From an uncultured Gemmatimonadales bacterium (GTDB lineage Bacteria; Gemmatimonadota; Gemmatimonadetes; Gemmatimonadales; GWC2-71-9), in assembly GCA_963771275.1 (NCBI GenBank), contig CAVYSW010000003.1:1664001-1728000 (forward strand): DNA of 64,000 bases, read 5' to 3'. The stretch's first letter is position 1, and each line of letters starts with the position of its first letter. Shown here one piece after another: positions 1 through 64,000 of the stretch. Under the pieces are notes generated by a model. It had not been told where the DNA came from and made no database searches. It was given only the letters and a program-made list of their open reading frames with translations. Both the position numbers and the translations under genes were made by a program.

Positions 1-14
1 GGCGCAGCATCACG

Positions 15-665
15 GTGCTCGCCCTCCTCGGGCTCGCCGGCGTCTACGTGCGGGCGCTGAAATACACCCCCGTGGAGATGAGCCAGGGCCTGGCGCAGAA
101 GATCTTCTATGTACACGTGCCGGCGGCGTGGGCGGCGCTGCTCGCCATCTCGGTGTGCGGCCTGCTCAGCGTGCTGTACCTGTGGCTCAAGGACCGGCGC
201 ATCGATCTCGCCGCGGCGGCATCCGCCGAGGTGGGTATCGCGTTCGGCGTGGTGATGCTCACCACGGGGCCGCTGTGGGGGAAGCCGATCTGGGGAACCT
301 GGTGGACCTGGGACGCGCGGCTCACGTCGACGCTGTTTCTCTTCCTGCTGTTCGTGGGCTACGTCGTGCTGCGGGGCGTGCTCACCGACCCCGGGGTCCG
401 TGGCCGGTTTTCAGCGGTGATCGGCATCATGGGCCTGGTGCTGGTCCCGTTCATTCACCTCACGGTGTACCTGTTCCGCACCCTGCATCCGGCGCCGATC
501 GTTCTCAAGCCGAGCGCGCCGTCATTGCCCAGCGTCATGCTGGTGACGCTGCTGTCGTCGGTCGGGGTGTTCACCCTGCTGTACGTCGGCTTCATGATGC
601 AGCGCTACGCCCTGGGACTGCTGCGCGAGCTGCGCGAAGAGGAGCTGGCCGGTGCCGCCCGATAA
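15..665 (+). CDS. ccmC: Cytochrome c biogenesis heme exporter CcmC (true start may lie upstream of the window)
   Basis: Trp-rich WWD motif (WGKPIWGTWWTWDARLT), conserved His in YVHVP and PFIH, six hydrophobic segments. Confidence 0.92.
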   Translation: MLALLGLAGVYVRALKYTPVEMSQGLAQKIFYVHVPAAWAALLAISVCGLLSVLYLWLKDRRIDLAAAASAEVGIAFGVVMLTTGPLWGKPIWGTWWTWDARLTSTLFLFLLFVGYVVLRGVLTDPGVRGRFSAVIGIMGLVLVPFIHLTVYLFRTLHPAPIVLKPSAPSLPSVMLVTLLSSVGVFTLLYVGFMMQRYALGLLRELREEELAGAAR

Positions 666-765
666 CCGCGCGTTCATGATTGCCGCCTACGTCATCGTCG
701 CGGTCGTGGTCGTGGTGTACGCGATCTCGCTCGTCGTCCGGACCCGCGACGTGCTGCGCAAGTGA
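652..765 (+). CDS. ccmD: Small single-TM CcmD-like protein, 37 aa (MPPDNRAFMIAAYVIVAVVVVVYAISLVVRTRDVLRK); not in the ORF track
   Basis: GTG at 652 after GAGGAG, overlaps ccmC stop, AY followed by a hydrophobic helix and basic tail, TGA at 763-765; this position after ccmC is typical of ccmD. Confidence 0.7.
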   Translation: MPPDNRAFMIAAYVIVAVVVVVYAISLVVRTRDVLRK

Positions 766-770
766 GGACT

Positions 771-909
771 GAATGTCCAATGGCCAATGCTCAATGCCCA
801 AGGCGGAAGGCGACGGCTAACGGCTAACCGCTGCACGCTACACGCTGCACGCTGCACGCTACACGCTGCCCGCTGCCCGCTACACGCTGCCCGCTACACG
901 CTACACGCC
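771..909. repeat. Heptamer tandem-repeat tract: about 4 x caatg(t/g/c)(c/t), then 14 x 7-mers of the type (g/a)c(a/c)cgct
   Basis: Read directly: gacggct aacggct aaccgct gcacgct acacgct gcacgct gcacgct acacgct gcccgct gcccgct acacgct gcccgct acacgct acacgcc (812-909), between convergent genes. Confidence 0.9.
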
Positions 910-1452
910 GCCCTCCGGCCAGCGGTGCCCGGTCTCCCCTTCCCACAGCGCGATGGCTTGCTGGGCGGCTGCGCGATCGCCCGCGGCGAGCAGCGCGCGC
1001 GCGTTCTCCCTCAGCGCTTCGGGCCCGGCGCCCGCCGCATACGCCCGTGCGAATCGCGCGCCGGCGGTGGCGGGGTCGCCCAGCTGGCGGTACAGCCGAC
1101 CGGCGGCGAACGCCGCGTCGGGGCGCTCCACGAGCTGCAGCGCCCGCTCGTAGGCGACCAGGGCGTCGCGCGTGCGGTAGGCGGCGGCGCTGGCCGCGCC
1201 GAGCGCCACCCACGCGTCGGCGGACGTGCCGAATCGCGTCGCCCAGCGACTTGCCAGCGCCATGGCACCGAGCAGGTCGCCCGCGGCCAGCTCGGCGGCA
1301 AGCAGCGCCCGATGCGGCGCGCCGAAGCCGGACTCGAGCAGGCAGGCCGCGCGCAGCCAGCGGCGGGCCCTCGGCGTCGTCGCGCCGAGCGCCGTTGCCC
1401 GGCGTGAGGCCAGGCCTGCAAGCGCCGCGCGGGCGCGCCGGAAGGGGGACAC
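901..1452 (-). CDS. TPR-like helical repeat protein
   Basis: 3' part of ORF 901..2424; GTG at 1452 with GAGGA upstream; TPR-like ADAWVALG...ALVAYERALQL and AAFAAGRLYRQLGD segments. Confidence 0.65.
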   Translation of the reverse strand: MSPFRRARAALAGLASRRATALGATTPRARRWLRAACLLESGFGAPHRALLAAELAAGDLLGAMALASRWATRFGTSADAWVALGAASAAAYRTRDALVAYERALQLVERPDAAFAAGRLYRQLGDPATAGARFARAYAAGAGPEALRENARALLAAGDRAAAQQAIALWEGETGHRWPEGGV

Positions 1453-1463
1453 GCCCCCGGTCC

Positions 1464-2153
1464 TCAAGGCTCCGGGTCGCCCGGGAGCGGGAGCAGTAGC
1501 TTGCCCCACACGAACGCGGCCACCGCCGCGCCGAGCAGCGGGCCGATCCAGTACGCCAGGTGGCCGTGCCAGTCCATCGCGACCAGTGCGGGCCCGAACG
1601 CCCGGGCGGGGTTCAGGGCCGCGCCCGTGAGCGGGCCGGCGAGGAAGATCGCGAACAGCAGCACCAGGCCGATCGCGAACCCCCCGACCTGCGGGGCGTG
1701 GCGGGACACGGCGGTCCCGAACACCGCACTCACCAGGCAGAGGGTCAGCACCGCCTCGAGCAGCACCGCCTGGGTGAGCGTCACGTCCTGCGCGATGCGC
1801 GGCACCCCGAAGCTCGCCTGCTGCGCGGCGCCCGGGGGGAACAGGTGGCCGACGCACAGCACGGCGACCACCGCGGCCGCGAGCTGGGTCACGACGTACA
1901 GCGCGGCCCGTCCCGTCTTGATCCGACCCGTCATCCACACCGCGAACGTGACCGCGGGGTTGAGGTGTCCGCCGGAGATGCGCATCGTGACCGTCACCAT
2001 CACGGCGAACGCGAGCGCGTGCGCGAACGCGATGCCGCCGATGCCGAACAGGTCGTTCCGGGCGGCGTTCGTGACGACGATGCCGGTGCCGACGAACACG
2101 AAGGCAAACGTGCCCAGAAACTCGGCCGCGAGCGGTCGCAGGGTGGATCGCAT
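1464..2153 (-). CDS. MIP/aquaporin family channel
   Basis: Two NPA motifs (SGGHLNPAVT, ALNPARAFGP) and N-terminal AEFLGT; ATG at 2153. Confidence 0.95.
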   Translation of the reverse strand: MRSTLRPLAAEFLGTFAFVFVGTGIVVTNAARNDLFGIGGIAFAHALAFAVMVTVTMRISGGHLNPAVTFAVWMTGRIKTGRAALYVVTQLAAAVVAVLCVGHLFPPGAAQQASFGVPRIAQDVTLTQAVLLEAVLTLCLVSAVFGTAVSRHAPQVGGFAIGLVLLFAIFLAGPLTGAALNPARAFGPALVAMDWHGHLAYWIGPLLGAAVAAFVWGKLLLPLPGDPEP

Positions 2154-2200
2154 GGGGGTCTCGTCCTCCGTGATCGGGAGCGGCTCCGCGACCGGACCGG

Positions 2201-3433
2201 CTAGGCCCGTCGCAGCACCAGGCTCGCGTTGACGCCGCCGAACCCGAACGAGTTCGACAGGGCGACCTCCGGCTGGGCCGCGCGCCCGTCGCGCGGCAGG
2301 TAGTCGAGGTCGCACGCCGCGTCGGGGGTCTGCAGGTTGAGCGTCGGCGGCAGCCACGCGCGCGCGAGCGCCAGCGCCGTGATCGCCGCCTCGATCGCCC
2401 CGCTCGCCCCCAGCGGATGTCCATAGTAGCCCTTCGTCCCGCTCACGGCGAGCCGGGCCGCGTGGTCCCCGAAAACCAGCTTCAGGGCGGCCGTCTCCGT
2501 GGAGTCGTTGAGTGGGGTGGACGAGCCGTGCGCGTTGACGTAGCCCACCGCGGTCGGCGGGACGCCGGCGTCGCGCAGCGCCAGCGTCATGGCGCGCGCG
2601 GCCTCGCGCCCGCCGGGCTTCGGGGCGGTCATGTGATGGGCGTCGTTGGTGAGCGCGTAGCCGAGCACCTCGGCGTAGATCCGGGCGCCCCGCGCGACCG
2701 CGCGCTCCCGGGCCTCGAGCACCAGCACCGCGGCCCCTTCGCCCATCACGAAGCCGTCGCGCCCGGCATCGAACGGCCGGCTGGCGGTCGCCGGATCGTC
2801 GTTGCGCGTGGACATCGCGCGGATCAGGGCGAAGGCACCGAAGCAGAGCGGGGCGAGCGGCGCCTCCGCGCCGCCGGCCAGCATCACGTCCGCATCGCCG
2901 CGCTGGATCGCCCGCAGCGCGTCGCCGAGCGCGACCGTTCCCGAGGCGCAGGACATGCCGTTCGTCGCGTTGGGCCCGGTGAACCCGAACGCGATGGCGA
3001 TGTTGCAGGAGGCCGCCCCACCAAAGACCGTGAGCGCGAGGTGCGCGTCGACGGCGCGGAGCCCATCGCGGTGGAACACGATCGCCTGGTGCTCCGCGTG
3101 CGCCACCCCGCCGAGCGCCGACCCCATCATGACGCCCACGCGGTCGTGATCCGCGCGCGCGGCATCGAGCCCGGCGTCGTCCAGCGCGAGCCGCGCCGCC
3201 GTCACGCCGAGTTGGGAGAATCGGTCGAGCCGCCGCACCTGTTTGGCTTCGAGGTGGTCCTGCGGGCGGAAGTCCGGGATCTCGGCGGCGATCCGGCTGC
3301 GGAACGGGGCCGGATCGAACCGGGTGATCTCGCGCACCCCCGAGCGGCGCGCCAGGAGACCCGCCCACAAGCCATCCACCCCCGTGCCCACTGGGGTGAC
3401 GCAGCCGATGCCCGTGATCACGACCCGTTGCAT
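2201..3433 (-). CDS. fabF: Beta-ketoacyl-ACP synthase II (FabF-type ketosynthase)
   Basis: RVVITGIG start, catalytic Cys (SCASG), His (NAHGSST), His (GHPLGASG), DGFVMGEGA, SNSFGFGG. Confidence 0.9.
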   Translation of the reverse strand: MQRVVITGIGCVTPVGTGVDGLWAGLLARRSGVREITRFDPAPFRSRIAAEIPDFRPQDHLEAKQVRRLDRFSQLGVTAARLALDDAGLDAARADHDRVGVMMGSALGGVAHAEHQAIVFHRDGLRAVDAHLALTVFGGAASCNIAIAFGFTGPNATNGMSCASGTVALGDALRAIQRGDADVMLAGGAEAPLAPLCFGAFALIRAMSTRNDDPATASRPFDAGRDGFVMGEGAAVLVLEARERAVARGARIYAEVLGYALTNDAHHMTAPKPGGREAARAMTLALRDAGVPPTAVGYVNAHGSSTPLNDSTETAALKLVFGDHAARLAVSGTKGYYGHPLGASGAIEAAITALALARAWLPPTLNLQTPDAACDLDYLPRDGRAAQPEVALSNSFGFGGVNASLVLRRA

Positions 3434-3885
3434 GCGCGTTCCGCCTCCCGTTTCACGCCCGCCAGGGTGCGGGCGGCGATCCCGTGAATGAATACCGGCC
3501 CGATCACCAGCGCGGCGGCCGGCCTGCCGATCAGCGGCCACGGGGGTCCCGCCCACGCGTGGACGATGCGGACGTCCGTGGCCCCGTCGCGCCCGCCCAC
3601 CGTCCACGCGACGTCCATGCCGCGCGTGATACCCTGGATGTGGCGGTAGTGAATCGTCAGGGCGTCCGGCTCGAGCCGCATCTCCGAGACCCACCACGTC
3701 GGGTAGCCCAACGGGCCGAACGGTCGCCACGCCGCCATCTCCACCACGGCCGCGTCCGCCCGCCGCTCCAGCACCCGGACCCAGCGATAGTGCGGCAGGA
3801 ACGTCGGCCAACGCTCGACGTCCGCCGCCAGGGCGTAGACGCGCTCCCGGGGGGCCGCGACCGCAATGCGGTCAACCGTGCGCAT
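3418..3885 (-). CDS. SRPBCC/START-fold polyketide cyclase/dehydrase-like protein
   Basis: N-terminal IAVAAPRERVYALAADVERWPTFLP signature, ~155 aa, C-terminal helix; overlaps both neighbours. Confidence 0.8.
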   Translation of the reverse strand: MRTVDRIAVAAPRERVYALAADVERWPTFLPHYRWVRVLERRADAAVVEMAAWRPFGPLGYPTWWVSEMRLEPDALTIHYRHIQGITRGMDVAWTVGGRDGATDVRIVHAWAGPPWPLIGRPAAALVIGPVFIHGIAARTLAGVKREAERACNGS

Positions 3886-4576
3886 GGCGCGCTCGCCAGA
3901 CCGCCACGAGGCGGAACCCACGACGGCGGTGCACAGACCCGGCGATCCCGGCCGTCGCCAGCAGCGCGCGGAGCTCGGTCGCCGTGAAGCTGCGGCGCAC
4001 GCTGAGGATGCCGTCGCGGCGCGTCACCGGATGCAGGCCGAGCGTCAGCGCTGCGAGCCAGATCCCGCCGACCGCCCAGGCCGTGCGCCGCGGCTCCGCC
4101 ACGATGACCCCCAGCCGCGCCAGTTCGTCGAACGCGCGCACCAGCGCCACCGCACTCGCCCGGTCGAAATGGTGCAGCAGCTGGCTGGCGAGCACGATGT
4201 CCACCGATCCCGGCCGCAGCGGGAGGGCCGCCGCCGTCGCCACGACCGGGTTGAGGCCGGCCGCGTGACACAGCGCGCTCGCCGCCGGATGCGTGTCGAC
4301 GGTGAGCGGCACGAGCGTGATGCCCCGGGCGCGTGCCCGGCGCGCCAGCGCGGCCGCGATGTCGCCGGCGCCGGCGCCGACGTCGAGCAGCGTGAGGCGC
4401 TCCCCCGGACGCCGGTCCCGCAGCAGGCGATCGAGACCAAACGCCGCGGCGCTGCGCCCGCCGAACAGGGCGTTCACGGTCCCGAGGTCCTCCAGGGTGG
4501 CGCGGGCCACCGGGAGGGGACAGTCGCGGCCGTCGAGCGCCTCGCGACCGAGCGCGGCGGGCGTGAGGGAAATCAT
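3872..4576 (-). CDS. Class I SAM-dependent methyltransferase
   Basis: LLDVGAGAGD motif I, DIVLASQLLHHF, DGILSVRRSFT. Confidence 0.88.
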   Translation of the reverse strand: MISLTPAALGREALDGRDCPLPVARATLEDLGTVNALFGGRSAAAFGLDRLLRDRRPGERLTLLDVGAGAGDIAAALARRARARGITLVPLTVDTHPAASALCHAAGLNPVVATAAALPLRPGSVDIVLASQLLHHFDRASAVALVRAFDELARLGVIVAEPRRTAWAVGGIWLAALTLGLHPVTRRDGILSVRRSFTATELRALLATAGIAGSVHRRRGFRLVAVWRARHAHG

Positions 4577-4650
4577 GAGCGCGGGCGGCCGGCGCCGGAG
4601 AGGACGGCGGCATCCGACACGTCGCGGTGGTGAGCCGGCGGCATCGCGCC

Positions 4651-5868
4651 CTACCGCACCAGCTGCCAGGCGAAGTCGGGCCGCAGCACCCGCCACGCCG
4701 GGACGAAATCGCCGGTCGCGCCGACCAGCAGATCGGCCAGGTCGGCCCGCCGTGCGAGCCGGGCCGCGACGTGATCGAGCACGCGCGGCACCGCGACCGC
4801 CCAGCCGATCAGCCGCTCAAGCACCCACTTCCCCCCGAACGCGCGCAGCCGGTCGCGGTCGTAGCCCGCCAGGTCGCCTGCCGCGAGCCGGTCCGTCGCC
4901 AAACCGGCGAGCACGTGCGGCGCCAGCAGCTCGGCGCCCCGGAGCGCCGCGAAGATCCCCTCGCCGGTGAACGGGTCGTAGAAGTCCGCGGCGTCCCCCA
5001 CGAGAGCCACACCATCCCCGGTCGCGCGCGTGGTCCAGCGCGCGAACGGCCCGACGGCCAGCACGGGCGAGACGAACCGCGCCCCCGCGAGCCGGGCGTG
5101 CACGGACGGGAAGCGCGCGATCAGCGCCCGGAGCCGGTCCGCCGGCCCGCCGCCGGCGGGGAGCGCCGCCGGCTCCGCGACCGCCGCCACGTTCGTGAGG
5201 CCGCGGCCGACGGGTGCCAGCCCCACGTACGCGCCGGCCGCCACGAACATCTCGCCCACCTCGCCCATCCCGCAGACGTCCACCGCGTGCGTGACGAACG
5301 CGAAGCGCCGCCGACGCCCCTGGCGCGCGACGCCGAGCCGCCGCGCCACGCGCGAATGCAGGCCGTCCGCGCCGACGATCAGCCGGGCGCTGACGGTGCA
5401 GCGCCCGCCGCCGGTCCGCACCACGACCGCCGCGCCCCCCCACGCGCTCGGCGTCAGCTCCTCGACGGCCGTGCGCTCGTACAGTCGCGCACCCGCCCGC
5501 ACCGCGGCCTCGACGAGGTGCCGGTCGAGCACCGTGCGCGGCAACGCCAGCCCATACGGCGCAAACGCAGGGTATCCGGCTCCGGCGAACCGTCCGAGGA
5601 AACCGGTCCCGCTCGGGCTCACGATGCGCATGCCGGTGAGGTGCGCCGGCTCCTCCGCCTCGAGTCCGGCGAGCACGCCGAGCCGCGCGAGGACGCGACC
5701 GGCCTCCGGGCTGAGATACTCGCTGCATGGCTTCTCCCGCGGGAATGCATGGCGCTCCACCAGCGCCACGTCCACACCCTCCGCCGCGAGCAGCGCGGCC
5801 GTGGCGCTGCCGGCGGGACCGGCCCCGACCACGACGACGTCGTGAGTCACCGTCGCACGCGAAGGCAT
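4651..5868 (-). CDS. FAD-dependent oxidoreductase (geranylgeranyl reductase/monooxygenase-like)
   Basis: VVGAGPAGS, FPREKPC, IVGADG, LVGDAA and DPFTGEGI motifs. Confidence 0.88.
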   Translation of the reverse strand: MPSRATVTHDVVVVGAGPAGSATAALLAAEGVDVALVERHAFPREKPCSEYLSPEAGRVLARLGVLAGLEAEEPAHLTGMRIVSPSGTGFLGRFAGAGYPAFAPYGLALPRTVLDRHLVEAAVRAGARLYERTAVEELTPSAWGGAAVVVRTGGGRCTVSARLIVGADGLHSRVARRLGVARQGRRRRFAFVTHAVDVCGMGEVGEMFVAAGAYVGLAPVGRGLTNVAAVAEPAALPAGGGPADRLRALIARFPSVHARLAGARFVSPVLAVGPFARWTTRATGDGVALVGDAADFYDPFTGEGIFAALRGAELLAPHVLAGLATDRLAAGDLAGYDRDRLRAFGGKWVLERLIGWAVAVPRVLDHVAARLARRADLADLLVGATGDFVPAWRVLRPDFAWQLVR

Positions 5869-5887
5869 GGTGGGAGTGGGGAGCGAT

Positions 5888-6646
5888 CTACCGGACGGCT
5901 GCGGCGAGGCCGGCGGCCAGGGCCGCGCCGACCCCGGTCGCCGCGAGATTCACCGTGTCGTTCGTCACCCAGCGGCACCCGCGCACGAGGGTCCCCGGCG
6001 CGCCGCAGCCGTGCTCCGGCGTTTCCGTCTCCGCGTCGCACAGCGGGCAGCGGTACACGGCCTGCAGCGTGGCGCCGAGCAGCGAGTCGGCCACCATCCC
6101 GATGGTGCCCGTCACCGCGGCCACCCCGGCCGTAGGCCCCGGAATTCCGAGGCCCCAGCCCAGCAGGGCGAGCAGCACGGCGCCCGTCAGGCCGGCCAGC
6201 GTGCCGCGCGCCGTGACGCCGCCGGACGTCCCGGCCGGCACGGGTCGGCCGGTGGTGATCAGCACCGGCTGACGCGGAGCCCGCGAGCCGATCTCGGTAG
6301 CCCAGGTGTCGGCCTGCGCTGCCGCGAGCCCGCCGGTCAGTACGGCCCAGCCGATCCCCGGCGCGACCGGAGCCAGCAGCCCGCCGAGCGCGGCGGTCCA
6401 GCCGTTGGCCCAGACCTGGCGGGCGGTACGCCGCGCCGAAGCGCGCGGTGGGCCGTTCCAGGCCGTGAGCGCGCTGCCGGAGACGAAGAACGTTCCGAGC
6501 AGTCCCATGCCCGCCAGGCCCGCGCCGGCAAGCACACAGGTGCCCACGGCGGTTGCGGCCGCCGCGGCCCCGCGCGTCAGCCAGCCCAGGCCGTGACCCA
6601 GCAGGGCGACGAGCGCGGCAACGCAGAACGCGAGCCAGGGCGTCAC
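5888..6646 (-). CDS. DUF92/TMEM19 family membrane protein
   Basis: RTARQVWANG, ADTWATEIG, GTSGGVT, DSLLGATLQ and NDTVN motifs; GTGA overlap with the anti-sigma stop. Confidence 0.85.
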   Translation of the reverse strand: MTPWLAFCVAALVALLGHGLGWLTRGAAAAATAVGTCVLAGAGLAGMGLLGTFFVSGSALTAWNGPPRASARRTARQVWANGWTAALGGLLAPVAPGIGWAVLTGGLAAAQADTWATEIGSRAPRQPVLITTGRPVPAGTSGGVTARGTLAGLTGAVLLALLGWGLGIPGPTAGVAAVTGTIGMVADSLLGATLQAVYRCPLCDAETETPEHGCGAPGTLVRGCRWVTNDTVNLAATGVGAALAAGLAAAVR

Positions 6647-6906
6647 GGCCGTTCGGCCGCGCCGCCTTCCAACAGGGTGTCGAGGATCCGCCGCCGGAGG
6701 GCGGGAGGGATTTCCTGCGCGCGGGCACGCGCCTCGAGGAACCTGAGGTAGGCATGCTCGAAGCCGAACAGCGAGAAGCAGTAGGCGCACGTGCCGAGGT
6801 GCGCCTTGACCGCCGCCTCGCGCTCCGGGGTGAGCTCGCCGTCGAGGTAGTCGTACAGATGCTCGATGGCCTCGAGGCAGGCGCGTGGATCCACGGCGTC
6901 GCTCAT
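6643..6906 (-). CDS. Zinc-finger (ZAS, zf-HC2) anti-sigma factor, RsrA/RshA-like, soluble
   Basis: C...LYDYLDGEL...HLGTCAYC (HxxxCxxC); directly downstream of the ECF sigma; no TM segment. Confidence 0.88.
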   Translation of the reverse strand: MSDAVDPRACLEAIEHLYDYLDGELTPEREAAVKAHLGTCAYCFSLFGFEHAYLRFLEARARAQEIPPALRRRILDTLLEGGAAERP

Positions 6907-7469
6907 GGGGAGCCTCGCTTCACGTAGCCCATTTCCACGGCATACTCGTACAGCTCCTTCTGCAGCAGCTGGCGCCCGCGGAACAGCCGGGACTTGACGG
7001 TCCCCACCGGCACGCCGGTCACCTCGGCGACCTCCGCGTAGCTCAGCCCTTCGACGTCGGCCAGGACGAGCGTCTCGCGAAACTCGACCGGCAGCCGGTC
7101 TACCGCCCGGAGCACCTCGTCGTCCACGATCCGGTCGAAGAACGCGCCCTCGGGGTCCGCCGTCTGCACGTCCCGGAACACCGTGAACCCCTCGATGGCG
7201 TGAACGTCCACGGGGTCCGGCCGGTTCCCGGAGCGGCGATACTGGTTGATGAACGTGTTCCGCAGGATCGTGAGCAGCCAGGCACGTGCGTTCGTGCCCG
7301 GCCGATACTGCTGCCAGGCCCGGAACGCCTTGAGCATCGTGTCCTGGGTGAGATCCTCCGCCTCCGCCACGTTGCGCGCGAGCCGCCGGGCCACGCGGTA
7401 TACCGTGTCGAGGTGCGCCAGCGCCTCGCGCTCGAATGACGGCGGGAATCCTAGCGGAGCGTCGGACAC
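6903..7469 (-). CDS. ECF RNA polymerase sigma factor (SigH/SigR-like)
   Basis: AEDLTQDTMLKAFR, GTNARAWLLTILRNTFIN and region 4 LSYAEVAEVTGVPVGTVKSRLFRGR; likely GTG start at 7469. Confidence 0.92.
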   Translation of the reverse strand: MSDAPLGFPPSFEREALAHLDTVYRVARRLARNVAEAEDLTQDTMLKAFRAWQQYRPGTNARAWLLTILRNTFINQYRRSGNRPDPVDVHAIEGFTVFRDVQTADPEGAFFDRIVDDEVLRAVDRLPVEFRETLVLADVEGLSYAEVAEVTGVPVGTVKSRLFRGRQLLQKELYEYAVEMGYVKRGSP

Positions 7470-7593
7470 GAAAGCCGCTGCCTCACGGTGATCGGGGATG
7501 GCCCAAGGATCGCCCGCTCCCGCAGGCCACGCAATGCCTACTGGTCCCGCGGGGGGACCGTCGCTAACTTGCGCCCTCCGTTGCCAGACGCAT

Positions 7594-8220
7594 GTGACAA
7601 CAACGCCAACCGCCGACGTTTCCGCCGTTCTTCCCCTTGCCGTCCTGGAAGCCCTGCGCGGGCTCGACCGGCCGGCACCCGACGCCTTCGACGAGGTGCA
7701 TGGCGAGCTGACGGCCAAGCGGCTTGGCCTGAGCCGGACCGTGGCGGCCGAGATCGAGCGGCTCGAACGCCTCGGTCGCCGTGGAGATGGGGTGTCGGCC
7801 GCCGAGCTCGCGGCGCTGTTACGGCTCGCGGCGCGCCGCCAGGATGCGGCTCTGGTGTTTTCCGAAGCGGGCCGCCGGGCGGCGCGCCGCGCCGTGCGGC
7901 AGCTGCCGACGGTGCTCCGGGTAGGACGCACGACCTTGCCGGACGGGTTGCGCCGCAGCCTCGGGCTGGTGCTGGCGCGGCGCGTCGCCGCGCGGGTGTT
8001 CGGGATGGCGCTGTCGCTGGAGGCGGGCGTCCCCGTCGCGACGCTCGCCGAGAGCCATGCGCGGGTGACCGAGCCCGGCCCGGCGTGCGGGTTCTTCGCC
8101 TCGGCGCTCGCCGAGCTGCTGCGGCAGACCACGGGGTTCGATGACGCCATGGTGCACACTGCCTGCCGGGGTCGCGGCGATGCGCGGTGCACCTGGCGCG
8201 CCGCGACCCTTCACGACTGA
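7594..8220 (+). CDS. Hypothetical protein with C-terminal V4R-like domain
   Basis: ACGFFASALAELL...HTACRGRGDARCTW pattern; start uncertain (GTG 7594). Confidence 0.65.
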   Translation: MTTTPTADVSAVLPLAVLEALRGLDRPAPDAFDEVHGELTAKRLGLSRTVAAEIERLERLGRRGDGVSAAELAALLRLAARRQDAALVFSEAGRRAARRAVRQLPTVLRVGRTTLPDGLRRSLGLVLARRVAARVFGMALSLEAGVPVATLAESHARVTEPGPACGFFASALAELLRQTTGFDDAMVHTACRGRGDARCTWRAATLHD

Positions 8221-8237
8221 CCAGAGGGAGGCCGCTT

Positions 8238-9413
8238 ATGCCGGTCCTCGATCGCATCGATCTCGGCGCCGTGCGCGACGCGCTCGGCCGCCGCAAGCTG
8301 GACGGCTGGCTGATCTACGACTTCCATGGCGTGAACCCGGTGGCGGCCCGTGTGCTCGGACTGGGCGGCATGGCCTCGCGCCGCATCTTCGTGCTGCTGC
8401 CCGCCACGGGACGCCCCGTCGCGATCGCGCACAAGATCGAGCTGCAGCCGCTCGCGGGGTTCCCGGGCGAGATCCTGAGCTACGCCAAATGGCAGGAGCT
8501 GCACGCCCACCTCACCAGTGTCGTGCGCGGCAAGCGGCTGGCGATGGAGGTGTCGCCGGACGACGCGGTTCCCTATCTCGACCGCGTGCCGTCGGGCGTG
8601 GTCTCGCTGATCGAGCGGCTCGGCGGGCGCATCGAGTCGTCGGCCGATCTGGTGACGCTGTTCTCCGCGCGGTGGAGCCCCGCCGAGCTGGCCGATCACC
8701 GCTATGCGGCCAAGGCCCTGGCCGACATCGCGCGGCAGACCGTGGCGCAGGTGGTGCGCGAGGCGGGAGCGGCGCGGGAGCACGCGGTGCAGCAGCGCGT
8801 GTGCGAGCAGATGACGCGGGCGGGACTGGTGTGGGACCATCCTCCCATCGTGGGGTTCGGACCCAACGCCGCCAACCCCCACTACGAGCCCGTGGCCGGC
8901 ACCGATGCCCTGCTCGAGGCCGGACAGGTCGTCCTGCTTGACCTCTGGGGCGGCCGCTCGCTCACCACCGTGTTCGCGGATCAGACCTGGATGGGGTTCG
9001 CGGGCCGGACCCCGCCGGACGAAGTGCAGCGCGTCTGGACCATCGTGCGTGACGCGCGTGATGCCGCGATCGCGCGACTGCGCGCGGGCCTCGCCGCCGG
9101 GCAAACCGTGACGGGCGCGGACCTCGACGCCGCCACCCGGGCGCACATCGTGGCGCATGGGTACGGGGACGCGTTCGTGCACCGCACGGGACATTCCATT
9201 GATATCGAGCTGCACGGGTCGGGCCCCCACCTCGACAGCTACGAGACGAACGACGTGCGCGCGCTGCTGCCCGGCGTGGGCTTCTCCGTCGAGCCCGGCA
9301 TCTACCTGACGGGCCGGTTCGGGGTGCGCAGCGAGGTCAATGTCGTGCTGCACGAGACCGGGCCGGAAGTCACCCCGGCGGAGCCGCAGACCGAGTTGAT
9401 TCTGGCGCCGTGA
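8238..9413 (+). CDS. M24 family metallopeptidase (Xaa-Pro aminopeptidase-like)
   Basis: ANPHY, LLDLW...ADQT, HRTGHSI, FSVEPGIY and GVRSE metal ligands; GGGAGG RBS. Confidence 0.9.
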   Translation: MPVLDRIDLGAVRDALGRRKLDGWLIYDFHGVNPVAARVLGLGGMASRRIFVLLPATGRPVAIAHKIELQPLAGFPGEILSYAKWQELHAHLTSVVRGKRLAMEVSPDDAVPYLDRVPSGVVSLIERLGGRIESSADLVTLFSARWSPAELADHRYAAKALADIARQTVAQVVREAGAAREHAVQQRVCEQMTRAGLVWDHPPIVGFGPNAANPHYEPVAGTDALLEAGQVVLLDLWGGRSLTTVFADQTWMGFAGRTPPDEVQRVWTIVRDARDAAIARLRAGLAAGQTVTGADLDAATRAHIVAHGYGDAFVHRTGHSIDIELHGSGPHLDSYETNDVRALLPGVGFSVEPGIYLTGRFGVRSEVNVVLHETGPEVTPAEPQTELILAP

Positions 9414-9819
9414 CGGCCTGTGTCCACAAAACAGGACACCCGGCCTTGGGGGGTTGACGGCGGCTGTCCGGTAGGCAAGTTACGGTGAGTTTCATCACGG
9501 TTGGGTTAGCGAGCGGATTCCCGAGGTCCTTCGCAGGGTCTATCTCGGCGGCCGCGGCGGCCGACGGTGCCGGTTTCCATCAGATAGCGGTTCGGGACTG
9601 AGGAGGAGGTCACAGCCACGTCGCGATTCGTGTCCGACTGCAGTCAGCATCCCACAATTCATCGGTTCACCTCGAGCGCGGCGCAATACGGCCGTTGCTC
9701 GTCCCGCCTCATCCGTGGGATCGATGGTACCCCGGGGTCTGCGACCTTGGGGCGAGCTTCGCTTTCGCCTGCTCACGTTCTGGGAGGTCTTTTCCATGCT
9801 TGAGAAGAGTGGAGCGGCC

Positions 9820-12800
9820 ATGAGCCGTTGGGCGCGCCTGGCGCTCGCGGTGGTCCTGCTCGCGTTCGGAGCCACGGGGCTCTGGGCACAGGGCACGACT
9901 GGCAAAATCGAGGGGACGGTTACCGACCCCAATGGCCAGCCCGTTGCGGGCGCCCAGGTCATCATCGTCGGCACGGCGGCCGGGGCGGTCACCGGCGGCA
10001 CCGGCTACTACTTCATCAACAACGTGCCGGCCGGCGTGTACACGCTCCGCGCCCAGATGATCGGCTTTTCGCCCAACGAGGTCCGCAACGCGCGCGTGCT
10101 CGCCGAACAGACGCTGACGGTGAACTTCAACCTGTCGACGGCCACGGTCCTCGGGGCGATCAGCGTCACGGTGCAGCAGAACCCGATCGTGCCGCGCGAC
10201 CAGGTGACGTCGAAATCGATCGTCACCGGCAGCGTGGTGAACGACATGCCGGTGGACAACGTGCGTGCGGTGCTGTCGCTCCAGCCGGGCGTGGTGGAGT
10301 CGGGCAAGGGGGACGGGCTGTCGATCCGCGGCGGCCGGGCCGGCGAGGCGGCGGTGTACGTCGACGGCGCGCTGGTGCGGAGCCAGAACACGGGCGGGTC
10401 GCGGCTCACCGTGGGCACGAACGCGCTCGAAGAGGCGTCCGTCACGACCGGCGCGCTCGGCGCCGAGTTCGGCGACGCCCAGTCGGGCGTGATCGCGTAC
10501 GTGACCAAGGCCGGGAGCTCGCAGTTCAGCGGGGCCGCGTCCTACGAGACCGACCAGCCGTTCGGCAAGAGCATCAGCGTCGGTTACAACCGCGGCGAGC
10601 TGTCGATCGGCGGGCCGATCATGAGCAACCTGACGTTCTACCTGTCGGGAACGCTCAACGGCCGGCAGTCGGGCGTCCGGGGGAAGGGCGGGGACGTCAT
10701 CCCCAGCTACGTCCTGGGCGGCCTCGACACGACCGTGATCGAGACCCAGGCGGACGGCAGCACCAAGGCGGTGGACATTCCGCGGTACGTCCAGTTCAGC
10801 GGCGCCTGCGATGCGTCCCTCAACTACGGCTACGAATGCCAGGGGCGCCGCCGGCCGTACAACTGGACGACGAACGCGACGGGCCAGGGCAAGCTGCAGT
10901 ACAGCTACGGCGGCGGCTCCGCGGTGTCGGCCACCGTCCTGTACAGCCAGGACCAGGCGCGCGACTGGAACTCGGGCTTCAACTACCGCCTGATGACCGG
11001 CACCCGCAGCTGGAGCAACGGGTTGATCGCGAACTGGACCCAGCAGGTGTTCCGCGAAGCGGAGCGCGAGCTGGCGTTCGACGTGAACCTGTCCTACCAG
11101 ACGGACCGCAGCATCTCGGGCGAGCTGGCTCCCTCGTACGAGCTGGGGCACCGCGACCCGTTCAACGGGTGGGTGCTCTCGCCGATGCAGTTCCGCGTCG
11201 ACTTCGACCACTTCTCGGACGACACCGCTGGGATGTACGGGCCGGGGAACGATACGCTCGTGGTCACCAGCCTGAACGGGCAGGCCGACTGGGACCGCCT
11301 GGTCCAGAACATCCGGACCAACCAGGGCACCCGGCTGCCGTACTGGAACCGCCAGGATCTGAACACGGGGCAGGCGTACCGCATGAACCCGTGGGCGCTC
11401 ACCACCGGCTACTCCACCGACGGGCTCGGCAACTTCAACTCGACGCTCTACCAGGAGCAGCGGTTCCTCGGCCGGGCCAACGTGGACTGGCAGTTCGACC
11501 GGTACAACCGGCTCAAGCTCGGCGGCGACGTGCAGCGCTCGCGCGTGAACTGGTTCAACTCCGGCGTGATCCGCCAGATCTTCCAGGAGGTCTACAGCGA
11601 GAAGCCGCTGCGCTACGGCGTGTACGGCCAGGACCGGCTCGATCTGGGCGACGTCGTAATCGAGGCCGGGCTGCGGTACGACTACTTCAACACGGGCGCG
11701 TACATCCCGGTGGTGCCGGGGCGCATCTTCACGAACCCGAATTTCAATCCGGCCGACTACCTCAATCCAGCCGACAGCGTGTTCTTCAAGGCCAGCGGTC
11801 ATGGGACCGTGTCGCCGCGCGTGCTGGTGTCGTTCCCGGTGACGGACCGGACCGGCTTCCGCCTGTCCTACTCGCATCAGGTGCAGTCGCCGGACCTGCA
11901 GTCGATCTATCAGGGCATCAACAACGACCTCGCGTTCACCAACACGAACGACAACTTCCCGCGCGACGTCACGTGGGGCAAGACGATCCTGTTCGAGTTC
12001 GGCATCCGGCACGCGTTCAGCCAGGATTTCGTGTTCGACATCTCGGCGTACAACAAGGACAAGGTGTCGGATCTGGCCGCGCGCATCCTGCCGTTCTACG
12101 ATCCCGCGACCCAGAAGATCGCGAACATCAACGTCCTGACCAACGCGGACTTCGGGAACACGCGGGGCGTGGACATGAGCCTGATCAGCCGCGTCGGCGA
12201 CTTCTTCAACGGGACGCTGACCTACACGTATCAGGTGGCCAAGAGCACGGGGACGGATCCGTTCTCGTACTTGAACACCACGTCGCGGGCGACGCTGGCC
12301 GTCACCGGTGAGCGGGTGGACCCGCCGCAGGCGCTGCTGCCGTTCGGCGAGAACCGCACGCACAACATCTCGGGCGCGCTCGCGTTCAGCTTCCCGAACG
12401 ACTTCGCGTCGGGCAGCTGGTACGGCACGGTGCTCAAGAACGGCGGCGCGTTCCTGCGCTTCCGGTTCGCGAGCGGCCTGCCGTTCACCAAGCTGGTCAA
12501 CTCCGGCGCCGGGCAGCGCGCGCCGTTCGAAGCGTGGGGACTCTCGGGCGCGGGTGCGGAGCCGCCGAACAGCTCGACGATGCCGTGGATCAAGGAAATG
12601 GACCTCCGGCTCACCAAGGGTCTCCGGCTCGCGGGCGCGGATTGGACGGTGTTCGCCGACGTCCGCAACCTGCTGAACCTGACGTCGATCACCCAGCTGT
12701 TCATCGAGACGGGAGACGTGGTGAACGCCACCCATCGACAGCTGAACTCGAGCAACGAGGTGTCGCGGCTGGTGGCCGAGGCCGGATCGAACGCGGTGAC

Positions 12801-13044
12801 GCAGAGCGATGGCTCGGTGTCGATCATGCTGCCGGCCACTTGCAGCGGCACGACCTGGCAAGGCGGACCGGTCAACTGCGTGCTGCTGAAGCGCGCCGAG
12901 GCCCGGTTCGGCAATGGCGACGGGACGTTCACCCGCGCCGAGTACATCGCGATGTGGGACGCGGAGTACGACATCTTCAACGGCAAGTACACGTTCTACG
13001 ACGCGCCGCGCAGCATCCGGCTCGGCTTCGAGCTGCGGTTCTAA
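9820..13044 (+). CDS. TonB-dependent-receptor-like outer-membrane barrel with N-terminal carboxypeptidase-regulatory-like domain (alternative ATG at 9796)
   Basis: Signal peptide ending LWA|Q, GKIEGTVTD...PAGVYTL domain, plug LQPGVV/IRGGR/TGALGAEFGDAQSGVI, GLRYDY, C-terminal PRSIRLGFELRF beta-signal. Confidence 0.9.
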   Translation: MSRWARLALAVVLLAFGATGLWAQGTTGKIEGTVTDPNGQPVAGAQVIIVGTAAGAVTGGTGYYFINNVPAGVYTLRAQMIGFSPNEVRNARVLAEQTLTVNFNLSTATVLGAISVTVQQNPIVPRDQVTSKSIVTGSVVNDMPVDNVRAVLSLQPGVVESGKGDGLSIRGGRAGEAAVYVDGALVRSQNTGGSRLTVGTNALEEASVTTGALGAEFGDAQSGVIAYVTKAGSSQFSGAASYETDQPFGKSISVGYNRGELSIGGPIMSNLTFYLSGTLNGRQSGVRGKGGDVIPSYVLGGLDTTVIETQADGSTKAVDIPRYVQFSGACDASLNYGYECQGRRRPYNWTTNATGQGKLQYSYGGGSAVSATVLYSQDQARDWNSGFNYRLMTGTRSWSNGLIANWTQQVFREAERELAFDVNLSYQTDRSISGELAPSYELGHRDPFNGWVLSPMQFRVDFDHFSDDTAGMYGPGNDTLVVTSLNGQADWDRLVQNIRTNQGTRLPYWNRQDLNTGQAYRMNPWALTTGYSTDGLGNFNSTLYQEQRFLGRANVDWQFDRYNRLKLGGDVQRSRVNWFNSGVIRQIFQEVYSEKPLRYGVYGQDRLDLGDVVIEAGLRYDYFNTGAYIPVVPGRIFTNPNFNPADYLNPADSVFFKASGHGTVSPRVLVSFPVTDRTGFRLSYSHQVQSPDLQSIYQGINNDLAFTNTNDNFPRDVTWGKTILFEFGIRHAFSQDFVFDISAYNKDKVSDLAARILPFYDPATQKIANINVLTNADFGNTRGVDMSLISRVGDFFNGTLTYTYQVAKSTGTDPFSYLNTTSRATLAVTGERVDPPQALLPFGENRTHNISGALAFSFPNDFASGSWYGTVLKNGGAFLRFRFASGLPFTKLVNSGAGQRAPFEAWGLSGAGAEPPNSSTMPWIKEMDLRLTKGLRLAGADWTVFADVRNLLNLTSITQLFIETGDVVNATHRQLNSSNEVSRLVAEAGSNAVTQSDGSVSIMLPATCSGTTWQGGPVNCVLLKRAEARFGNGDGTFTRAEYIAMWDAEYDIFNGKYTFYDAPRSIRLGFELRF

Positions 13045-13058
13045 CGGGGAGTCGAGGG

Positions 13059-13088
13059 GGGCGGCGTCCGGACGACCGGGCGCCGCCC
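13059..13088 (+). other. GC-rich intergenic hairpin without U-tract
   Basis: gggcggcgtccgg-acga-ccgggcgccgccc. Confidence 0.65.
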
Positions 13089-13122
13089 ACGACGATCACC
13101 AGCTCTCGAGGGATTCTGACCT

Positions 13123-16100
13123 ATGCATTCACGCCTGATCAGCCGAGTGACGCGCGCCGTCCTGGTGGGGCTTGCCCTGGCAGTGATCGTGGGGCAGGCG
13201 GCCGCGCGTCCCAAGCCGGGCGCGCGCCAGTCGAGGGGGTTCAACCTCTTCGCGGGAGTCAACGTGAAGATGGTGGTGAACCGCGTTGACTGTAACATCA
13301 ACAACCTTGGCGAAGTGTGCGTCGACCCGACCAACTCGCCGAGCATCCCGGGTGGCTTCTGGCCGCGCGGGACGCCCGACCAGTACATCTTCAACTCCGG
13401 CCTGCAGCTCGCGGGGGTCATCCCGGCCAGCGCGGGCTTCGCGTGGGCCGGCGACACTGTGGGCGCCTACTTCATGGACCCGCGCGGTGACCAGGCCGTG
13501 GGCCGGGGCATCACGCAGACCTTCAGCTCGATCGACCCAGCCGACGCGGCCGCCTGGCCGTACGCCGCGTACGTCCGCGACACCGCGATCTATGCGTCGG
13601 CCCTGATCAACCGCCCCAACGTCTCGCAGCAGGACATGTGGATGCGGGCGTGGGACGGCGACCCGAGCCTCACGACCGGGCGGACCCACCCGATGGGGAT
13701 CCTGGTCGATCAGCGCGGGCTGGCCTGGAACTTCCCGACCGGCAACGAGGACATCCTCTATTTCGTCTACAATTTCATCAACATCACGCCAACCGATCGA
13801 TCCGTCTATCTGGCCAACCTGCCGCCATACCTGGCCAACGACGCCCAGGCGGTGGACGAGATCGTGGCCGTCGGGCAGCGCCTGCACGACGGGGCGGCGA
13901 CCACGCTCGGCGTGACCATTCCGAGCGGCGGGTACCCGATCGACAACATGTACGCCGCGTTCTTCATGGACCCGGACGTCGCCGACGCGAATTTCAACTA
14001 CTCGACGGCGGTGCTGCCGTTCAGCCTGGCCGTGGCGTACGCGAACACCTTCGAGGGGCTCGCCGGCTACCTCTTCCCGCCCGACATCTTCGGCGCGCCG
14101 TTCGCGGCCGCCCAGGGCTTCGTCGGCGTGAAGTACCTCAAGAGCCCGAAGAACCCGGCCACGGGTGAGGAATTCGGTCTCACCATGTTCTCCAACACGC
14201 TCAACTTGGGCACCGGCTTCCCGGACCCGACGGGCGTGATCCAGATGTGGCGCTATCTCTCCGGCAACATCAATACCTCCGCCGGGGACAACCCCTGCAC
14301 GTTCCCCAACCCGATCCAGCGGCGCCTGTGCTACTTGTCGCAGGACCCGGTGGACACGCGCTTCTTCCAGTCGTCGGGTCCGTTCTCGCTCGAGCCCGGC
14401 CAGGTCCAGACGATCGTCGTGGCATACGTCCACGCCGCACCGGTGGCGGCCGCGATCGTGGTCGGCAGCGACCTCAAGCCCGGCATCCCGTCGAGCGGCG
14501 CGCAGTTCGCGGCCGGCGACACCGCCCGGACCGTCGAGCGGGGAACCGGGTGGGTGAGTGCCACTGACGCGAACGGCAACGGCGTGATCGAGCAGCAGGA
14601 AGTCGAGACCGTGCCGCGCTCGCTGCTGTGGAAGTCCCTGGTGGCCCAGGCCGTGTTCGACAACAAGTTCCTGCTGCCGTTCGCCCCGGAGCCCCCGGCG
14701 TTCTTCCTCGTGCCGGGCGACAACCAGGTGACGGTGGTCTGGGAGCCCTCGCCGACCGAGGATACGGGTGATCCGTACTTCGTCGTGGCCGGCGCCCCGA
14801 CGGTGCCCGGCCCGGGTGGCGAGCCCGTGCCCAACCCGCTGTTTGATCCCAACTTCCGCCAGAAGGACGTGGAAGGCTACCGCATCTATCGCGGCCGCAC
14901 GTCCGGCAATCTGGCGCTGATCGCCCAGCTCGACTACGGGACCACCACGTTCGTGGACTACACCGGCGCGATCGACTACGGGCAGTGCGCGCCCGAGCTG
15001 GGCATCGTGGGCCCGAGCAGCACCTGCCCGGTGACGTTCGAGTACCCCGTCACCGAGATCCTGCCGACGACCCTGCATAACGACGTTGGCATCGTCGGCA
15101 ATGTGATTCAGGTCCCGGCCGGCGGTCGCGTGAAGCTGGCCGACGGCTCGGTGTTCGTCGTGAAGGCCGACACCGCGGTCACGGGCGGCAACACCGGCAA
15201 ACCGGCGCTGGACGATACCGGCGTGCCGTTCGCCTTCATTGATCGTGGCGTGATCAACTCGGTGACGTACTTCTATGCCGTCACGGCGTTCGACGTGAAC
15301 TCGCTGCAGTCGGGTCCGTCGTCGCTCGAGTCCCCCCCCATCGCGCGGTCCACGGTGCCACGGGCGTCCTCCAGCCAGCTCGCGCTGGGACAGCTCGGAT
15401 CCGTCAAGCTGCTCGGGGGCGACGACACCGAGCTCGACCCCAACGCCGCGCTGCCGACGATCGACCCGACAACGGGGATCTTCTCCGGGCCGATGCCGCC
15501 GACCGACGGTATCGATCTCGGTCTGGCGGCGTTCATCTCCGAGCTGCTGCCGACCGAAGAGGGCGCGGTCAACGTCACGATCGACTCGATCGTGCCGGGC
15601 TACGCCACGGGGCTGGGGAACGGCGCCGCGGAGACCCCCGTGACGTACTACTTCACCGGCCAGGGGTCCGGTGCTCCCGTCCAGTTCTCACTGGCGGTCC
15701 AGCAGGAGGTCACCAGCGACCTGGGCCACGGCTCGGCCAACTTCCCGGCCACGAACGTGGACTCGGCGCGGGCCTCGCTCTACGGCGGTGCGCAGAGCGC
15801 GTTCCTCGCCGGCAAGGTCTCGGTCACCATTCCGGGCGACTATCGGTTGGCATCGTACGGACGCGCCGCGGCCAATGGTGATCCGGAAGGCGCGTCGGAG
15901 CAGACCGGGCCACGCTGGTGGGCCGGGAGCGACAACGAAAACACCAACCTGCCCAACTCCGGCTACTGCGTGCCGTGGGCCTCCACCTGCGGCGGCGCAA
16001 CGCCGGTGCCGGATGTGACACTCACGGCCGGCAAGCTGCCGGGCGTGGATACGGTGTTCCATCCGTCGGGGTACATCTCGATTCAGAGCGTTCCGGGGCG

Positions 16101-17046
16101 GGACCTCGACGCCGCCTTTGCCGGGGTCGTGCGTGCCGCGGACTTCAGCGTCTACTGGGGTGCCGCAGGCGCGGTGGATTCCGTAATCGACGTGACGCAT
16201 CACGTCCCCGTGCCGTTCTCCACCAAGCTCCGGGCGTCCTGGGGCATTCTCAACGCGTCGGGATTCGCCGGTACGAACCAGGCGCTGACCGACGACCGGC
16301 GCAACGACGTGCTCACATGGGGCGACATCATCTGCGTGGACCCGGTGCCCGCGCTGATGGACGGCACCGGCACGCGCAAGTGCGGTGGCGCGGCGCAGAC
16401 GCCGGCCGTGTTCTCGCAGACCGCCGAGCTCAGCCTCATCGCGCCGCGCTCGTCGGGGGCCACGCAGCCGAACCTGGCCGCGCTCGCCGCATCAGTGGTG
16501 AGCACGCAAGGGTTCATCTTCTATCTCAACGGGCACTTCTTCCTGATGTCGATGGCCAGTCTCCCGGCCTCCGGCACGGTGTGGCATGCCCGGTTCTTCT
16601 CAGGCAACGTCACCGGGTACGCGGCCGACGCGAATTACGGCTTCGTGGGGGACATCCGGCCGCCGGCGGTGCCGGGCCTCAGGGTCGCGATCACGTACTC
16701 GGGATCGAGCCTGAACGACTCGGTGACTACCGACGCGATGCTGGCGAAGGTGCACACGCTGCCGGATCCGTACTACGTCACCAGCAACATGGAGATCACG
16801 ACGCAGCGGAAGGTGCTGAAGTTCGTCAATCTCCCGGCGCAGTGCGTGATCCGCATCTACTCGTTGAGCGGCGTGCTCGTGAACCTGATCGAGCACAACG
16901 ACCCGACGGGCGGCGGCGAGGCTACATGGGGTGTTCGCAACCGGAACAACCAGTTCGTCGCGTCCGGCGTGTACTTCTACCACGTCGAGACGCCCGACGG
17001 GAAGCAGAAGGTGGGCCGGTTCACCGTCGTCAACTACGCCCAGTGA
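13123..17046 (+). CDS. Large secreted protein with split FN3-like module and T9SS-type C-terminal sorting domain
   Basis: Signal peptide; PEPPAFFLVPGDNQVTVVW/VEGYRIYR/FIDRGVINSVTYFYAVTAFD; C-terminus KVHTLPDPYY...IRIYSLSGVLV...W..RN...VASGVYFYHV...GRFTVV resembles the type A CTD/FlgD-Ig tail. Confidence 0.8.
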   Translation: MHSRLISRVTRAVLVGLALAVIVGQAAARPKPGARQSRGFNLFAGVNVKMVVNRVDCNINNLGEVCVDPTNSPSIPGGFWPRGTPDQYIFNSGLQLAGVIPASAGFAWAGDTVGAYFMDPRGDQAVGRGITQTFSSIDPADAAAWPYAAYVRDTAIYASALINRPNVSQQDMWMRAWDGDPSLTTGRTHPMGILVDQRGLAWNFPTGNEDILYFVYNFINITPTDRSVYLANLPPYLANDAQAVDEIVAVGQRLHDGAATTLGVTIPSGGYPIDNMYAAFFMDPDVADANFNYSTAVLPFSLAVAYANTFEGLAGYLFPPDIFGAPFAAAQGFVGVKYLKSPKNPATGEEFGLTMFSNTLNLGTGFPDPTGVIQMWRYLSGNINTSAGDNPCTFPNPIQRRLCYLSQDPVDTRFFQSSGPFSLEPGQVQTIVVAYVHAAPVAAAIVVGSDLKPGIPSSGAQFAAGDTARTVERGTGWVSATDANGNGVIEQQEVETVPRSLLWKSLVAQAVFDNKFLLPFAPEPPAFFLVPGDNQVTVVWEPSPTEDTGDPYFVVAGAPTVPGPGGEPVPNPLFDPNFRQKDVEGYRIYRGRTSGNLALIAQLDYGTTTFVDYTGAIDYGQCAPELGIVGPSSTCPVTFEYPVTEILPTTLHNDVGIVGNVIQVPAGGRVKLADGSVFVVKADTAVTGGNTGKPALDDTGVPFAFIDRGVINSVTYFYAVTAFDVNSLQSGPSSLESPPIARSTVPRASSSQLALGQLGSVKLLGGDDTELDPNAALPTIDPTTGIFSGPMPPTDGIDLGLAAFISELLPTEEGAVNVTIDSIVPGYATGLGNGAAETPVTYYFTGQGSGAPVQFSLAVQQEVTSDLGHGSANFPATNVDSARASLYGGAQSAFLAGKVSVTIPGDYRLASYGRAAANGDPEGASEQTGPRWWAGSDNENTNLPNSGYCVPWASTCGGATPVPDVTLTAGKLPGVDTVFHPSGYISIQSVPGRDLDAAFAGVVRAADFSVYWGAAGAVDSVIDVTHHVPVPFSTKLRASWGILNASGFAGTNQALTDDRRNDVLTWGDIICVDPVPALMDGTGTRKCGGAAQTPAVFSQTAELSLIAPRSSGATQPNLAALAASVVSTQGFIFYLNGHFFLMSMASLPASGTVWHARFFSGNVTGYAADANYGFVGDIRPPAVPGLRVAITYSGSSLNDSVTTDAMLAKVHTLPDPYYVTSNMEITTQRKVLKFVNLPAQCVIRIYSLSGVLVNLIEHNDPTGGGEATWGVRNRNNQFVASGVYFYHVETPDGKQKVGRFTVVNYAQ

Positions 17047-17052
17047 TTGACC

Positions 17053-17081
17053 GGGGCGTGGCGGCTCGGCCGCCACGCCCC
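17053..17081 (+). other. GC-rich intergenic hairpin without U-tract
   Basis: ggggcgtggcgg-ctcgg-ccgccacgcccc. Confidence 0.65.
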
Positions 17082-17100
17082 CGCCTCGGAGGCTGACATT

Positions 17101-18258
17101 ATGAATCGATTCCTGAGTGGAGTCCTCGTCGCGGCGCTGGGCGTGACAATGGCGGTGCCGGTTGCGGCACAGACAACGCCGACGACGAACAACACGGCCT
17201 ACGGCACGACCTCGGCCGAATTCCTGCTGCTCGGCGCCGGCGCCCGCGGTGCGGCCCTTGGCGGGTCGTTCGCCGCGATCGCCACCGACGTCGAGGCGCT
17301 GTACTGGAACCCCGGCGGGCTCGCGCAGCTCGAGCGCCCCGGGCTCACCGTCGGCACGTACAGCTACGTGGCCAACACTCGCTACACCTGGGCGGGAATC
17401 GCCTTCCCGATGGGAGGCGGCGCCCGCGCCATCGGCATCCAGGGGGGCAGCTTCGGGTTCTCCGGGCAGCCGATCTACACCCTGGAGAATCCCGAGGGCG
17501 ACGGCACGACGTACAGTGTCCGTGAGACCTTCGTGGGCCTGACCTATGCGCAGAACTTCTCCGACCGCTTCTCGGCGGGGATGACGGCGAAGTTCATCTC
17601 GGACCAGCTGGGCCTCGTGTCCGGTACCGGGTTCGCCCTCGACTTCGGCACCAACTTCCATGCCATGATCGGTCCACGGCCGATCCGCGCGTCGTTCGTG
17701 ATCCAGAACCTCGGTTCCACGATCAAGCACGACGGCCGCGGCCTCGACGTGACGGCCGTCCGGCCGCCGCCCCAGGGGCAGGTGGATCTGCCGCAGGAGC
17801 CGCAGCCGGCGCGCTACCAGACCAAGGACTTCGGGCTGCCGGTCGTGTTCCGCGTCGGTCTCGCCTTCGACTTCATCAGCATGGGGTCGGGACGGGTCAC
17901 GGCGCTCGGTGAGTTCACGCAGCCCAATAACAGCACCGCCTCGGCCAACGGCGGGCTCGAGGCGACGCTGCTCAACGTCGGCGGCACGGGATTCTCCCTG
18001 GCCGCGCGCGGCAGCTACACCTATCAGGCCGACAACAACTTCGACGCCAGCTGCGCGGCAGCCGGGTTCGGCTGCACCGGGACCGGCACGACATTCAGCA
18101 CCAACGTCAGCAGCAAGGATTGGCAGGACGGGCTGGCCCTGGGCGGCGGCGTCGGCTTCCGGTCCCGCAGCGGGTTCGGGCTGATGGTAGACTACGCCTG
18201 GCGGAGCCTGGGTCTGCTGGGTGGGACGAACTTCTTCAGCGCCACGCTGCATTGGTGA
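17101..18258 (+). CDS. PorV/PorQ-family (FadL-like) outer-membrane barrel
   Basis: Signal peptide AA|Q, FLLLGAGARGAALG and ALYWNPGGLA motifs, FSAGMTAKFI, QNLG, LPVVFRVG, terminal aromatic residue. Confidence 0.85.
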   Translation: MNRFLSGVLVAALGVTMAVPVAAQTTPTTNNTAYGTTSAEFLLLGAGARGAALGGSFAAIATDVEALYWNPGGLAQLERPGLTVGTYSYVANTRYTWAGIAFPMGGGARAIGIQGGSFGFSGQPIYTLENPEGDGTTYSVRETFVGLTYAQNFSDRFSAGMTAKFISDQLGLVSGTGFALDFGTNFHAMIGPRPIRASFVIQNLGSTIKHDGRGLDVTAVRPPPQGQVDLPQEPQPARYQTKDFGLPVVFRVGLAFDFISMGSGRVTALGEFTQPNNSTASANGGLEATLLNVGGTGFSLAARGSYTYQADNNFDASCAAAGFGCTGTGTTFSTNVSSKDWQDGLALGGGVGFRSRSGFGLMVDYAWRSLGLLGGTNFFSATLHW

Positions 18259-18313
18259 GCGCGACGCGTGGGGGACCGGCCGGTCCGGTCGCCCCGCGCG
18301 AGGCTGAGCAGGC

Positions 18314-19693
18314 ATGACGAGGTGGACGTACGGCGCGGCGCTGTCCGCCGCGCTGGCGTGCGGCGCGCTGGCGGCGCAGCAGGCCCCCGGCGGTGACGCG
18401 ACGCTCGCCACGCGGCGGTTCTATCGGGCCGATGGGACGACGGCCGTCGAGGGGGTCTGCCGCGTGCCGTTCGCCATGCTCGAGCAGGTTCGCGGGGGCG
18501 GCGAGGCATTCGCGGCATACCGCGTGGCGCTCGTGGTGCGGGACTCGACGGGACTCGCGTTGACCGAGCAGTCCTGGTCGCAGCAGGTCCCTGTGCCGAT
18601 GCTGGCGATGGCGGGCGCGTCCGCGGGAGAGCAGTTCCGCTTCGCGCTCAACCCGGGACGGTACATGGTCGAGGTGAGCATCACCGACTCCGCATCCGGG
18701 CGGGTGGCGCGGACCACGACGGAAGTCACGGCATTCCGCGGGCGGCCGCTCGCCTCGGACCTCCTGCTGAGCGGAGCGATCCGGCAGGGCGGCGACTCGG
18801 TGCCGGCGGCTCCGGGAGAGGTCCGGCGCGGCGGTTTCCTCATCGCCGCGCAGACCGAGCCGGTGTTGACGCCGTCCAACACGCAGCTGTTCTACTACGC
18901 GGAGCTGTATCCCGGGACGGCGGCCGATGCGGAGCTCATAGCCCGGGTCGTGACGCCCGACGGGCGCCAGATCGTGGAAACGCAGCCAGAGAGCGTCCAC
19001 GTCGAGCCGGCGGGGGTGGTCACGAGCGGGGTGGACGTCGCCGGCCTGCCGGCGGGCGCCTACCGGCTGGAATTGGCGGTGCGGCTCGGCGACAGCACGG
19101 TCATGCGCTCGGCGCCGTTCCGGATGGGGGGGTTCGACACCGAGGCGGCACTCGCGCGCGTGGCAGGTCAGCGCGCGGCGGACATGCTCGCCTCCATGAC
19201 CGAGGACCAGTTGGACACGCTGTACCGGCCCCTGGTCTACATCATGGAGTCCGGCGAGCGCGGGGTGTACGAGGGCCTGTCACCGGAAGGAAAACGCAAC
19301 TATCTGCGCTCGTTCTGGCGACGGCGGGATCCCACGCCGGCCACGCCGGCCAACGAGGCGCAGGAGGACTATTACCGGTTGGTCGCGTACGCGACCCGGG
19401 CGTACCGCGAGGGTGGCGCCGGAGAGGTGCCGGGCTGGCGGACCGATCGCGGACGGATCTTCCTGCGGTACGGCGAGCCGGACGAGACGCTCAAGCGTCC
19501 CCAGGCCGGCGCGACGCAACCCTATGAGGTGTGGAAGTACACCCACGGGCGGTTCAGGAAGTTCGTGTTCTACGACGCTACGGGGCTGGGCCACTACGAA
19601 TTGATCTACACGGACGAGCAGCGGGAGCCGAGCCGGTCGGACTGGCAGCAACTGCTGGGGCGGGAAGCGGTGCTCGACGTGCAGCGGTTTTGA
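18314..19693 (+). CDS. GWxTD domain-containing exported protein
   Basis: FWRRRDPTPATPANE, GWRTDRGRIFLRYGEPD, PYEVWKY; signal peptide AA|Q. Confidence 0.9.
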   Translation: MTRWTYGAALSAALACGALAAQQAPGGDATLATRRFYRADGTTAVEGVCRVPFAMLEQVRGGGEAFAAYRVALVVRDSTGLALTEQSWSQQVPVPMLAMAGASAGEQFRFALNPGRYMVEVSITDSASGRVARTTTEVTAFRGRPLASDLLLSGAIRQGGDSVPAAPGEVRRGGFLIAAQTEPVLTPSNTQLFYYAELYPGTAADAELIARVVTPDGRQIVETQPESVHVEPAGVVTSGVDVAGLPAGAYRLELAVRLGDSTVMRSAPFRMGGFDTEAALARVAGQRAADMLASMTEDQLDTLYRPLVYIMESGERGVYEGLSPEGKRNYLRSFWRRRDPTPATPANEAQEDYYRLVAYATRAYREGGAGEVPGWRTDRGRIFLRYGEPDETLKRPQAGATQPYEVWKYTHGRFRKFVFYDATGLGHYELIYTDEQREPSRSDWQQLLGREAVLDVQRF

Positions 19694-19728
19694 CGAACGA
19701 CACGTCCACTCGAATGAGCGAGGATCGC

Positions 19729-20766
19729 ATGCAACGACATCTCTTGGGGCTGGCAGCTCTGGCCGTGGTGCTCGGGGCCGCGGGCTGCGTGAAGGACCCG
19801 ACGAGCGGCTTGGCCGGCACTCCCACGCGGATTGTCGCCTCCTACGCGAAGCTGCTGATGACGGAGGGGGACACGGTGCGGGTGACGGCCGAGCTGCGTG
19901 ACGAGCAGGGTGCCCCCCTGAACATCATGCCCGTGGCTTCCGCTCCGACGCCGGCGGTTGTGGACGTCGTGGACCAGGAACAGGCCTCGCCGCAGCCCTA
20001 TCTCCAGTTTGACGTTGCGGGTGTCGCGGCGGGCGCGGGCATCATCGTCCTGTCGTATGAGAACCTGGCGGACACGATCACCGTCGCGGTGTTCCCGGTC
20101 GTGTTCGACGGCGCCGTGGCCGTGAAGACCGGTGGCCAGCTCGACACCGTGACCATCGCCGCCGGCAGCGTCGTGTCGTTCGACCCGGCCGCGACCACGG
20201 TGACGATCGATGGAGAGCCCGCGCGCATGCTGACGGTGACCGCCGACGCGATCACCGCGATCGCGCGCAATACCGGCGCCGTCGCCACCGCCCAGATCAC
20301 CATCGACAACGTGGTGTTCCTGGCCGGCACGTCCGACGAAACGCCGATTCAGTCAATCGACGCCGAGGCGACGCCCGCCATCCGGGGCGAGAGTACCGAG
20401 CCCGCCAACAACGATCCGGCAACCGCGCCGACCGTGGCGGCGGTGAACGGATTGGTCGAGGGGCTTATTTCCAGCACGGACGCCGACGACTTCTGGGCGT
20501 TCACGCTGGCGACTCCCGCGGATGTCACGATCGAAGTCTCCTTCGATGATGACGGCGGCTCGCCCGATATCGACGTGTACCTGCTTGGTCCAGCCCCGGT
20601 GGGCGACAACTACTGCGATCTCGACGGGTGCAGCATGGGGACGGGGGCGCAGCCGGAGGGCGGCACGTTCACGCTTCCCGCCGGCACCTACTACGTCGAC
20701 GTCGAGTGGTTCGACGACGGCGACGCGACGGGACCGTTCTACTACAAGCTGAAGGTGACGACCTAG
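19729..20766 (+). CDS. Lipoprotein with Ig-like region and C-terminal PPC-like (pre-peptidase C-terminal) domain
   Basis: Lipobox GAAG|C; EPANND, DADDFWAF, DIDVYL, LPAGTYYVDV; strongly acidic. Confidence 0.7.
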   Translation: MQRHLLGLAALAVVLGAAGCVKDPTSGLAGTPTRIVASYAKLLMTEGDTVRVTAELRDEQGAPLNIMPVASAPTPAVVDVVDQEQASPQPYLQFDVAGVAAGAGIIVLSYENLADTITVAVFPVVFDGAVAVKTGGQLDTVTIAAGSVVSFDPAATTVTIDGEPARMLTVTADAITAIARNTGAVATAQITIDNVVFLAGTSDETPIQSIDAEATPAIRGESTEPANNDPATAPTVAAVNGLVEGLISSTDADDFWAFTLATPADVTIEVSFDDDGGSPDIDVYLLGPAPVGDNYCDLDGCSMGTGAQPEGGTFTLPAGTYYVDVEWFDDGDATGPFYYKLKVTT

Positions 20767-20796
20767 CGCGTACCAACGGCGCGCGCCAGTCGGAAA

Positions 20797-20835
20797 ACCG
20801 CCCCCGGGGGCCGCGTTTGGCTCCCCGGGGGCGGT
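20797..20835. terminator. Probable bidirectional intrinsic terminator
   Basis: accgcccccggggg...ctccccgggggcggt stem with an A-run on one side and tgtgtt on the other, between convergent genes. Confidence 0.75.
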
Positions 20836-20871
20836 GTGTTCCTCCCGCCGGGTGACCGGTCCCGCGGTCCC

Positions 20872-21780
20872 CTACGCCGCGGCCTCCCGCCGCCCTCCTC
20901 CGAGCCACACCAGCACGACCAGCGCGACCCACACCAGCGCACCCACAGCGCCATGCGCGACCCGGACCGGCATCGGCAGGTGTTGCAGCACCATGATTGC
21001 CGCGATGGTGACCTGCGCCGCCAGCAGACCCAGCACGAGCCAGAGCGCTGCCATGAAGCCCTCGGGCTCGTGCCGCCCCCGGCCCCGGGCCACCATCCCG
21101 ATCACGTGCAGGAAGAGCCCGTAGGCGATCAGGCGGTGCATCCAGTGGACGTGTGCCAGCCCGCCGCCCGCGGACGGCCACAGGCGGCCGTCGCACAGCG
21201 GAAAGCCGCTGCAGGCGAAGCCCGCGCCGAGATTCGCCGTGAGCGCGCCCAGCAGCAGCGCGACCGCCGCCATGACGGCGGCGACCACCGCGCTGCGCCA
21301 GGCCGGCGCGGAAGCCGGCGCCGCGGGGCCGGCCACGATCCGATGGGCTCGCAGCGCCGCGACGCACAGCGCGGCCAGCAGCGCCATCGCGTTCGCGAGA
21401 TGCACCACCACGACCGCCGCCGGCAGCTCGAGCCAGACCGTGACGGCGCCGAGCAGGCTCTGAACCACGAGCAGCACGGCGGCCAGCACCACCGGGCGAA
21501 GTACCCCACCCGGGCCCGCCACACCCGGCGCGCCGCGCCTGAGCCAGGCCGTGAGAAACAAGGCCGCGACCAGGACGCTCAGGCCCAGCACCGCGAGGCG
21601 GTGTCCCCACTCGATCATCACCGGCAGGTTGTCGAGCGGGGGAATGATGTGGCCGTTGCACAGTGGCCAGTGATCGCCGCAGCCCAGGCCGGAGCCGGTG
21701 ATCCGGACGATCGGGGAGAGCGCTACCAGGAGATAGCCGAAAGCCGCGGTGGCCGTGGCGAGGGCACGAAGGGATCGCAT
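20872..21780 (-). CDS. ctaA: Heme A synthase (COX15/CtaA family)
   Basis: GSGLGCGDHWPLCNG, IEWGHR, second CSGFPLC loop, HWMHR, eight TM segments. Confidence 0.85.
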   Translation of the reverse strand: MRSLRALATATAAFGYLLVALSPIVRITGSGLGCGDHWPLCNGHIIPPLDNLPVMIEWGHRLAVLGLSVLVAALFLTAWLRRGAPGVAGPGGVLRPVVLAAVLLVVQSLLGAVTVWLELPAAVVVVHLANAMALLAALCVAALRAHRIVAGPAAPASAPAWRSAVVAAVMAAVALLLGALTANLGAGFACSGFPLCDGRLWPSAGGGLAHVHWMHRLIAYGLFLHVIGMVARGRGRHEPEGFMAALWLVLGLLAAQVTIAAIMVLQHLPMPVRVAHGAVGALVWVALVVLVWLGGGRREAAA

Positions 21781-21863
21781 GGGCGAAAAGGTCGCGAACG
21801 GTGCGCCGCGGGACAAGCGCCGGGCCGCTTGTGACCCGCCCCGGCCCGTGCTAGTCTAGCCCG

Positions 21864-23237
21864 ATGTCACAGACCCCGTCCGATCCCTGGGGCGAACGGC
21901 TGCCCCGTCGCCTCGGCCTGCTCAGCGCCTGGGCGGTCGTCGTCGGGTCCACCATCGGCAGCGGGATCTTCCGGACGCCCGCGGTCGTCGCAGGGCGCAT
22001 CGACGTGCCGGCGCTGTTCGTCTCGGGCTGGCTGCTCGGCGCCGTCCTGGCGCTCGCCGGGGCGCTCACCTACGCCGAGCTCGCCGCGATGTACCCCCGG
22101 ACCGGCGGACTCTACGTCTACCTCCGCGAGGCGTTCGGCCGGCTCCCCGCGTTTCTGTTCGGCTGGGCGGAGCTGCTGGTGATCCGACCCGCGGCCTACG
22201 GCGCGATCGCGATCACGTCCGCCGAGTACTTCTGGCGCCTGGCCGGAGTGGACGGGGGGACCGCGGTCGCCTTCCTGCCGCTCTCGCTGGCGCAGGTCAC
22301 GGCGGCCGGTCTCATCATCCTCGTCGCCGTCGTGAACTACCGGGGCGTGCACCTCGGCGCGATCGTGCAGAACGCCAGCACGTTCTTCAAGGTCGCGGCA
22401 CTGGGGCTCCTCATCGTGCTGGGATTCGTGCTCCCCCACCATCCCGCGGCCGCCCCTGCCGCCGCTGCCGCTGCCGCCGCTCCTGCCGCCCTCGTTTCCC
22501 CCGTCGCCGGGTTCGGCGTGGCGCTGGTGGCGATTCTCTGGGCGTATGACGGCTGGGCCGACCTGTCGTTCATGAGCGGCGAGGTGCGCGATCCGCAGCG
22601 CACGCTGCCGCGGGCCCTGCTGCTGGGGACGGGCACCGTCGCGGTGCTCTACCTGAGCGCGATCGCCGTGTACTGGTACATCGTGCCGCTGGCCCAGATG
22701 CCGGGCTCGCCGCTGATCGCCGCCGACGCGGCCCAGGCGATCGTCGGGCGCGCCGGCGTGGTGTTCGTCTCGCTCGCCATCATGGTCAGCACCTTCGGCA
22801 CGCTCAACGGCTCGATGATGACCGGACCGCGGATCTTCTTCGCGATGGCGGAGGACCGGCTGTTCTTCCGCCGCCTGGCCGACGTGCATCCGCGCTTCGG
22901 CACACCGTCCCTGTGCATCGTGCTCGCCGCGGTCCTCGGCGTGATCTACGCCTCGATCCGCCAGTTCGCGCAGCTCGCCGACCAGTTCATCATCGGCATC
23001 TGGCCGTTCTACGCCCTCGGCGTGGCGGCCGTGTTCGTGCTGCGGCGCCGCCGCCCCGACGCCGAGCGGCCGTACCGCGCCTGGGGCTATCCCGTGGTGC
23101 CGCTGCTGTTCCTGCTGGCGTCGGTGTACCTGCTCGGCAACTACATGATCACCGAGCCCAAGGTGTTCGTGGCCGACCTGCTCGTCATCTTGGCCGGCAT
23201 CCCCGTGTACGCGATCTGGGGGCGCCGGGCGGGGTAG
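21864..23237 (+). CDS. APC family amino-acid permease
   Basis: GSTIGSGIF, YAELAAMYPRTGGLYVYL, WAYDGW, GEVRDPQRTLPRA, RPYRAWGYP. Confidence 0.93.
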   Translation: MSQTPSDPWGERLPRRLGLLSAWAVVVGSTIGSGIFRTPAVVAGRIDVPALFVSGWLLGAVLALAGALTYAELAAMYPRTGGLYVYLREAFGRLPAFLFGWAELLVIRPAAYGAIAITSAEYFWRLAGVDGGTAVAFLPLSLAQVTAAGLIILVAVVNYRGVHLGAIVQNASTFFKVAALGLLIVLGFVLPHHPAAAPAAAAAAAAPAALVSPVAGFGVALVAILWAYDGWADLSFMSGEVRDPQRTLPRALLLGTGTVAVLYLSAIAVYWYIVPLAQMPGSPLIAADAAQAIVGRAGVVFVSLAIMVSTFGTLNGSMMTGPRIFFAMAEDRLFFRRLADVHPRFGTPSLCIVLAAVLGVIYASIRQFAQLADQFIIGIWPFYALGVAAVFVLRRRRPDAERPYRAWGYPVVPLLFLLASVYLLGNYMITEPKVFVADLLVILAGIPVYAIWGRRAG

Positions 23238-23316
23238 CGACGTCCGACGGACCGATCGTCCCGCAGCGCGTCGGCGTGGCTCTGCTCGCGCGGCTGGTCG
23301 GGGGCTCGGGCGAACG

Positions 23317-24399
23317 CTACGTCGGTGCGCGAAGCAGCAGGACCAGCCCGGCGATCCCGAAGGCGATGTTGGGCACCCACGCCGCGAGTACCGGCGGCAG
23401 CAACCCGCCCGCCCCGATGCCTTCCGAGAGCTGCACGAGAATCAGGAACACGACGGTGGTGAGCAGGCTGATGGCGATGCCGATCGCCCCGCTCGCCTTT
23501 GGGGCCGTGACGGCGAGCGGCGCGGCAAACAGGGCGATGACGACGCAGGTGAACGGAATCGCGAGCTTCAGCGCCTGACGCACACGCAGCCGCCGGCCGT
23601 CCCCGCCGGATCGCTCGAGATCGTCGATGTAGCGGCCCAGTTCGGCGTAGCGCATCTCCTTCGGCACCTTCGGCTCGACGAGGAGATCCGCCGGGGTCTG
23701 GGTGATCGAGCGCTGGACCAGCGAATCGAACCCGAACGTCTCGGTCGCATCGGGACCCGTCACGACGCGGAACTGCGGGCGCGCCAGCACCCAGCGGTGC
23801 GTCGAGTCGTCGAACCGCGCGCTCGGTGCCTCGACGACGAGCGTCGGGTACGCCGGGCCGGTGCCTTCGCGCTCGAGCACGAGGTCGCGCAGCATGTTCT
23901 GTCGGACGTCGAGCGCCCGGACGGCGTACACCCATCCCTCGTCCGCGCGGTACACGAACGAGTAGCGCGCCGGCGTGGAGCGCATCTCGCGCTCGCCGAG
24001 CAGCTCGAGCTGCCGGGTGGTGGCGACCGGCGCCCACTCGCCCACCACCAGGGTGGCGAGGGACGCCAGCACGGCGGCGCCCAGCACGGGCGCCACCGTC
24101 CGGCGCGTGCTGCGGCCCGACGCCCTGGCCGCGGTGAGCTCGGAGTGGCGACTCATCGCGCCGAGGCTGAACACCGTGGCGAACAGCACCGCCGCGGGCA
24201 GCACCTGGAAGATCTGGTCGGGCAGGCTGTACGCGTAGCCCAGCGCGATGGCTTTCGGCGCGATGCCGCGCGACAGGTGGACGTCCAGCGCGTCGGTCAG
24301 CTGGAACGCGATGACCAGGAGCGGCAGGCCGAGCGCGGTGACGAGCAGCACGCGGGCCCACTCGCGCAGCAGGTACCGGTCGAGGATGGCGCGTTTCAC
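23317..24399 (-). CDS. lptG: LPS export permease, LptG-like
   Basis: ILDRYLLRE start, SELTAARASG, KLAIPF; tandem with the lptF-like gene (GTGA overlap). Confidence 0.8.
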   Translation of the reverse strand: MKRAILDRYLLREWARVLLVTALGLPLLVIAFQLTDALDVHLSRGIAPKAIALGYAYSLPDQIFQVLPAAVLFATVFSLGAMSRHSELTAARASGRSTRRTVAPVLGAAVLASLATLVVGEWAPVATTRQLELLGEREMRSTPARYSFVYRADEGWVYAVRALDVRQNMLRDLVLEREGTGPAYPTLVVEAPSARFDDSTHRWVLARPQFRVVTGPDATETFGFDSLVQRSITQTPADLLVEPKVPKEMRYAELGRYIDDLERSGGDGRRLRVRQALKLAIPFTCVVIALFAAPLAVTAPKASGAIGIAISLLTTVVFLILVQLSEGIGAGGLLPPVLAAWVPNIAFGIAGLVLLLRAPT

Positions 24400-25865
24400 G
24401 GGCCGGCCGCCCTGCGGGCTCCGCGGCGACCGAACCACCGTGGTTTCGCCGCCGTCCGGCTCTGATACAGCAGCACGAGGCCGGCGAGGCCGAACAGGAC
24501 GTTCGCCGTCCACAGAATCCACGGCGGCGCCACCAGGCGGTCCGCCAGCGACTCGCCGGCGATCAGCACGATGTAGTAGAACCCGGTGATCACGAAGCCG
24601 ACGCCGAGCACCAGTCCCAGGCCGCCCCGCGGGAACCGGATGGCGGTCGGCACGCCCACCAGCACGAATACGATGCACGCGACGGCGATCACGTACTTCT
24701 TGTGCACCTCCACCAGGAAGTGGACCGCCCGGACGGCGGATTGGCGCGCCCGGTCCTGATAGGTCCGCAGCTCCGTCGCGCGGAGGTTGGGGCTGCTGCT
24801 CGCCCGCTGGACGCGTGGCACGACGGCGGGCTTCGTGAAGCGCGCCAGACTGTCGTACACCAGCCGCGGCGGCTGCTGGGCCTGCAGCTTGGGCGGCAGC
24901 AGCCACGCGGCCCAGCGCTCGAGCGCGGCGCAGTAGGCGCTGCGTCGCGGCGCGGGCGGCGTGGTGTCGGGCGGCAGGTCGGCGAGCCCCACCAGCGAGC
25001 GCAGTCCGTTGAGTCGCACGGCGGCGGCGCGCCGGCTCGCCAGCACCCCCTCGCGCCGTGCGGCGTCGATCGACTCCTCCATCTCGCAGATGCTCATCTC
25101 GCGGTCGGACTTGTACGGGTCGACCAGCGTGCGCCGCAGCTCGTTGCCCACCCCCCGGACCCGCACCAGGTCGCGCGCAAACGCGACCTGCTGGAACATC
25201 TTGGGGTTCGAGTGGTCAAACTCATGCATGACGCCGGAGAACAGCGTGAGATTCAGGTCCTGCTGGTCTTCCGTCTGGCTGAGGTACCCGCTGTCCGCAT
25301 AGATCACGCGCTTTCGGTCGTTGGCCAGGTCGTAGATCGTCACGTCGTGGAGCGCGTAGCTCGCGCGGTCGATCGTCGAGGCCCGCAGGAAGAACTGACC
25401 GGGTCGCACCTCGTTGATGACCTGCTCCTGGAGGATGAAGGTCGGCTTCTTGCGGTAGATATCCGAGTACAGCGTGCGCAGGCGATGGTTCGAGCGGGGC
25501 AGCACCTGGTCGTTGAACGCGAAGGACACGAGCGTCAGCACCGCGCCGGCCACCAGCAGAGGGCGGAGGACGCGCCACAGGGAAACGCCCCCCGCGCGGA
25601 GCGCCGTGATCTCGCTGTCGCCGGCGAGCCGGCTGACGCTGAACAGCACGGCGACCAGCACGGCGATCGGGAACGACAGGGCGAGGATGAACGGGATCGA
25701 CAGCGCGAACACCTCGACGATCACGCCCACGGGCAGGCCCTTGCCCAGCAGGTCGCCGATGCGCTTGGCGATCTGGTTGAGCAGCATGATGCCCGTCACG
25801 GCGCCGAGCGCGAACGCGAACGGGCCCGCGTGGATGCGGATCAGGTAGCGGCTGAGCAGTGACAT
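24396..25865 (-). CDS. lptF: LPS export permease, LptF-like
   Basis: LSRYLIR start, RLAGDSEITALRAGG, VEVHKK, periplasmic beta-jellyroll-type middle region. Confidence 0.8.
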   Translation of the reverse strand: MSLLSRYLIRIHAGPFAFALGAVTGIMLLNQIAKRIGDLLGKGLPVGVIVEVFALSIPFILALSFPIAVLVAVLFSVSRLAGDSEITALRAGGVSLWRVLRPLLVAGAVLTLVSFAFNDQVLPRSNHRLRTLYSDIYRKKPTFILQEQVINEVRPGQFFLRASTIDRASYALHDVTIYDLANDRKRVIYADSGYLSQTEDQQDLNLTLFSGVMHEFDHSNPKMFQQVAFARDLVRVRGVGNELRRTLVDPYKSDREMSICEMEESIDAARREGVLASRRAAAVRLNGLRSLVGLADLPPDTTPPAPRRSAYCAALERWAAWLLPPKLQAQQPPRLVYDSLARFTKPAVVPRVQRASSSPNLRATELRTYQDRARQSAVRAVHFLVEVHKKYVIAVACIVFVLVGVPTAIRFPRGGLGLVLGVGFVITGFYYIVLIAGESLADRLVAPPWILWTANVLFGLAGLVLLYQSRTAAKPRWFGRRGARRAAGP

Positions 25866-25885
25866 GGACCCTGCAAGTTATCAGC

Positions 25886-25914
25886 TTGTATGGCCTTGCG
25901 CGGAAAACTATATT
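25886..25914 (+). promoter_or_regulatory. Putative sigma70 promoter for sprA
   Basis: TTGTAT-N17-TATATT in the short AT-richer divergent gap. Confidence 0.5.
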
Positions 25915-25960
25915 GCGCCTCCTCGCCTCATCCAGGGCGTACCCCCCTCTCCCGGTGAAC

Positions 25961-28900
25961 GTGCCGCGCCTCGCTCCCACCGCGCTGCTGATCCTCGCCC
26001 CGCTGCTGGCTCCCGGCAGCGCGGGGGCGCAGGGAGCGGGCGACAGTCTCCCGCGGATCACGCTGCGGCTCGCGGTGCCCCCCCTCAGCGCGCCGCCGAT
26101 GGCGGAGCTGCGGCCGGGCGGCGTGCTCGGTCTCCGGGTCCCGGCCGCGCTGGTGGGGGCCGCGTGGGAGGCGGCGACCCGTCGGCTGATCGCGGCGAAC
26201 CGCGAGGCACGCCGGGAGGCGCCGTGGGAGCCGGTCTTTCCGGAGGCCGAGATCCCGAAGGCGGCACCCCCGCCGCCGCCCTTCGCGCTGAGACCCCCGC
26301 AGCAGGAGGCGCCGCCAACGCCCGGCACGATCGAGGCGCTCGGCCGCTACGCCGATCTCGGCCTGCAGCTCCACGCGCGGTTCGAAATGAAGATGGACCA
26401 GTTCCGCAACCTCCGGTGCACCGCCGCGGACGTGATCAACCCGGTATCGGGGTGCCGGGGCGGGTTCCCGACGCCGTCCCTCGACCAGCAGTTCGACGTG
26501 CGGGCGGGCGGGGTGGTGGGGGACCGCGTGCACGTCAACGTGGACTACGACAGCCAGCGGGAGTTCTCGGCCAACAACGACATCCACGTGTACTACGAGG
26601 GTCTCGAGGACGAGATCCTCCGCCGCGTCGAGGTCGGCAACGTGACGTTCGCCGGACCGGCGTCGCGCTTCATTACCGCCGCGATCCCCGCCAACTCGTT
26701 CGGCGTCCAGGCCGAAGCGCAGCTCGGCGCCTTCGAGTTTCGCTCCATCATCGCCCAGCAGAAGGGCTCGCAGGTCCGCACCCGCGTCTACACGGTCGGG
26801 GAGCAGACCACGGAGCCGGTGGATCGCGAGCTGCGCGATCTCGATTTCGAGGTGGGCCGGTTCTTCTTCGTCGTCAAGCCGAGTCTGGTGCCCGGCTTCC
26901 CGGACGTGGACGTGCTGGCCCTGACGCCCGATCTCGTCCCGGGCGACGTGCGCCCGCAGCAGGTGCGCGTCTACCGGTTGCGCGCGCAGAGCGCGCAGAA
27001 CCCGAACAACCCGAACCTCGGCGGCATCACGGCCGTCGCGCTGCGACCGGACGGGCCCCAGCGGGTCGGGCCGTTCCCCTGGGAGCTGCTCGTCGAGGGC
27101 CGTGACTATTACCTCGATGCGACGGGCCTGTGGTTCGCGCTGGGAACCAGGGTGGGCGACCAGGATTTCCTCGCCGTCTCGTACATCACGGCCTCGGGCG
27201 ACACGGTGGGTACGTACCCCGCGGTGAACGGCACGCTCGACACGCTGGAGCTGATCTACGAGCCCCGCCGCGGGCCCGACGCCGCCACCTACGCCTACGA
27301 GATGCGCAACGTCTACCGGCTCGGCAGCAGCGATCTCAACCGGACGAGCCTGGCCCTGTCCCTGGTCGTGAACGAGTCGGAGCGGCCGCTCGACGGCCGG
27401 GGGACCTACCTCTCGCGGCTCGGGATTGCCCTGGCGTCGGACGAGTCGCGGCTCGACGAGTTCAATCGCGTGTTCCCGCGCGACCGCGACCCGAACCAGG
27501 GCGCCCCGATCCGCGATCTGTTCCTGATCTTCCCCAATCTCCGGCCGTTCGGAGACTCGACCCGGCTGGCGACCGCCGAGCGGAACGACTCGTTGTACCA
27601 GACGCCCACCTACCTGCTGGCGAGTCAGGGGCCGCCGCCCCGGTTCCGGTTGCGGTTGCACTACGACGCCGTCGGAGGCGGAGACCGCGGCACGCTCGCG
27701 CTCGGCGCGCTGCAGATCCGCGAGGGCAGCGAGAAGCTCTATATCGGCAACGAGCAGCTGGTGCGCGGACGGCAGTACCAGATCGACTACGCCGTCGGGC
27801 AGGTGACGTTCATCAACTCCGACTCGCTGTTCCGCGGCCCCACGCAGGTCCGCGCGCAGTTCGAGGAGAACCAGCTGTTCGACGTCGCGCCCAAGAGCAT
27901 TCTGGGACTGTCCTCGACCTACGATTTCGGCGCCCACGGCCGCCTCAACGCCATCGTGCTGAGCCAGCAGGAGAGCAGCGTGCTCACGCGGCCGCAACTG
28001 GGCTTCGAGCCCCAGTCGAATTTCCTGGGCGGGCTCAGCACCGAGCTCGATTTCCGCCCCGACATCGTCACGCGGGCGCTGAACGCCCTGCCGCTCATCT
28101 CCACGTCGGTCCCGTCGCACCTCACGGTGAACGGCGAGATCGCCATGTCGCGGCCCAACCCGAACAAGGCGGGCCAGGCGTATCTCGAGGAGTTCGAGGG
28201 CACCGCCGCCCGCCCGCTCTCCCTCATCGAGAACGCCTGGACGACGGGCAGCCGGCCCGAGTCGGGCCGGGGCCTCGCCCCGCCGTACCTGTCGCCGCTC
28301 GGGGGGTTCGCGGACGCGGATGCGGTGCCCCTGGTGTGGCAGAATGCCATCCAGATCGGGAACCAGGCGCTCCAGTTCGAGCCGCGCGACATCGATTCGA
28401 GCATCGTCCTGACCGGCGCCGCCCGCGAGCTCGAGACGGTACTGTGGCTCTCGCTCAAGCCCGACACGATCGGCGGCGCGCCCGATCCGGTCACCGGGGC
28501 GCCACGCTGGTATCGGCCGCACACCCCCGGCCCCCGCTGGCGCAGCATTGCCCAGTCGCTGGGCGGCAGCGGCCTCGGCATCGATCTGTCGCGCGTGGAA
28601 TACCTCGAGTTCTGGGTGCTCGAGGACGCCGACCGCAAGGCCAAAGGCGACGGCGTCACGCTGCTGTTCGATTTCGGCACGGTGTTCGAGGACGCCGAAG
28701 CGTTCGGACCGGATACGCTGCGTGTGAGCGGCGCGGACACGGCATTCAGCGGCTTCCAGTTCATCGGCCGGGGGAAGCTCGACACCGAACGGGACACGCT
28801 CACCGGCGTGTTCAACGCCACGGTGAACGACGTGGGCGTGCTGACGGACCTCCTCCCCAGCGTGGTGAACGGCGCGACGGGCGAGACGCTCACCAATCTC

Positions 28901-31900
28901 CCGCTGTGCGAGGCGACGCCCGGGACGGGCCTGCCGGTGTTCCCGCTGGGCGACTTGGGGGCGCGTTGCACGCGCCGCAACGGGTTTGCCGACGGCGAGG
29001 ACCTGAACGGCGACGGGCGACTCGACATCACGGTGGGCACCGTGCAGGAGGACGTGTTCCGCTACGTGTTTCCGGTGGGCGACGAGCGGTTCTTCGTGCG
29101 CAACGGCAACACGCTGGTCGACGCCCGCGGCCGGCCGCTGACCTGGCGGCTGTACCGCATCCCGTTCCGCGAGGACACGCTGCAGATCGGCGCCCCGAAC
29201 ATCCGACAGATCCAGGACGTCCGGATCACGGTCGTGGCGCCGGATCGCGGCCCGACCGAGCAGGAAGTGTTCTTCGCGCTGGCGCGCATGGGGTTCGTCG
29301 GGGCGCCCTGGATCAAGCGCGCGGCGACGCCGATCGCCGGGATCAGCGGCTCGCTGGGCGAGCCGCACGGCGAGGTCGTGGCGTCGGTGGTCACGACGGA
29401 AAACGCGGACCTCGGCTACACGCCCCCGCCGGGGGTGGTCAACCAGGCCGACCAGCAGGGCGCCGGCCTGGAGTTCGCCTCGCAGCAGATCAACGAGAAG
29501 TCCCTGCGGCTGCTGGCGCGCGGGCTGCGCGACGGCGAGCGGGCCGAGGCGTTCGTGCGGTTCACCGACGAGGCGGACAAGAACTTCCTGCGCTACGGGA
29601 AGATGCGGGTCTGGGCGCGGGGGCGGGGCCCGGGGTGGGAAGACCGGGACCTCGAGTTCTTCATCAAGGCGGGACGGGACGAGTTCAATTTCTACATGTA
29701 CCGCACGCCAATCCGCTCGGTGGATTGGGTGCCGGAGGTCGTGATCGACCTGCAGCGCTGGCTCGTGCTGCGCGCGCAGATCGAGGCCGCCTTCCTCCGT
29801 GGAGAGCCCCCGTCGGGCGCGGAACAGTGCGGCGGCGACTCCACCGCGTACGTCGCGTGCGACGGGCCGTACGTGGTCCAGGTGCGGAATCCGTCGGTCG
29901 GCCCGCCGAACCTGGCGCGTGTCTCCGAGCTCGCCGTCGGGATCCTGCGCGTGCGCCAGTCGGTCTACATCGACCAGGCCGAACTGTGGGTCGACGACAT
30001 CCGCCTGAGCGACGTGATCGACGACATGGGACTGGCGGGGGCGATCGACGCCCGGCTGCAGGCGGCCGACGTGGCGGACTTCGCGCTCGGCTTCACCACG
30101 CGCGACGCCCGCTTCCAGCAGCTCGGCGAGGCGCCGAGTTACATCACGGACGCGGCGCTGCGGCTGGGCGGGACGTTCCGCCTCGACCGGCTGATCCCCG
30201 GTGGGGGCTTCAGCATTCCCTTCTCCGTGCAATACACCCGGTCGGCGTCCGATCCCTTCTACCTGAACCGCAGCGACGTGCGGGCGGATGTCCTGACCGG
30301 GCTGCGGCGACCGCGCAGCAGCGCGACATCCTACGCCCTCGCCTATCGGCGCATCACGCGCGGCCGCTCCCTGCTCGAGAACCTCCTGGTCGATCCGATC
30401 TCGGTGCAGGCGTCGCTCACGCAGGGCCGCAGCACCACCGAGCTGACCGATGCCTCCACGACGAACCGCCAGGCGCGGATCGACTACAGCAGTGTGCCGC
30501 CCGCGGCGACGGTCCGGGCGGCACCGGGCTTCGTCGTCGCGCTGGTGAACGGCCTGCCGGCGTTCATCCGCAACAGTGAGTTCGCCTCGGCACTGCGCAA
30601 TGCCCGGCTGCGCCTCACCCCGGCGCTGGTGCGCGGCTCGGTCACGCTCACGGATGCCCGGACGGAGCGGTTCGCGTTCCGCGTCCCGGTGGCACTGGCC
30701 GCCGATTCGGCGCTGCAGCCCCTGCGCGGCATCAACGCCACCCTCCGCACCGACGCCGGCATCGACCTCCGGCCATTCCCGACGATGAGCCTGCGGGGGG
30801 ACTACAGCGCCACCCGCGACCTCCAGGACTATGGGGACACGACCACCGTCGGCCGGCTGCTGAAGGTCGCGAGCTCCCGCTTCCTCGGATGGAACGTGGG
30901 GTTCGTGCGCACGAAGACGATGGGGGTCGGGTTCAACGTCTCGCCCGCCCTGGCCAGCTGGTTCCGGCCCCGGTTCGTGTTCGCGGGCCGATCCAGCTTC
31001 AATCGGGATCCCAACAACCAGCTGCCGGTCCGTCTGGAGGGGGACACGGCGGGCGCGTACCGGCTGCCCGAGAGCCTGTCCAATTCCCAACACCAGGAGT
31101 TCGGCGCCACGGTCTCGATCGGCCAGCTCGCGCAGGGGGTGTTCGGGGACTCGAGCTTCGTCAGCCGCCTGTTCCGGCGCATCCAGCCGATCGACGCGCA
31201 GCTCACCCGCGACTTCCGCTCGGGCTTCGATCGACCGACGTTCGACGCCTCCCTGGGCTACCAGCTCGGCCTGGGAGGGCTGGGTGCGTTCCGGGCGCAG
31301 CGCGGCGTGCCGGCCACGTCGGCGGGCGACGGCCGCGGCCGGACGGTCGCCGGCGGCCTGCAGCTGCCGCTCGGTCTCAACGTGCGGCTCAGCTACCGGG
31401 ACCAGCAGAACACGTCGTGGGCGCTGCGGTCCTGGGAGGCCGAGCAGGTCCGATTCGACCAGCGGAGCCGCGAGTGGCCGTCGGGATCCCTGTCGTGGAC
31501 CTACTCGCCGCGCTGGGCCTTGCGCCGGGTCATCTCGATTCTCAGCGCCAACGCGCGCCTCACGCGGTCGTTCTCGTTGACCGAGCAGCCCGGCCTCGCG
31601 GGAGACGAGCCGTCGCGCACCCAGAATACCGCGCGCGCGGTCGCCCCCTCGGTGAGCATCACGTGGATCGGCGGGATCACCACGTCCATGCAGTACTCGC
31701 ACGCGACGAGCGATGCGCTCAATTCCGGCAATACGACGCGACGCGACCAGGAAGACTGGTCGGGCGCCATGAACTTCGGGTTCCGGCTGCCGCGCTCGCT
31801 CATCCGGCTGCGGAACGACATCCGCACGACCCTGTCGGTCAATTCCTCCGTGGTGACGACCTGCCTGCTGCGGGGCGGCACGACCGAGTGCTCCCCCGTA

Positions 31901-32080
31901 TCGGACAGCCGCCGCCGGGCGGTGGACCTGCGGCTCGACACCGGCTTCTCGCCCCAGGTGCGCGGCGGCGCTAGCTTCAGCTACGTGCTGACGGAGCAGC
32001 GTCAGACCTCGGCCCGCTACTCGCAGCTCACCGTCACCGTGTTCGCCGAGGTCTTTTTCCTGTCCGGACAGATCCGATGA
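25961..32080 (+). CDS. sprA: SprA/Sov-like large outer-membrane barrel (T9SS translocon homologue); start approximate
   Basis: VNVDYDS...IHVYYEGLEDEILRRVEVGNV, YEMRNVYRLG, QYQIDYAVGQV, AYLEEFEG, EYLEFWV, EDLNGDG, WRLYRIP, NEKSL, LWVDDIRL, followed by a long amphipathic beta-strand region. Confidence 0.85.
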   Translation: MPRLAPTALLILAPLLAPGSAGAQGAGDSLPRITLRLAVPPLSAPPMAELRPGGVLGLRVPAALVGAAWEAATRRLIAANREARREAPWEPVFPEAEIPKAAPPPPPFALRPPQQEAPPTPGTIEALGRYADLGLQLHARFEMKMDQFRNLRCTAADVINPVSGCRGGFPTPSLDQQFDVRAGGVVGDRVHVNVDYDSQREFSANNDIHVYYEGLEDEILRRVEVGNVTFAGPASRFITAAIPANSFGVQAEAQLGAFEFRSIIAQQKGSQVRTRVYTVGEQTTEPVDRELRDLDFEVGRFFFVVKPSLVPGFPDVDVLALTPDLVPGDVRPQQVRVYRLRAQSAQNPNNPNLGGITAVALRPDGPQRVGPFPWELLVEGRDYYLDATGLWFALGTRVGDQDFLAVSYITASGDTVGTYPAVNGTLDTLELIYEPRRGPDAATYAYEMRNVYRLGSSDLNRTSLALSLVVNESERPLDGRGTYLSRLGIALASDESRLDEFNRVFPRDRDPNQGAPIRDLFLIFPNLRPFGDSTRLATAERNDSLYQTPTYLLASQGPPPRFRLRLHYDAVGGGDRGTLALGALQIREGSEKLYIGNEQLVRGRQYQIDYAVGQVTFINSDSLFRGPTQVRAQFEENQLFDVAPKSILGLSSTYDFGAHGRLNAIVLSQQESSVLTRPQLGFEPQSNFLGGLSTELDFRPDIVTRALNALPLISTSVPSHLTVNGEIAMSRPNPNKAGQAYLEEFEGTAARPLSLIENAWTTGSRPESGRGLAPPYLSPLGGFADADAVPLVWQNAIQIGNQALQFEPRDIDSSIVLTGAARELETVLWLSLKPDTIGGAPDPVTGAPRWYRPHTPGPRWRSIAQSLGGSGLGIDLSRVEYLEFWVLEDADRKAKGDGVTLLFDFGTVFEDAEAFGPDTLRVSGADTAFSGFQFIGRGKLDTERDTLTGVFNATVNDVGVLTDLLPSVVNGATGETLTNLPLCEATPGTGLPVFPLGDLGARCTRRNGFADGEDLNGDGRLDITVGTVQEDVFRYVFPVGDERFFVRNGNTLVDARGRPLTWRLYRIPFREDTLQIGAPNIRQIQDVRITVVAPDRGPTEQEVFFALARMGFVGAPWIKRAATPIAGISGSLGEPHGEVVASVVTTENADLGYTPPPGVVNQADQQGAGLEFASQQINEKSLRLLARGLRDGERAEAFVRFTDEADKNFLRYGKMRVWARGRGPGWEDRDLEFFIKAGRDEFNFYMYRTPIRSVDWVPEVVIDLQRWLVLRAQIEAAFLRGEPPSGAEQCGGDSTAYVACDGPYVVQVRNPSVGPPNLARVSELAVGILRVRQSVYIDQAELWVDDIRLSDVIDDMGLAGAIDARLQAADVADFALGFTTRDARFQQLGEAPSYITDAALRLGGTFRLDRLIPGGGFSIPFSVQYTRSASDPFYLNRSDVRADVLTGLRRPRSSATSYALAYRRITRGRSLLENLLVDPISVQASLTQGRSTTELTDASTTNRQARIDYSSVPPAATVRAAPGFVVALVNGLPAFIRNSEFASALRNARLRLTPALVRGSVTLTDARTERFAFRVPVALAADSALQPLRGINATLRTDAGIDLRPFPTMSLRGDYSATRDLQDYGDTTTVGRLLKVASSRFLGWNVGFVRTKTMGVGFNVSPALASWFRPRFVFAGRSSFNRDPNNQLPVRLEGDTAGAYRLPESLSNSQHQEFGATVSIGQLAQGVFGDSSFVSRLFRRIQPIDAQLTRDFRSGFDRPTFDASLGYQLGLGGLGAFRAQRGVPATSAGDGRGRTVAGGLQLPLGLNVRLSYRDQQNTSWALRSWEAEQVRFDQRSREWPSGSLSWTYSPRWALRRVISILSANARLTRSFSLTEQPGLAGDEPSRTQNTARAVAPSVSITWIGGITTSMQYSHATSDALNSGNTTRRDQEDWSGAMNFGFRLPRSLIRLRNDIRTTLSVNSSVVTTCLLRGGTTECSPVSDSRRRAVDLRLDTGFSPQVRGGASFSYVLTEQRQTSARYSQLTVTVFAEVFFLSGQIR

Positions 32081-32979
32081 AACGCCGCGCGATCCTCCCC
32101 GTGCTGCTCACGCTCGCCTGCGCCGCCGGCCCGCACGCCACCACCCCGTTCGACGGCGCGACGGCACTGCGCTACGTGCAGGAGCAGGTGGCGTTCGGCC
32201 CCAGGGTCCCCGGTACCGCAGCCCATCGCCGCGCCGGCGACTGGATGCTCGATCACCTGCGGCGCACGGCCGACTCGGTCGAGGTCCAGGCGTGGGTCCA
32301 CGTCACGCAGGCGGGCGACTCGCTCCCGCTGCGCAACTTCCTCGGACGATTCCGCCCCGACGTGGCCGACCGCGTCCTGCTGCTGGCGCACTGGGATACG
32401 CGGCCGCGCGCCGACAACGAGGCCAACCTCGGCGCGCAGCGGCAGCCCATTCCGGGCGCCAATGATGGCGGCTCGGGCGTCGCCGTCCTGCTCGGGGTCG
32501 CGGACGTGCTGGCCAAGACGCCGCCCACCCTCGGCGTGGACCTGCTGTTCGTGGACGGCGAAGACTGGGGCACCGATTTCTCCGGTCCGGACGCCTTGAT
32601 CGGCTCGCGCTACTACGCCACGCACCTGCCGCGCGACCGCCATCCCTTGTTCGCCGTGCTGTTCGACATGGTGGGTGACGCCGACCTGCGGATCTACGAG
32701 GAAGCGTTCTCCGTGCAGGGGGCGCCGGAGGTCGTGGCGCGGGTGTGGGGGGTCGCGCGGGACCTGGGCTACGGCAACGTGTTCGTGTCGAGCGTCGGGG
32801 GCGCGCTGACCGACGACCACATCCCCCTGCTCGAGGCGGGAGTGCGGGCGATCGACGTGATCGATTTCGACTATGGGCCGCGCAACTCCTACTGGCACAC
32901 CCTGCAGGACACACCCGACAAGCTCAGTGCGAAGAGCCTCAAGATCGTCGGCGACGTAGCGGTGAAGCTGGTGATGTAG
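32077..32979 (+). CDS. M28 family lipoprotein, glutaminyl-cyclase-like
   Basis: Lipobox LTLA|C; FGPRVPGT, LAHWDTRP, GANDGGSGV, DGEDWG, DMVG, DDHIP, YWHT; ATGA overlap with sprA. Confidence 0.82.
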   Translation: MKRRAILPVLLTLACAAGPHATTPFDGATALRYVQEQVAFGPRVPGTAAHRRAGDWMLDHLRRTADSVEVQAWVHVTQAGDSLPLRNFLGRFRPDVADRVLLLAHWDTRPRADNEANLGAQRQPIPGANDGGSGVAVLLGVADVLAKTPPTLGVDLLFVDGEDWGTDFSGPDALIGSRYYATHLPRDRHPLFAVLFDMVGDADLRIYEEAFSVQGAPEVVARVWGVARDLGYGNVFVSSVGGALTDDHIPLLEAGVRAIDVIDFDYGPRNSYWHTLQDTPDKLSAKSLKIVGDVAVKLVM

Positions 32980-32980
32980 G

Positions 32981-33100
32981 CGATGGCCGTTGGCCGACAG
33001 CCGATAGCCGAACGCTCCGCCCAACGGGGGGCCCCGGAGCCGGCCCGTCGCCCTGTCGCGATCGTTCGGCATTCGGCTAACGGCAATCGGCTATCGGCCC
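32981..33100. repeat. Inverted pair of heptamer arrays (ccgatag-type) forming a long hairpin
   Basis: cgatggc cgttggc cgacagc cgatagc cgaacg ... cgttcgg cattcgg ctaacgg caatcgg ctatcgg. Confidence 0.8.
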
Positions 33101-33174
33101 TTCCCGCTTCCTTCTGCTCCCCGTCGCGGTGTTTCGGTACCTCCCCCCTCGTTGAGCAACCCTATCGTTGGTCC

Positions 33175-33795
33175 ATGGCGACGTCGGACGATCGCCGGGC
33201 CGCGCTCGTGCTGCTCGGGCTCACCCTGGCGGGGGTGGCGGTGCGAATGGTGATGGGCGGCACGGCTGCGCCGGGCTCTGTGGCCTATCGTGCCGCCTCG
33301 GAGGATCGACCCGCGGCGGAGTCCACCGCGGCGCAGGCGGCGGCGCTGGCGCGGCCGCTGGCGGCCGGAGAGACCATCGATGTCGACGTCGCGCCCGCCG
33401 ACGCGCTCGTCCGACTGCCGCGCATCGGTCCCGGCACCGCCGCGCGCATCGTGCGGGATCGCGCGGAGCGCGGGCCGTTCGGGTCGCTCGAGGGCTTGGC
33501 CCGCGTGGGGGGACTGGGGGAGGGGACGATCGCGGCGCTGCGCCCCCACGCCGTGTTCTCCGGCCGGCCTCGCCCGGCCATCGGGAAGCCCGCCCCGATG
33601 GCACGCGTGCGGATCAACACCGCCGGCGCGGAGGAATTGATGACGCTGCCGGGCATCGGCCCGCACCTGGCGGCCGCCATCGTCGAGGATCGGACGCGAC
33701 ACGGGCCGTTCCACACGGTGCAGGATCTTGCGCGTGTGAGCGGGATCGGTCCCGGAATCGTGCGCCGGCTCGAAGCGCGTATCCTCGTACCTTGA
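33175..33795 (+). CDS. comEA: ComEA-like DNA-binding protein with two helix-hairpin-helix domains
   Basis: N-terminal TM; RLPRIGPGTAARIV..R...GPF and INTAGAEELMTLPGIGPHLAAAIV..R..HGPF...VSGIG. Confidence 0.82.
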   Translation: MATSDDRRAALVLLGLTLAGVAVRMVMGGTAAPGSVAYRAASEDRPAAESTAAQAAALARPLAAGETIDVDVAPADALVRLPRIGPGTAARIVRDRAERGPFGSLEGLARVGGLGEGTIAALRPHAVFSGRPRPAIGKPAPMARVRINTAGAEELMTLPGIGPHLAAAIVEDRTRHGPFHTVQDLARVSGIGPGIVRRLEARILVP

Positions 33796-33819
33796 CACGA
33801 CCTAGGGCCCCGGTACTTT
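33792..33819 (+). promoter_or_regulatory. Sigma70-type promoter for pilB
   Basis: TTGACA-N16-TACTTT. Confidence 0.6.
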
Positions 33820-33877
33820 AACCGATTGGGTACGACGCAACACTCAGTCTGCTTCCCCATTCTTCATCAGCGGCGGT

Positions 33878-35584
33878 ATGGCGACGGCGGCAGGGATCAC
33901 GGTTCGGATCGGCGATCTTCTGGTTCGCGAAGGGCTGATCACCCGGGAGCAGCTCGACCAGGCGTTGGTCGAGCAGCGCAACTCCGGGCTGCGGCTGGGC
34001 TACTGCCTCGTGAAGCTCGGGTTCGTCCAGGAGACCGAGATCACCAAGGCCCTGGCCCGGCAGTACCGCATGCCGGCCGTCGACCTGTCGCGCTTCGAGG
34101 TCGATCCCAAGATCATCAAGCTGGTGCCGGCGGACGTCGCGGTGAAGCACATGGTGCTGCCGCTCAAGCGCGAGGGGCGGACGCTCACGGTCGCGATGGC
34201 CGATCCGACGAACATGGGGGTGGTGGACGATCTCAAGTTCATCACGCGCTACGACATCTTCCCGGTGATCGCGGGGGAGTACACGCTCCGCAACGCGATC
34301 GAGCGGTACTACGAGCAGACCGATGCGCAGCTGCAGACGATCCTCAAGGACATCGAGGAGACCGACGAGCTCGAGGTCATCGAGGAGCGGGAGGAGGAGA
34401 CCGGACCCGTCCAGATGGCGGACGACGCCCCGGTCGTCAAGCTGATCAACGGGATCCTCACCGACGCGGTGAAGCGCGGCGCGAGCGACATCCACATCGA
34501 GCCGTTCGAGCACGAGATCCGGGTGCGCTACCGCATCGACGGGGCGCTCCAGGAGGTGATGAAGCCGCCGGTCAAGCTGAAGGCGGCGCTCACGAGCCGT
34601 GTCAAGATCATGTCCAACCTGAACATCGCCGAGCGGCGCGTGCCGCAGGACGGGCGCATCAAGCTCAAGATGGGCAAGCGGGTGATCGATTTCCGCGTGT
34701 CCACGCTGCCCGTGATCTACGGCGAGAAGATCGTGCTCCGGATCCTCGACAAGGGGAACCTGACGCTCGATCTCACCAAGTTCGGGTTCGAGCCCAAGGC
34801 CGAGCGCGATCTGATGCGCGCGATTCTCAACCCCTACGGCATGGTGCTGGTGACGGGGCCGACGGGTTCGGGCAAGACCACCACGCTGTATTCCGCGCTG
34901 CAGCGGATCAACACCATCGAAAAGAACATCATGACGGCCGAGGATCCCGTGGAGTACAACCTGCACGGGATCAACCAGGTGCTGGTCCGCAACGAGATCG
35001 GCATGACGTTCGCGGCCGCGCTGAAGGCGTTCCTGCGGCAGGACCCCAACATCATCATGGTGGGCGAGGTCCGCGACATCGAGACCGGCAGCATCGCGAT
35101 CAAGGCGGCGCTCACCGGCCACCTGGTGCTCTCCACGCTGCACACCAACGACGCGGCGTCGACGATCACCCGCATGATCGACATGGGGATCGAGCCGTTC
35201 AATGTGGCGAGCGCGGTGAACCTGATCGTGGCGCAGCGGCTGGTCCGCCGGATCTGCTCCGAGTGCAAGCAGCCGCAGCAGTACACGGCGGAGGAGCTGG
35301 GGGCGCTCGCGCTCAGCCAGGAGGAGCTCGCCGCCATCACCTTCTACCGCGGTGCCGGCTGTGACGTCTGCAACGGCACCGGCTACAAGGGGCGCGCGGG
35401 CCTGTACGAGGTCATGGCGCTGTCGCCCGAGCTCCGCCGCGGCATTCTGCGCGGGGCGTCGGCCACCGAGCTCAAGGAGCAGGCGGTCGCCGAGGGGATG
35501 CTCACGCTCCGCACGGACGGCATCGTCAAGATCAAGAAGGGCGTTACGACGCTCGAAGAGGTCGTCAAGGAGACCGCGGAGTGA
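33878..35584 (+). CDS. pilB: Type IV pilus assembly ATPase PilB
   Basis: N-terminal RIGDLLV.EGLIT.EQLDQAL..Q (MshEN-like), ASDIHIEP, GPTGSGKTT, LRQDPNIIMVGE, TLHTN, CxxC...CxxC. Confidence 0.95.
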   Translation: MATAAGITVRIGDLLVREGLITREQLDQALVEQRNSGLRLGYCLVKLGFVQETEITKALARQYRMPAVDLSRFEVDPKIIKLVPADVAVKHMVLPLKREGRTLTVAMADPTNMGVVDDLKFITRYDIFPVIAGEYTLRNAIERYYEQTDAQLQTILKDIEETDELEVIEEREEETGPVQMADDAPVVKLINGILTDAVKRGASDIHIEPFEHEIRVRYRIDGALQEVMKPPVKLKAALTSRVKIMSNLNIAERRVPQDGRIKLKMGKRVIDFRVSTLPVIYGEKIVLRILDKGNLTLDLTKFGFEPKAERDLMRAILNPYGMVLVTGPTGSGKTTTLYSALQRINTIEKNIMTAEDPVEYNLHGINQVLVRNEIGMTFAAALKAFLRQDPNIIMVGEVRDIETGSIAIKAALTGHLVLSTLHTNDAASTITRMIDMGIEPFNVASAVNLIVAQRLVRRICSECKQPQQYTAEELGALALSQEELAAITFYRGAGCDVCNGTGYKGRAGLYEVMALSPELRRGILRGASATELKEQAVAEGMLTLRTDGIVKIKKGVTTLEEVVKETAE

Positions 35585-35588
35585 CCGG

Positions 35589-36755
35589 ATGACGAATTCA
35601 CCAGCCCCCAAGATTGGCGCGTCGAGCGCGACCGCCACCGGCATCAACCTGCGTCAGCTGCTCGAGGAGATGATCGAGCGCGACGCCTCCGACCTGCACA
35701 TCACGGCGGGTGAACGGCCCAAGGTGCGGATCGACGGGGACATCACCAACTCCCGGGTGGAGCACGTCCTCAACCCGAAGGACACGCTGCAGCTCACGTA
35801 CTCGGTGCTCACGGAGAACCAGAAGAAGCGGTTCGAGACCGAGGACGAGCTCGACTTCTCGTTCGGCATCCAGAACCTGGCCCGGTTCCGCGGCAACTGC
35901 TTCAAGCAGCGCGGCTGCGTGTCGATGGTCATCCGCCAGATCCCGTTCTCGGTGAAGACCTTCGAGGAGCTGGGGCTTCCGCTGGTGCTCGCCAAGCTGG
36001 CGGAACGGCCGCGCGGGCTGGTCCTCGTGACGGGCCCGACGGGGTCGGGCAAGTCCACCACGCTCGCCGCGATGATCGACAAGATCAACAAGGAGCGGAA
36101 GGGACACATCATCACGGTGGAGGACCCGATCGAGTTCATCCACCGGCACCAGGGCTGCATCGTGAACCAGCGGGAGATCGGGACGGACACGAAGTCGTTC
36201 GCGGCGGCCCTCAAGTACGCCCTGCGCCAGGACCCCGACACCGTGCTGATCGGCGAGATGCGCGACCTCGAGACCATCGCGGCTGCGCTCACTATCGCGG
36301 AGACGGGCCACCTGGCGTTCGCCACGCTGCACACCAACTCGGCGGCGGAGACGATCAACCGCATCATCGACGTCTTCCCGTCGCACCAGCAGTCGCAGGT
36401 CCGGGCCCAGCTCGCCTTCGTGGTCGAGGGCGTCGTCACGCAGACGCTGCTGCAGAAGGCGTCGGGCAAGGGCCGCACGATGGCCTGCGAGATCATGGTG
36501 GCGACCCCCGCGATCCGCGCGCTGATTCGCGACGACAAGGTCCACCAGATCTACTCGGCGATGCAGGCCGGCAAGAAGCACGGCATGCAGACCCTCGCCG
36601 ACTCGCTGTACACGCTGTACGTGTCCCGGGAAGTGTCGCTGGAGGAATGCCTGCGCGTGGCCCCGGACCAGAACGAGTTTCTCCGCATGGTGGGTGAACC
36701 GGTCGCGGCGGACCAGGAGCCAAGCGCCGCACGACCTGCAGCCGGACGCCGGTAA
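35589..36755 (+). CDS. pilT: Type IV pilus retraction ATPase PilT
   Basis: ASDLHI, GPTGSGKST, ALRQDPD, AETGHL.FATLHT, AIRALIR. Confidence 0.95.
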   Translation: MTNSPAPKIGASSATATGINLRQLLEEMIERDASDLHITAGERPKVRIDGDITNSRVEHVLNPKDTLQLTYSVLTENQKKRFETEDELDFSFGIQNLARFRGNCFKQRGCVSMVIRQIPFSVKTFEELGLPLVLAKLAERPRGLVLVTGPTGSGKSTTLAAMIDKINKERKGHIITVEDPIEFIHRHQGCIVNQREIGTDTKSFAAALKYALRQDPDTVLIGEMRDLETIAAALTIAETGHLAFATLHTNSAAETINRIIDVFPSHQQSQVRAQLAFVVEGVVTQTLLQKASGKGRTMACEIMVATPAIRALIRDDKVHQIYSAMQAGKKHGMQTLADSLYTLYVSREVSLEECLRVAPDQNEFLRMVGEPVAADQEPSAARPAAGRR

Positions 36756-36773
36756 CGGCGGGAGACCACACGT

Positions 36774-37964
36774 ATGCCAAGCTACGAGTACACCGCACGC
36801 AACCAGCAGGGCCAGGAATCGACCGGGACGATGGACGCGGTCTCGCGGGATGAGGTCGTCGCCAACCTCCGGAAGCAGCGGATGGTGCTCATCCGGCTGC
36901 GCGAAGCCAAGAAGACCACGCGGGGCGGGCGGATCGCGACGCGCGACATCGTGATCTTCACGCGGCAGTTCGCCACCATGATCAATGCGGGCCTGCCGCT
37001 CGTCCAGGCGTTGGACATCCTGGCGCAGCAGACCGACAACAAGGCGCTCGCCGAGGTCACCCGCCAGGTCGTGTACGACGTCGAGAGCGGCCACACGCTC
37101 GCGGACGCGCTCTCGAAGCACCCGCGCGCCTTCACCGCCCTGTACGTCAACATGGTCGCCGCCGGCGAGGCGGGCGGCATTCTCGACACGATCCTGCTCC
37201 GACTGGCCGTCTTCCTCGAGAAGAACGACTTGATCGTCCGCAAGGTGAAGGGCGCGATGATCTACCCGGCGGTGATCTTCTCCGTCGCGCTCATCGCCGT
37301 CGTGGTGCTGCTCATCTTCGTGATCCCGACGTTCCAGCAGATGTTCGCCTCGGTCAACATGGAGCTGCCGCTGCCGACCCGCATCGTGATCGGCCTGAGC
37401 GACTTCCTCCAGGGATACTGGTGGCTGCTGATTCTGGCGATCGTTGCCGTGGGGTTCGGGATCCAGCGCTATTACGCCACCGAAAACGGCAAGCTGGTGA
37501 TCGACCGCCTGCTGCTGCGCGCCCCGGTGGTGGGTGACCTGCTGCGCAAGTCCGCCGTCTCCCGGTTCACCCGCACGCTCGGCACGCTGATCTCGTCGGG
37601 CGTGTCGATCCTCGACGGCCTGGAGATCACCGCCCGCACCGCGGGCAACCGCGTGATCCACGACGCGGTGATGGAATCGCGGGGCTCGATCGCGGGCGGC
37701 GAAACCATCGCCCAGCCGCTGCAAAAGTCGGGCGTGTTCCCGCCGATGGTGACCTCGATGATCGCGGTGGGCGAGGCCACGGGCGGCCTCGACGAGATGC
37801 TCACCAAGATCGCCGACTTCTACGATGACGAGGTCGACGCGGCCGTGGGGGCGCTGCTCTCCCTCATGGAGCCCATCATGATCGTCGTGCTCGGCGTGAT
37901 CGTCGGTGGCATGATCGTCGCGATGTACCTGCCGATCTTCGGTATGATCAACGCGGTGCAGTGA
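36774..37964 (+). CDS. pilC: Type IV pilus platform protein PilC
   Basis: FTRQFATMINAGLPL, GEAGGIL, AMIYP, EPIMIV...AMYLPIF. Confidence 0.95.
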   Translation: MPSYEYTARNQQGQESTGTMDAVSRDEVVANLRKQRMVLIRLREAKKTTRGGRIATRDIVIFTRQFATMINAGLPLVQALDILAQQTDNKALAEVTRQVVYDVESGHTLADALSKHPRAFTALYVNMVAAGEAGGILDTILLRLAVFLEKNDLIVRKVKGAMIYPAVIFSVALIAVVVLLIFVIPTFQQMFASVNMELPLPTRIVIGLSDFLQGYWWLLILAIVAVGFGIQRYYATENGKLVIDRLLLRAPVVGDLLRKSAVSRFTRTLGTLISSGVSILDGLEITARTAGNRVIHDAVMESRGSIAGGETIAQPLQKSGVFPPMVTSMIAVGEATGGLDEMLTKIADFYDDEVDAAVGALLSLMEPIMIVVLGVIVGGMIVAMYLPIFGMINAVQ

Positions 37965-39037
37965 CGCGGCCGGGCAGCGCGGCTGGCGCGGGGCCCCGTC
38001 CGGACGGCGGGGCCCCGTCGCTTTCGGCTCTCGCCGCGCCGCCGCCGGCGCATCACCGGCCCGACGGACGGTTCCGCAACCCATGGCCCGACGCCGAGCC
38101 ACGCGGTCTCAGCGCGGTGCTGCGCTGGGGCGTCCAGCGCCTGGTGCACGGCGTGGCGGCCGACCGCGACCCGCCCCCAGCCCCGCCCCCGGCCACGGTT
38201 CCCGAACCGCCGGCGCGGCCCGGGTCCCCGCCGGATGGCGCGGTGGCCGTGACGTGGATCGGTCACGCCACGGCGCTCGTGCGGCTCGCCGGCCGCACCG
38301 TGCTCACCGACCCGATGTTCGGCGCGCGGGCATCGCCCGTGCGCTTCGCCGGCCCCCGCCGACGGGTGCCGCCCGGCGTGCCGCTCGCCGAGCTGCCGCC
38401 CGTCCACACCGTGCTGCTGTCCCACAACCACTACGACCACCTCGACGCGCCGAGCGTGCGGCGGATCGCCCGGCGCTGGCCCGCGGCGGAGTGGCACGTC
38501 CCGCTGCGGCTCGCGCGGCTGATCCGCTCGCTGGGGGCGCGCAGAGTCGTGGAGCAGGATTGGTGGCAGGAAGAGACGTCCGGTCCGCTGGTGGTGACCG
38601 CCACCCCGGCGCAGCACTTCAGCGCGCGCACCCCGTTCGACCGCGATCGGACCCTGTGGTGCGGGTGGGTGATCGCCGCGGGGGAACGGCGCGTCTTCTT
38701 CGCGGGCGATACGGGCTACCACCCGGCGTTCGGCGACATTGCCCGGCGCCTGGGACCGTTCGACGCCGCCCTGCTTCCGATCGGCGCCTACGAGCCGCGC
38801 TGGTTCATGCGACCGGCGCACATGAACCCGGAGGAAGCCGTCCGGGCTTTTGGCGACCTGCAGCGCGCCGCGGGGGCGCGCGTGCTCGTCCCGGTGCACT
38901 GGGGCACGTTCAAGCTCACCGACGAGCCGCTGGACGAGCCGCCACGGCGGGCACGCGCCGCCTGGGAGGCCGCCGCCCTGCCGCCCGACGCGCTCTGCCT
39001 GCTGCGTCCCGGTGAGACGCGTGTCCTCCCGGGGTAG
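37961..39037 (+). CDS. MBL-fold metallo-hydrolase (NAPE-PLD/RomA-like)
   Basis: [53 protein letters not shown]. Confidence 0.9.
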
Positions 39038-39039
39038 CG

Positions 39040-39390
39040 CTACCCGTGGTCCACCCAGAGCCGCCAGGCGTCTTCGGCGGGCCCGAGCGACAGCCGCGGG
39101 CCGGAGCGGACCAGCGGCATGCGAAGCAGCAGCGGCTCCGCCGCAAGGCGGGTGAGCCAGCCGGCATCGCCGAGGCGGGCGGTGCCGAGGCCCAGCTCGG
39201 CGAACCGGCGGCTGTCGCGATCGACCAGCGCCGCCACACCGAACCGCTGCGCGAAGCGCCGCAGCTCCCCCGGGGACGCCGCGCGGACGGCGAAGTCCAC
39301 GAAGTGCACCGTGACCCGCCGCTCGGCAAAGAACCGCAGCGCCTTGCGCGTGTCGGCGCTCTTCCTGACCCCGAAGACTTGGACCTCCAT
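39040..39390 (-). CDS. ArsC/Spx/YffB-fold protein lacking cysteine
   Basis: [13 protein letters not shown]-terminus and [10 protein letters not shown] motif. Confidence 0.72.
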
Positions 39391-39450
39391 GCGCCCTCCC
39401 GGGAACCCCACCGCCCTGCGCCGTGTTCATCTGGCGGCTGGAGGTTGACC

Positions 39451-39855
39451 ATGACCGACAAGATCGTCAAGCAGGACCGGGAATGGGCGGCGCAGCTCAC
39501 CCCCGAGCAATACCGCGTCACCCGACGGAAAGGCACCGAGCCGGCGTTCAGCGGCGCGCTCTGGAAGACCAAGGCACCCGGGCGGTACCGCTGTGTGTGC
39601 TGCGGGGCCGAGTTGTTCGCGTCGGACGCCAAGTTCGATTCGGGCACCGGCTGGCCGAGCTTCTCGACCCCCGCCAACCCGGCACACATCGGCACGGAGC
39701 GCGACGCGAGTCTCGGCATGGCGCGGACGGAGGTCCATTGCGCGCGCTGCGACGCACACCTGGGGCACGTGTTCCCCGATGGCCCGGCGCCGACGGGGCT
39801 GCGCTACTGCATCAACTCCGCGTCCCTCGCGTTCACGCCCGACCCGGAGGGGTGA
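39451..39855 (+). CDS. msrB: Peptide-methionine (R)-S-oxide reductase
   Basis: [51 protein letters not shown]. Confidence 0.96.
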
Positions 39856-39935
39856 GCCGGGAGAGGTCGGGCAGCGTCCGCGGCAGGGCGCGGCCGGCAT
39901 TGCACTTTGCAGGGGCGGAATCGATACTTTAGCCC

Positions 39936-41603
39936 ATGCAGGCAGTCGAGGCTCCCCGTCGAAGCGCGGCGCAGCGCATCGAGGCCTCGTTCCCCCGCCC
40001 GCTCGGCATCCTGCAGTGGGTCTACGTCGGGCGGGTCCTTGTCGCCCTCGCGGTGTTCGCCGCGGCGGCGTTTTCGTTCCAGGCGGTCCATCCCGCCGTG
40101 CTCGTGGTCCTCGCCGTCGCGGCGCTGACCTCGCTCGCGATGAGCGGCGTTTCGGCGTTCTTCACGCACGTCCTCCGCCGGCACGCCGGGCGCAGCTTCC
40201 TGTACGCGCAGGCGCTCTTCGATCTCGCGCTCATCACCACGGTCGTCCACGTGACCGGCGGGCCGGAGAGCAATTTCATCCCGCTCTACATCCTGGTGAT
40301 CGCGGTCGCGGCCGTGCTGCTGCCGCTGTGGTCGGGCCTGCTGGTGACGTTCCTGGCCAGCGCCCTCCTGATCGCGGATGCCGTGCTGGGCTATCCCGCC
40401 GAGCTGGGCGTCGCCCTGTGGCTGCAGATCGCGGTGTTCATCGCCGTCGCCGTGACCACGGGCTGGGTAGTGAGCCGGGTGGGGGTGATCGGGCGGGAAC
40501 GCGAGGTGTTGCAGCAGGAGGTCCGCCGGCTGCAGCTGGAGGCCGGCGACATCCTCCGCCACATCGGGAGCGGCGTCATGACCGTCGACGGCGACGGGAA
40601 CCTGCTGTTCGCCAATCCCGCCGCCGAGACGCTGCTCTCGCTCAACGCCGCCACCCTGATGGGCCGACCGGTCATGGCGCTGCTGGATACTCGCTCACCC
40701 GAGCTGGCGCACGCGATCGCGGTGACCCAGCAGGAGGATCGGCGACGCCAGCGGGCGGAAGGGCGCGTGACGGCCGGCGGCCGCTCGTTCGCCATCGGGA
40801 TGACGACCACGGCGCTCGAGGTGCCGGACGGCGGCGTGCCGACGGTGACCGCCATCTTCACCGACATCTCGGACCAGAAGCGCATCGAAGAGCTGCATCT
40901 GCGCGCCCAGCGCCTCGAGGCGGTGGCGGAGCTGTCGGCATCGCTCGCCCACGAGATCAAGAACCCCCTGGCCTCGATCCGCTCCTCGGTCGAGCAGCTG
41001 GCCCGCGTCGTGCAAGGCGGCGAGGACGAGCGCTTCCTCGTCCAGCTCGTGCTGCGGGAGAGCGACCGGTTGAACCGGCTGCTCAACGAGTTCCTCGAGT
41101 TCTCGCGCGTGCACGTGGCGCTCTCGCAACCGGTGGATCTCGCGGCCGTGGCGCAGGCGGCGGCGGACGTCGTGCGCCAGCATCCCGCCTGCACGGCGGA
41201 GACGGAGATCCGGGTCAGCGGGACCGTGCCGCCGATCGACGGCGACGAGGACCTGCTCCACCGCGTCGTCGCCAACCTGCTGCTCAACGCGGTGCAGGCC
41301 GCCGCGGGTCGGGTGACCATCTCCGTGGAGCTGCGGCCGGCCCGCCAGGCCGATCTGCCATCGGGGGTCGGTCTGGAATCGGCCGTGCTGCTCCGCGTCT
41401 CCGACGACGGCCCGGGCATTCCGGCCGAGCTGCGCGAGCGGCTGTTCGACCCCTTCGTGACGGGCCGCGCGGGCGGCTCCGGTCTCGGCCTCGCCGTCGT
41501 CCACCGTGCCGTCCAGGCCCACCGGGGCGTGATCCTGGTGGACTCCGGGCCCGACCGCGGCACCGCCTTCACGATCCTGTTCCCGGCGCCCGAGCGCCGC
41601 TGA
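39936..41603 (+). CDS. pilS: Membrane PAS histidine kinase, PilS-like
   Basis: Six N-terminal TMs, PAS, AHEIKNPL, NLLLNA, DDGPGI, GLGLA; position upstream of the pilin genes. Confidence 0.8.
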   Translation: MQAVEAPRRSAAQRIEASFPRPLGILQWVYVGRVLVALAVFAAAAFSFQAVHPAVLVVLAVAALTSLAMSGVSAFFTHVLRRHAGRSFLYAQALFDLALITTVVHVTGGPESNFIPLYILVIAVAAVLLPLWSGLLVTFLASALLIADAVLGYPAELGVALWLQIAVFIAVAVTTGWVVSRVGVIGREREVLQQEVRRLQLEAGDILRHIGSGVMTVDGDGNLLFANPAAETLLSLNAATLMGRPVMALLDTRSPELAHAIAVTQQEDRRRQRAEGRVTAGGRSFAIGMTTTALEVPDGGVPTVTAIFTDISDQKRIEELHLRAQRLEAVAELSASLAHEIKNPLASIRSSVEQLARVVQGGEDERFLVQLVLRESDRLNRLLNEFLEFSRVHVALSQPVDLAAVAQAAADVVRQHPACTAETEIRVSGTVPPIDGDEDLLHRVVANLLLNAVQAAAGRVTISVELRPARQADLPSGVGLESAVLLRVSDDGPGIPAELRERLFDPFVTGRAGGSGLGLAVVHRAVQAHRGVILVDSGPDRGTAFTILFPAPERR

Positions 41604-41612
41604 GGACGAGGC

Positions 41613-42992
41613 ATGACCACCACCCAGCCCTCGGTGCTCGTCATCGACGATGAATCCGGCATTCTCGACACGCTGCGCATTCTGCTGAAGAACTCGGGCT
41701 TCGTGGTCGAGACCGCGCAAGGCGGCAAGCCCGGCCTCGATGCGTTGCGCGCGACGAGCCCCGATATCGTGCTCACCGACATCCGGATGCCGCAGGTGTC
41801 GGGGATCGACATCCTCGAGGCCGTCAAGCAGCAGGATCCGCAGACGCCCGTGGTCCTGATGACCGCGCAGGCGGAGCTGAAGTCGGCCATCCAGGCGGTC
41901 AATCGTGGCGCCTTCTATTACATCCTGAAGCCGTTCGCCAACGACGAGCTGGTCGCGATCCTGCGCCGGGCCGCGGAAACGCGGGCGCTGCGGTCCGAGA
42001 ACCTCCACCTCAAGCGCGAGATCCGGCGGCGGGATCGCCACAGCGGCGTCGTGCCGATCGGCAGGGCGAAACGGTTCGTCGAGGTCATCACGCTGGCCGA
42101 GCAGGTCGCGCCGACCGAGTCCACGGTCCTGATCCAGGGCGAGAGCGGCACGGGCAAGGAAGTCGTGGCCCGGTACCTCCACGAGCTCTCGGCCCGGAGC
42201 GAGGGGCCGTTCTTCTCGATCAACTGCGGCGCGCTACCGGAGAGCCTGCTCGAGTCGGAGCTGTTCGGCCACGTCAAAGGGGCCTTCACCGGCGCGGTGC
42301 GGGACAAGCAGGGGCTGTTCGCCGCGGCCCGGGGCGGGACGTTCTTCCTCGACGAGATCGCCGAGATGAAGCCGTCCACCCAGGTGAAGCTGTTGCGCGT
42401 GCTGCAGGAGCGCGAGGCCCTGCCCGTGGGTGGCGTCGAGCCGATCCCGGTGGACGTGCGGGTGATCGCGGCGACCAACAAGGACATCGAGGAGGAGATC
42501 CGCCGCGGGGCGTTTCGCTCCGACCTCTTCTATCGCCTCAACGTCATCGCGATGCAGCTGCCGCCGCTGCGGGAGCGGCGGGAGGACATCCCCCTCCTGG
42601 CGGAGGCGTTCCTCCAGCGGGTCGCCCAAGAACGTGAGCTCGCGCCGGTGCGGCTGGCGCCGGAAGCGCTGGACGCGATCATGGCGTACGACTGGCCCGG
42701 CAACGTGCGCGAGCTGGAGAACGCGCTCGAGCATGCCGCGATTCTCGCGCGCAACGAGGAAATCGCGCCCGACTGCCTGCCGGAGCGGATCACGGCGCGC
42801 CGCGCGGAGCCGCTCGTGGGCGAGAAGGCGCACGACAACCCCACGTTGGAGCACATCGAGCGCGCCTACATCATGTGGGTGCTGCAGAACGAAGGCGGCA
42901 ACAAGAGCCGGGCGGCGCAGGTGCTGGGCATCGATCCGTCGACCCTGTACCGCAAGCTGTCGCGCTACGACGCGGTGGACCCGGAGGAATAG
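41613..42992 (+). CDS. pilR: Sigma54-dependent response regulator, PilR-like
   Basis: REC domain, GESGTGKE, ESELFGHVKGAFTGA, WPGNVRELEN, Fis HTH. Confidence 0.82.
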   Translation: MTTTQPSVLVIDDESGILDTLRILLKNSGFVVETAQGGKPGLDALRATSPDIVLTDIRMPQVSGIDILEAVKQQDPQTPVVLMTAQAELKSAIQAVNRGAFYYILKPFANDELVAILRRAAETRALRSENLHLKREIRRRDRHSGVVPIGRAKRFVEVITLAEQVAPTESTVLIQGESGTGKEVVARYLHELSARSEGPFFSINCGALPESLLESELFGHVKGAFTGAVRDKQGLFAAARGGTFFLDEIAEMKPSTQVKLLRVLQEREALPVGGVEPIPVDVRVIAATNKDIEEEIRRGAFRSDLFYRLNVIAMQLPPLRERREDIPLLAEAFLQRVAQERELAPVRLAPEALDAIMAYDWPGNVRELENALEHAAILARNEEIAPDCLPERITARRAEPLVGEKAHDNPTLEHIERAYIMWVLQNEGGNKSRAAQVLGIDPSTLYRKLSRYDAVDPEE

Positions 42993-43048
42993 GCGGATCG
43001 GCGGGGTGGCGAACCGCAAACGCCCTTGCAAATAGCAGGATTCCAGGT

Positions 43049-43076
43049 GGGGGCCGGGGGGGTCTCGGGGGGGGGG
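43049..43076 (+). other. G5-G7-G10 tract cluster (G-quadruplex-capable, slippage-prone)
   Basis: ggggg-cc-ggggggg-tctc-gggggggggg. Confidence 0.7.
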
Positions 43077-43129
43077 CACCTGCCGTATCTCGAAGTCGGG
43101 CCGCGTCTTGCGGTCCTCGGCGCGGCAGG

Positions 43130-43144
43130 TGGCATGTCGGTTGC
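43130..43144 (+). promoter_or_regulatory. Sigma54 -24/-12 promoter of the major pilin
   Basis: TGGCATG-TCGG-TTGC matches TGGCACG-N4-TTGC; just downstream of a sigma54 activator gene. Confidence 0.85.
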
Positions 43145-43219
43145 CTTATCCGGATCCGAAGGGAACGCATGCCCCGGGAGAAACCCGAGGGGAGAGAACA
43201 CTCAACACGAGGAGTCGCA

Positions 43220-43636
43220 ATGCTGCGCAACACCAAGGGCTTCACCCTCATCGAGCTGCTGATCGTCGTCGTGATCATCGGCATCCTGGCGGCGATCGCA
43301 ATCCCGAAGTTCGCGAGCACGAAGGAGAAGGCATACCTGGCCTCGATGAAGTCCGACCTTCGTAACGGCGCGACCGCCCAGGAAGGCTACTTCGCCGACA
43401 ACCAGGTGTACCTCAGCGGCGTCGCCAGCAATCTGGCCGGTGTGGCGACCCCGCTCGCCGCCATGGGCAACTTTACGCCCTCGGCTGGCGTGACGATCAC
43501 TTTCACCGCGACCGGTGGCACGGGCTGGAGCGCCGTCACGACGCACAGCGCGACCGCCAAGACCTGCGCCATCTTCATCAACGTGGCCGCGGTGGCCCCG
43601 GCGACGGTCGACGGCGAGCCGAAGTGCACGCCGTAA
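43220..43636 (+). CDS. pilA: Type IV major pilin
   Basis: KG|FTLIELLIVVVIIGILAAIAIP, GAGGAG RBS, C-terminal Cys pair, own sigma54 promoter and terminator. Confidence 0.9.
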   Translation: MLRNTKGFTLIELLIVVVIIGILAAIAIPKFASTKEKAYLASMKSDLRNGATAQEGYFADNQVYLSGVASNLAGVATPLAAMGNFTPSAGVTITFTATGGTGWSAVTTHSATAKTCAIFINVAAVAPATVDGEPKCTP

Positions 43637-43663
43637 TCGCGGACCGCACACGCTGATCCTGGG

Positions 43664-43699
43664 AACGGGCGGCGGTCGTATCTGGCTGCCGCCCGTTTC
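43664..43699 (+). terminator. Intrinsic terminator after pilA
   Basis: aacgggcggcggtc...ggctgccgcccgtt followed by tct. Confidence 0.72.
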
Positions 43700-43727
43700 T
43701 CTGAGACTCACACGGGGAGGCCTGATC

Positions 43728-44144
43728 ATGTACGGCGCAGTGCCGACCATCACGTGGTCCGACCGGCGTGGCTTCACGCTGATTGAGCTGATGATTGTGG
43801 TGGTGATCATCGGGATCCTCGCCGCCATCGCGATCCCCAAGTTCGCCAGCACGAAGGAGAAGGCGTACCTGGCCACGATGAAGTCCGATCTCCGGAACCT
43901 GGCCACCCAGGAGGAGAGCTACTACTACGATAACAGCGTGTACTACGGCGGCGCGGTGCCCAACGCGGCCCTCGGTTTCTCCGCTTCGAGTCCCGTGACG
44001 ATCACGGTGACCAACGCGACTGCTGCGGGCTGGTCCGCCACGGCGACCCACCCCGGGGCGCCGGGAAAGACCTGCGCGCTGTTCTACGGCTCCGCGCCGG
44101 CGGTGGCGCCGGCGGTCACTGAGGGCCTGGTGGCGTGCAACTGA
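43728..44144 (+). CDS. Second type IV pilin paralogue
   Basis: RG|FTLIELMIVVVIIGILAAIAIPKFASTKEKAYLATMKSDLRN, near-identical to the pilA N-terminus; C-terminal Cys pair. Confidence 0.9.
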   Translation: MYGAVPTITWSDRRGFTLIELMIVVVIIGILAAIAIPKFASTKEKAYLATMKSDLRNLATQEESYYYDNSVYYGGAVPNAALGFSASSPVTITVTNATAAGWSATATHPGAPGKTCALFYGSAPAVAPAVTEGLVACN

Positions 44145-44163
44145 GCCGCCCACCGCAGAGTGG

Positions 44164-44198
44164 CGGGTGACCGGGGGTCCGGTCACCCGTTTTTGTTT
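44164..44198 (+). terminator. Intrinsic terminator after the second pilin
   Basis: cgggtgaccgg-gggt-ccggtcacccg followed by tttttgttt. Confidence 0.85.
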
Positions 44199-44212
44199 GA
44201 CAGATTCCCGCG

Positions 44213-45388
44213 ATGCCGACGACGCCTCGCTCCGGATCGCCCGCCCGCCCGGCCAAGCGCCTTGCCCGGGAGCTGCTGTGGAACCTCGGGCTGCTGACGG
44301 TGGCGGCATTGTCGCTCGCCATCGGGACGACCCTCGTGGCGCAAGCGCTCCGTCCCCGGTTTGCGCTCGTCGTCCTGCTGGCGCTGATCGTCGCCGACCT
44401 CGGCATCCTGTTCGTGTTCGGGCGCTACCTGATCGGACGCCTGGTGCTCGGGCCGATGCGGGCCCTGACCGACGCGGCCGACGCGATCGCGGGTGGTGAC
44501 CTAACCGTGCGGGCCCCCGCGGCCGAAACCGAGGAGTTCACGCGGCTCGCCGATCGCCTCAACGACATGACGGAGGCGCTGCTCGACGTGCAGAGCCAGC
44601 TGGTCCGGGCGGAGAAGCTCGCCGGCATCGGTCGGCTCGCGGCGGGTGTGGCGCACGAAATCGGGAACCCCCTCGCGGCGATCGGCACCTACGTGGAGGT
44701 GCTGCGCCGCCGCCGGGCGGCGCCGGACCTCACGGACGATCTCGCCCGGGAAGCAGAGCGCATCGATCAGATCGTGCGCGGGCTGCTGGCGTACGCGCGC
44801 TCGGAAGAGGCCGCAACGGGCGCGCTCGATGTCGGGGGCGTCGTGCAGGGGGTGGTCGCCCTGCTCGAGCGTCAGGGAACGCTCAAGGCGCGTGACGTAC
44901 GTGTGGAGATCGCCGCGGCCGCGCCGCCGGTCTGGGGACGGCCCCACGCGCTGGAGCAGGTCCTGGTGAACCTCCTGCTCAACGCCCTCGACGCCGGCCC
45001 TGACGGGGCGGTGACGGTACGGGTGGTCGGAGGACCGTACGCGCCGGCGCCAGGGACGGAGACGCGCCGCAGCGATACGGGCGCGACTCCGCCGCCCCGC
45101 CGGCCCGCCTCCCGCCGCCCGCGTCGGCCCGATCTCCCTGCGGGCACGCCGGGCGTGCTGGTGGTGGTCTCTGACCAGGGACCCGGCGTGGCGGAGGCCG
45201 AGCGCGAGCGGATCTTCGATCCGTTCTACACCACCAAGCCGCCCGGCGCCGGCACGGGGCTCGGGCTCGCCATCGTCCAGCGCATCGTGGACGAGATGGG
45301 CGGGCTCGTGTGGGTCGAGGATGCGCGCGGCGGCGGCGCGGCGTTCAAGGTGTTTCTTCCGGTGGCGGCGCAGGGAGGGGAGCCATGA
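44213..45388 (+). CDS. HAMP-domain histidine kinase with almost no periplasmic loop
   Basis: Two adjacent TMs, HAMP, AHEIGNPL, FDPFYTTK, GTGLGL. Confidence 0.9.
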   Translation: MPTTPRSGSPARPAKRLARELLWNLGLLTVAALSLAIGTTLVAQALRPRFALVVLLALIVADLGILFVFGRYLIGRLVLGPMRALTDAADAIAGGDLTVRAPAAETEEFTRLADRLNDMTEALLDVQSQLVRAEKLAGIGRLAAGVAHEIGNPLAAIGTYVEVLRRRRAAPDLTDDLAREAERIDQIVRGLLAYARSEEAATGALDVGGVVQGVVALLERQGTLKARDVRVEIAAAAPPVWGRPHALEQVLVNLLLNALDAGPDGAVTVRVVGGPYAPAPGTETRRSDTGATPPPRRPASRRPRRPDLPAGTPGVLVVVSDQGPGVAEAERERIFDPFYTTKPPGAGTGLGLAIVQRIVDEMGGLVWVEDARGGGAAFKVFLPVAAQGGEP

Positions 45389-46734
45389 GAGTCCTCATCG
45401 TGGATGACGATCCGGGGCTGCGGAAATCGTTGTCCCTGCTGCTCGACGGGGACGGGCACGCGGTCGCGGCGGAGCAGGCGGCCGAGGCGGCGCTCACCCG
45501 GCTCCGCGCCGAGCGGTTCGACGTCGTGTTGTGCGACGTCCGGATGCCGGGCATGGACGGGCTGGAGTTCCTGCGCCGCTACCAGGCGCTCCGCGGCGAG
45601 GCGCTCGTGATCATGATGAGCGCCTACGGCGGCGAGGACGCGGCGATCGCGGCGATGAAGGAGGGCGCGTATGACTACCTCCCCAAGCCGTTTCGCTCCG
45701 ACGAAGTGCTGCTCACGCTCCGCAAGGCCGAAGAACGGGAGCGGCTCCGGGGGAGGGTGGCGACGCTCGAGGCCGAAGTCGCGCGGTTTCGCGAGCCCGA
45801 CGTGGTCACCGAGTCGACCGCCATGCGACGCGTCATGGACCTGGCCAGCCGGGTGGCGCCCCACGCGACCACCGTGCTCGTGACCGGGGAGAGCGGGACG
45901 GGCAAGGAGGTCCTGGCCCGCGCGATCCACCGCATGAGTCCGCGGCGCGACCAGGCGTTTGTCGCGGTGAACTGCGCCGCCATCCCGGAGGCGCTGCTCG
46001 AGTCCGAGCTGTTCGGCCATGCACGCGGCGCGTTCACCGGGGCGGTGGCGGACAAGCGGGGACTATTCGAGGAGGCCGACAAGGGCACCCTGCTGCTCGA
46101 TGAAGTCGGTGACTTGCCCCTGTCGCTGCAGGTGAAGCTCCTCCGGGTCCTGCAGGAGGGCACGATCCGCCGAGTGGGAGAGGCGCGGGAACGGCGCATC
46201 GACGTCCGGCTGATCGGCGCCACGGCCCGCAATCTCGACGCGGACGTCGGCGCGGGCCGGTTCCGGGAGGACCTGTTCTACCGCCTCAACGTCGTGCGCG
46301 TCCACATCCCTCCGCTGCGGGAGCGCGCCGAAGACCTCGAGCGCCTGGCGCTGGTACTGCTCCAGCGCGCCGGCGAGCGCGCGGGACGACGCGCGACATT
46401 CGCGCCGGACGTGATGTCGGCGCTGCGCGAGCAGCGGTGGCCGGGGAATGTCAGGGAGCTGGAGAACGCCATCGAGCGTGCGGTCGTGCTGTCGGCCGAT
46501 GGTGTCGTACGCGGCGAGGCGTTCCGGGATGTGGGGCGGGGTGTGCCGGCAGGTGGTCCAGCGCCGCCCGCCACCACCCCGGTCCGACTCAAGGACGCGG
46601 TGGCGCTGGCCGAGCGGGAGGCGATCGCCCACGCGCTCGCGGCCGCCCAGGGGAACCGGGAGCAGGCTGCCCAGACGCTCGGCGTGAGTCTCCGGACCCT
46701 GTACTACAAGCTGCGGGACGCCGGCCTGGAATGA
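45385..46734 (+). CDS. Second sigma54-dependent response regulator
   Basis: REC, GESGTGKE, GAFTGA, WPGNVRELEN, HTH. Confidence 0.92.
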   Translation: MRVLIVDDDPGLRKSLSLLLDGDGHAVAAEQAAEAALTRLRAERFDVVLCDVRMPGMDGLEFLRRYQALRGEALVIMMSAYGGEDAAIAAMKEGAYDYLPKPFRSDEVLLTLRKAEERERLRGRVATLEAEVARFREPDVVTESTAMRRVMDLASRVAPHATTVLVTGESGTGKEVLARAIHRMSPRRDQAFVAVNCAAIPEALLESELFGHARGAFTGAVADKRGLFEEADKGTLLLDEVGDLPLSLQVKLLRVLQEGTIRRVGEARERRIDVRLIGATARNLDADVGAGRFREDLFYRLNVVRVHIPPLRERAEDLERLALVLLQRAGERAGRRATFAPDVMSALREQRWPGNVRELENAIERAVVLSADGVVRGEAFRDVGRGVPAGGPAPPATTPVRLKDAVALAEREAIAHALAAAQGNREQAAQTLGVSLRTLYYKLRDAGLE

Positions 46735-46854
46735 GTGCAGGTGGCTGCACGAATGCGGGAACTTGCAGGGCCGGCCGGTTTGCGCAAGCGTCGCAAATTG
46801 TTCACTGACAACGTGTTGTGTGATGGCGCGATTCGTGTTACGTCCCCACTCGCC

Positions 46855-47292
46855 ATGGGAATGCCCTCCCGAATCCGTCTGGCCTCGCCGCGCTCGCCCT
46901 GGTGTCGATCCCGGCGGGACGACCGGGCTCGGCCCGCCGCTTGGCGGGACACACGAGGCTCGACGATCGTCGAGGTCCTGGTCGCGGTCATCATCCTGAG
47001 TGTGGGACTTCTCGGGCTGGTGACGACGGCCGGACTCGTGACCGGCATGATCGGGCAGGGGCAGCGGTACACCGAGGCCTCGGTCCTCGCCGGCGAACGG
47101 TTCGAGATCCTGCGGGCCCAGCGCTGTCCCAGTCCGGGGGCCGGCTCGGAGATCCGCGGGGCGTACACCGTGTCGTGGCAGATCACCGCGGTTGCGGGGG
47201 GCCGCGGCAGGCAGTTCGCGGTCACGGTCCAGTCGCCGACGGGGCGGGGAACGCGGACGGCGCTGTTCACCACCACGGAGTTTTGCCCGTGA
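46855..47292 (+). CDS. Minor pilin, PilV-like (start uncertain)
   Basis: RG|STIVEVLVAVIILSVGLLGL. Confidence 0.78.
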   Translation: MGMPSRIRLASPRSPWCRSRRDDRARPAAWRDTRGSTIVEVLVAVIILSVGLLGLVTTAGLVTGMIGQGQRYTEASVLAGERFEILRAQRCPSPGAGSEIRGAYTVSWQITAVAGGRGRQFAVTVQSPTGRGTRTALFTTTEFCP

Positions 47293-48134
47293 GCGGCCGG
47301 CGCGGGTTCACCCTCGTCGAGCTCCTCACGGCAGTGGTGCTGTTCGGCATCGTGTCGATCGCGCTGTATCAGCTCCTGATCAACAGCCAGCGGGTCTACC
47401 GCGAGCAGACCGAGCGCCTCTCGGCCGACATGAGCGCGCGCGATGCGATCTCGGTGCTGCCCGGCGAGGTGCGGGAGCTGAGCGCGAGCGACGGGGACAT
47501 CGTGACCATGTCCGCGACGTCCTTGACCTACAAGTCGATGCAGGCGCTGTACGTCCAATGCGATTCCCCCAGTACCGCGAGGCTCGTGATCACGCTCGAT
47601 CGCACCGCGTTCTTCGGCCTGCGAGGGATCGACGCGTCGCAGGACTCGATCGTGATCTTCGCCGAGGGCGACTCCACGACCGCAACGGATGACACATGGC
47701 TCCACGCGGACGTGACCGCGGTCCTCCCCGGGACTGCATGCCCCGGTGGGCGGTCCAGCCTGAGCGTCGCGCTCGCCGGCGTGACGCCGAGCCAGCTGGC
47801 GCGCGTGGCGACGGGGGCGCCGGTGCGCACGTTTCGGGTGGCCCAGGTGCTGCTGTACCGGGATGGTGCCGGGGACTCGTGGCTCGGCGGTCGGGAGTTC
47901 CAGAAGACCGCAGGCACCTGGGCGACCACGCAGCCGATTACCGGCCCGCTGTCTCCGGCCGGCCTGGAGCTGACCTATTTCGACAGTACCGGTGCCCCGA
48001 CCGCCGTGCCCCGCTACGTGGTGCGGGTGGGCATCGCCGTCGTCAGCCGCTCGCCCGGGCGAGGACGCGGGTCGGCCTACCTGCTGCAGGATCTGATGAC
48101 CCAAGTGGCGGTGCGCAATAATGCGCTCTACTAG
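47289..48134 (+). CDS. Minor pilin, PilW-like
   Basis: RG|FTLVELL, GLELTYFD, C-terminal VAVRN. Confidence 0.8.
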   Translation: MSGRRGFTLVELLTAVVLFGIVSIALYQLLINSQRVYREQTERLSADMSARDAISVLPGEVRELSASDGDIVTMSATSLTYKSMQALYVQCDSPSTARLVITLDRTAFFGLRGIDASQDSIVIFAEGDSTTATDDTWLHADVTAVLPGTACPGGRSSLSVALAGVTPSQLARVATGAPVRTFRVAQVLLYRDGAGDSWLGGREFQKTAGTWATTQPITGPLSPAGLELTYFDSTGAPTAVPRYVVRVGIAVVSRSPGRGRGSAYLLQDLMTQVAVRNNALY

Positions 48135-49293
48135 CCCCGCCCGGGCGCTCGCCGCGAGACCGGCCCGCCCCCCAGTCGGCTGCAGCCGATGCGGCAATCG
48201 GGGGTTCGCGCTTCCCATGGCCATCTTCGCGCTGGTGATCGTCGGGGTGCTCGTGGCGGCGGCGTTCTTCGTGGGACGTCAGGAGCAGCTGGTTGGACGC
48301 AATACCATGCGCCTCCAGCAGGCGTTCGCGGCCGCGGAGGCCGGTGCGCAGTACCAGGCGGCGGTATGGGACCCCCAGGGGCTGAACCGGCTCGCGGTGG
48401 GAGACTCGATGCCGTTCGAGGGGACCCTCGCGGGGAGCGGCTGGTACCGCGGCGCCGTGCGCCGGCTCAGCACGCTGCTGTTTCTGCTGCGATCGGAGGG
48501 CTTCAGTCCGGATTCGACTGCGCGCCAGCAGGTTGGCCTCCTCATCCGCCTCCGGCCGATCGAGGTTCGCGTGCGTGCGGCCGTGGAGGCGGCGGGGCCG
48601 ACCGATATCAGTGACGCTGCCGCGATCGATGGCGCCGACAACCTCCCGTTCGGCTGGACCGGGTGCCCGCCCCCGGGGCCGCCGCTCCCCGGACTCCGCG
48701 TGTCCGACGCAGGGCTCGTCGCCAGCTCGGGCGGGTGTGGCGGACTGTCGTGCGTGTCCGGCAGCCCGCAGCTGGTTGCCGACCCGACGGTGACTCCCGC
48801 CGCCCTCGCCCGGATCGGGGCGGTCGGCTTCGACTCGCTGCGCGGCGGGGCGTCGAAGATCGTCCCGGGCGGGACCAGGCGCATCGAGCCGTCGGTCACG
48901 GCGGGCAAGTGCGTCACGAGCGACCCCAACAACTGGGGCTCCCCGCTTCAGCCTTCGGGGCCGTGCGGCGGGTACTTCCCGGTGGTGTGGGTCGATGGCG
49001 ACCTCACCGTCACCGGCCAGCAGGGGCAGGGGGTGTTGTTGGTGAGCGGGGACCTCACCGTCCAGGCGAATTTCGAGTTCTACGGGCCCGTGATCGTGAA
49101 CGGCAGCGTCCGGACGGCGGGGACCGGAGGCCGGTTCACCGGCGGCCTGTTGGTGATCAACCGTGGCCTCGCGTCCAACGAGGTCAGCGGCAACACGTTG
49201 GTGCACTACTCCAGTTGTGCCCTCGAACGGGCCCGCGTGCGATCAGCCGGGGCCTCCCTCCTGAGGCAGCGCAGTTGGGTGAACCTGTACTAA
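48121..49293 (+). CDS. Minor pilin, PilX-like
   Basis: RG|FALPMAI lacking Glu5, QAFAAAEAG, C-terminal DGDLTV/GVLLVSGDL beta-rich repeats. Confidence 0.8.
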   Translation: MRSTSPARALAARPARPPVGCSRCGNRGFALPMAIFALVIVGVLVAAAFFVGRQEQLVGRNTMRLQQAFAAAEAGAQYQAAVWDPQGLNRLAVGDSMPFEGTLAGSGWYRGAVRRLSTLLFLLRSEGFSPDSTARQQVGLLIRLRPIEVRVRAAVEAAGPTDISDAAAIDGADNLPFGWTGCPPPGPPLPGLRVSDAGLVASSGGCGGLSCVSGSPQLVADPTVTPAALARIGAVGFDSLRGGASKIVPGGTRRIEPSVTAGKCVTSDPNNWGSPLQPSGPCGGYFPVVWVDGDLTVTGQQGQGVLLVSGDLTVQANFEFYGPVIVNGSVRTAGTGGRFTGGLLVINRGLASNEVSGNTLVHYSSCALERARVRSAGASLLRQRSWVNLY

Positions 49294-49352
49294 GTGACGT
49301 AAGTCACTGACACCCTGATACTTGCCCACGGACGTTTAAAGTAGCTTAGAGC

Positions 49353-49381
49353 TTGACAAAAACTGGGGTGGGCCATAACGT
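49353..49381 (+). promoter_or_regulatory. Sigma70-type promoter of pilMNOPQ
   Basis: TTGACA-N17-TAACGT. Confidence 0.65.
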
Positions 49382-49425
49382 AGGTTGCCGTTCACCCCAC
49401 TTATCTCCTTGAAGCCTAGGGACAT

Positions 49426-50472
49426 ATGGCGTTTCTCGGGCTTGGCAAGCAAAGCAGAACGGTCGGCCTCGACATCGGGAGCGGGCTGATCAAGCTGGCG
49501 GTGATCGACCACAGCAGCGGTCGGCCGGCGCTCGCGCAGGTCGCGATCACCCGGGTGCTCGCCGACGCGATCGTCGAGGGCGAGATCATGGACCCGAGCG
49601 TGGTCGCCGACGCGATCCGGGGCCTGTTCGTTTCGGCCGGCGTCAAGCGCAAGAAAGTCGCCGTGGCCGTCGGCGGGCGAGACGTCATCGTCAAGAAGAT
49701 CCAGGTCGATCGGATGAGCGAGGGCGACGCCTACGATGTCGTGCGCTGGGAGGCGCAGCAGTACGTCCCGTTCGACATCGAGGGTGTGGAGCTCGACTTC
49801 CAGGTGCTCGATCCGGACGGCGAAGGCCTCCAGATGGATGTGCTCCTGGTGGCCGCCAAGCGGGAGCTGGTGGAGACCAAGCTCGCCCTGCTGGGGGATG
49901 CCGGGCTCGAAGCCGCCGTCGTGGACGTCGACGCGTTCGCCCTGCACAACGCCTTCGAGCTCAACTACCCCGACGCGATGCGCGGGGTGGCGTCGCTGAT
50001 CAACGTCGGGCACGAGGTCACCAACGTGAGCGTGGTGCAGGACGGCGTGCCGCTGCTCAGCCGCGACCTCAACATCGGTACCCGGAAGTTCCGCGAGGAT
50101 CTCCAGCGCGAGCGGGGCGTCTCCTCGGAGGACGCGGACCGCCTGCTGCAGGGGTTCGAGCGCTCCCCCGATCTGGACCCGTTCGTCCAGAGCCGCGGTG
50201 ACGAGATCGCCGTGGGTGTGGAGCGCGCCGCGGCGTTTCTGCAGACGGCCTCCCGCAACTCGGCGCGGATCGAGCGGGTGTTCTGCTGTGGCGGGGGCGC
50301 CCGGATCCCCGGGCTGACGGCCGTGATCGGCGAACGGCTGCGGCTGCCGGTCGAGGTGGCCAACCCGCTGCAGGCGCTCGAGGTTCGTGACGGCGCGTTC
50401 GGTCCGCTCAACGTCGACGAGGTCGCGCCGCTGCTGATGCAGGTCATCGGCCTCGCGCTGCGGCGCGAATAG
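49426..50472 (+). CDS. pilM: Type IV pilus assembly protein PilM
   Basis: VGLDIGS actin-like motif, EAQQYVPF, GGGARIPGL, NPL, GLALR. Confidence 0.95.
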   Translation: MAFLGLGKQSRTVGLDIGSGLIKLAVIDHSSGRPALAQVAITRVLADAIVEGEIMDPSVVADAIRGLFVSAGVKRKKVAVAVGGRDVIVKKIQVDRMSEGDAYDVVRWEAQQYVPFDIEGVELDFQVLDPDGEGLQMDVLLVAAKRELVETKLALLGDAGLEAAVVDVDAFALHNAFELNYPDAMRGVASLINVGHEVTNVSVVQDGVPLLSRDLNIGTRKFREDLQRERGVSSEDADRLLQGFERSPDLDPFVQSRGDEIAVGVERAAAFLQTASRNSARIERVFCCGGGARIPGLTAVIGERLRLPVEVANPLQALEVRDGAFGPLNVDEVAPLLMQVIGLALRRE

Positions 50473-50489
50473 GACGGGGCAAGACTGCC

Positions 50490-51167
50490 ATGATTCGCAT
50501 CAACCTGCTGCCGGGACCACAGCGAAAGCGCAAGGGCGCTTCTGGCATCCGCTGGGCGAGTGCCAGCGAGCTGTTCGCCAAGGTCCGCAACCCGTTGGCG
50601 ATCGCGACGGTGGGCGCCTGGATCGCCGCCGTCCTGGTGGTCGCCGGCCTCTGGGGCCTGCAGGCACGGCAAATGGCCAGTCTGCGGAATGACCAGACGC
50701 GCGTCGAGGCCGAAGCGCGGCGGTTCCGGACCCTGATTCTGCAGAAGCGCCGGGCCGAACGCCTGCGGGATTCCCTCGTGGCCGAGCTCACCGCGATCCG
50801 GGAGATCGACTCGGATCGCTACGTCTGGCCGCACATTCTCGAGGAAGTGTCCAAGGCGCTGCCCGACTACACCTGGCTCGTCTCGATCGAGACCATCGCG
50901 TCGCAGCTCGAGGAGGGCGCGGACTCGACGGCCAAGCCACCCACGCGGTTCCAGATCGACGGCCGGACATCGGATCTGTCGGCCTATACGCGCTTCGTCA
51001 GCGCCCTGGCGAATTCTCCCTGGATCCAGAACGCGGAGTTCGGACCGGTGCAATCCGTGCTCGAGGAGGACCGGCCGGTGAACGCGTTTACCGTGACCGT
51101 CGCCTACAAGGTGGCCGACTCGGCGTACATCCGCACCGTGCCCGTACAACGCTCGGTGGTCAGGTAG
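50490..51167 (+). CDS. pilN: Type IV pilus assembly protein PilN
   Basis: MIRINLLP motif, TM, coiled coil, LPDYTWL. Confidence 0.92.
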   Translation: MIRINLLPGPQRKRKGASGIRWASASELFAKVRNPLAIATVGAWIAAVLVVAGLWGLQARQMASLRNDQTRVEAEARRFRTLILQKRRAERLRDSLVAELTAIREIDSDRYVWPHILEEVSKALPDYTWLVSIETIASQLEEGADSTAKPPTRFQIDGRTSDLSAYTRFVSALANSPWIQNAEFGPVQSVLEEDRPVNAFTVTVAYKVADSAYIRTVPVQRSVVR

Positions 51168-51176
51168 GAGGCGGCC

Positions 51177-51794
51177 ATGGCGATGACCGAGAAAGAACGC
51201 AAGCAGCTCATGTGGCTGCTGTTGATCGTCCCGGTCGGGGCGATCCTCCTGTTCTGGTTCCTCGTGCGGCAGCCGCAGACCCTGGAAGCCGCCGAGCGGC
51301 GCCACGTGATCGACTCCCTGCAGCTCTCAGTGGACTCGGCGCGACGCGACCTCGCATCGGGCACCGTCGAGGAGCTGCGCCAGCGGGTCGCGGGCTACGA
51401 GTCGGGCCTCGCCCTCATGCGGGAGCTGGTCCCCACCGACAACGAGGTCGCCGCCCTGATCAACGACATCTCCGACCGGGCCAAGCTGCGCAACGTCACG
51501 GTCACGGACCTCTCGCCCCTCGGGTACGAGAACGCCGGCGAGTACCGCGTGGCGCGGTACCGCTTCGCGGTGCTCGGCCATTACGACGAGATCGGCGCGT
51601 TCCTGTCGGACATCGCCTCGCTGCGGCGCATCATGGTGCCCCACTCGCTCTCGCTCCAAATCGCGACGAGCCAGTCGGCCAAGGTGGAGGGAGATACCAC
51701 CGGCGCGCTGCTCCAGGCCCAGTTCCAGCTCAAGGCGTTCGTGAAGCAACCGCCGGTAGGCGAGGGCGAAGGAGGTCCCGGTGGCGCACGCTAG
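51177..51794 (+). CDS. pilO: Type IV pilus assembly protein PilO
   Basis: TM, LVPTDNEV, GHYDEIGAFL...LRRIM; synteny. Confidence 0.9.
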   Translation: MAMTEKERKQLMWLLLIVPVGAILLFWFLVRQPQTLEAAERRHVIDSLQLSVDSARRDLASGTVEELRQRVAGYESGLALMRELVPTDNEVAALINDISDRAKLRNVTVTDLSPLGYENAGEYRVARYRFAVLGHYDEIGAFLSDIASLRRIMVPHSLSLQIATSQSAKVEGDTTGALLQAQFQLKAFVKQPPVGEGEGGPGGAR

Positions 51795-52281
51795 CCATTG
51801 GTCCGTGCTGCTGAGCGCAGGCCTCGCGCTGGCGGCATGCGGGGGCGGCGCCGAGCAGCCGGCGGCTGCCACGGAGCAGGCCGCCACACCGGCCGCCGGG
51901 CCGGCCGCCGTGCAGCAGGCGGCGCCGGACACGACGGCCCAGGCCGCGCCGTCCATGGACCTGTCGCGCGAGGTGTTCGCGTTCCGCGGCACCGGGCGCG
52001 ACCCGTTCCTCTCGCTGCTGAAGTCCGGCGATGTCCGGCCCCTCCCGCAGGATGTCCGCGTGACGGGCATCACCTTCGACCCGCGCTACCCCCAACGAAG
52101 CGTCGCGACGCTGCAGGACACGACGTACGGTCGGCGGTACACGATTCGGGTCGGGGACGTGATCGGTCGTATCCGGATCGTCGAGATCCGCGCCACGGAG
52201 GTGGTCGCGGTCGTTGAGGAGTTCGGCGTGGATCGACAGTTGGTCCTGCCGGTCCGTCGTCGCCAGGAGGATACCCCATGA
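51781..52281 (+). CDS. pilP: PilP-like lipoprotein
   Basis: Lipobox LAA|C, RDPF motif, IRVGDVIG; lies between pilO and pilQ. Confidence 0.75.
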   Translation: MAHASHWSVLLSAGLALAACGGGAEQPAAATEQAATPAAGPAAVQQAAPDTTAQAAPSMDLSREVFAFRGTGRDPFLSLLKSGDVRPLPQDVRVTGITFDPRYPQRSVATLQDTTYGRRYTIRVGDVIGRIRIVEIRATEVVAVVEEFGVDRQLVLPVRRRQEDTP

Positions 52282-54086
52282 AGCGGTCATTCGTTCTTGC
52301 TGCCGGGTTGCTGCTGGCGGCGTCCCGTGCCTTCGCCGGACCCGGTGAGGTCAAGGCCGTCAGCGTCCTCCCCGCTCCCGGACGTGCCGAGGTCGTGATC
52401 GACGTCGCCGGGAGCATCAGCTACCAGGACTTCGCCCTGGCAGGCCCCGCGCGACTGGTCGTGGATATCACCGGCGCGACCCTGACCGCCACCCGGGCGG
52501 CCTACGACGGGGTGAATCGGGGCGGGATCCTCGACGTGCGCTACTCGCAGTATCGCGACGACGTCGTGCGCGTCGTGATCGAGCTCGACGCGCTGCGCGA
52601 CTACACGATCGTGCAGGCGGAGGGCGCGGTCCGGATCTCCGTGGGGTCGGACCAGACGTTTGCGGCCTGGTCGTCGCTCGAGCCGCGCGCGCTGGCCGCC
52701 GCCGCCACGGGCGGCAGCGCCTCGCCCTACGCCGCCGAAGCCCCCGCGATGCTGCCGTCGACCACGCAGAGCCAGCAGCCGCGGATTACCGTCACGTACG
52801 ACTCCGCGTCGGTGGCGGACGTGATGGCCGGCCTCGCGGCGTTCAGCGGGCGGTCGATCGTCTTGGGCAAGTCGGTCCAGGGCACGGTCACGGCCGAGAT
52901 CAAGAACCAGCCGTGGGACGTGGCGTTCCAGGTGATCCTCGCCTCGCAGGGCCTGTCGGCGGTCGAAGAGGAGTCGGGCATCATCCGCGTGGACAACCCC
53001 GCGATCCTCGCCCAGCGCGACTCGCTCGAGCCGCTGACCACCAAGCTCGTCCGGGTCAACTACGTCCGCGCCGCCGCGCTGCTCCCGGCGATCGGGGCGG
53101 TGCTGTCCGGGCGCGGCAAGGTCGTGGCCGACACCTCCTCGAATACGTTGATCATCACCGACGTGGAGAGCCGGGTCGACCGCGACTCGGTGTTCGTGAC
53201 ACGCCTCGACATCCGGACGCCGCAGATCGCGATCCAGGCCAAGCTGATCTTCGTGGACCGAACGGACATCGAGAACCTCGGTGTGCGCTACGACCTGGGG
53301 ACCTCGAGCCAGTTCTTCAACAAGCTCGTCGCGCGGCCCGACCCCACGACGGCGGAAGGCGTGGACATCGACGGTGACGGCGTCCCGGACATCACGAAGT
53401 ACGATCTGTACGACAAGAACTCGACCATCGTCAACCTCGGCGGAAACGCGCTGTCCGGCGTCGCCAACGCCGATGCGGTCATCCCGAGCCCGGCGCTCAA
53501 CCTGATCTTCTCCACCGCGCTCGGCGGGTACAGCCTCACGACGTTCCTCGAGGCCCTGCAGCGCGTCGAGCTGGCGGACCTCCAGGCGGAGCCGGTGATC
53601 AGCACCGCCGACAACACCCAGGCTCATATCCTGGTCGGCGAGAAGACGCCGATCCGCATCATCGACGTCAGCGCACCGTCGGGCGGGACCAACAACGTGC
53701 CGCGAGCCACGACGCAGATCGTGGAGACCGGCATCATCCTGCGGGTCACCCCGCATGTCACCAGCAGCCGGCAGATCCTGATGCAGATCCACGCCGAGAA
53801 CTCGTCCATCCGAGTGGCGCCGGCGGACATCGGGTACACCTTCCAGACCCAGGAAGCCGAGAACCAGATTCTCGTGAACGACGGCGAGACCGCGGTGATC
53901 GGGGGCCTCACGGTGACCCAATTGACAGTGTCGAAGAGCGGCATCCCGTTCCTCGTCGACCTGCCGATCATCGGAGGCCTGTTCGGCTTCACGCTGCGGC
54001 AGGAGCAGCGCCGCGACCTGCTCATCCTCGTGACGCCGCACGTGATCGACGATGCGACCAGCATGACGGCGGCCGGCGGGCGCTGA
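52278..54086 (+). CDS. pilQ: Secretin PilQ with AMIN domain
   Basis: PARLVVDI AMIN, PWDVAF, GIILRVTP, DGETAVIGG, IPFLVDLPIIGGLF, LILVTPHVI. Confidence 0.93.
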   Translation: MKRSFVLAAGLLLAASRAFAGPGEVKAVSVLPAPGRAEVVIDVAGSISYQDFALAGPARLVVDITGATLTATRAAYDGVNRGGILDVRYSQYRDDVVRVVIELDALRDYTIVQAEGAVRISVGSDQTFAAWSSLEPRALAAAATGGSASPYAAEAPAMLPSTTQSQQPRITVTYDSASVADVMAGLAAFSGRSIVLGKSVQGTVTAEIKNQPWDVAFQVILASQGLSAVEEESGIIRVDNPAILAQRDSLEPLTTKLVRVNYVRAAALLPAIGAVLSGRGKVVADTSSNTLIITDVESRVDRDSVFVTRLDIRTPQIAIQAKLIFVDRTDIENLGVRYDLGTSSQFFNKLVARPDPTTAEGVDIDGDGVPDITKYDLYDKNSTIVNLGGNALSGVANADAVIPSPALNLIFSTALGGYSLTTFLEALQRVELADLQAEPVISTADNTQAHILVGEKTPIRIIDVSAPSGGTNNVPRATTQIVETGIILRVTPHVTSSRQILMQIHAENSSIRVAPADIGYTFQTQEAENQILVNDGETAVIGGLTVTQLTVSKSGIPFLVDLPIIGGLFGFTLRQEQRRDLLILVTPHVIDDATSMTAAGGR

Positions 54087-54114
54087 TCGTCCCGACCGGC
54101 GTCCCACGCGCGTG

Positions 54115-54145
54115 ACGAGCCCGGCTCCGGCCGGGCTCGTTTGTT
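54115..54145 (+). terminator. Intrinsic terminator after pilQ
   Basis: acgagcccggc-tccg-gccgggctcgt followed by ttgtt. Confidence 0.85.
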
Positions 54146-54197
54146 GATGGGGTGCGGGAAAGGGATGTCGGTTCCCAGGGACCGCGAGCTAGCTTTA

Positions 54198-54306
54198 CAA
54201 TGACCAATGTCCAATGTCCAATGTCCAATATCCAATGCTCCAATGATCCAATGTCCAATATCCAAGTGAGATCCGGGACACTTGGATATTGGTCATTGAA
54301 TATTGA
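54198..54306. repeat. Heptamer array (caatgtc)n with inverted partner arm
   Basis: About 9 caat(g/a)tc-type units, then caagtg, a 10-nt loop, then cacttggatattggtcattgaatattga. Confidence 0.9.
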
Positions 54307-54318
54307 TCCTTGAGTATT

Positions 54319-55524
54319 ATGCCGATCCGATGCACCACGGCGGGTGAATCGCACGGCAAGGCCCTCCTGGCGATCGTGGAAGGCATCCCGGCCGGCCTGC
54401 CGCTCACGGCGGAGCACGTCGACCGCGAGCTCAAGCGCCGCATGGCGGGGCATGGGCGGGGCGCCCGCATGAAGATCGAGGCGGACCGCGTGGATCTGCT
54501 CAGCGGCGTGCGCGCCGGCGAGACGCTCGGCTCCCCGATCGGCCTGGTGATCCCCAATCGCGATTGGGAGAACTGGGCGGACGTGATGGCGCCCGAGCCC
54601 GACCCGCCGGGCGCCGGCCCGCGTCGCCGCCAGGTGCTGCGACCACGGCCGGGGCATGCCGACCTGGTCGGGGTGCTGAAGTACCGCCGGTCCGACGCGC
54701 GGGACATCCTGGAACGGGCGAGTGCGCGGGAAACCGCCGCGCGCGTCGCATGCGGCGCGGTCTGCAAGGCACTGCTGGCGCAGCTCGGGATGGAGATTGG
54801 CAGTCACGTCGTCGTCCTGGGGAACGTCGAAGCGCGGCCGCCGGTCCCGCTGCCGGTGCCCCTCAACCCCGCCAGCGACGCGTCACCGGTCCGCTGCCTG
54901 GATGCCGAAGCCGCCGCGGCGATGGTGGCAGCGATCGATGCGGCGGCCGCGGCGCGCGACACGCTCGGCGGGATCGTGGAGGTGATTGCCCACGGCGCCC
55001 CCGTCGGCCTGGGCTCGCACGTGTCATGGGACCGCAAGCTCGACGGGCGGCTCGCCGGGGCCCTGATGGCCATCCCGGCGGTGAAGGGCGTGGAGATCGG
55101 CGCCGGCTTCGCCGCGGCGCGGCGCCATGGCTCCGAAACGCACGATCCGATCGTTCGCGGCGGGACGCGTGCCGCCGGGGGCTACGCCCGCGCCAGCAAC
55201 CGGGCCGGCGGGCTGGAGGGCGGGATGACGAGCGGCGAGCCGATCGTGCTGCGCGTCGCCATGAAGCCGATCTCGACCCTGATGCGCCCCCTGCAAACGG
55301 TCGACCTCGTGACCGGGGGCTCATCCAAGGCCCAGGCCGAGCGGTCGGACGTCACGGCGGTGCCGGCGCTGGGCGTGATTGCCGAGGCGGTGTGCGCGAT
55401 CGTGCTGGCGGACGCCTGCCTCGAGAAGTTCGGCGGAGACTCCCTGCCCGAGCTGCGCGACAACCTGGAGCGCTACCTCGACGTGCTCAACCGACGGTGG
55501 GCGGAAAGCGGGCCGGAGGCGTGA
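54319..55524 (+). CDS. aroC: Chorismate synthase
   Basis: TAGESHG, RPGHAD, ERASARETA, NRAGGLEGG, MKPIST, RSDV. Confidence 0.96.
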   Translation: MPIRCTTAGESHGKALLAIVEGIPAGLPLTAEHVDRELKRRMAGHGRGARMKIEADRVDLLSGVRAGETLGSPIGLVIPNRDWENWADVMAPEPDPPGAGPRRRQVLRPRPGHADLVGVLKYRRSDARDILERASARETAARVACGAVCKALLAQLGMEIGSHVVVLGNVEARPPVPLPVPLNPASDASPVRCLDAEAAAAMVAAIDAAAAARDTLGGIVEVIAHGAPVGLGSHVSWDRKLDGRLAGALMAIPAVKGVEIGAGFAAARRHGSETHDPIVRGGTRAAGGYARASNRAGGLEGGMTSGEPIVLRVAMKPISTLMRPLQTVDLVTGGSSKAQAERSDVTAVPALGVIAEAVCAIVLADACLEKFGGDSLPELRDNLERYLDVLNRRWAESGPEA

Positions 55525-56036
55525 GGAAGCACGTGGTGCTGATCGGCCTGCCGGGGTGCGGGAAGAGCGCCGTGGGGCGAAGCGTGGCGGCGGCGCTGAC
55601 CACAGACTGCGAGGATCTCGACGACGCCATCACCGTGGCAGCCGGACGGCCGATCCCGGCGATGTTCGCGCAGCTGGGTGAGCCGGCATTCCGCGACCTC
55701 GAGCGCGCCGCGATGCGCCGCGCACTGGCGCGGCCGCCCCACGTGATCGCGGCGGGCGGAGGGTGGGCCGCGCAGCCCGGCAACCTCGAGGCGGCCGGGC
55801 CGGACACCGTCATCATTCACCTGTCATGCGGGCCCGAGACCGCCGTGGCGCGGCTCGCCGACGGCCCGGCGCGCCCGCTCCTGGCCGGTGATCCCGTGGC
55901 CGCCATGCGCCGGCTCCACGCCGAGCGCGCGACGTTCTACGCGCGTGCGGACGCGACGATCGACACCGAAGGCCGTGGCGTCGAAGCCGTGGCGCGCGAG
56001 GTGACCCGGCTTGCGCGATCCTTGGGCAGGTGGTAA
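55521..56036 (+). CDS. aroK: Shikimate kinase
   Basis: LIGLPGCGKS, DLD, GEPAFRDLE, GGG, RPLL. Confidence 0.92.
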   Translation: MRKHVVLIGLPGCGKSAVGRSVAAALTTDCEDLDDAITVAAGRPIPAMFAQLGEPAFRDLERAAMRRALARPPHVIAAGGGWAAQPGNLEAAGPDTVIIHLSCGPETAVARLADGPARPLLAGDPVAAMRRLHAERATFYARADATIDTEGRGVEAVAREVTRLARSLGRW

Positions 56037-56114
56037 TAATGCCCGCCGACCTCCGGACCGGAGCTTTTCTGGGGCGTTCCTGCTAAGTCGTTTGTTCACA
56101 GAAGGTTGCCAGGT

Positions 56115-56152
56115 CGGCCTAGACGGGGATCCCGGTCCCGGCTAGGCCGTTT
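56115..56152 (+). terminator. Terminator-like hairpin between aroK and topA
   Basis: cggcctag...ctaggccg followed by ttt. Confidence 0.5.
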
Positions 56153-56182
56153 GGATGTTCGGATGGACCAGACGAGAGGATT

Positions 56183-58471
56183 ATGGCGAAGTCACGCAGC
56201 GCACTGGTGATCGTCGAGTCCCCCACCAAGGCCAAGACGGTGGGGAAGTACCTCAAAGACCTCGGCGGTGAATTCAAGAGTTACGCGGTCAAGGCGACGG
56301 TCGGGCACCTGCGCGACCTGCCGCAGCGCGAGCTGGGCGTGGACGTCGACAACGATTTCGCGCCCAAGTACGTGACGATCCGCGGCAAGGCGAAGACCCT
56401 GGCGGAGCTGAAGAAGGCCGCCAAGGCGGTGGACGCCGTCTACCTCGCCACCGATCCGGATCGCGAGGGCGAGGCGATCGCCTGGCACGTGGCGGATCAG
56501 CTGGGCTCGGGGCCCGACGTGCGGCGCGTGCTGTTCCACGAGATCACGCGCGATGCCGTGCGAGAGGCCATCCGGCATCCCATCGCCATCGACGACCTCA
56601 AGGTCGAAGCGCAGCAGGCTCGGCGCATCCTCGATCGCCTGGTGGGCTACAAGGCGAGTCCGCTGCTCTGGAAGTCGATCAAGACCGGCCTGTCCGCGGG
56701 CCGCGTGCAGACCGTTGCCCTGCGTCTCATCGTGGAGCGCGAGGAGGAGATCCGCGCGTTCACGCCGCAGGAGTACTGGACCATCGAGGCGGAGCTCGAG
56801 GCCAAGCGCAAGCGCTTCGAAGCCAGGCTGCACAAGATCGCCGGGCACAAGCCCGAGCTGCCCGACGAGGCCGCGGCCCGCAAGGTCGTCAAGGCGGTTA
56901 CCGGCAAGCCGTTCGTCGTCTCGGAGGTGTCGCGCAAGCAGCGGCGCAAGCACGCGCCGCCGCCGTTCACCACGAGCACGCTGCAGCAGGAGGCGGCCAA
57001 GCAGCTGGGCTTCTCCGCGCAGCGCACCATGCGGACGGCACAGCAGCTGTATGAGGGCGTCGAGATCGGCGACGAGGGGGCGGTCGGCCTCATCACCTAC
57101 ATGCGCACCGATTCCACGCGCGTCGCGCCGTCGGCGATCGAGGCCGTGCGCGCGTTCATCAAGACGGCGTTCTCGGCCAAGTATCTCCCGGCGCAGCCCA
57201 ACGTGTTCTCGGGCAAGGGCTCGGCCCGGGCGCAGGACGCGCATGAGGCGATCCGGCCGTCGGATGTGCTCCGTCGCCCGGACCGGGTCAAGAAGTGGCT
57301 GTCGCCGGACCAGTTCCGCCTGTACCAGCTCGTCTGGCAGCGGTTCGTGGGCTCGCAGATGACCCCCGTCGTCTACGACACCACGACGATCGACTTCACG
57401 GTCGGCCAGTACCTGTTCCGCGCCACGGGCTCGGTGGTCGTGTTCGACGGGTATCATGCCGTGTTCCACGAGGGACACGAGGCGGAAGAGGGCCGTACGC
57501 TCGAGGACCTCAAGCCCGTGCCCGTCCTGGACAAGGGCGACGAGGCGAAGGTCCGGCAGATCACGCCGAGCCAGCACTTCACCGACCCGCCGCCGCGCTA
57601 CTCGGAGGCGAGTCTCGTCAAGGAGCTCGAGAAGCGGGGTATCGGGCGGCCGAGCACCTACAGCGCGATCATCTCGACGCTGCGCCAACGGGACTACGTC
57701 TCGCTCAAGGACCGGCGGTTCCAGCCGACGTCGCTCGGCGAGACGGTGTCCCGCGTGCTCGTGGCGCGGTTCCCGGACATCTTCAACGTCGAGTTCACCT
57801 CCGAGATGGAAAACGAGCTGGACAAGGTGGAGGAGGGCGAGCTGCGCTGGGTCCAGGTGCTGCGGAACTTCTACGGCCCGTTCGCCAAGGCCCTGGAGAA
57901 CGTGGACACGGCGGCGATGATCCGTGAGGCCCACGACGTCGGGGGCCTCGAGGGTCAGCCCTGCCCGCAGTGCGGCAAGGGGACGCTCGCGATTCGGAGC
58001 GGGCGCTTCGGGCCGTTCATCGCCTGCTCCACGTATCCCGAGTGCCGCTACACCAAGCCGCTCAGGCGCGATCGGGCGCCGGATCGGCCGACCGACGAGA
58101 AGTGCGCGGAATGCGGCGCGCCGATGGTCATCAAGACCGGCCGGTTCGGCGAGTTCCTCGCCTGCACGCGCTATCCGGAGTGCAAGCATACCCGCCCGAT
58201 CCCGTTGGGCGTGAAGTGCCCGCGCTGCGGCGAGGGGGATCTGGCCGAGCGGCGGACCAAGCGTGGTCGATCGTTCTTCGGCTGCACGCGCTATCCCGCG
58301 TGCGACTTCTCGACGTGGTACCGGCCGAAGACCGACGTCTGTCCCGAGTGCGGTTTCGTCGGCGCGGAGCAACGCTCGACGAAGGCGCGCGGCGAGTACC
58401 GCAAGTGCCTCAAGTGCGGCGCGGAGTTCCTGCCGGCGGAGGAGGGCGCAGCCGCACCGGCCGGCCCGTGA
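56183..58471 (+). CDS. topA: DNA topoisomerase I
   Basis: LVIVESP, ATDPDREGE, SAGRVQ, LITYMRTDS, C-terminal zinc ribbons. Confidence 0.97.
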   Translation: MAKSRSALVIVESPTKAKTVGKYLKDLGGEFKSYAVKATVGHLRDLPQRELGVDVDNDFAPKYVTIRGKAKTLAELKKAAKAVDAVYLATDPDREGEAIAWHVADQLGSGPDVRRVLFHEITRDAVREAIRHPIAIDDLKVEAQQARRILDRLVGYKASPLLWKSIKTGLSAGRVQTVALRLIVEREEEIRAFTPQEYWTIEAELEAKRKRFEARLHKIAGHKPELPDEAAARKVVKAVTGKPFVVSEVSRKQRRKHAPPPFTTSTLQQEAAKQLGFSAQRTMRTAQQLYEGVEIGDEGAVGLITYMRTDSTRVAPSAIEAVRAFIKTAFSAKYLPAQPNVFSGKGSARAQDAHEAIRPSDVLRRPDRVKKWLSPDQFRLYQLVWQRFVGSQMTPVVYDTTTIDFTVGQYLFRATGSVVVFDGYHAVFHEGHEAEEGRTLEDLKPVPVLDKGDEAKVRQITPSQHFTDPPPRYSEASLVKELEKRGIGRPSTYSAIISTLRQRDYVSLKDRRFQPTSLGETVSRVLVARFPDIFNVEFTSEMENELDKVEEGELRWVQVLRNFYGPFAKALENVDTAAMIREAHDVGGLEGQPCPQCGKGTLAIRSGRFGPFIACSTYPECRYTKPLRRDRAPDRPTDEKCAECGAPMVIKTGRFGEFLACTRYPECKHTRPIPLGVKCPRCGEGDLAERRTKRGRSFFGCTRYPACDFSTWYRPKTDVCPECGFVGAEQRSTKARGEYRKCLKCGAEFLPAEEGAAAPAGP

Positions 58472-59781
58472 CGGTCACGGTGGTGGGTGGCGGCCTCGCC
58501 GGGTGCGAGGCCGCGTGGGTGCTGGCGGAGGGGGGCCACGAGGTGGTGCTCCACGAGATGCGCCCCGGGGTCGCGACGCCCGCCCACCGCACCGATCGGC
58601 TCGCCGAGATCGTCTGCAGCAACACCTTCAAGTCGACCGAGCTTACCAACGCGCACGGACTGCTCAAGGCCGAGCTCCGCCTGCTCGGCAGCCTCCTGCT
58701 GGACGTCGCGGAGGGCGTGCGCGTGCCCGGTGGCGCCGCGCTCGCGGTGGATCGCGACCTGTTCAGCGCGGAAGTGACGCGTCGGGTGACGGCGCACGCG
58801 CGCATCAGGCTGGTGCGGGATGAGATGACGGACCTCACGTCGCCGGCCGTCGTGGCGACGGGGCCGCTCACGTCCACCACCCTCGCCGACCGCATCGCGC
58901 AGCGTCTGGGGCAGCAGGCCCTGTCGTTCTACGACGCGATCGCGCCGATCGTGAGCAGCGAGTCGCTCGACCTGTCCCGGCTGTACCGCGGCTCGCGCTA
59001 CGGCAAGGGCGGGGGAGCGGACTATCTCAACGCGCCGCTCACCCGGGAGGAGTACGCCGCCTTCGTGGACGCGCTGCGCGCGGGGGACCAGTTCACCCCG
59101 CACGCGTTCGACCGCGTGCCGTACTTCGAGGGCTGCCTTCCCATCGAGGAGATGGCCGGCCGGGGGGAGGACGTCCTGCGGTTCGGGCCCCTCAAGCCGG
59201 TCGGCCTCCCGGATCCCCGGACGGGGCGGGTGCCGCACGCGGTGGTGCAGCTGCGCCAGGAGGACCGTGCGGGCCAAATGTGGAATCTCGTCGGGTTTCA
59301 GACGCGACTCCGCATTCCGGAGCAGCAGCGGATCTTCCGGACCCTGCCCGGACTCGCTGCCGCCGAGTTTCTGCGGTGGGGGAGCCTGCACCGCAACACC
59401 TATCTCAACGCGCCCGCCGCGCTGAGCGCGCATCTCTCGGCTCCGGACGATCCGTGCCTGCTCTTCGCCGGCCAGCTGGTGGGTGTGGAGGGATACACGG
59501 AGTCGCTCGGCACCGGTCTCCTGGCCGGCATCAACCTCGCGCGCCTGCTCGCGGGAGCGGCCCCGCTGGTGCCCCCGCCGGAGACCATGCTCGGCAGCCT
59601 GGTGCGCTACCTGCACGCGGCCGATCCCGCCCACTTCCAGCCGATGAACGCGAACTTCGGGCTGCTCCCGCCGCTGGATGAGCGCGTGCGGGACCGCCAG
59701 GCGCGGAAGCACGGTCTGGCGGAGCGCGCGCTCGGCGCCATGGGCGGGTTCGCGCGCGACCTCGCCCGCGCCGTCGCCTGA
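58468..59781 (+). CDS. trmFO: Folate-dependent tRNA (uracil-54) methyltransferase
   Basis: GGGLAGCEAA, EIVCSN, FYDAIAP, YFEGCLPIE, VGFQTRL, HRNTY, GVEGY, FQPMNANFG. Confidence 0.95.
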   Translation: MTVTVVGGGLAGCEAAWVLAEGGHEVVLHEMRPGVATPAHRTDRLAEIVCSNTFKSTELTNAHGLLKAELRLLGSLLLDVAEGVRVPGGAALAVDRDLFSAEVTRRVTAHARIRLVRDEMTDLTSPAVVATGPLTSTTLADRIAQRLGQQALSFYDAIAPIVSSESLDLSRLYRGSRYGKGGGADYLNAPLTREEYAAFVDALRAGDQFTPHAFDRVPYFEGCLPIEEMAGRGEDVLRFGPLKPVGLPDPRTGRVPHAVVQLRQEDRAGQMWNLVGFQTRLRIPEQQRIFRTLPGLAAAEFLRWGSLHRNTYLNAPAALSAHLSAPDDPCLLFAGQLVGVEGYTESLGTGLLAGINLARLLAGAAPLVPPPETMLGSLVRYLHAADPAHFQPMNANFGLLPPLDERVRDRQARKHGLAERALGAMGGFARDLARAVA

Positions 59782-59783
59782 GC

Positions 59784-60716
59784 GTGCTCCCCGCTCCGCG
59801 CCCCGAAGTGGAGGAGTTCCTCCTGTTCCTCGGCAAGGAGCGGAACGACTCGCCTCACACGGTGCGCGCCTACGCCCGCGACCTGCAGCAGTTCCAGCGC
59901 TTCGCGGACGAGTACTACGGGGGAGCGTGGGACTGGCGGGGCGTCGACCGGCTCGCGATCCGGAGCTTCATGGGGGCGCTGGCGCGGGCCGGGCAGGCCA
60001 AGCGCTCCGTGGCGCGCGCGGTGTCCGCGCTGCGCACGTTCTACCGGTTCCTGGGTCTGCGACACGGCTACGACCGCAACCCCGCGCGCAGCGTGCGGCT
60101 GCCCCGCGGCGAGCGGCGCCTGCCGGCGGTGCTGGACCGCGCGCAGATGGAGCAGCTCTTCGCGATCGCGGTGGACGCGGCGGAGCGGGGCGGGTTCCAG
60201 GCGGCGCGCGATCTGACCATGCTGGAGCTGCTCTACGGGACGGGGATGCGTCTGGCCGAGCTGGCGCAGCTCAACGCGGGCGACGTCGACGGAATCGCGG
60301 ACCAGGTGAAGGTGCGAGGCAAGGGGCGGAAGGAGCGGATCCTCCCGGTGGGACGCCATGCCCTCAAGGCGCTGCGGCGTTACGAGCGGGAGCGCGAGAC
60401 CTTGCTGGCGGGTCGCCCCGCCGGAGCCGGGGACCGGCGCGCGCTGTTCCTGGCGCGCAGCGGCCGGCGCCTGTCGCCGCGAGCGATCCAGTGGGCGGTG
60501 CGCCGCTACCTGCGGCTCGTGGGGGAGCGCGCCGGCCTCAAGGTGCACTCGCTGCGCCACAGTTTCGCGACGCACTTGCTCGACGCGGGCGCCGATCTCC
60601 GCGCGGTGCAGGAGCTGCTGGGGCACAGCTCGCTCAGCACGACGCAGGTGTATACTCATACCAGCGTGGAGCGGCTGAAAAAGGTGTATCTGCAGGCGCA
60701 TCCGCGGGCGAGGTAG
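59784..60716 (+). CDS. xerC: Tyrosine recombinase XerC
   Basis: SPHTVRAY, GMRLAEL, GKGRKER, HSLRHSFATHLL, LLGH, TQVY; topA-trmFO-xerC-hslVU synteny. Confidence 0.9.
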   Translation: MLPAPRPEVEEFLLFLGKERNDSPHTVRAYARDLQQFQRFADEYYGGAWDWRGVDRLAIRSFMGALARAGQAKRSVARAVSALRTFYRFLGLRHGYDRNPARSVRLPRGERRLPAVLDRAQMEQLFAIAVDAAERGGFQAARDLTMLELLYGTGMRLAELAQLNAGDVDGIADQVKVRGKGRKERILPVGRHALKALRRYERERETLLAGRPAGAGDRRALFLARSGRRLSPRAIQWAVRRYLRLVGERAGLKVHSLRHSFATHLLDAGADLRAVQELLGHSSLSTTQVYTHTSVERLKKVYLQAHPRAR

Positions 60717-60717
60717 A

Positions 60718-60818
60718 GAATGTCCAATGCTCAATGTTCAAGTGAACTGCGGTGGCCCTTGGACATTGAGCATTGAGTCTTGAGCATTGAGTCTTGAGCA
60801 TTGAGCATTGAGCATTGA
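60718..60818. repeat. Heptamer array with inverted arms (caatgct / ttgagca)
   Basis: gaatgtc caatgct caatgtt caagtga ... ttggaca ttgagca ttgagtc ttgagca ttgagtc ttgagca ttgagca ttgagca ttgagg. Confidence 0.9.
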
Positions 60819-60828
60819 GGAGGGGTCG

Positions 60829-61370
60829 GTGAGAATCCGCGTGCGCGCCACGACGATCCTCTGCGTCCGGAAGGACGCCCAAGTGGTGATGGGGGGCGAC
60901 GGGCAGGTCACCGTGGGCGACACGGTGATGAAGTCACATGCCACCAAGGTCCGCCTGCTCGCGGGCGGCAAGGTGCTCGCCGGGTTCGCCGGCGCCGCCG
61001 CCGACGCGTTCACGCTGTTCGAGAAGTTCGAGGAGAAGCTCGAGCGGTTCCCCGCGAACCTGCCGCGCGCCGCTGTGGAGCTGGCCAAGGACTGGCGCAG
61101 TGACCGGATCCTCCGGCGGCTCGAGGCGCTGCTCGCGGTCGCCGACGTGAAGCATGGGTTCGTGCTGAGTGGCAGCGGGGAGCTGATCGAGCCCGACGAC
61201 GGCGTACTGGCGATCGGGAGCGGGGGCAACTACGCGCTGGCGGCGGCGCGGGCGCTGTTGCCCACGCCGGCCGGCGCGCGGGAGATCGTGCAGCAGAGCC
61301 TCGAGATCGCGGCCGATATCTGCGTCTTCACGAACCGTAACATCACGCTCGTCGAGCTGGGGACCGGGAA

Positions 61371-61374
<4 letters not shown>
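60829..61374 (+). CDS. hslV: ATP-dependent protease subunit HslV
   Basis: Short propeptide then [35 protein letters not shown]. Confidence 0.96.
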
Positions 61375-62918
<1,544 letters not shown>

Positions 62919-62929
62919 GGGGACGGGCG

Positions 62930-63340
62930 CTAGGTGGCTTCGGGGCTGGAATCCGCCTCCTCGCCCTCGGACTGGCCGCCGTAGGATCTCCGGTCGCCGC
63001 TCAGGCCCAGGAACAAGGTGAGCCCTTCATCGATCGCCCGCATTTCTTCCGATCGGATCTGACCATAGCTCCGGCGGATTCGGCGCTTGTCAACCGACCG
63101 AACCTGATCAATCAGAGCATACGAGCGGCTGGTCAAGCCACTGGAACCGGCGTCCAACGCCGGATACAGGGCGCCGGCGGCCGCCGTCCGCGTAACCGGA
63201 ACGACTGCGATCAGCGGGAAGCGCTGATCCGCCGTGACGTCCGGATCACTTACCGCGATACAGGGCCGGAGACCGCGTTGTTCGTGTCCTCTCGTGGGAT
63301 TGAGGTCCAGCAGGAGCACGGTTCCACGAGTTGGCTTCAC
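62930..63340 (-). CDS. mazF: PemK/MazF family endoribonuclease toxin
   Basis: RGTV...LNPTRGHEQRGLRPCIAVS, VVPVT, DQVRSVDKRRI. Confidence 0.9.
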   Translation of the reverse strand: MKPTRGTVLLLDLNPTRGHEQRGLRPCIAVSDPDVTADQRFPLIAVVPVTRTAAAGALYPALDAGSSGLTSRSYALIDQVRSVDKRRIRRSYGQIRSEEMRAIDEGLTLFLGLSGDRRSYGGQSEGEEADSSPEAT

Positions 63341-63645
63341 TGGTCGCCCTCGATCCAGCCATTGCCGGGCACCCAGCGAACCGGCGAGCCGGCACCGAGG
63401 TCAACCAGATCCGATGCTGGCTCTTCCGGCAGCCGCCCTGCCCAGTCATCGAAGCCTGCTTCCGCCAACGCTTCAGCCTCTGCGTGCGGGGTCGCGAGCG
63501 ACTTCCGCAGCTCCTCGCGTCGGCGACGCCCAAGCTCGCGTTGCACCGCCTCCAAAACGAAGCCGCTCCGGTTCTTCTCCCGGCGATCAATCTCCTGAAC
63601 CACGTCGCCGGGCAATGTCACGGTGATACGGGCTGTCGTGGACAT
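63337..63645 (-). CDS. Ribbon-helix-helix antitoxin
   Basis: RITVTLP...EID...[13 protein letters not shown] pattern, acidic C-terminus, GTGA overlap with the toxin. Confidence 0.82.
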
Positions 63646-63666
63646 GGCACGCCTCCAGAGCCACAC

Positions 63667-63703
63667 TCATACTTAAAGTAGGATCATACCGGGCGTGGTG
63701 CAA
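63667..63703 (-). promoter_or_regulatory. TA operon promoter with overlapping operator
   Basis: Minus strand TTGCAC-N17-TACTTT; imperfect inverted repeat tcatactt-a-aagtagga and repeated tcatac over the -10. Confidence 0.6.
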
Positions 63704-63731
63704 GAGGACGGAGCTAACGGAGCGCTACCGA

Positions 63732-63937
63732 CGCTTCCCCATTCGGGTCGAGCTCAAGCCGCTCACCGAGGACGACTTCGTGCGGATCATGACGGAGCCG
63801 GAGAACGCGCTCGCCAAGCAGTGCCAGGCGCCGTGCGCCGCCGGGGGGATCACCCTCGAGTTCGGCGCGGGCCCGCGGTCCGGGAGCGCCCGACGCGCAT
63901 CGTGGAGAACGAGGACCTGCGGAAGTACATCCTGTAG
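63732..63937 (+). pseudogene. Decayed duplicate of the hslU 3' end with an internal deletion
   Basis: 63732-63864 aligns to 62559-62691 (11 mismatches in 133) and 63875-63937 to 62856-62918 (6 in 63), including the stop codon. Confidence 0.92.
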
Positions 63938-64000
63938 GGAACCAGTCCACCGGCCCGGCTATGCACCGCCTATGTTGCTTTCCTGGTCCCCGCTCAGCGT

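Follow-up and report, generated by a model that had tools for sequence, protein, structure and literature searches.

An uncultured, soil-type Gemmatimonadales bacterium encodes a SprA-PorV secretion pathway in which no motor is recognisable, a reading that the searches described below support, and its conserved unit is not the five-gene operon in which the parts were noticed, but a triad of genes for a TonB-dependent transporter, a secreted cargo and a PorV-family carrier. As an account of the whole, we think it probable, if some way from certain, that this is type IX export without the GldKLMN energy chain, building a surface uptake complex.

The operon and the sprA locus

The window, i.e. 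the whole stretch of 64,000 nucleotides that was analysed, is Gemmatimonadales-like and belongs to a genome of 96.71% completeness. An initial annotation had described five co-oriented genes and a downstream SprA homologue; all six are present at the positions claimed, on the + strand:

9820..13044, + strand: TonB-dependent transporter-like outer-membrane protein, 1074 aa; signal peptide, CarboxypepD_reg extension, plug, barrel with final Phe
13123..17046, + strand: cargo, 1307 aa; signal peptide, beta-supersandwich (~residues 43-518), further all-beta domains, type A-like CTD (last ~110 aa)
17101..18258, + strand: PorV/PorQ-family barrel, 385 aa (NF033709); transporter-linked clade, dedicated carrier
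18314..19693, + strand: GWxTD protein, 459 aa; signal peptide, two tandem Ig-like sandwiches, GWxTD domain
19729..20766, + strand: lipoprotein, 345 aa; lipobox, C-terminal PPC domain
20790..20850, + strand: strong hairpin at the end of the five-gene operon (-43.4 kcal/mol, z -4.2)
23317..25865, - strand: lptF and lptG, divergent from sprA; its neighbours, outside the secretion module
25955..32080, + strand: SprA/Sov translocon homologue, 2041 aa (TIGR04189); single copy
32077..32979, + strand: M28-family lipoprotein, probable glutaminyl cyclase by its PDB matches; overlaps the sprA stop

The hairpin lacks a T run and was equalled in stability by 0/200 shuffles; a promoter and terminator scan called nothing above shuffled sequence and did not call this hairpin. 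Elsewhere in the genome, the module recurs once, and a further PorV, the third, stands as an orphan.

The ~2040-aa SprA homologue that had been proposed about 5 kb downstream of the operon is confirmed as such: 25955-32080 matches the SprA profile TIGR04189 at 529 bits (cut-off 200), its best PDB match is F. johnsoniae SprA (6H3I, E 7e-28) and the genome holds one copy. The description as a compact module, on the other hand, did not survive, as the arrangement is neither compact nor self-contained. Genes for a ctaA-like protein and an APC permease as well as the divergent lptF/lptG separate sprA from the operon, and sprA, present once, is a housekeeping gene at a conserved locus of its own; the cargo family occurs in 67/141 genomes and SprA in 113/141, so SprA must be kept for other cargo too. 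In the phylum, lptF/lptG adjoin sprA in 8/8 genomes (5/20 other FCB loci). The M28 lipoprotein gene, whose product has bacterial glutamine cyclotransferases as best PDB matches (6QRO, E 3e-64), adjoins sprA in 11/20 other FCB loci, and exbB-exbD-tonB-like genes follow sprA in 2/20.

The triad and its components

Among related loci of other FCB lineages, a CTD protein is encoded upstream of the barrel in 78/80, and the transporter gene precedes the cargo gene in 62/64 testable cases. Within the phylum, the order transporter-cargo-PorV-GWxTD is found in 18/20 regions, all chosen by a cargo match. Deviating arrangements include one locus with transporter and barrel adjacent and no cargo between them (L089), one with cargo and barrel in which no transporter was detected (L059), and lone cargo copies (L150, L144).

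Presence of the components follows that of SprA. Across 141 genomes, a strong PorV-family match is found in 111/113 SprA-positive vs 3/28 SprA-negative genomes and the cargo family in 66/113 vs 1/28, with P values for this co-loss that are overstated because the genomes are kin.

The barrel belongs to the PorV/PorQ family (NF033709, 121.5 bits, cut-off 90). This profile exceeds its cut-off for three paralogues in the genome, whereas the narrower PorV and PorQ equivalogs stay below theirs. In a phylogeny, a single branch (SH-aLRT 98) separates 37/37 transporter-linked barrels from 15 PorU-linked PorV, with which the orphan PorV of the genome clusters; this is a quick tree in which five PorU-linked rows have less than half of their positions filled, 5/20 porU regions yielded no barrel, and the grouping of the 80 loci is partly by construction because they were picked with a profile built from barrel relatives. 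The earlier proposal of a PorV dedicated to the cargo is thereby upheld, the barrel belonging to a transporter-linked clade of its own. No relative of the barrel was found in viral contigs.

The last 120 aa of the cargo score barely above the cut-off on TIGR04183 (24.7 bits, 24.5 in another run; cut-off 23), they match a PorZ-tail profile at E 4.5e-8, and in sequence this CTD is closest to the tails of PorZ and PorU. Of the CTD tails compared, 15/16 match PorZ-tail or PorU-tail profiles, the exception being an S8 peptidase that matches neither, while the type B profile TIGR04131 gave no match up to E 1 in 16/16. With the full PorZ profile, the tail alone matches (26 bits, cut-off 260).

The modest tail score invites a different interpretation of the whole set, which takes the barrel for a FadL-type transporter or a BamG-like factor and the tail for a plain Ig/FlgD domain, and gives SprA another job. 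PorV does lie within the FadL superfamily, there are weak TodX/FadL matches, and six SprA-negative genomes show weak PorV-family matches. The barrel-family profile, however, favours the PorV of 6H3I (E 1e-36) over TodX (2e-5), and neither the co-loss with SprA nor the CTD protein upstream of nearly every related barrel would be expected, making this interpretation very improbable.

As to the body of the cargo, an AF2 model of residues 29-1176 reached a pLDDT of 90.4. Its N-terminal domain appears to be a non-catalytic beta-supersandwich: the model resembles the non-catalytic N-domains of GH15/GH94/GH65 enzymes (GH15 N-domain: VIA Z 18.7, rmsd 3.3, 255 aligned; identity 6-11% across matches), the matches end at that domain, and no (alpha/alpha)6 catalytic barrel is seen in the model, which past residue 490 is nearly all beta. 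Likeness of fold alone does not reveal what the supersandwich binds. A second domain follows that we take, from its motifs, to be fibronectin-like; Pfam returned no match for the three cargo segments. Homologues of the N-terminal domain occur across lineages; the cargo ranges from about 600 to 1600 aa among relatives.

The transporter matches the Pfam profiles CarboxypepD_reg (E 1e-20) and Plug (E 4e-7), but not any Pfam profile over the barrel region itself, which is putatively assigned by homology to paralogues that match PF00593, i.e. a copy on contig C11 (39% identical to the transporter; 3e-16) and that of the second module (2e-15). The transporter family is conserved across FCB lineages, and the transporter itself scores far below the cut-off of the SusC profile TIGR04056 (27 bits, cut-off 368). 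The genome contains one TonB-ExbB-ExbD-ExbD cluster and, elsewhere, a SusD-like gene in two pieces (C3:1608163).

A pathway without a recognisable motor

That porK/L/M/N and porU are not recognisable had been noted for the window, and an HMM search extends this to the whole, 96.71% complete genome. GldM, GldN, GldL and C25 profiles gave no match there, nor did GldL_N, PorG, PorU, PorP and Plug, for which the positive-control genomes do match. The GldK profile, to which the controls respond, met a generic FGE match only (82 bits, cut-off 350), and GldK/L/M/N profiles built from the two Bacteroidia-labelled genomes retrieved nothing from the genome beyond one FGE protein. Two FGE-domain genes were considered as GldK candidates and rejected, one being what we take to be an ergothioneine-type gene, in pieces, and the other presumably an Ig-FGE lipoprotein.

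GldM was likewise found in 0/141 genomes. In a set of 50 other FCB genomes, SprA is present in 49/50 vs 2/50 each for GldM and GldN; the two positive records, labelled Bacteroidia, served as positive controls (G156, G162), and the other 48/50 gave no match at E 0.001, with the reservation that strongly diverged motors can escape HMMs trained on Bacteroidia. One locus, L041, hardly differs from Ignavibacteria loci, and its contig may be mis-binned; G156 remains a positive control. Across these same lineages, SprA, PorV and PorU are found at high scores.

Other components are distributed differently. PorU occurs in 0/30 genomes of this class vs 36/36 elsewhere, PorP (PF11751) in 0/30 of this class vs 20 and 8 copies in the controls, and DUF4835, which we take to be PorD, in 0/36 genomes of this phylum vs 21/30 elsewhere; Plug (PF17116) is absent from G000 and G062 but present in 3/3 others. 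Motor absence is therefore the general FCB state, whereas PorU loss is confined to this class. The alternative left by the initial annotation, a reduced or ancestral pathway, thus resolves into both: the motor is missing widely in FCB, and PorU was lost secondarily in this class.

The obvious objection is that this is an ordinary energised T9SS, its GldKLMN equivalents having diverged beyond the reach of profiles or been replaced by an unrelated motor. Release in F. johnsoniae requires energy, according to passages of PMC10994853, and force is transmitted through GldK-PorG (PMC12635249); moreover, other classes of motor-less FCB export CTD proteins by the dozen (19-28 matches per genome, or more, vs ~5 in this genome), suggesting an efficient pathway. 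Yet four motor parts would have had to diverge together while SprA, PorV and PorU kept their high scores. Nor has a substitute come to light: no conserved, unassigned gene lies 3′ of sprA in 28 neighbourhoods, and the genome has just two genes of the MotA/ExbB family, each of which sits in a TonB or Tol-Pal cluster. On balance, a hidden motor of this kind seems unlikely to us, though it deserves to be taken seriously. A type IV pilus motor as energiser was rejected, since pil genes follow sprA in 5/7 testable genomes of the phylum but 0/20 others, indicating local synteny.

The GWxTD protein and the lipoprotein

The fourth gene of the operon encodes a bona fide GWxTD protein (TIGR04514, 94 bits, cut-off 28), and a role as periplasmic secretion component had been suggested for it. 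In its stronger form, this suggestion makes it a periplasmic part of the translocon that replaces SprE or the motor. The gene stands directly 3′ of the barrel in 18/20 regions, one paralogue adjoins the second module in divergent orientation, TPR repeats occur in several paralogues, and GWxTD proteins are enriched with SprA (105/113 SprA-positive vs 17/28 SprA-negative genomes). These same counts also show that they occur without SprA and are missing in 8/113 genomes with it, and none is encoded at any of the 80 related loci of other FCB lineages. Furthermore, the genome has 12 copies, one of which adjoins what are presumably dnaA/dnaN, and the model of the protein shows two Ig-like domains and neither membrane anchor nor motor fold. 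A fold search returned common Ig-like matches only (Z <=9), the GWxTD domain itself being barely covered; an Atlas search retrieved GWxTD clusters only, and the word GWxTD was not found in a literature search. The secretion role is hence weakly supported at best, and replacement of SprE or the motor is improbable. We infer instead that the GWxTD protein and the lipoprotein, the latter variable among relatives, are accessories of this lineage.

Proposed mechanism

Following established knowledge of the Sec route and of outer-membrane insertion, all parts, whose signal peptides are seen, would cross the inner membrane by Sec, with the transporter and the PorV-family barrel proceeding to the outer membrane. 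There, within the one SprA pore, the cargo CTD would very probably dock onto loops of the barrel that belongs to it; the cargo-barrel pair would then leave SprA, again very probably, by the lateral gate. Because the class has no PorU, the CTD would not be cut and the cargo would therefore remain on the barrel, in the way that PorQ keeps PorZ and PorP keeps type B cargo. An uncleaved, retained CTD, as envisaged in the initial annotation, is thus probable, given also the sequence likeness of the tail to PorZ and PorU tails, and export with retention on PorV is, as a prediction from sequence, well supported.

Release from SprA would need no GldLM. SprA-PorV loading proceeds in vitro without energy, whereas in F. 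johnsoniae the release of carrier and cargo from SprA requires the motor and SprE (both from passages of PMC10994853), so that passive release contradicts the sole studied case. Even so, we give close to an even chance to what seems the likeliest course, in which this older SprA-PorV pair dissociates thermally and diffuses apart laterally, a return being prevented once the cargo has folded outside and a partner has captured it; an unrecognised energiser is possible but doubtful, and TonB/Tol-type ExbBD motors appear slightly less probable still.

Finally, the tethered cargo may come to lie beside the transporter, where its conserved supersandwich would capture a substrate, probably a piece of glycan or of another polymer, that is then imported with TonB-ExbBD as the drive; the cargo would thus fill the role of SusD in a different way. 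The chances of this last step seem about even. Gene order and domain type suggest such a SusD-like lid; a complex prediction with a stand-in pair from another lineage, combining the L033 barrel (residues 227-874, without plug) with the cargo supersandwich (40-390), scored 0.01.

Alternatively, export and anchoring could take place as proposed with a cargo that never touches the transporter, be it a free-standing adhesin, a surface-layer protein or an enzyme. The variable length of the cargo, poorly correlated with that of the transporter (rho 0.24, P 0.07, 58 pairs), and the lone copies would suit this idea, and PMC12618676 describes type B cargo on dedicated carriers as putative adhesins. It accounts less well for a gene order transporter-cargo-carrier kept at 62/64 loci over many lineages, for an N-terminal domain homologous throughout them, and for pairwise transporter similarity that tracks cargo similarity (rho 0.77, confounded by kinship). 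We therefore rate a free-standing cargo as rather unlikely.

Implications

Taken to its limit, the evidence can be joined into a single reading, bold enough that we doubt it will hold in full. Ancestral FCB type IX secretion would have consisted of SprA, PorV-family carriers and PorU without a rotary motor, GldKLMN-PorG being a later addition of Bacteroidia; an ancient carrier branch would tether T9SS-exported lids on TonB-dependent transporters over many phyla, solving the SusD problem a second time; and this class would be reduced to pore, carriers and few cargos, which are released via TonB/ExbBD or when the transporter captures them, Plug being replaced by a conserved protein that has a signal peptide and a CTD only.

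Current models treat motor-driven ejection of the carrier-cargo pair as the essential type IX step, and detection tools pass over any type IX system in which they find no motor. In this phylum, which has no recognisable motor, the pore, the carrier and the tag are kept and lost together, as they are in 47/50 other FCB genomes. This co-persistence makes the need for a motor and the order of origin testable in cultured Gemmatimonadota, with very few parts. The triad itself, widespread in abundant bacteria of soil, sediment and the sea, is a candidate for an undescribed kind of uptake complex.

Comparison with known systems

With the T9SS of Bacteroidia (F. johnsoniae SprA-PorV-GldKLMN; P. gingivalis Sov-PorV-PorKLMN), the system has in common SprA, PorV-family carriers, a type A-like CTD and Sec signal peptides. 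It differs in that GldK/L/M/N, PorG, PorU, PorP and Plug were not found, in having few CTD proteins where Bacteroidia have dozens, and in carrier genes that adjoin cargo genes. The N-terminal beta-supersandwich and galactose mutarotase fold of GH15, GH94, GH65 and GH116 enzymes is shared by the first 460 residues of the cargo (Z up to 18.7), but without the (alpha/alpha)6 domain and at 6-11% identity, so that function is not transferable.

In the P. gingivalis attachment complex (PorZ-PorQ/PorU-PorV), a CTD protein is likewise anchored on a PorV/PorQ-family barrel, as described in PMC12365241; here, anchoring is predicted, the partner gene encodes a TonB-dependent transporter, and the cargo is neither PorZ nor a C25 sortase, carrying a supersandwich instead of the PorZ or PorU body. 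Type B cargo is genetically linked to its cognate PorP/SprF carrier and stays on it (PMC12618676, PMC9143113), and the linkage of cargo and carrier genes recurs here, albeit with a type A-like CTD, a carrier of the PorV/PorQ family and PorP absent. Where SusC/SusD pairs employ a SusD lipoprotein, the partner here is a 140-kDa CTD protein whose binding to the barrel is proposed, and the two systems share a TonB-dependent transporter with an N-terminal extension, followed by the gene for its surface partner.

Organisation of the operon and of the sprA locus

The window (C3:1664001-1728000) belongs to a 3.86-Mb genome, G000, with 70% GC and a completeness of 96.71%. Its phylum is taken to be Gemmatimonadota, as the relatives of the cargo protein described below carry Gemmatimonadales source labels. 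The initial annotation had claimed five co-oriented genes, a C-terminal sorting domain (CTD) on the 1307-aa protein and a nearby SprA homologue. All five genes were found, each with matching domains or profiles, the cargo tail exceeds the type A CTD cut-off, and SprA scores 529 bits against a cut-off of 200, with F. johnsoniae SprA as its closest solved relative.

Features of the operon and the sprA locus (window coordinates)
First gene: transporter-like protein, 1074 aa, N-terminal extension and plug
Second gene: cargo, 1307 aa, secreted; final 120 aa 24.7 bits (type A CTD cut-off 23)
Third gene: PorV/PorQ-family barrel, 121.5 bits (cut-off 90)
Fourth gene: GWxTD protein
Fifth gene: PPC lipoprotein
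13045-13122: GC-rich hairpin in operon gap, z -2.9
17047-17100: GC-rich hairpin in operon gap, z -4.2
18259-18313: GC-rich hairpin in operon gap, z -2.0
32077-32979: glutaminyl-cyclase-like lipoprotein immediately 3′ of sprA, linked in 11/20 other FCB loci

A strong hairpin lies 3′ of the operon, and the hairpins between its genes may set transcript stability and stoichiometry. Transporter, barrel, GWxTD protein and SprA all carry a Gln just past the likely signal cleavage site, the same pattern as the Q-rule described for Bacteroidetes (PMC5837995).

Operon and sprA are separated by ctaA-like, permease and divergent lptF/G genes. Since sprA is divergent from lptF/G in all eight phylum genomes read, even where the operon lies elsewhere or is missing, it is a housekeeping gene with a locus of its own; the earlier picture of a module with SprA nearby thus holds for proximity, not for operon membership. 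Further 3′, comEA, pilB, pilT and pilC run in the same direction as sprA (32983-37964), an arrangement conserved in the phylum only.

T9SS components in the rest of the genome

G000 encodes a single sprA and five CTD matches in all, together with a second module and an orphan PorV.

Features elsewhere in G000
C3:410864-419410 (within L001:3379-18169 = G000:C3:407378-422168): second transporter-cargo-PorV module, GWxTD-TPR gene divergent from the transporter
C10: orphan PorV
L008:4236-4661 (G000:C10:287235-287660), + strand: CTD-only protein, 141 aa, signal peptide and type A CTD only, 22.3 bits

The second module holds a 1393-aa CTD-bearing cargo, unrelated to the window cargo except in the CTD, as well as a PorV barrel, a small OMP barrel and two lipoproteins. 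An S8 subtilase (L005:9173-11371), whose type A CTD is weak, is likely an ordinary cargo for the orphan PorV. Other relatives are scattered: an orphan transporter in two overlapping frames, 36-39% identical to the window's and with no adjacent cargo or barrel (L002:10193-13266); a short (405-437 aa) CTD-bearing protein related to the second cargo, close to where contig C6 ends and possibly a remnant (L003:12048-13361); and a SusD-like gene in two pieces (G000:C3:1608163-1608641). GWxTD matches number 12, and TPR-GWxTD proteins of ~720 aa are expanded (G000:C3:491964-498701, 871783-873939, 1763141-1765318, 181190-183418).

The lack of motor genes (GldK/L/M/N) first noted in the window extends to the whole genome. 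Profile searches of all of G000 gave no match for GldM, GldN, GldL or C25, and GldM, GldN, GldK, GldL_N, PorG, PorP and Plug were matched in two Bacteroidia-labelled positive controls (G156 and G162) but not in G000. GldK/L/M/N profiles from these controls, run unfiltered against the 3295 called genes, returned only an FGE-domain lipoprotein, the top GldL match having an E of 0.075. Only two MotA/ExbB-family genes are present, one in a TonB-ExbB-ExbD-ExbD cluster and one in a Tol-Pal cluster.

Distribution within the phylum and across FCB lineages

Among a sample of 141 phylum genomes, each at least 90% complete, SprA was matched in 113, the PorV family in 120, the cargo family in 67, GWxTD in 122 and GldM in none. 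In this set, whose members are kin and so not independent, strong PorV-family matches occurred in 111/113 SprA-positive genomes, the 28 SprA-negative ones having none (19), weak (six) or strong (three) matches; the cargo family was found in 66/113 vs 1/28 and GWxTD in 105/113 vs 17/28. The single-copy, conserved CTD-only protein, matched in 125/141 genomes (matches in other classes of the phylum being ordinary cargo tails), was absent from 13/28 SprA-negative vs 3/113 SprA-positive genomes; it may be a blank cargo sealing SprA, Plug not having been found in G000, or a PorA-like factor. The order transporter-cargo-PorV-GWxTD was kept in 18/20 phylum regions selected by cargo match. Genomes of family f10 carry 10-14 PorV-family barrels each.

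A barrel profile from 22 relatives yielded loci labelled Zixiibacteriota, Ignavibacteria, KSB1, Calditrichia, Marinimicrobia, Cloacimonadota, WOR-3 and a few Bacteroidota. Among the best 80 of 569 confirmed, a CTD protein lay immediately upstream of the barrel in 78, a transporter preceded it in 62 of the 64 that extended far enough to show one, and none of the 80 contained GWxTD. Their cargos match the window cargo over parts of its first two domains (N-domain 8/78, second domain 43/78). Tandem triads occur at L038, L051, L073, L076, L086, L092 and L098; L041, from a Vicingus-labelled assembly, is nearly identical to Ignavibacteria loci and possibly mis-binned.

Of the genomes behind these loci, 50 were searched (completeness not stated): SprA was matched in 49 and GldM and GldN in two each, so that within this sample motor absence is the rule outside Bacteroidia. 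PorU, the sortase, was present in 30/30 genomes behind other-lineage loci and 6/6 from other classes of the phylum (34/36 over cut-off) vs 0/30 of the window's class, so that of the 'reduced or ancestral' pathway originally proposed only the lack of porU is peculiar to the window's class. A quick tree set all 37 transporter-linked barrels, among them the two G000 module barrels, apart from the other sequences by a single branch with support 98; the orphan PorV grouped, on a long branch, with PorU-linked PorV of its phylum.

Cargo structure, retention and energy

The cargo model (residues 29-1176, 119 sequences, pLDDT 90.4, pTM 0.78) begins with a beta-supersandwich matching N-domains of GH15, GH94, GH65 and GH116 enzymes and mutarotases (Z 18.7, rmsd 3.3, 255 aligned; another structure search agrees). 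A catalytic helical barrel is missing from the model. In the GWxTD protein, two Ig-like domains and a helical/mixed domain are predicted, and structure searches with them gave no informative match. By sequence, the cargo tail is nearest those of PorZ and PorU, whose CTDs are not known to be cut, and a profile search gave no type B CTD match. PorU is described as anchored on PorV and PorZ on PorQ (PMC12365241), and type B cargos as gene-linked to the cognate carriers that also hold them (PMC12618676; PMC9143113).

From homology, the order of the genes, co-loss with SprA and the absence of a sortase, it is probable that the cargo is exported through SprA on its dedicated barrel and then retained by its uncut CTD. 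That the tethered cargo would act as a lid on the transporter is slightly favoured, given that the gene order is conserved and the fold is of a binding type.

In F. johnsoniae, loading is reported to proceed without energy and release to require GldLM and SprE (PMC10994853), with force transmitted by GldK-PorG (PMC12635249). Capture by the transporter cannot fully account for release, because motor-less genomes also encode many ordinary CTD proteins; passive release, an energiser of another kind and the TonB/Tol motors remain as candidates. The exbB-exbD-tonB-like genes 3′ of sprA and the cyclase gene in 2/20 other loci (L110:3986-5794, L111:13772-15574) are a weak hint of TonB-type energising.

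Relation to known systems

The triad system is real, conserved and uncharacterised. A literature search, mostly at title level, found no paper on the triad, on GWxTD or on how motor-less SprA works. McBride and Zhu in 2013 and Kulkarni et al. in 2017 reportedly discussed CTDs and SprA without gld genes for such lineages, and these works or the supplements of published papers may have anticipated the motor-less pattern. SprA has been termed FCB-specific and tabulated by phylum (PMC12611786), and TIGR04183 across FCB has been noted (PMC5317091, PMC4737851; both cite Rinke 2013). Passages in the literature variously consider T9SSs possibly present in Gemmatimonadetes and others (PMC11285876) or in Chlorobi, Fibrobacteres and Ignavibacteriae (PMC5837995), and the complete T9SS confined to Bacteroidetes (10.1101/031039; PMC5445135).

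Compared with the canonical T9SS, the window system has no recognisable motor, hub, PorG, sortase or Plug, but shares the SprA translocon and a PorV-family carrier. By analogy, the pathway would work like the T9SS translocon-carrier route with PorZ-PorQ or type B logic, its cargo, as in those pairs, being putatively held on the carrier barrel.
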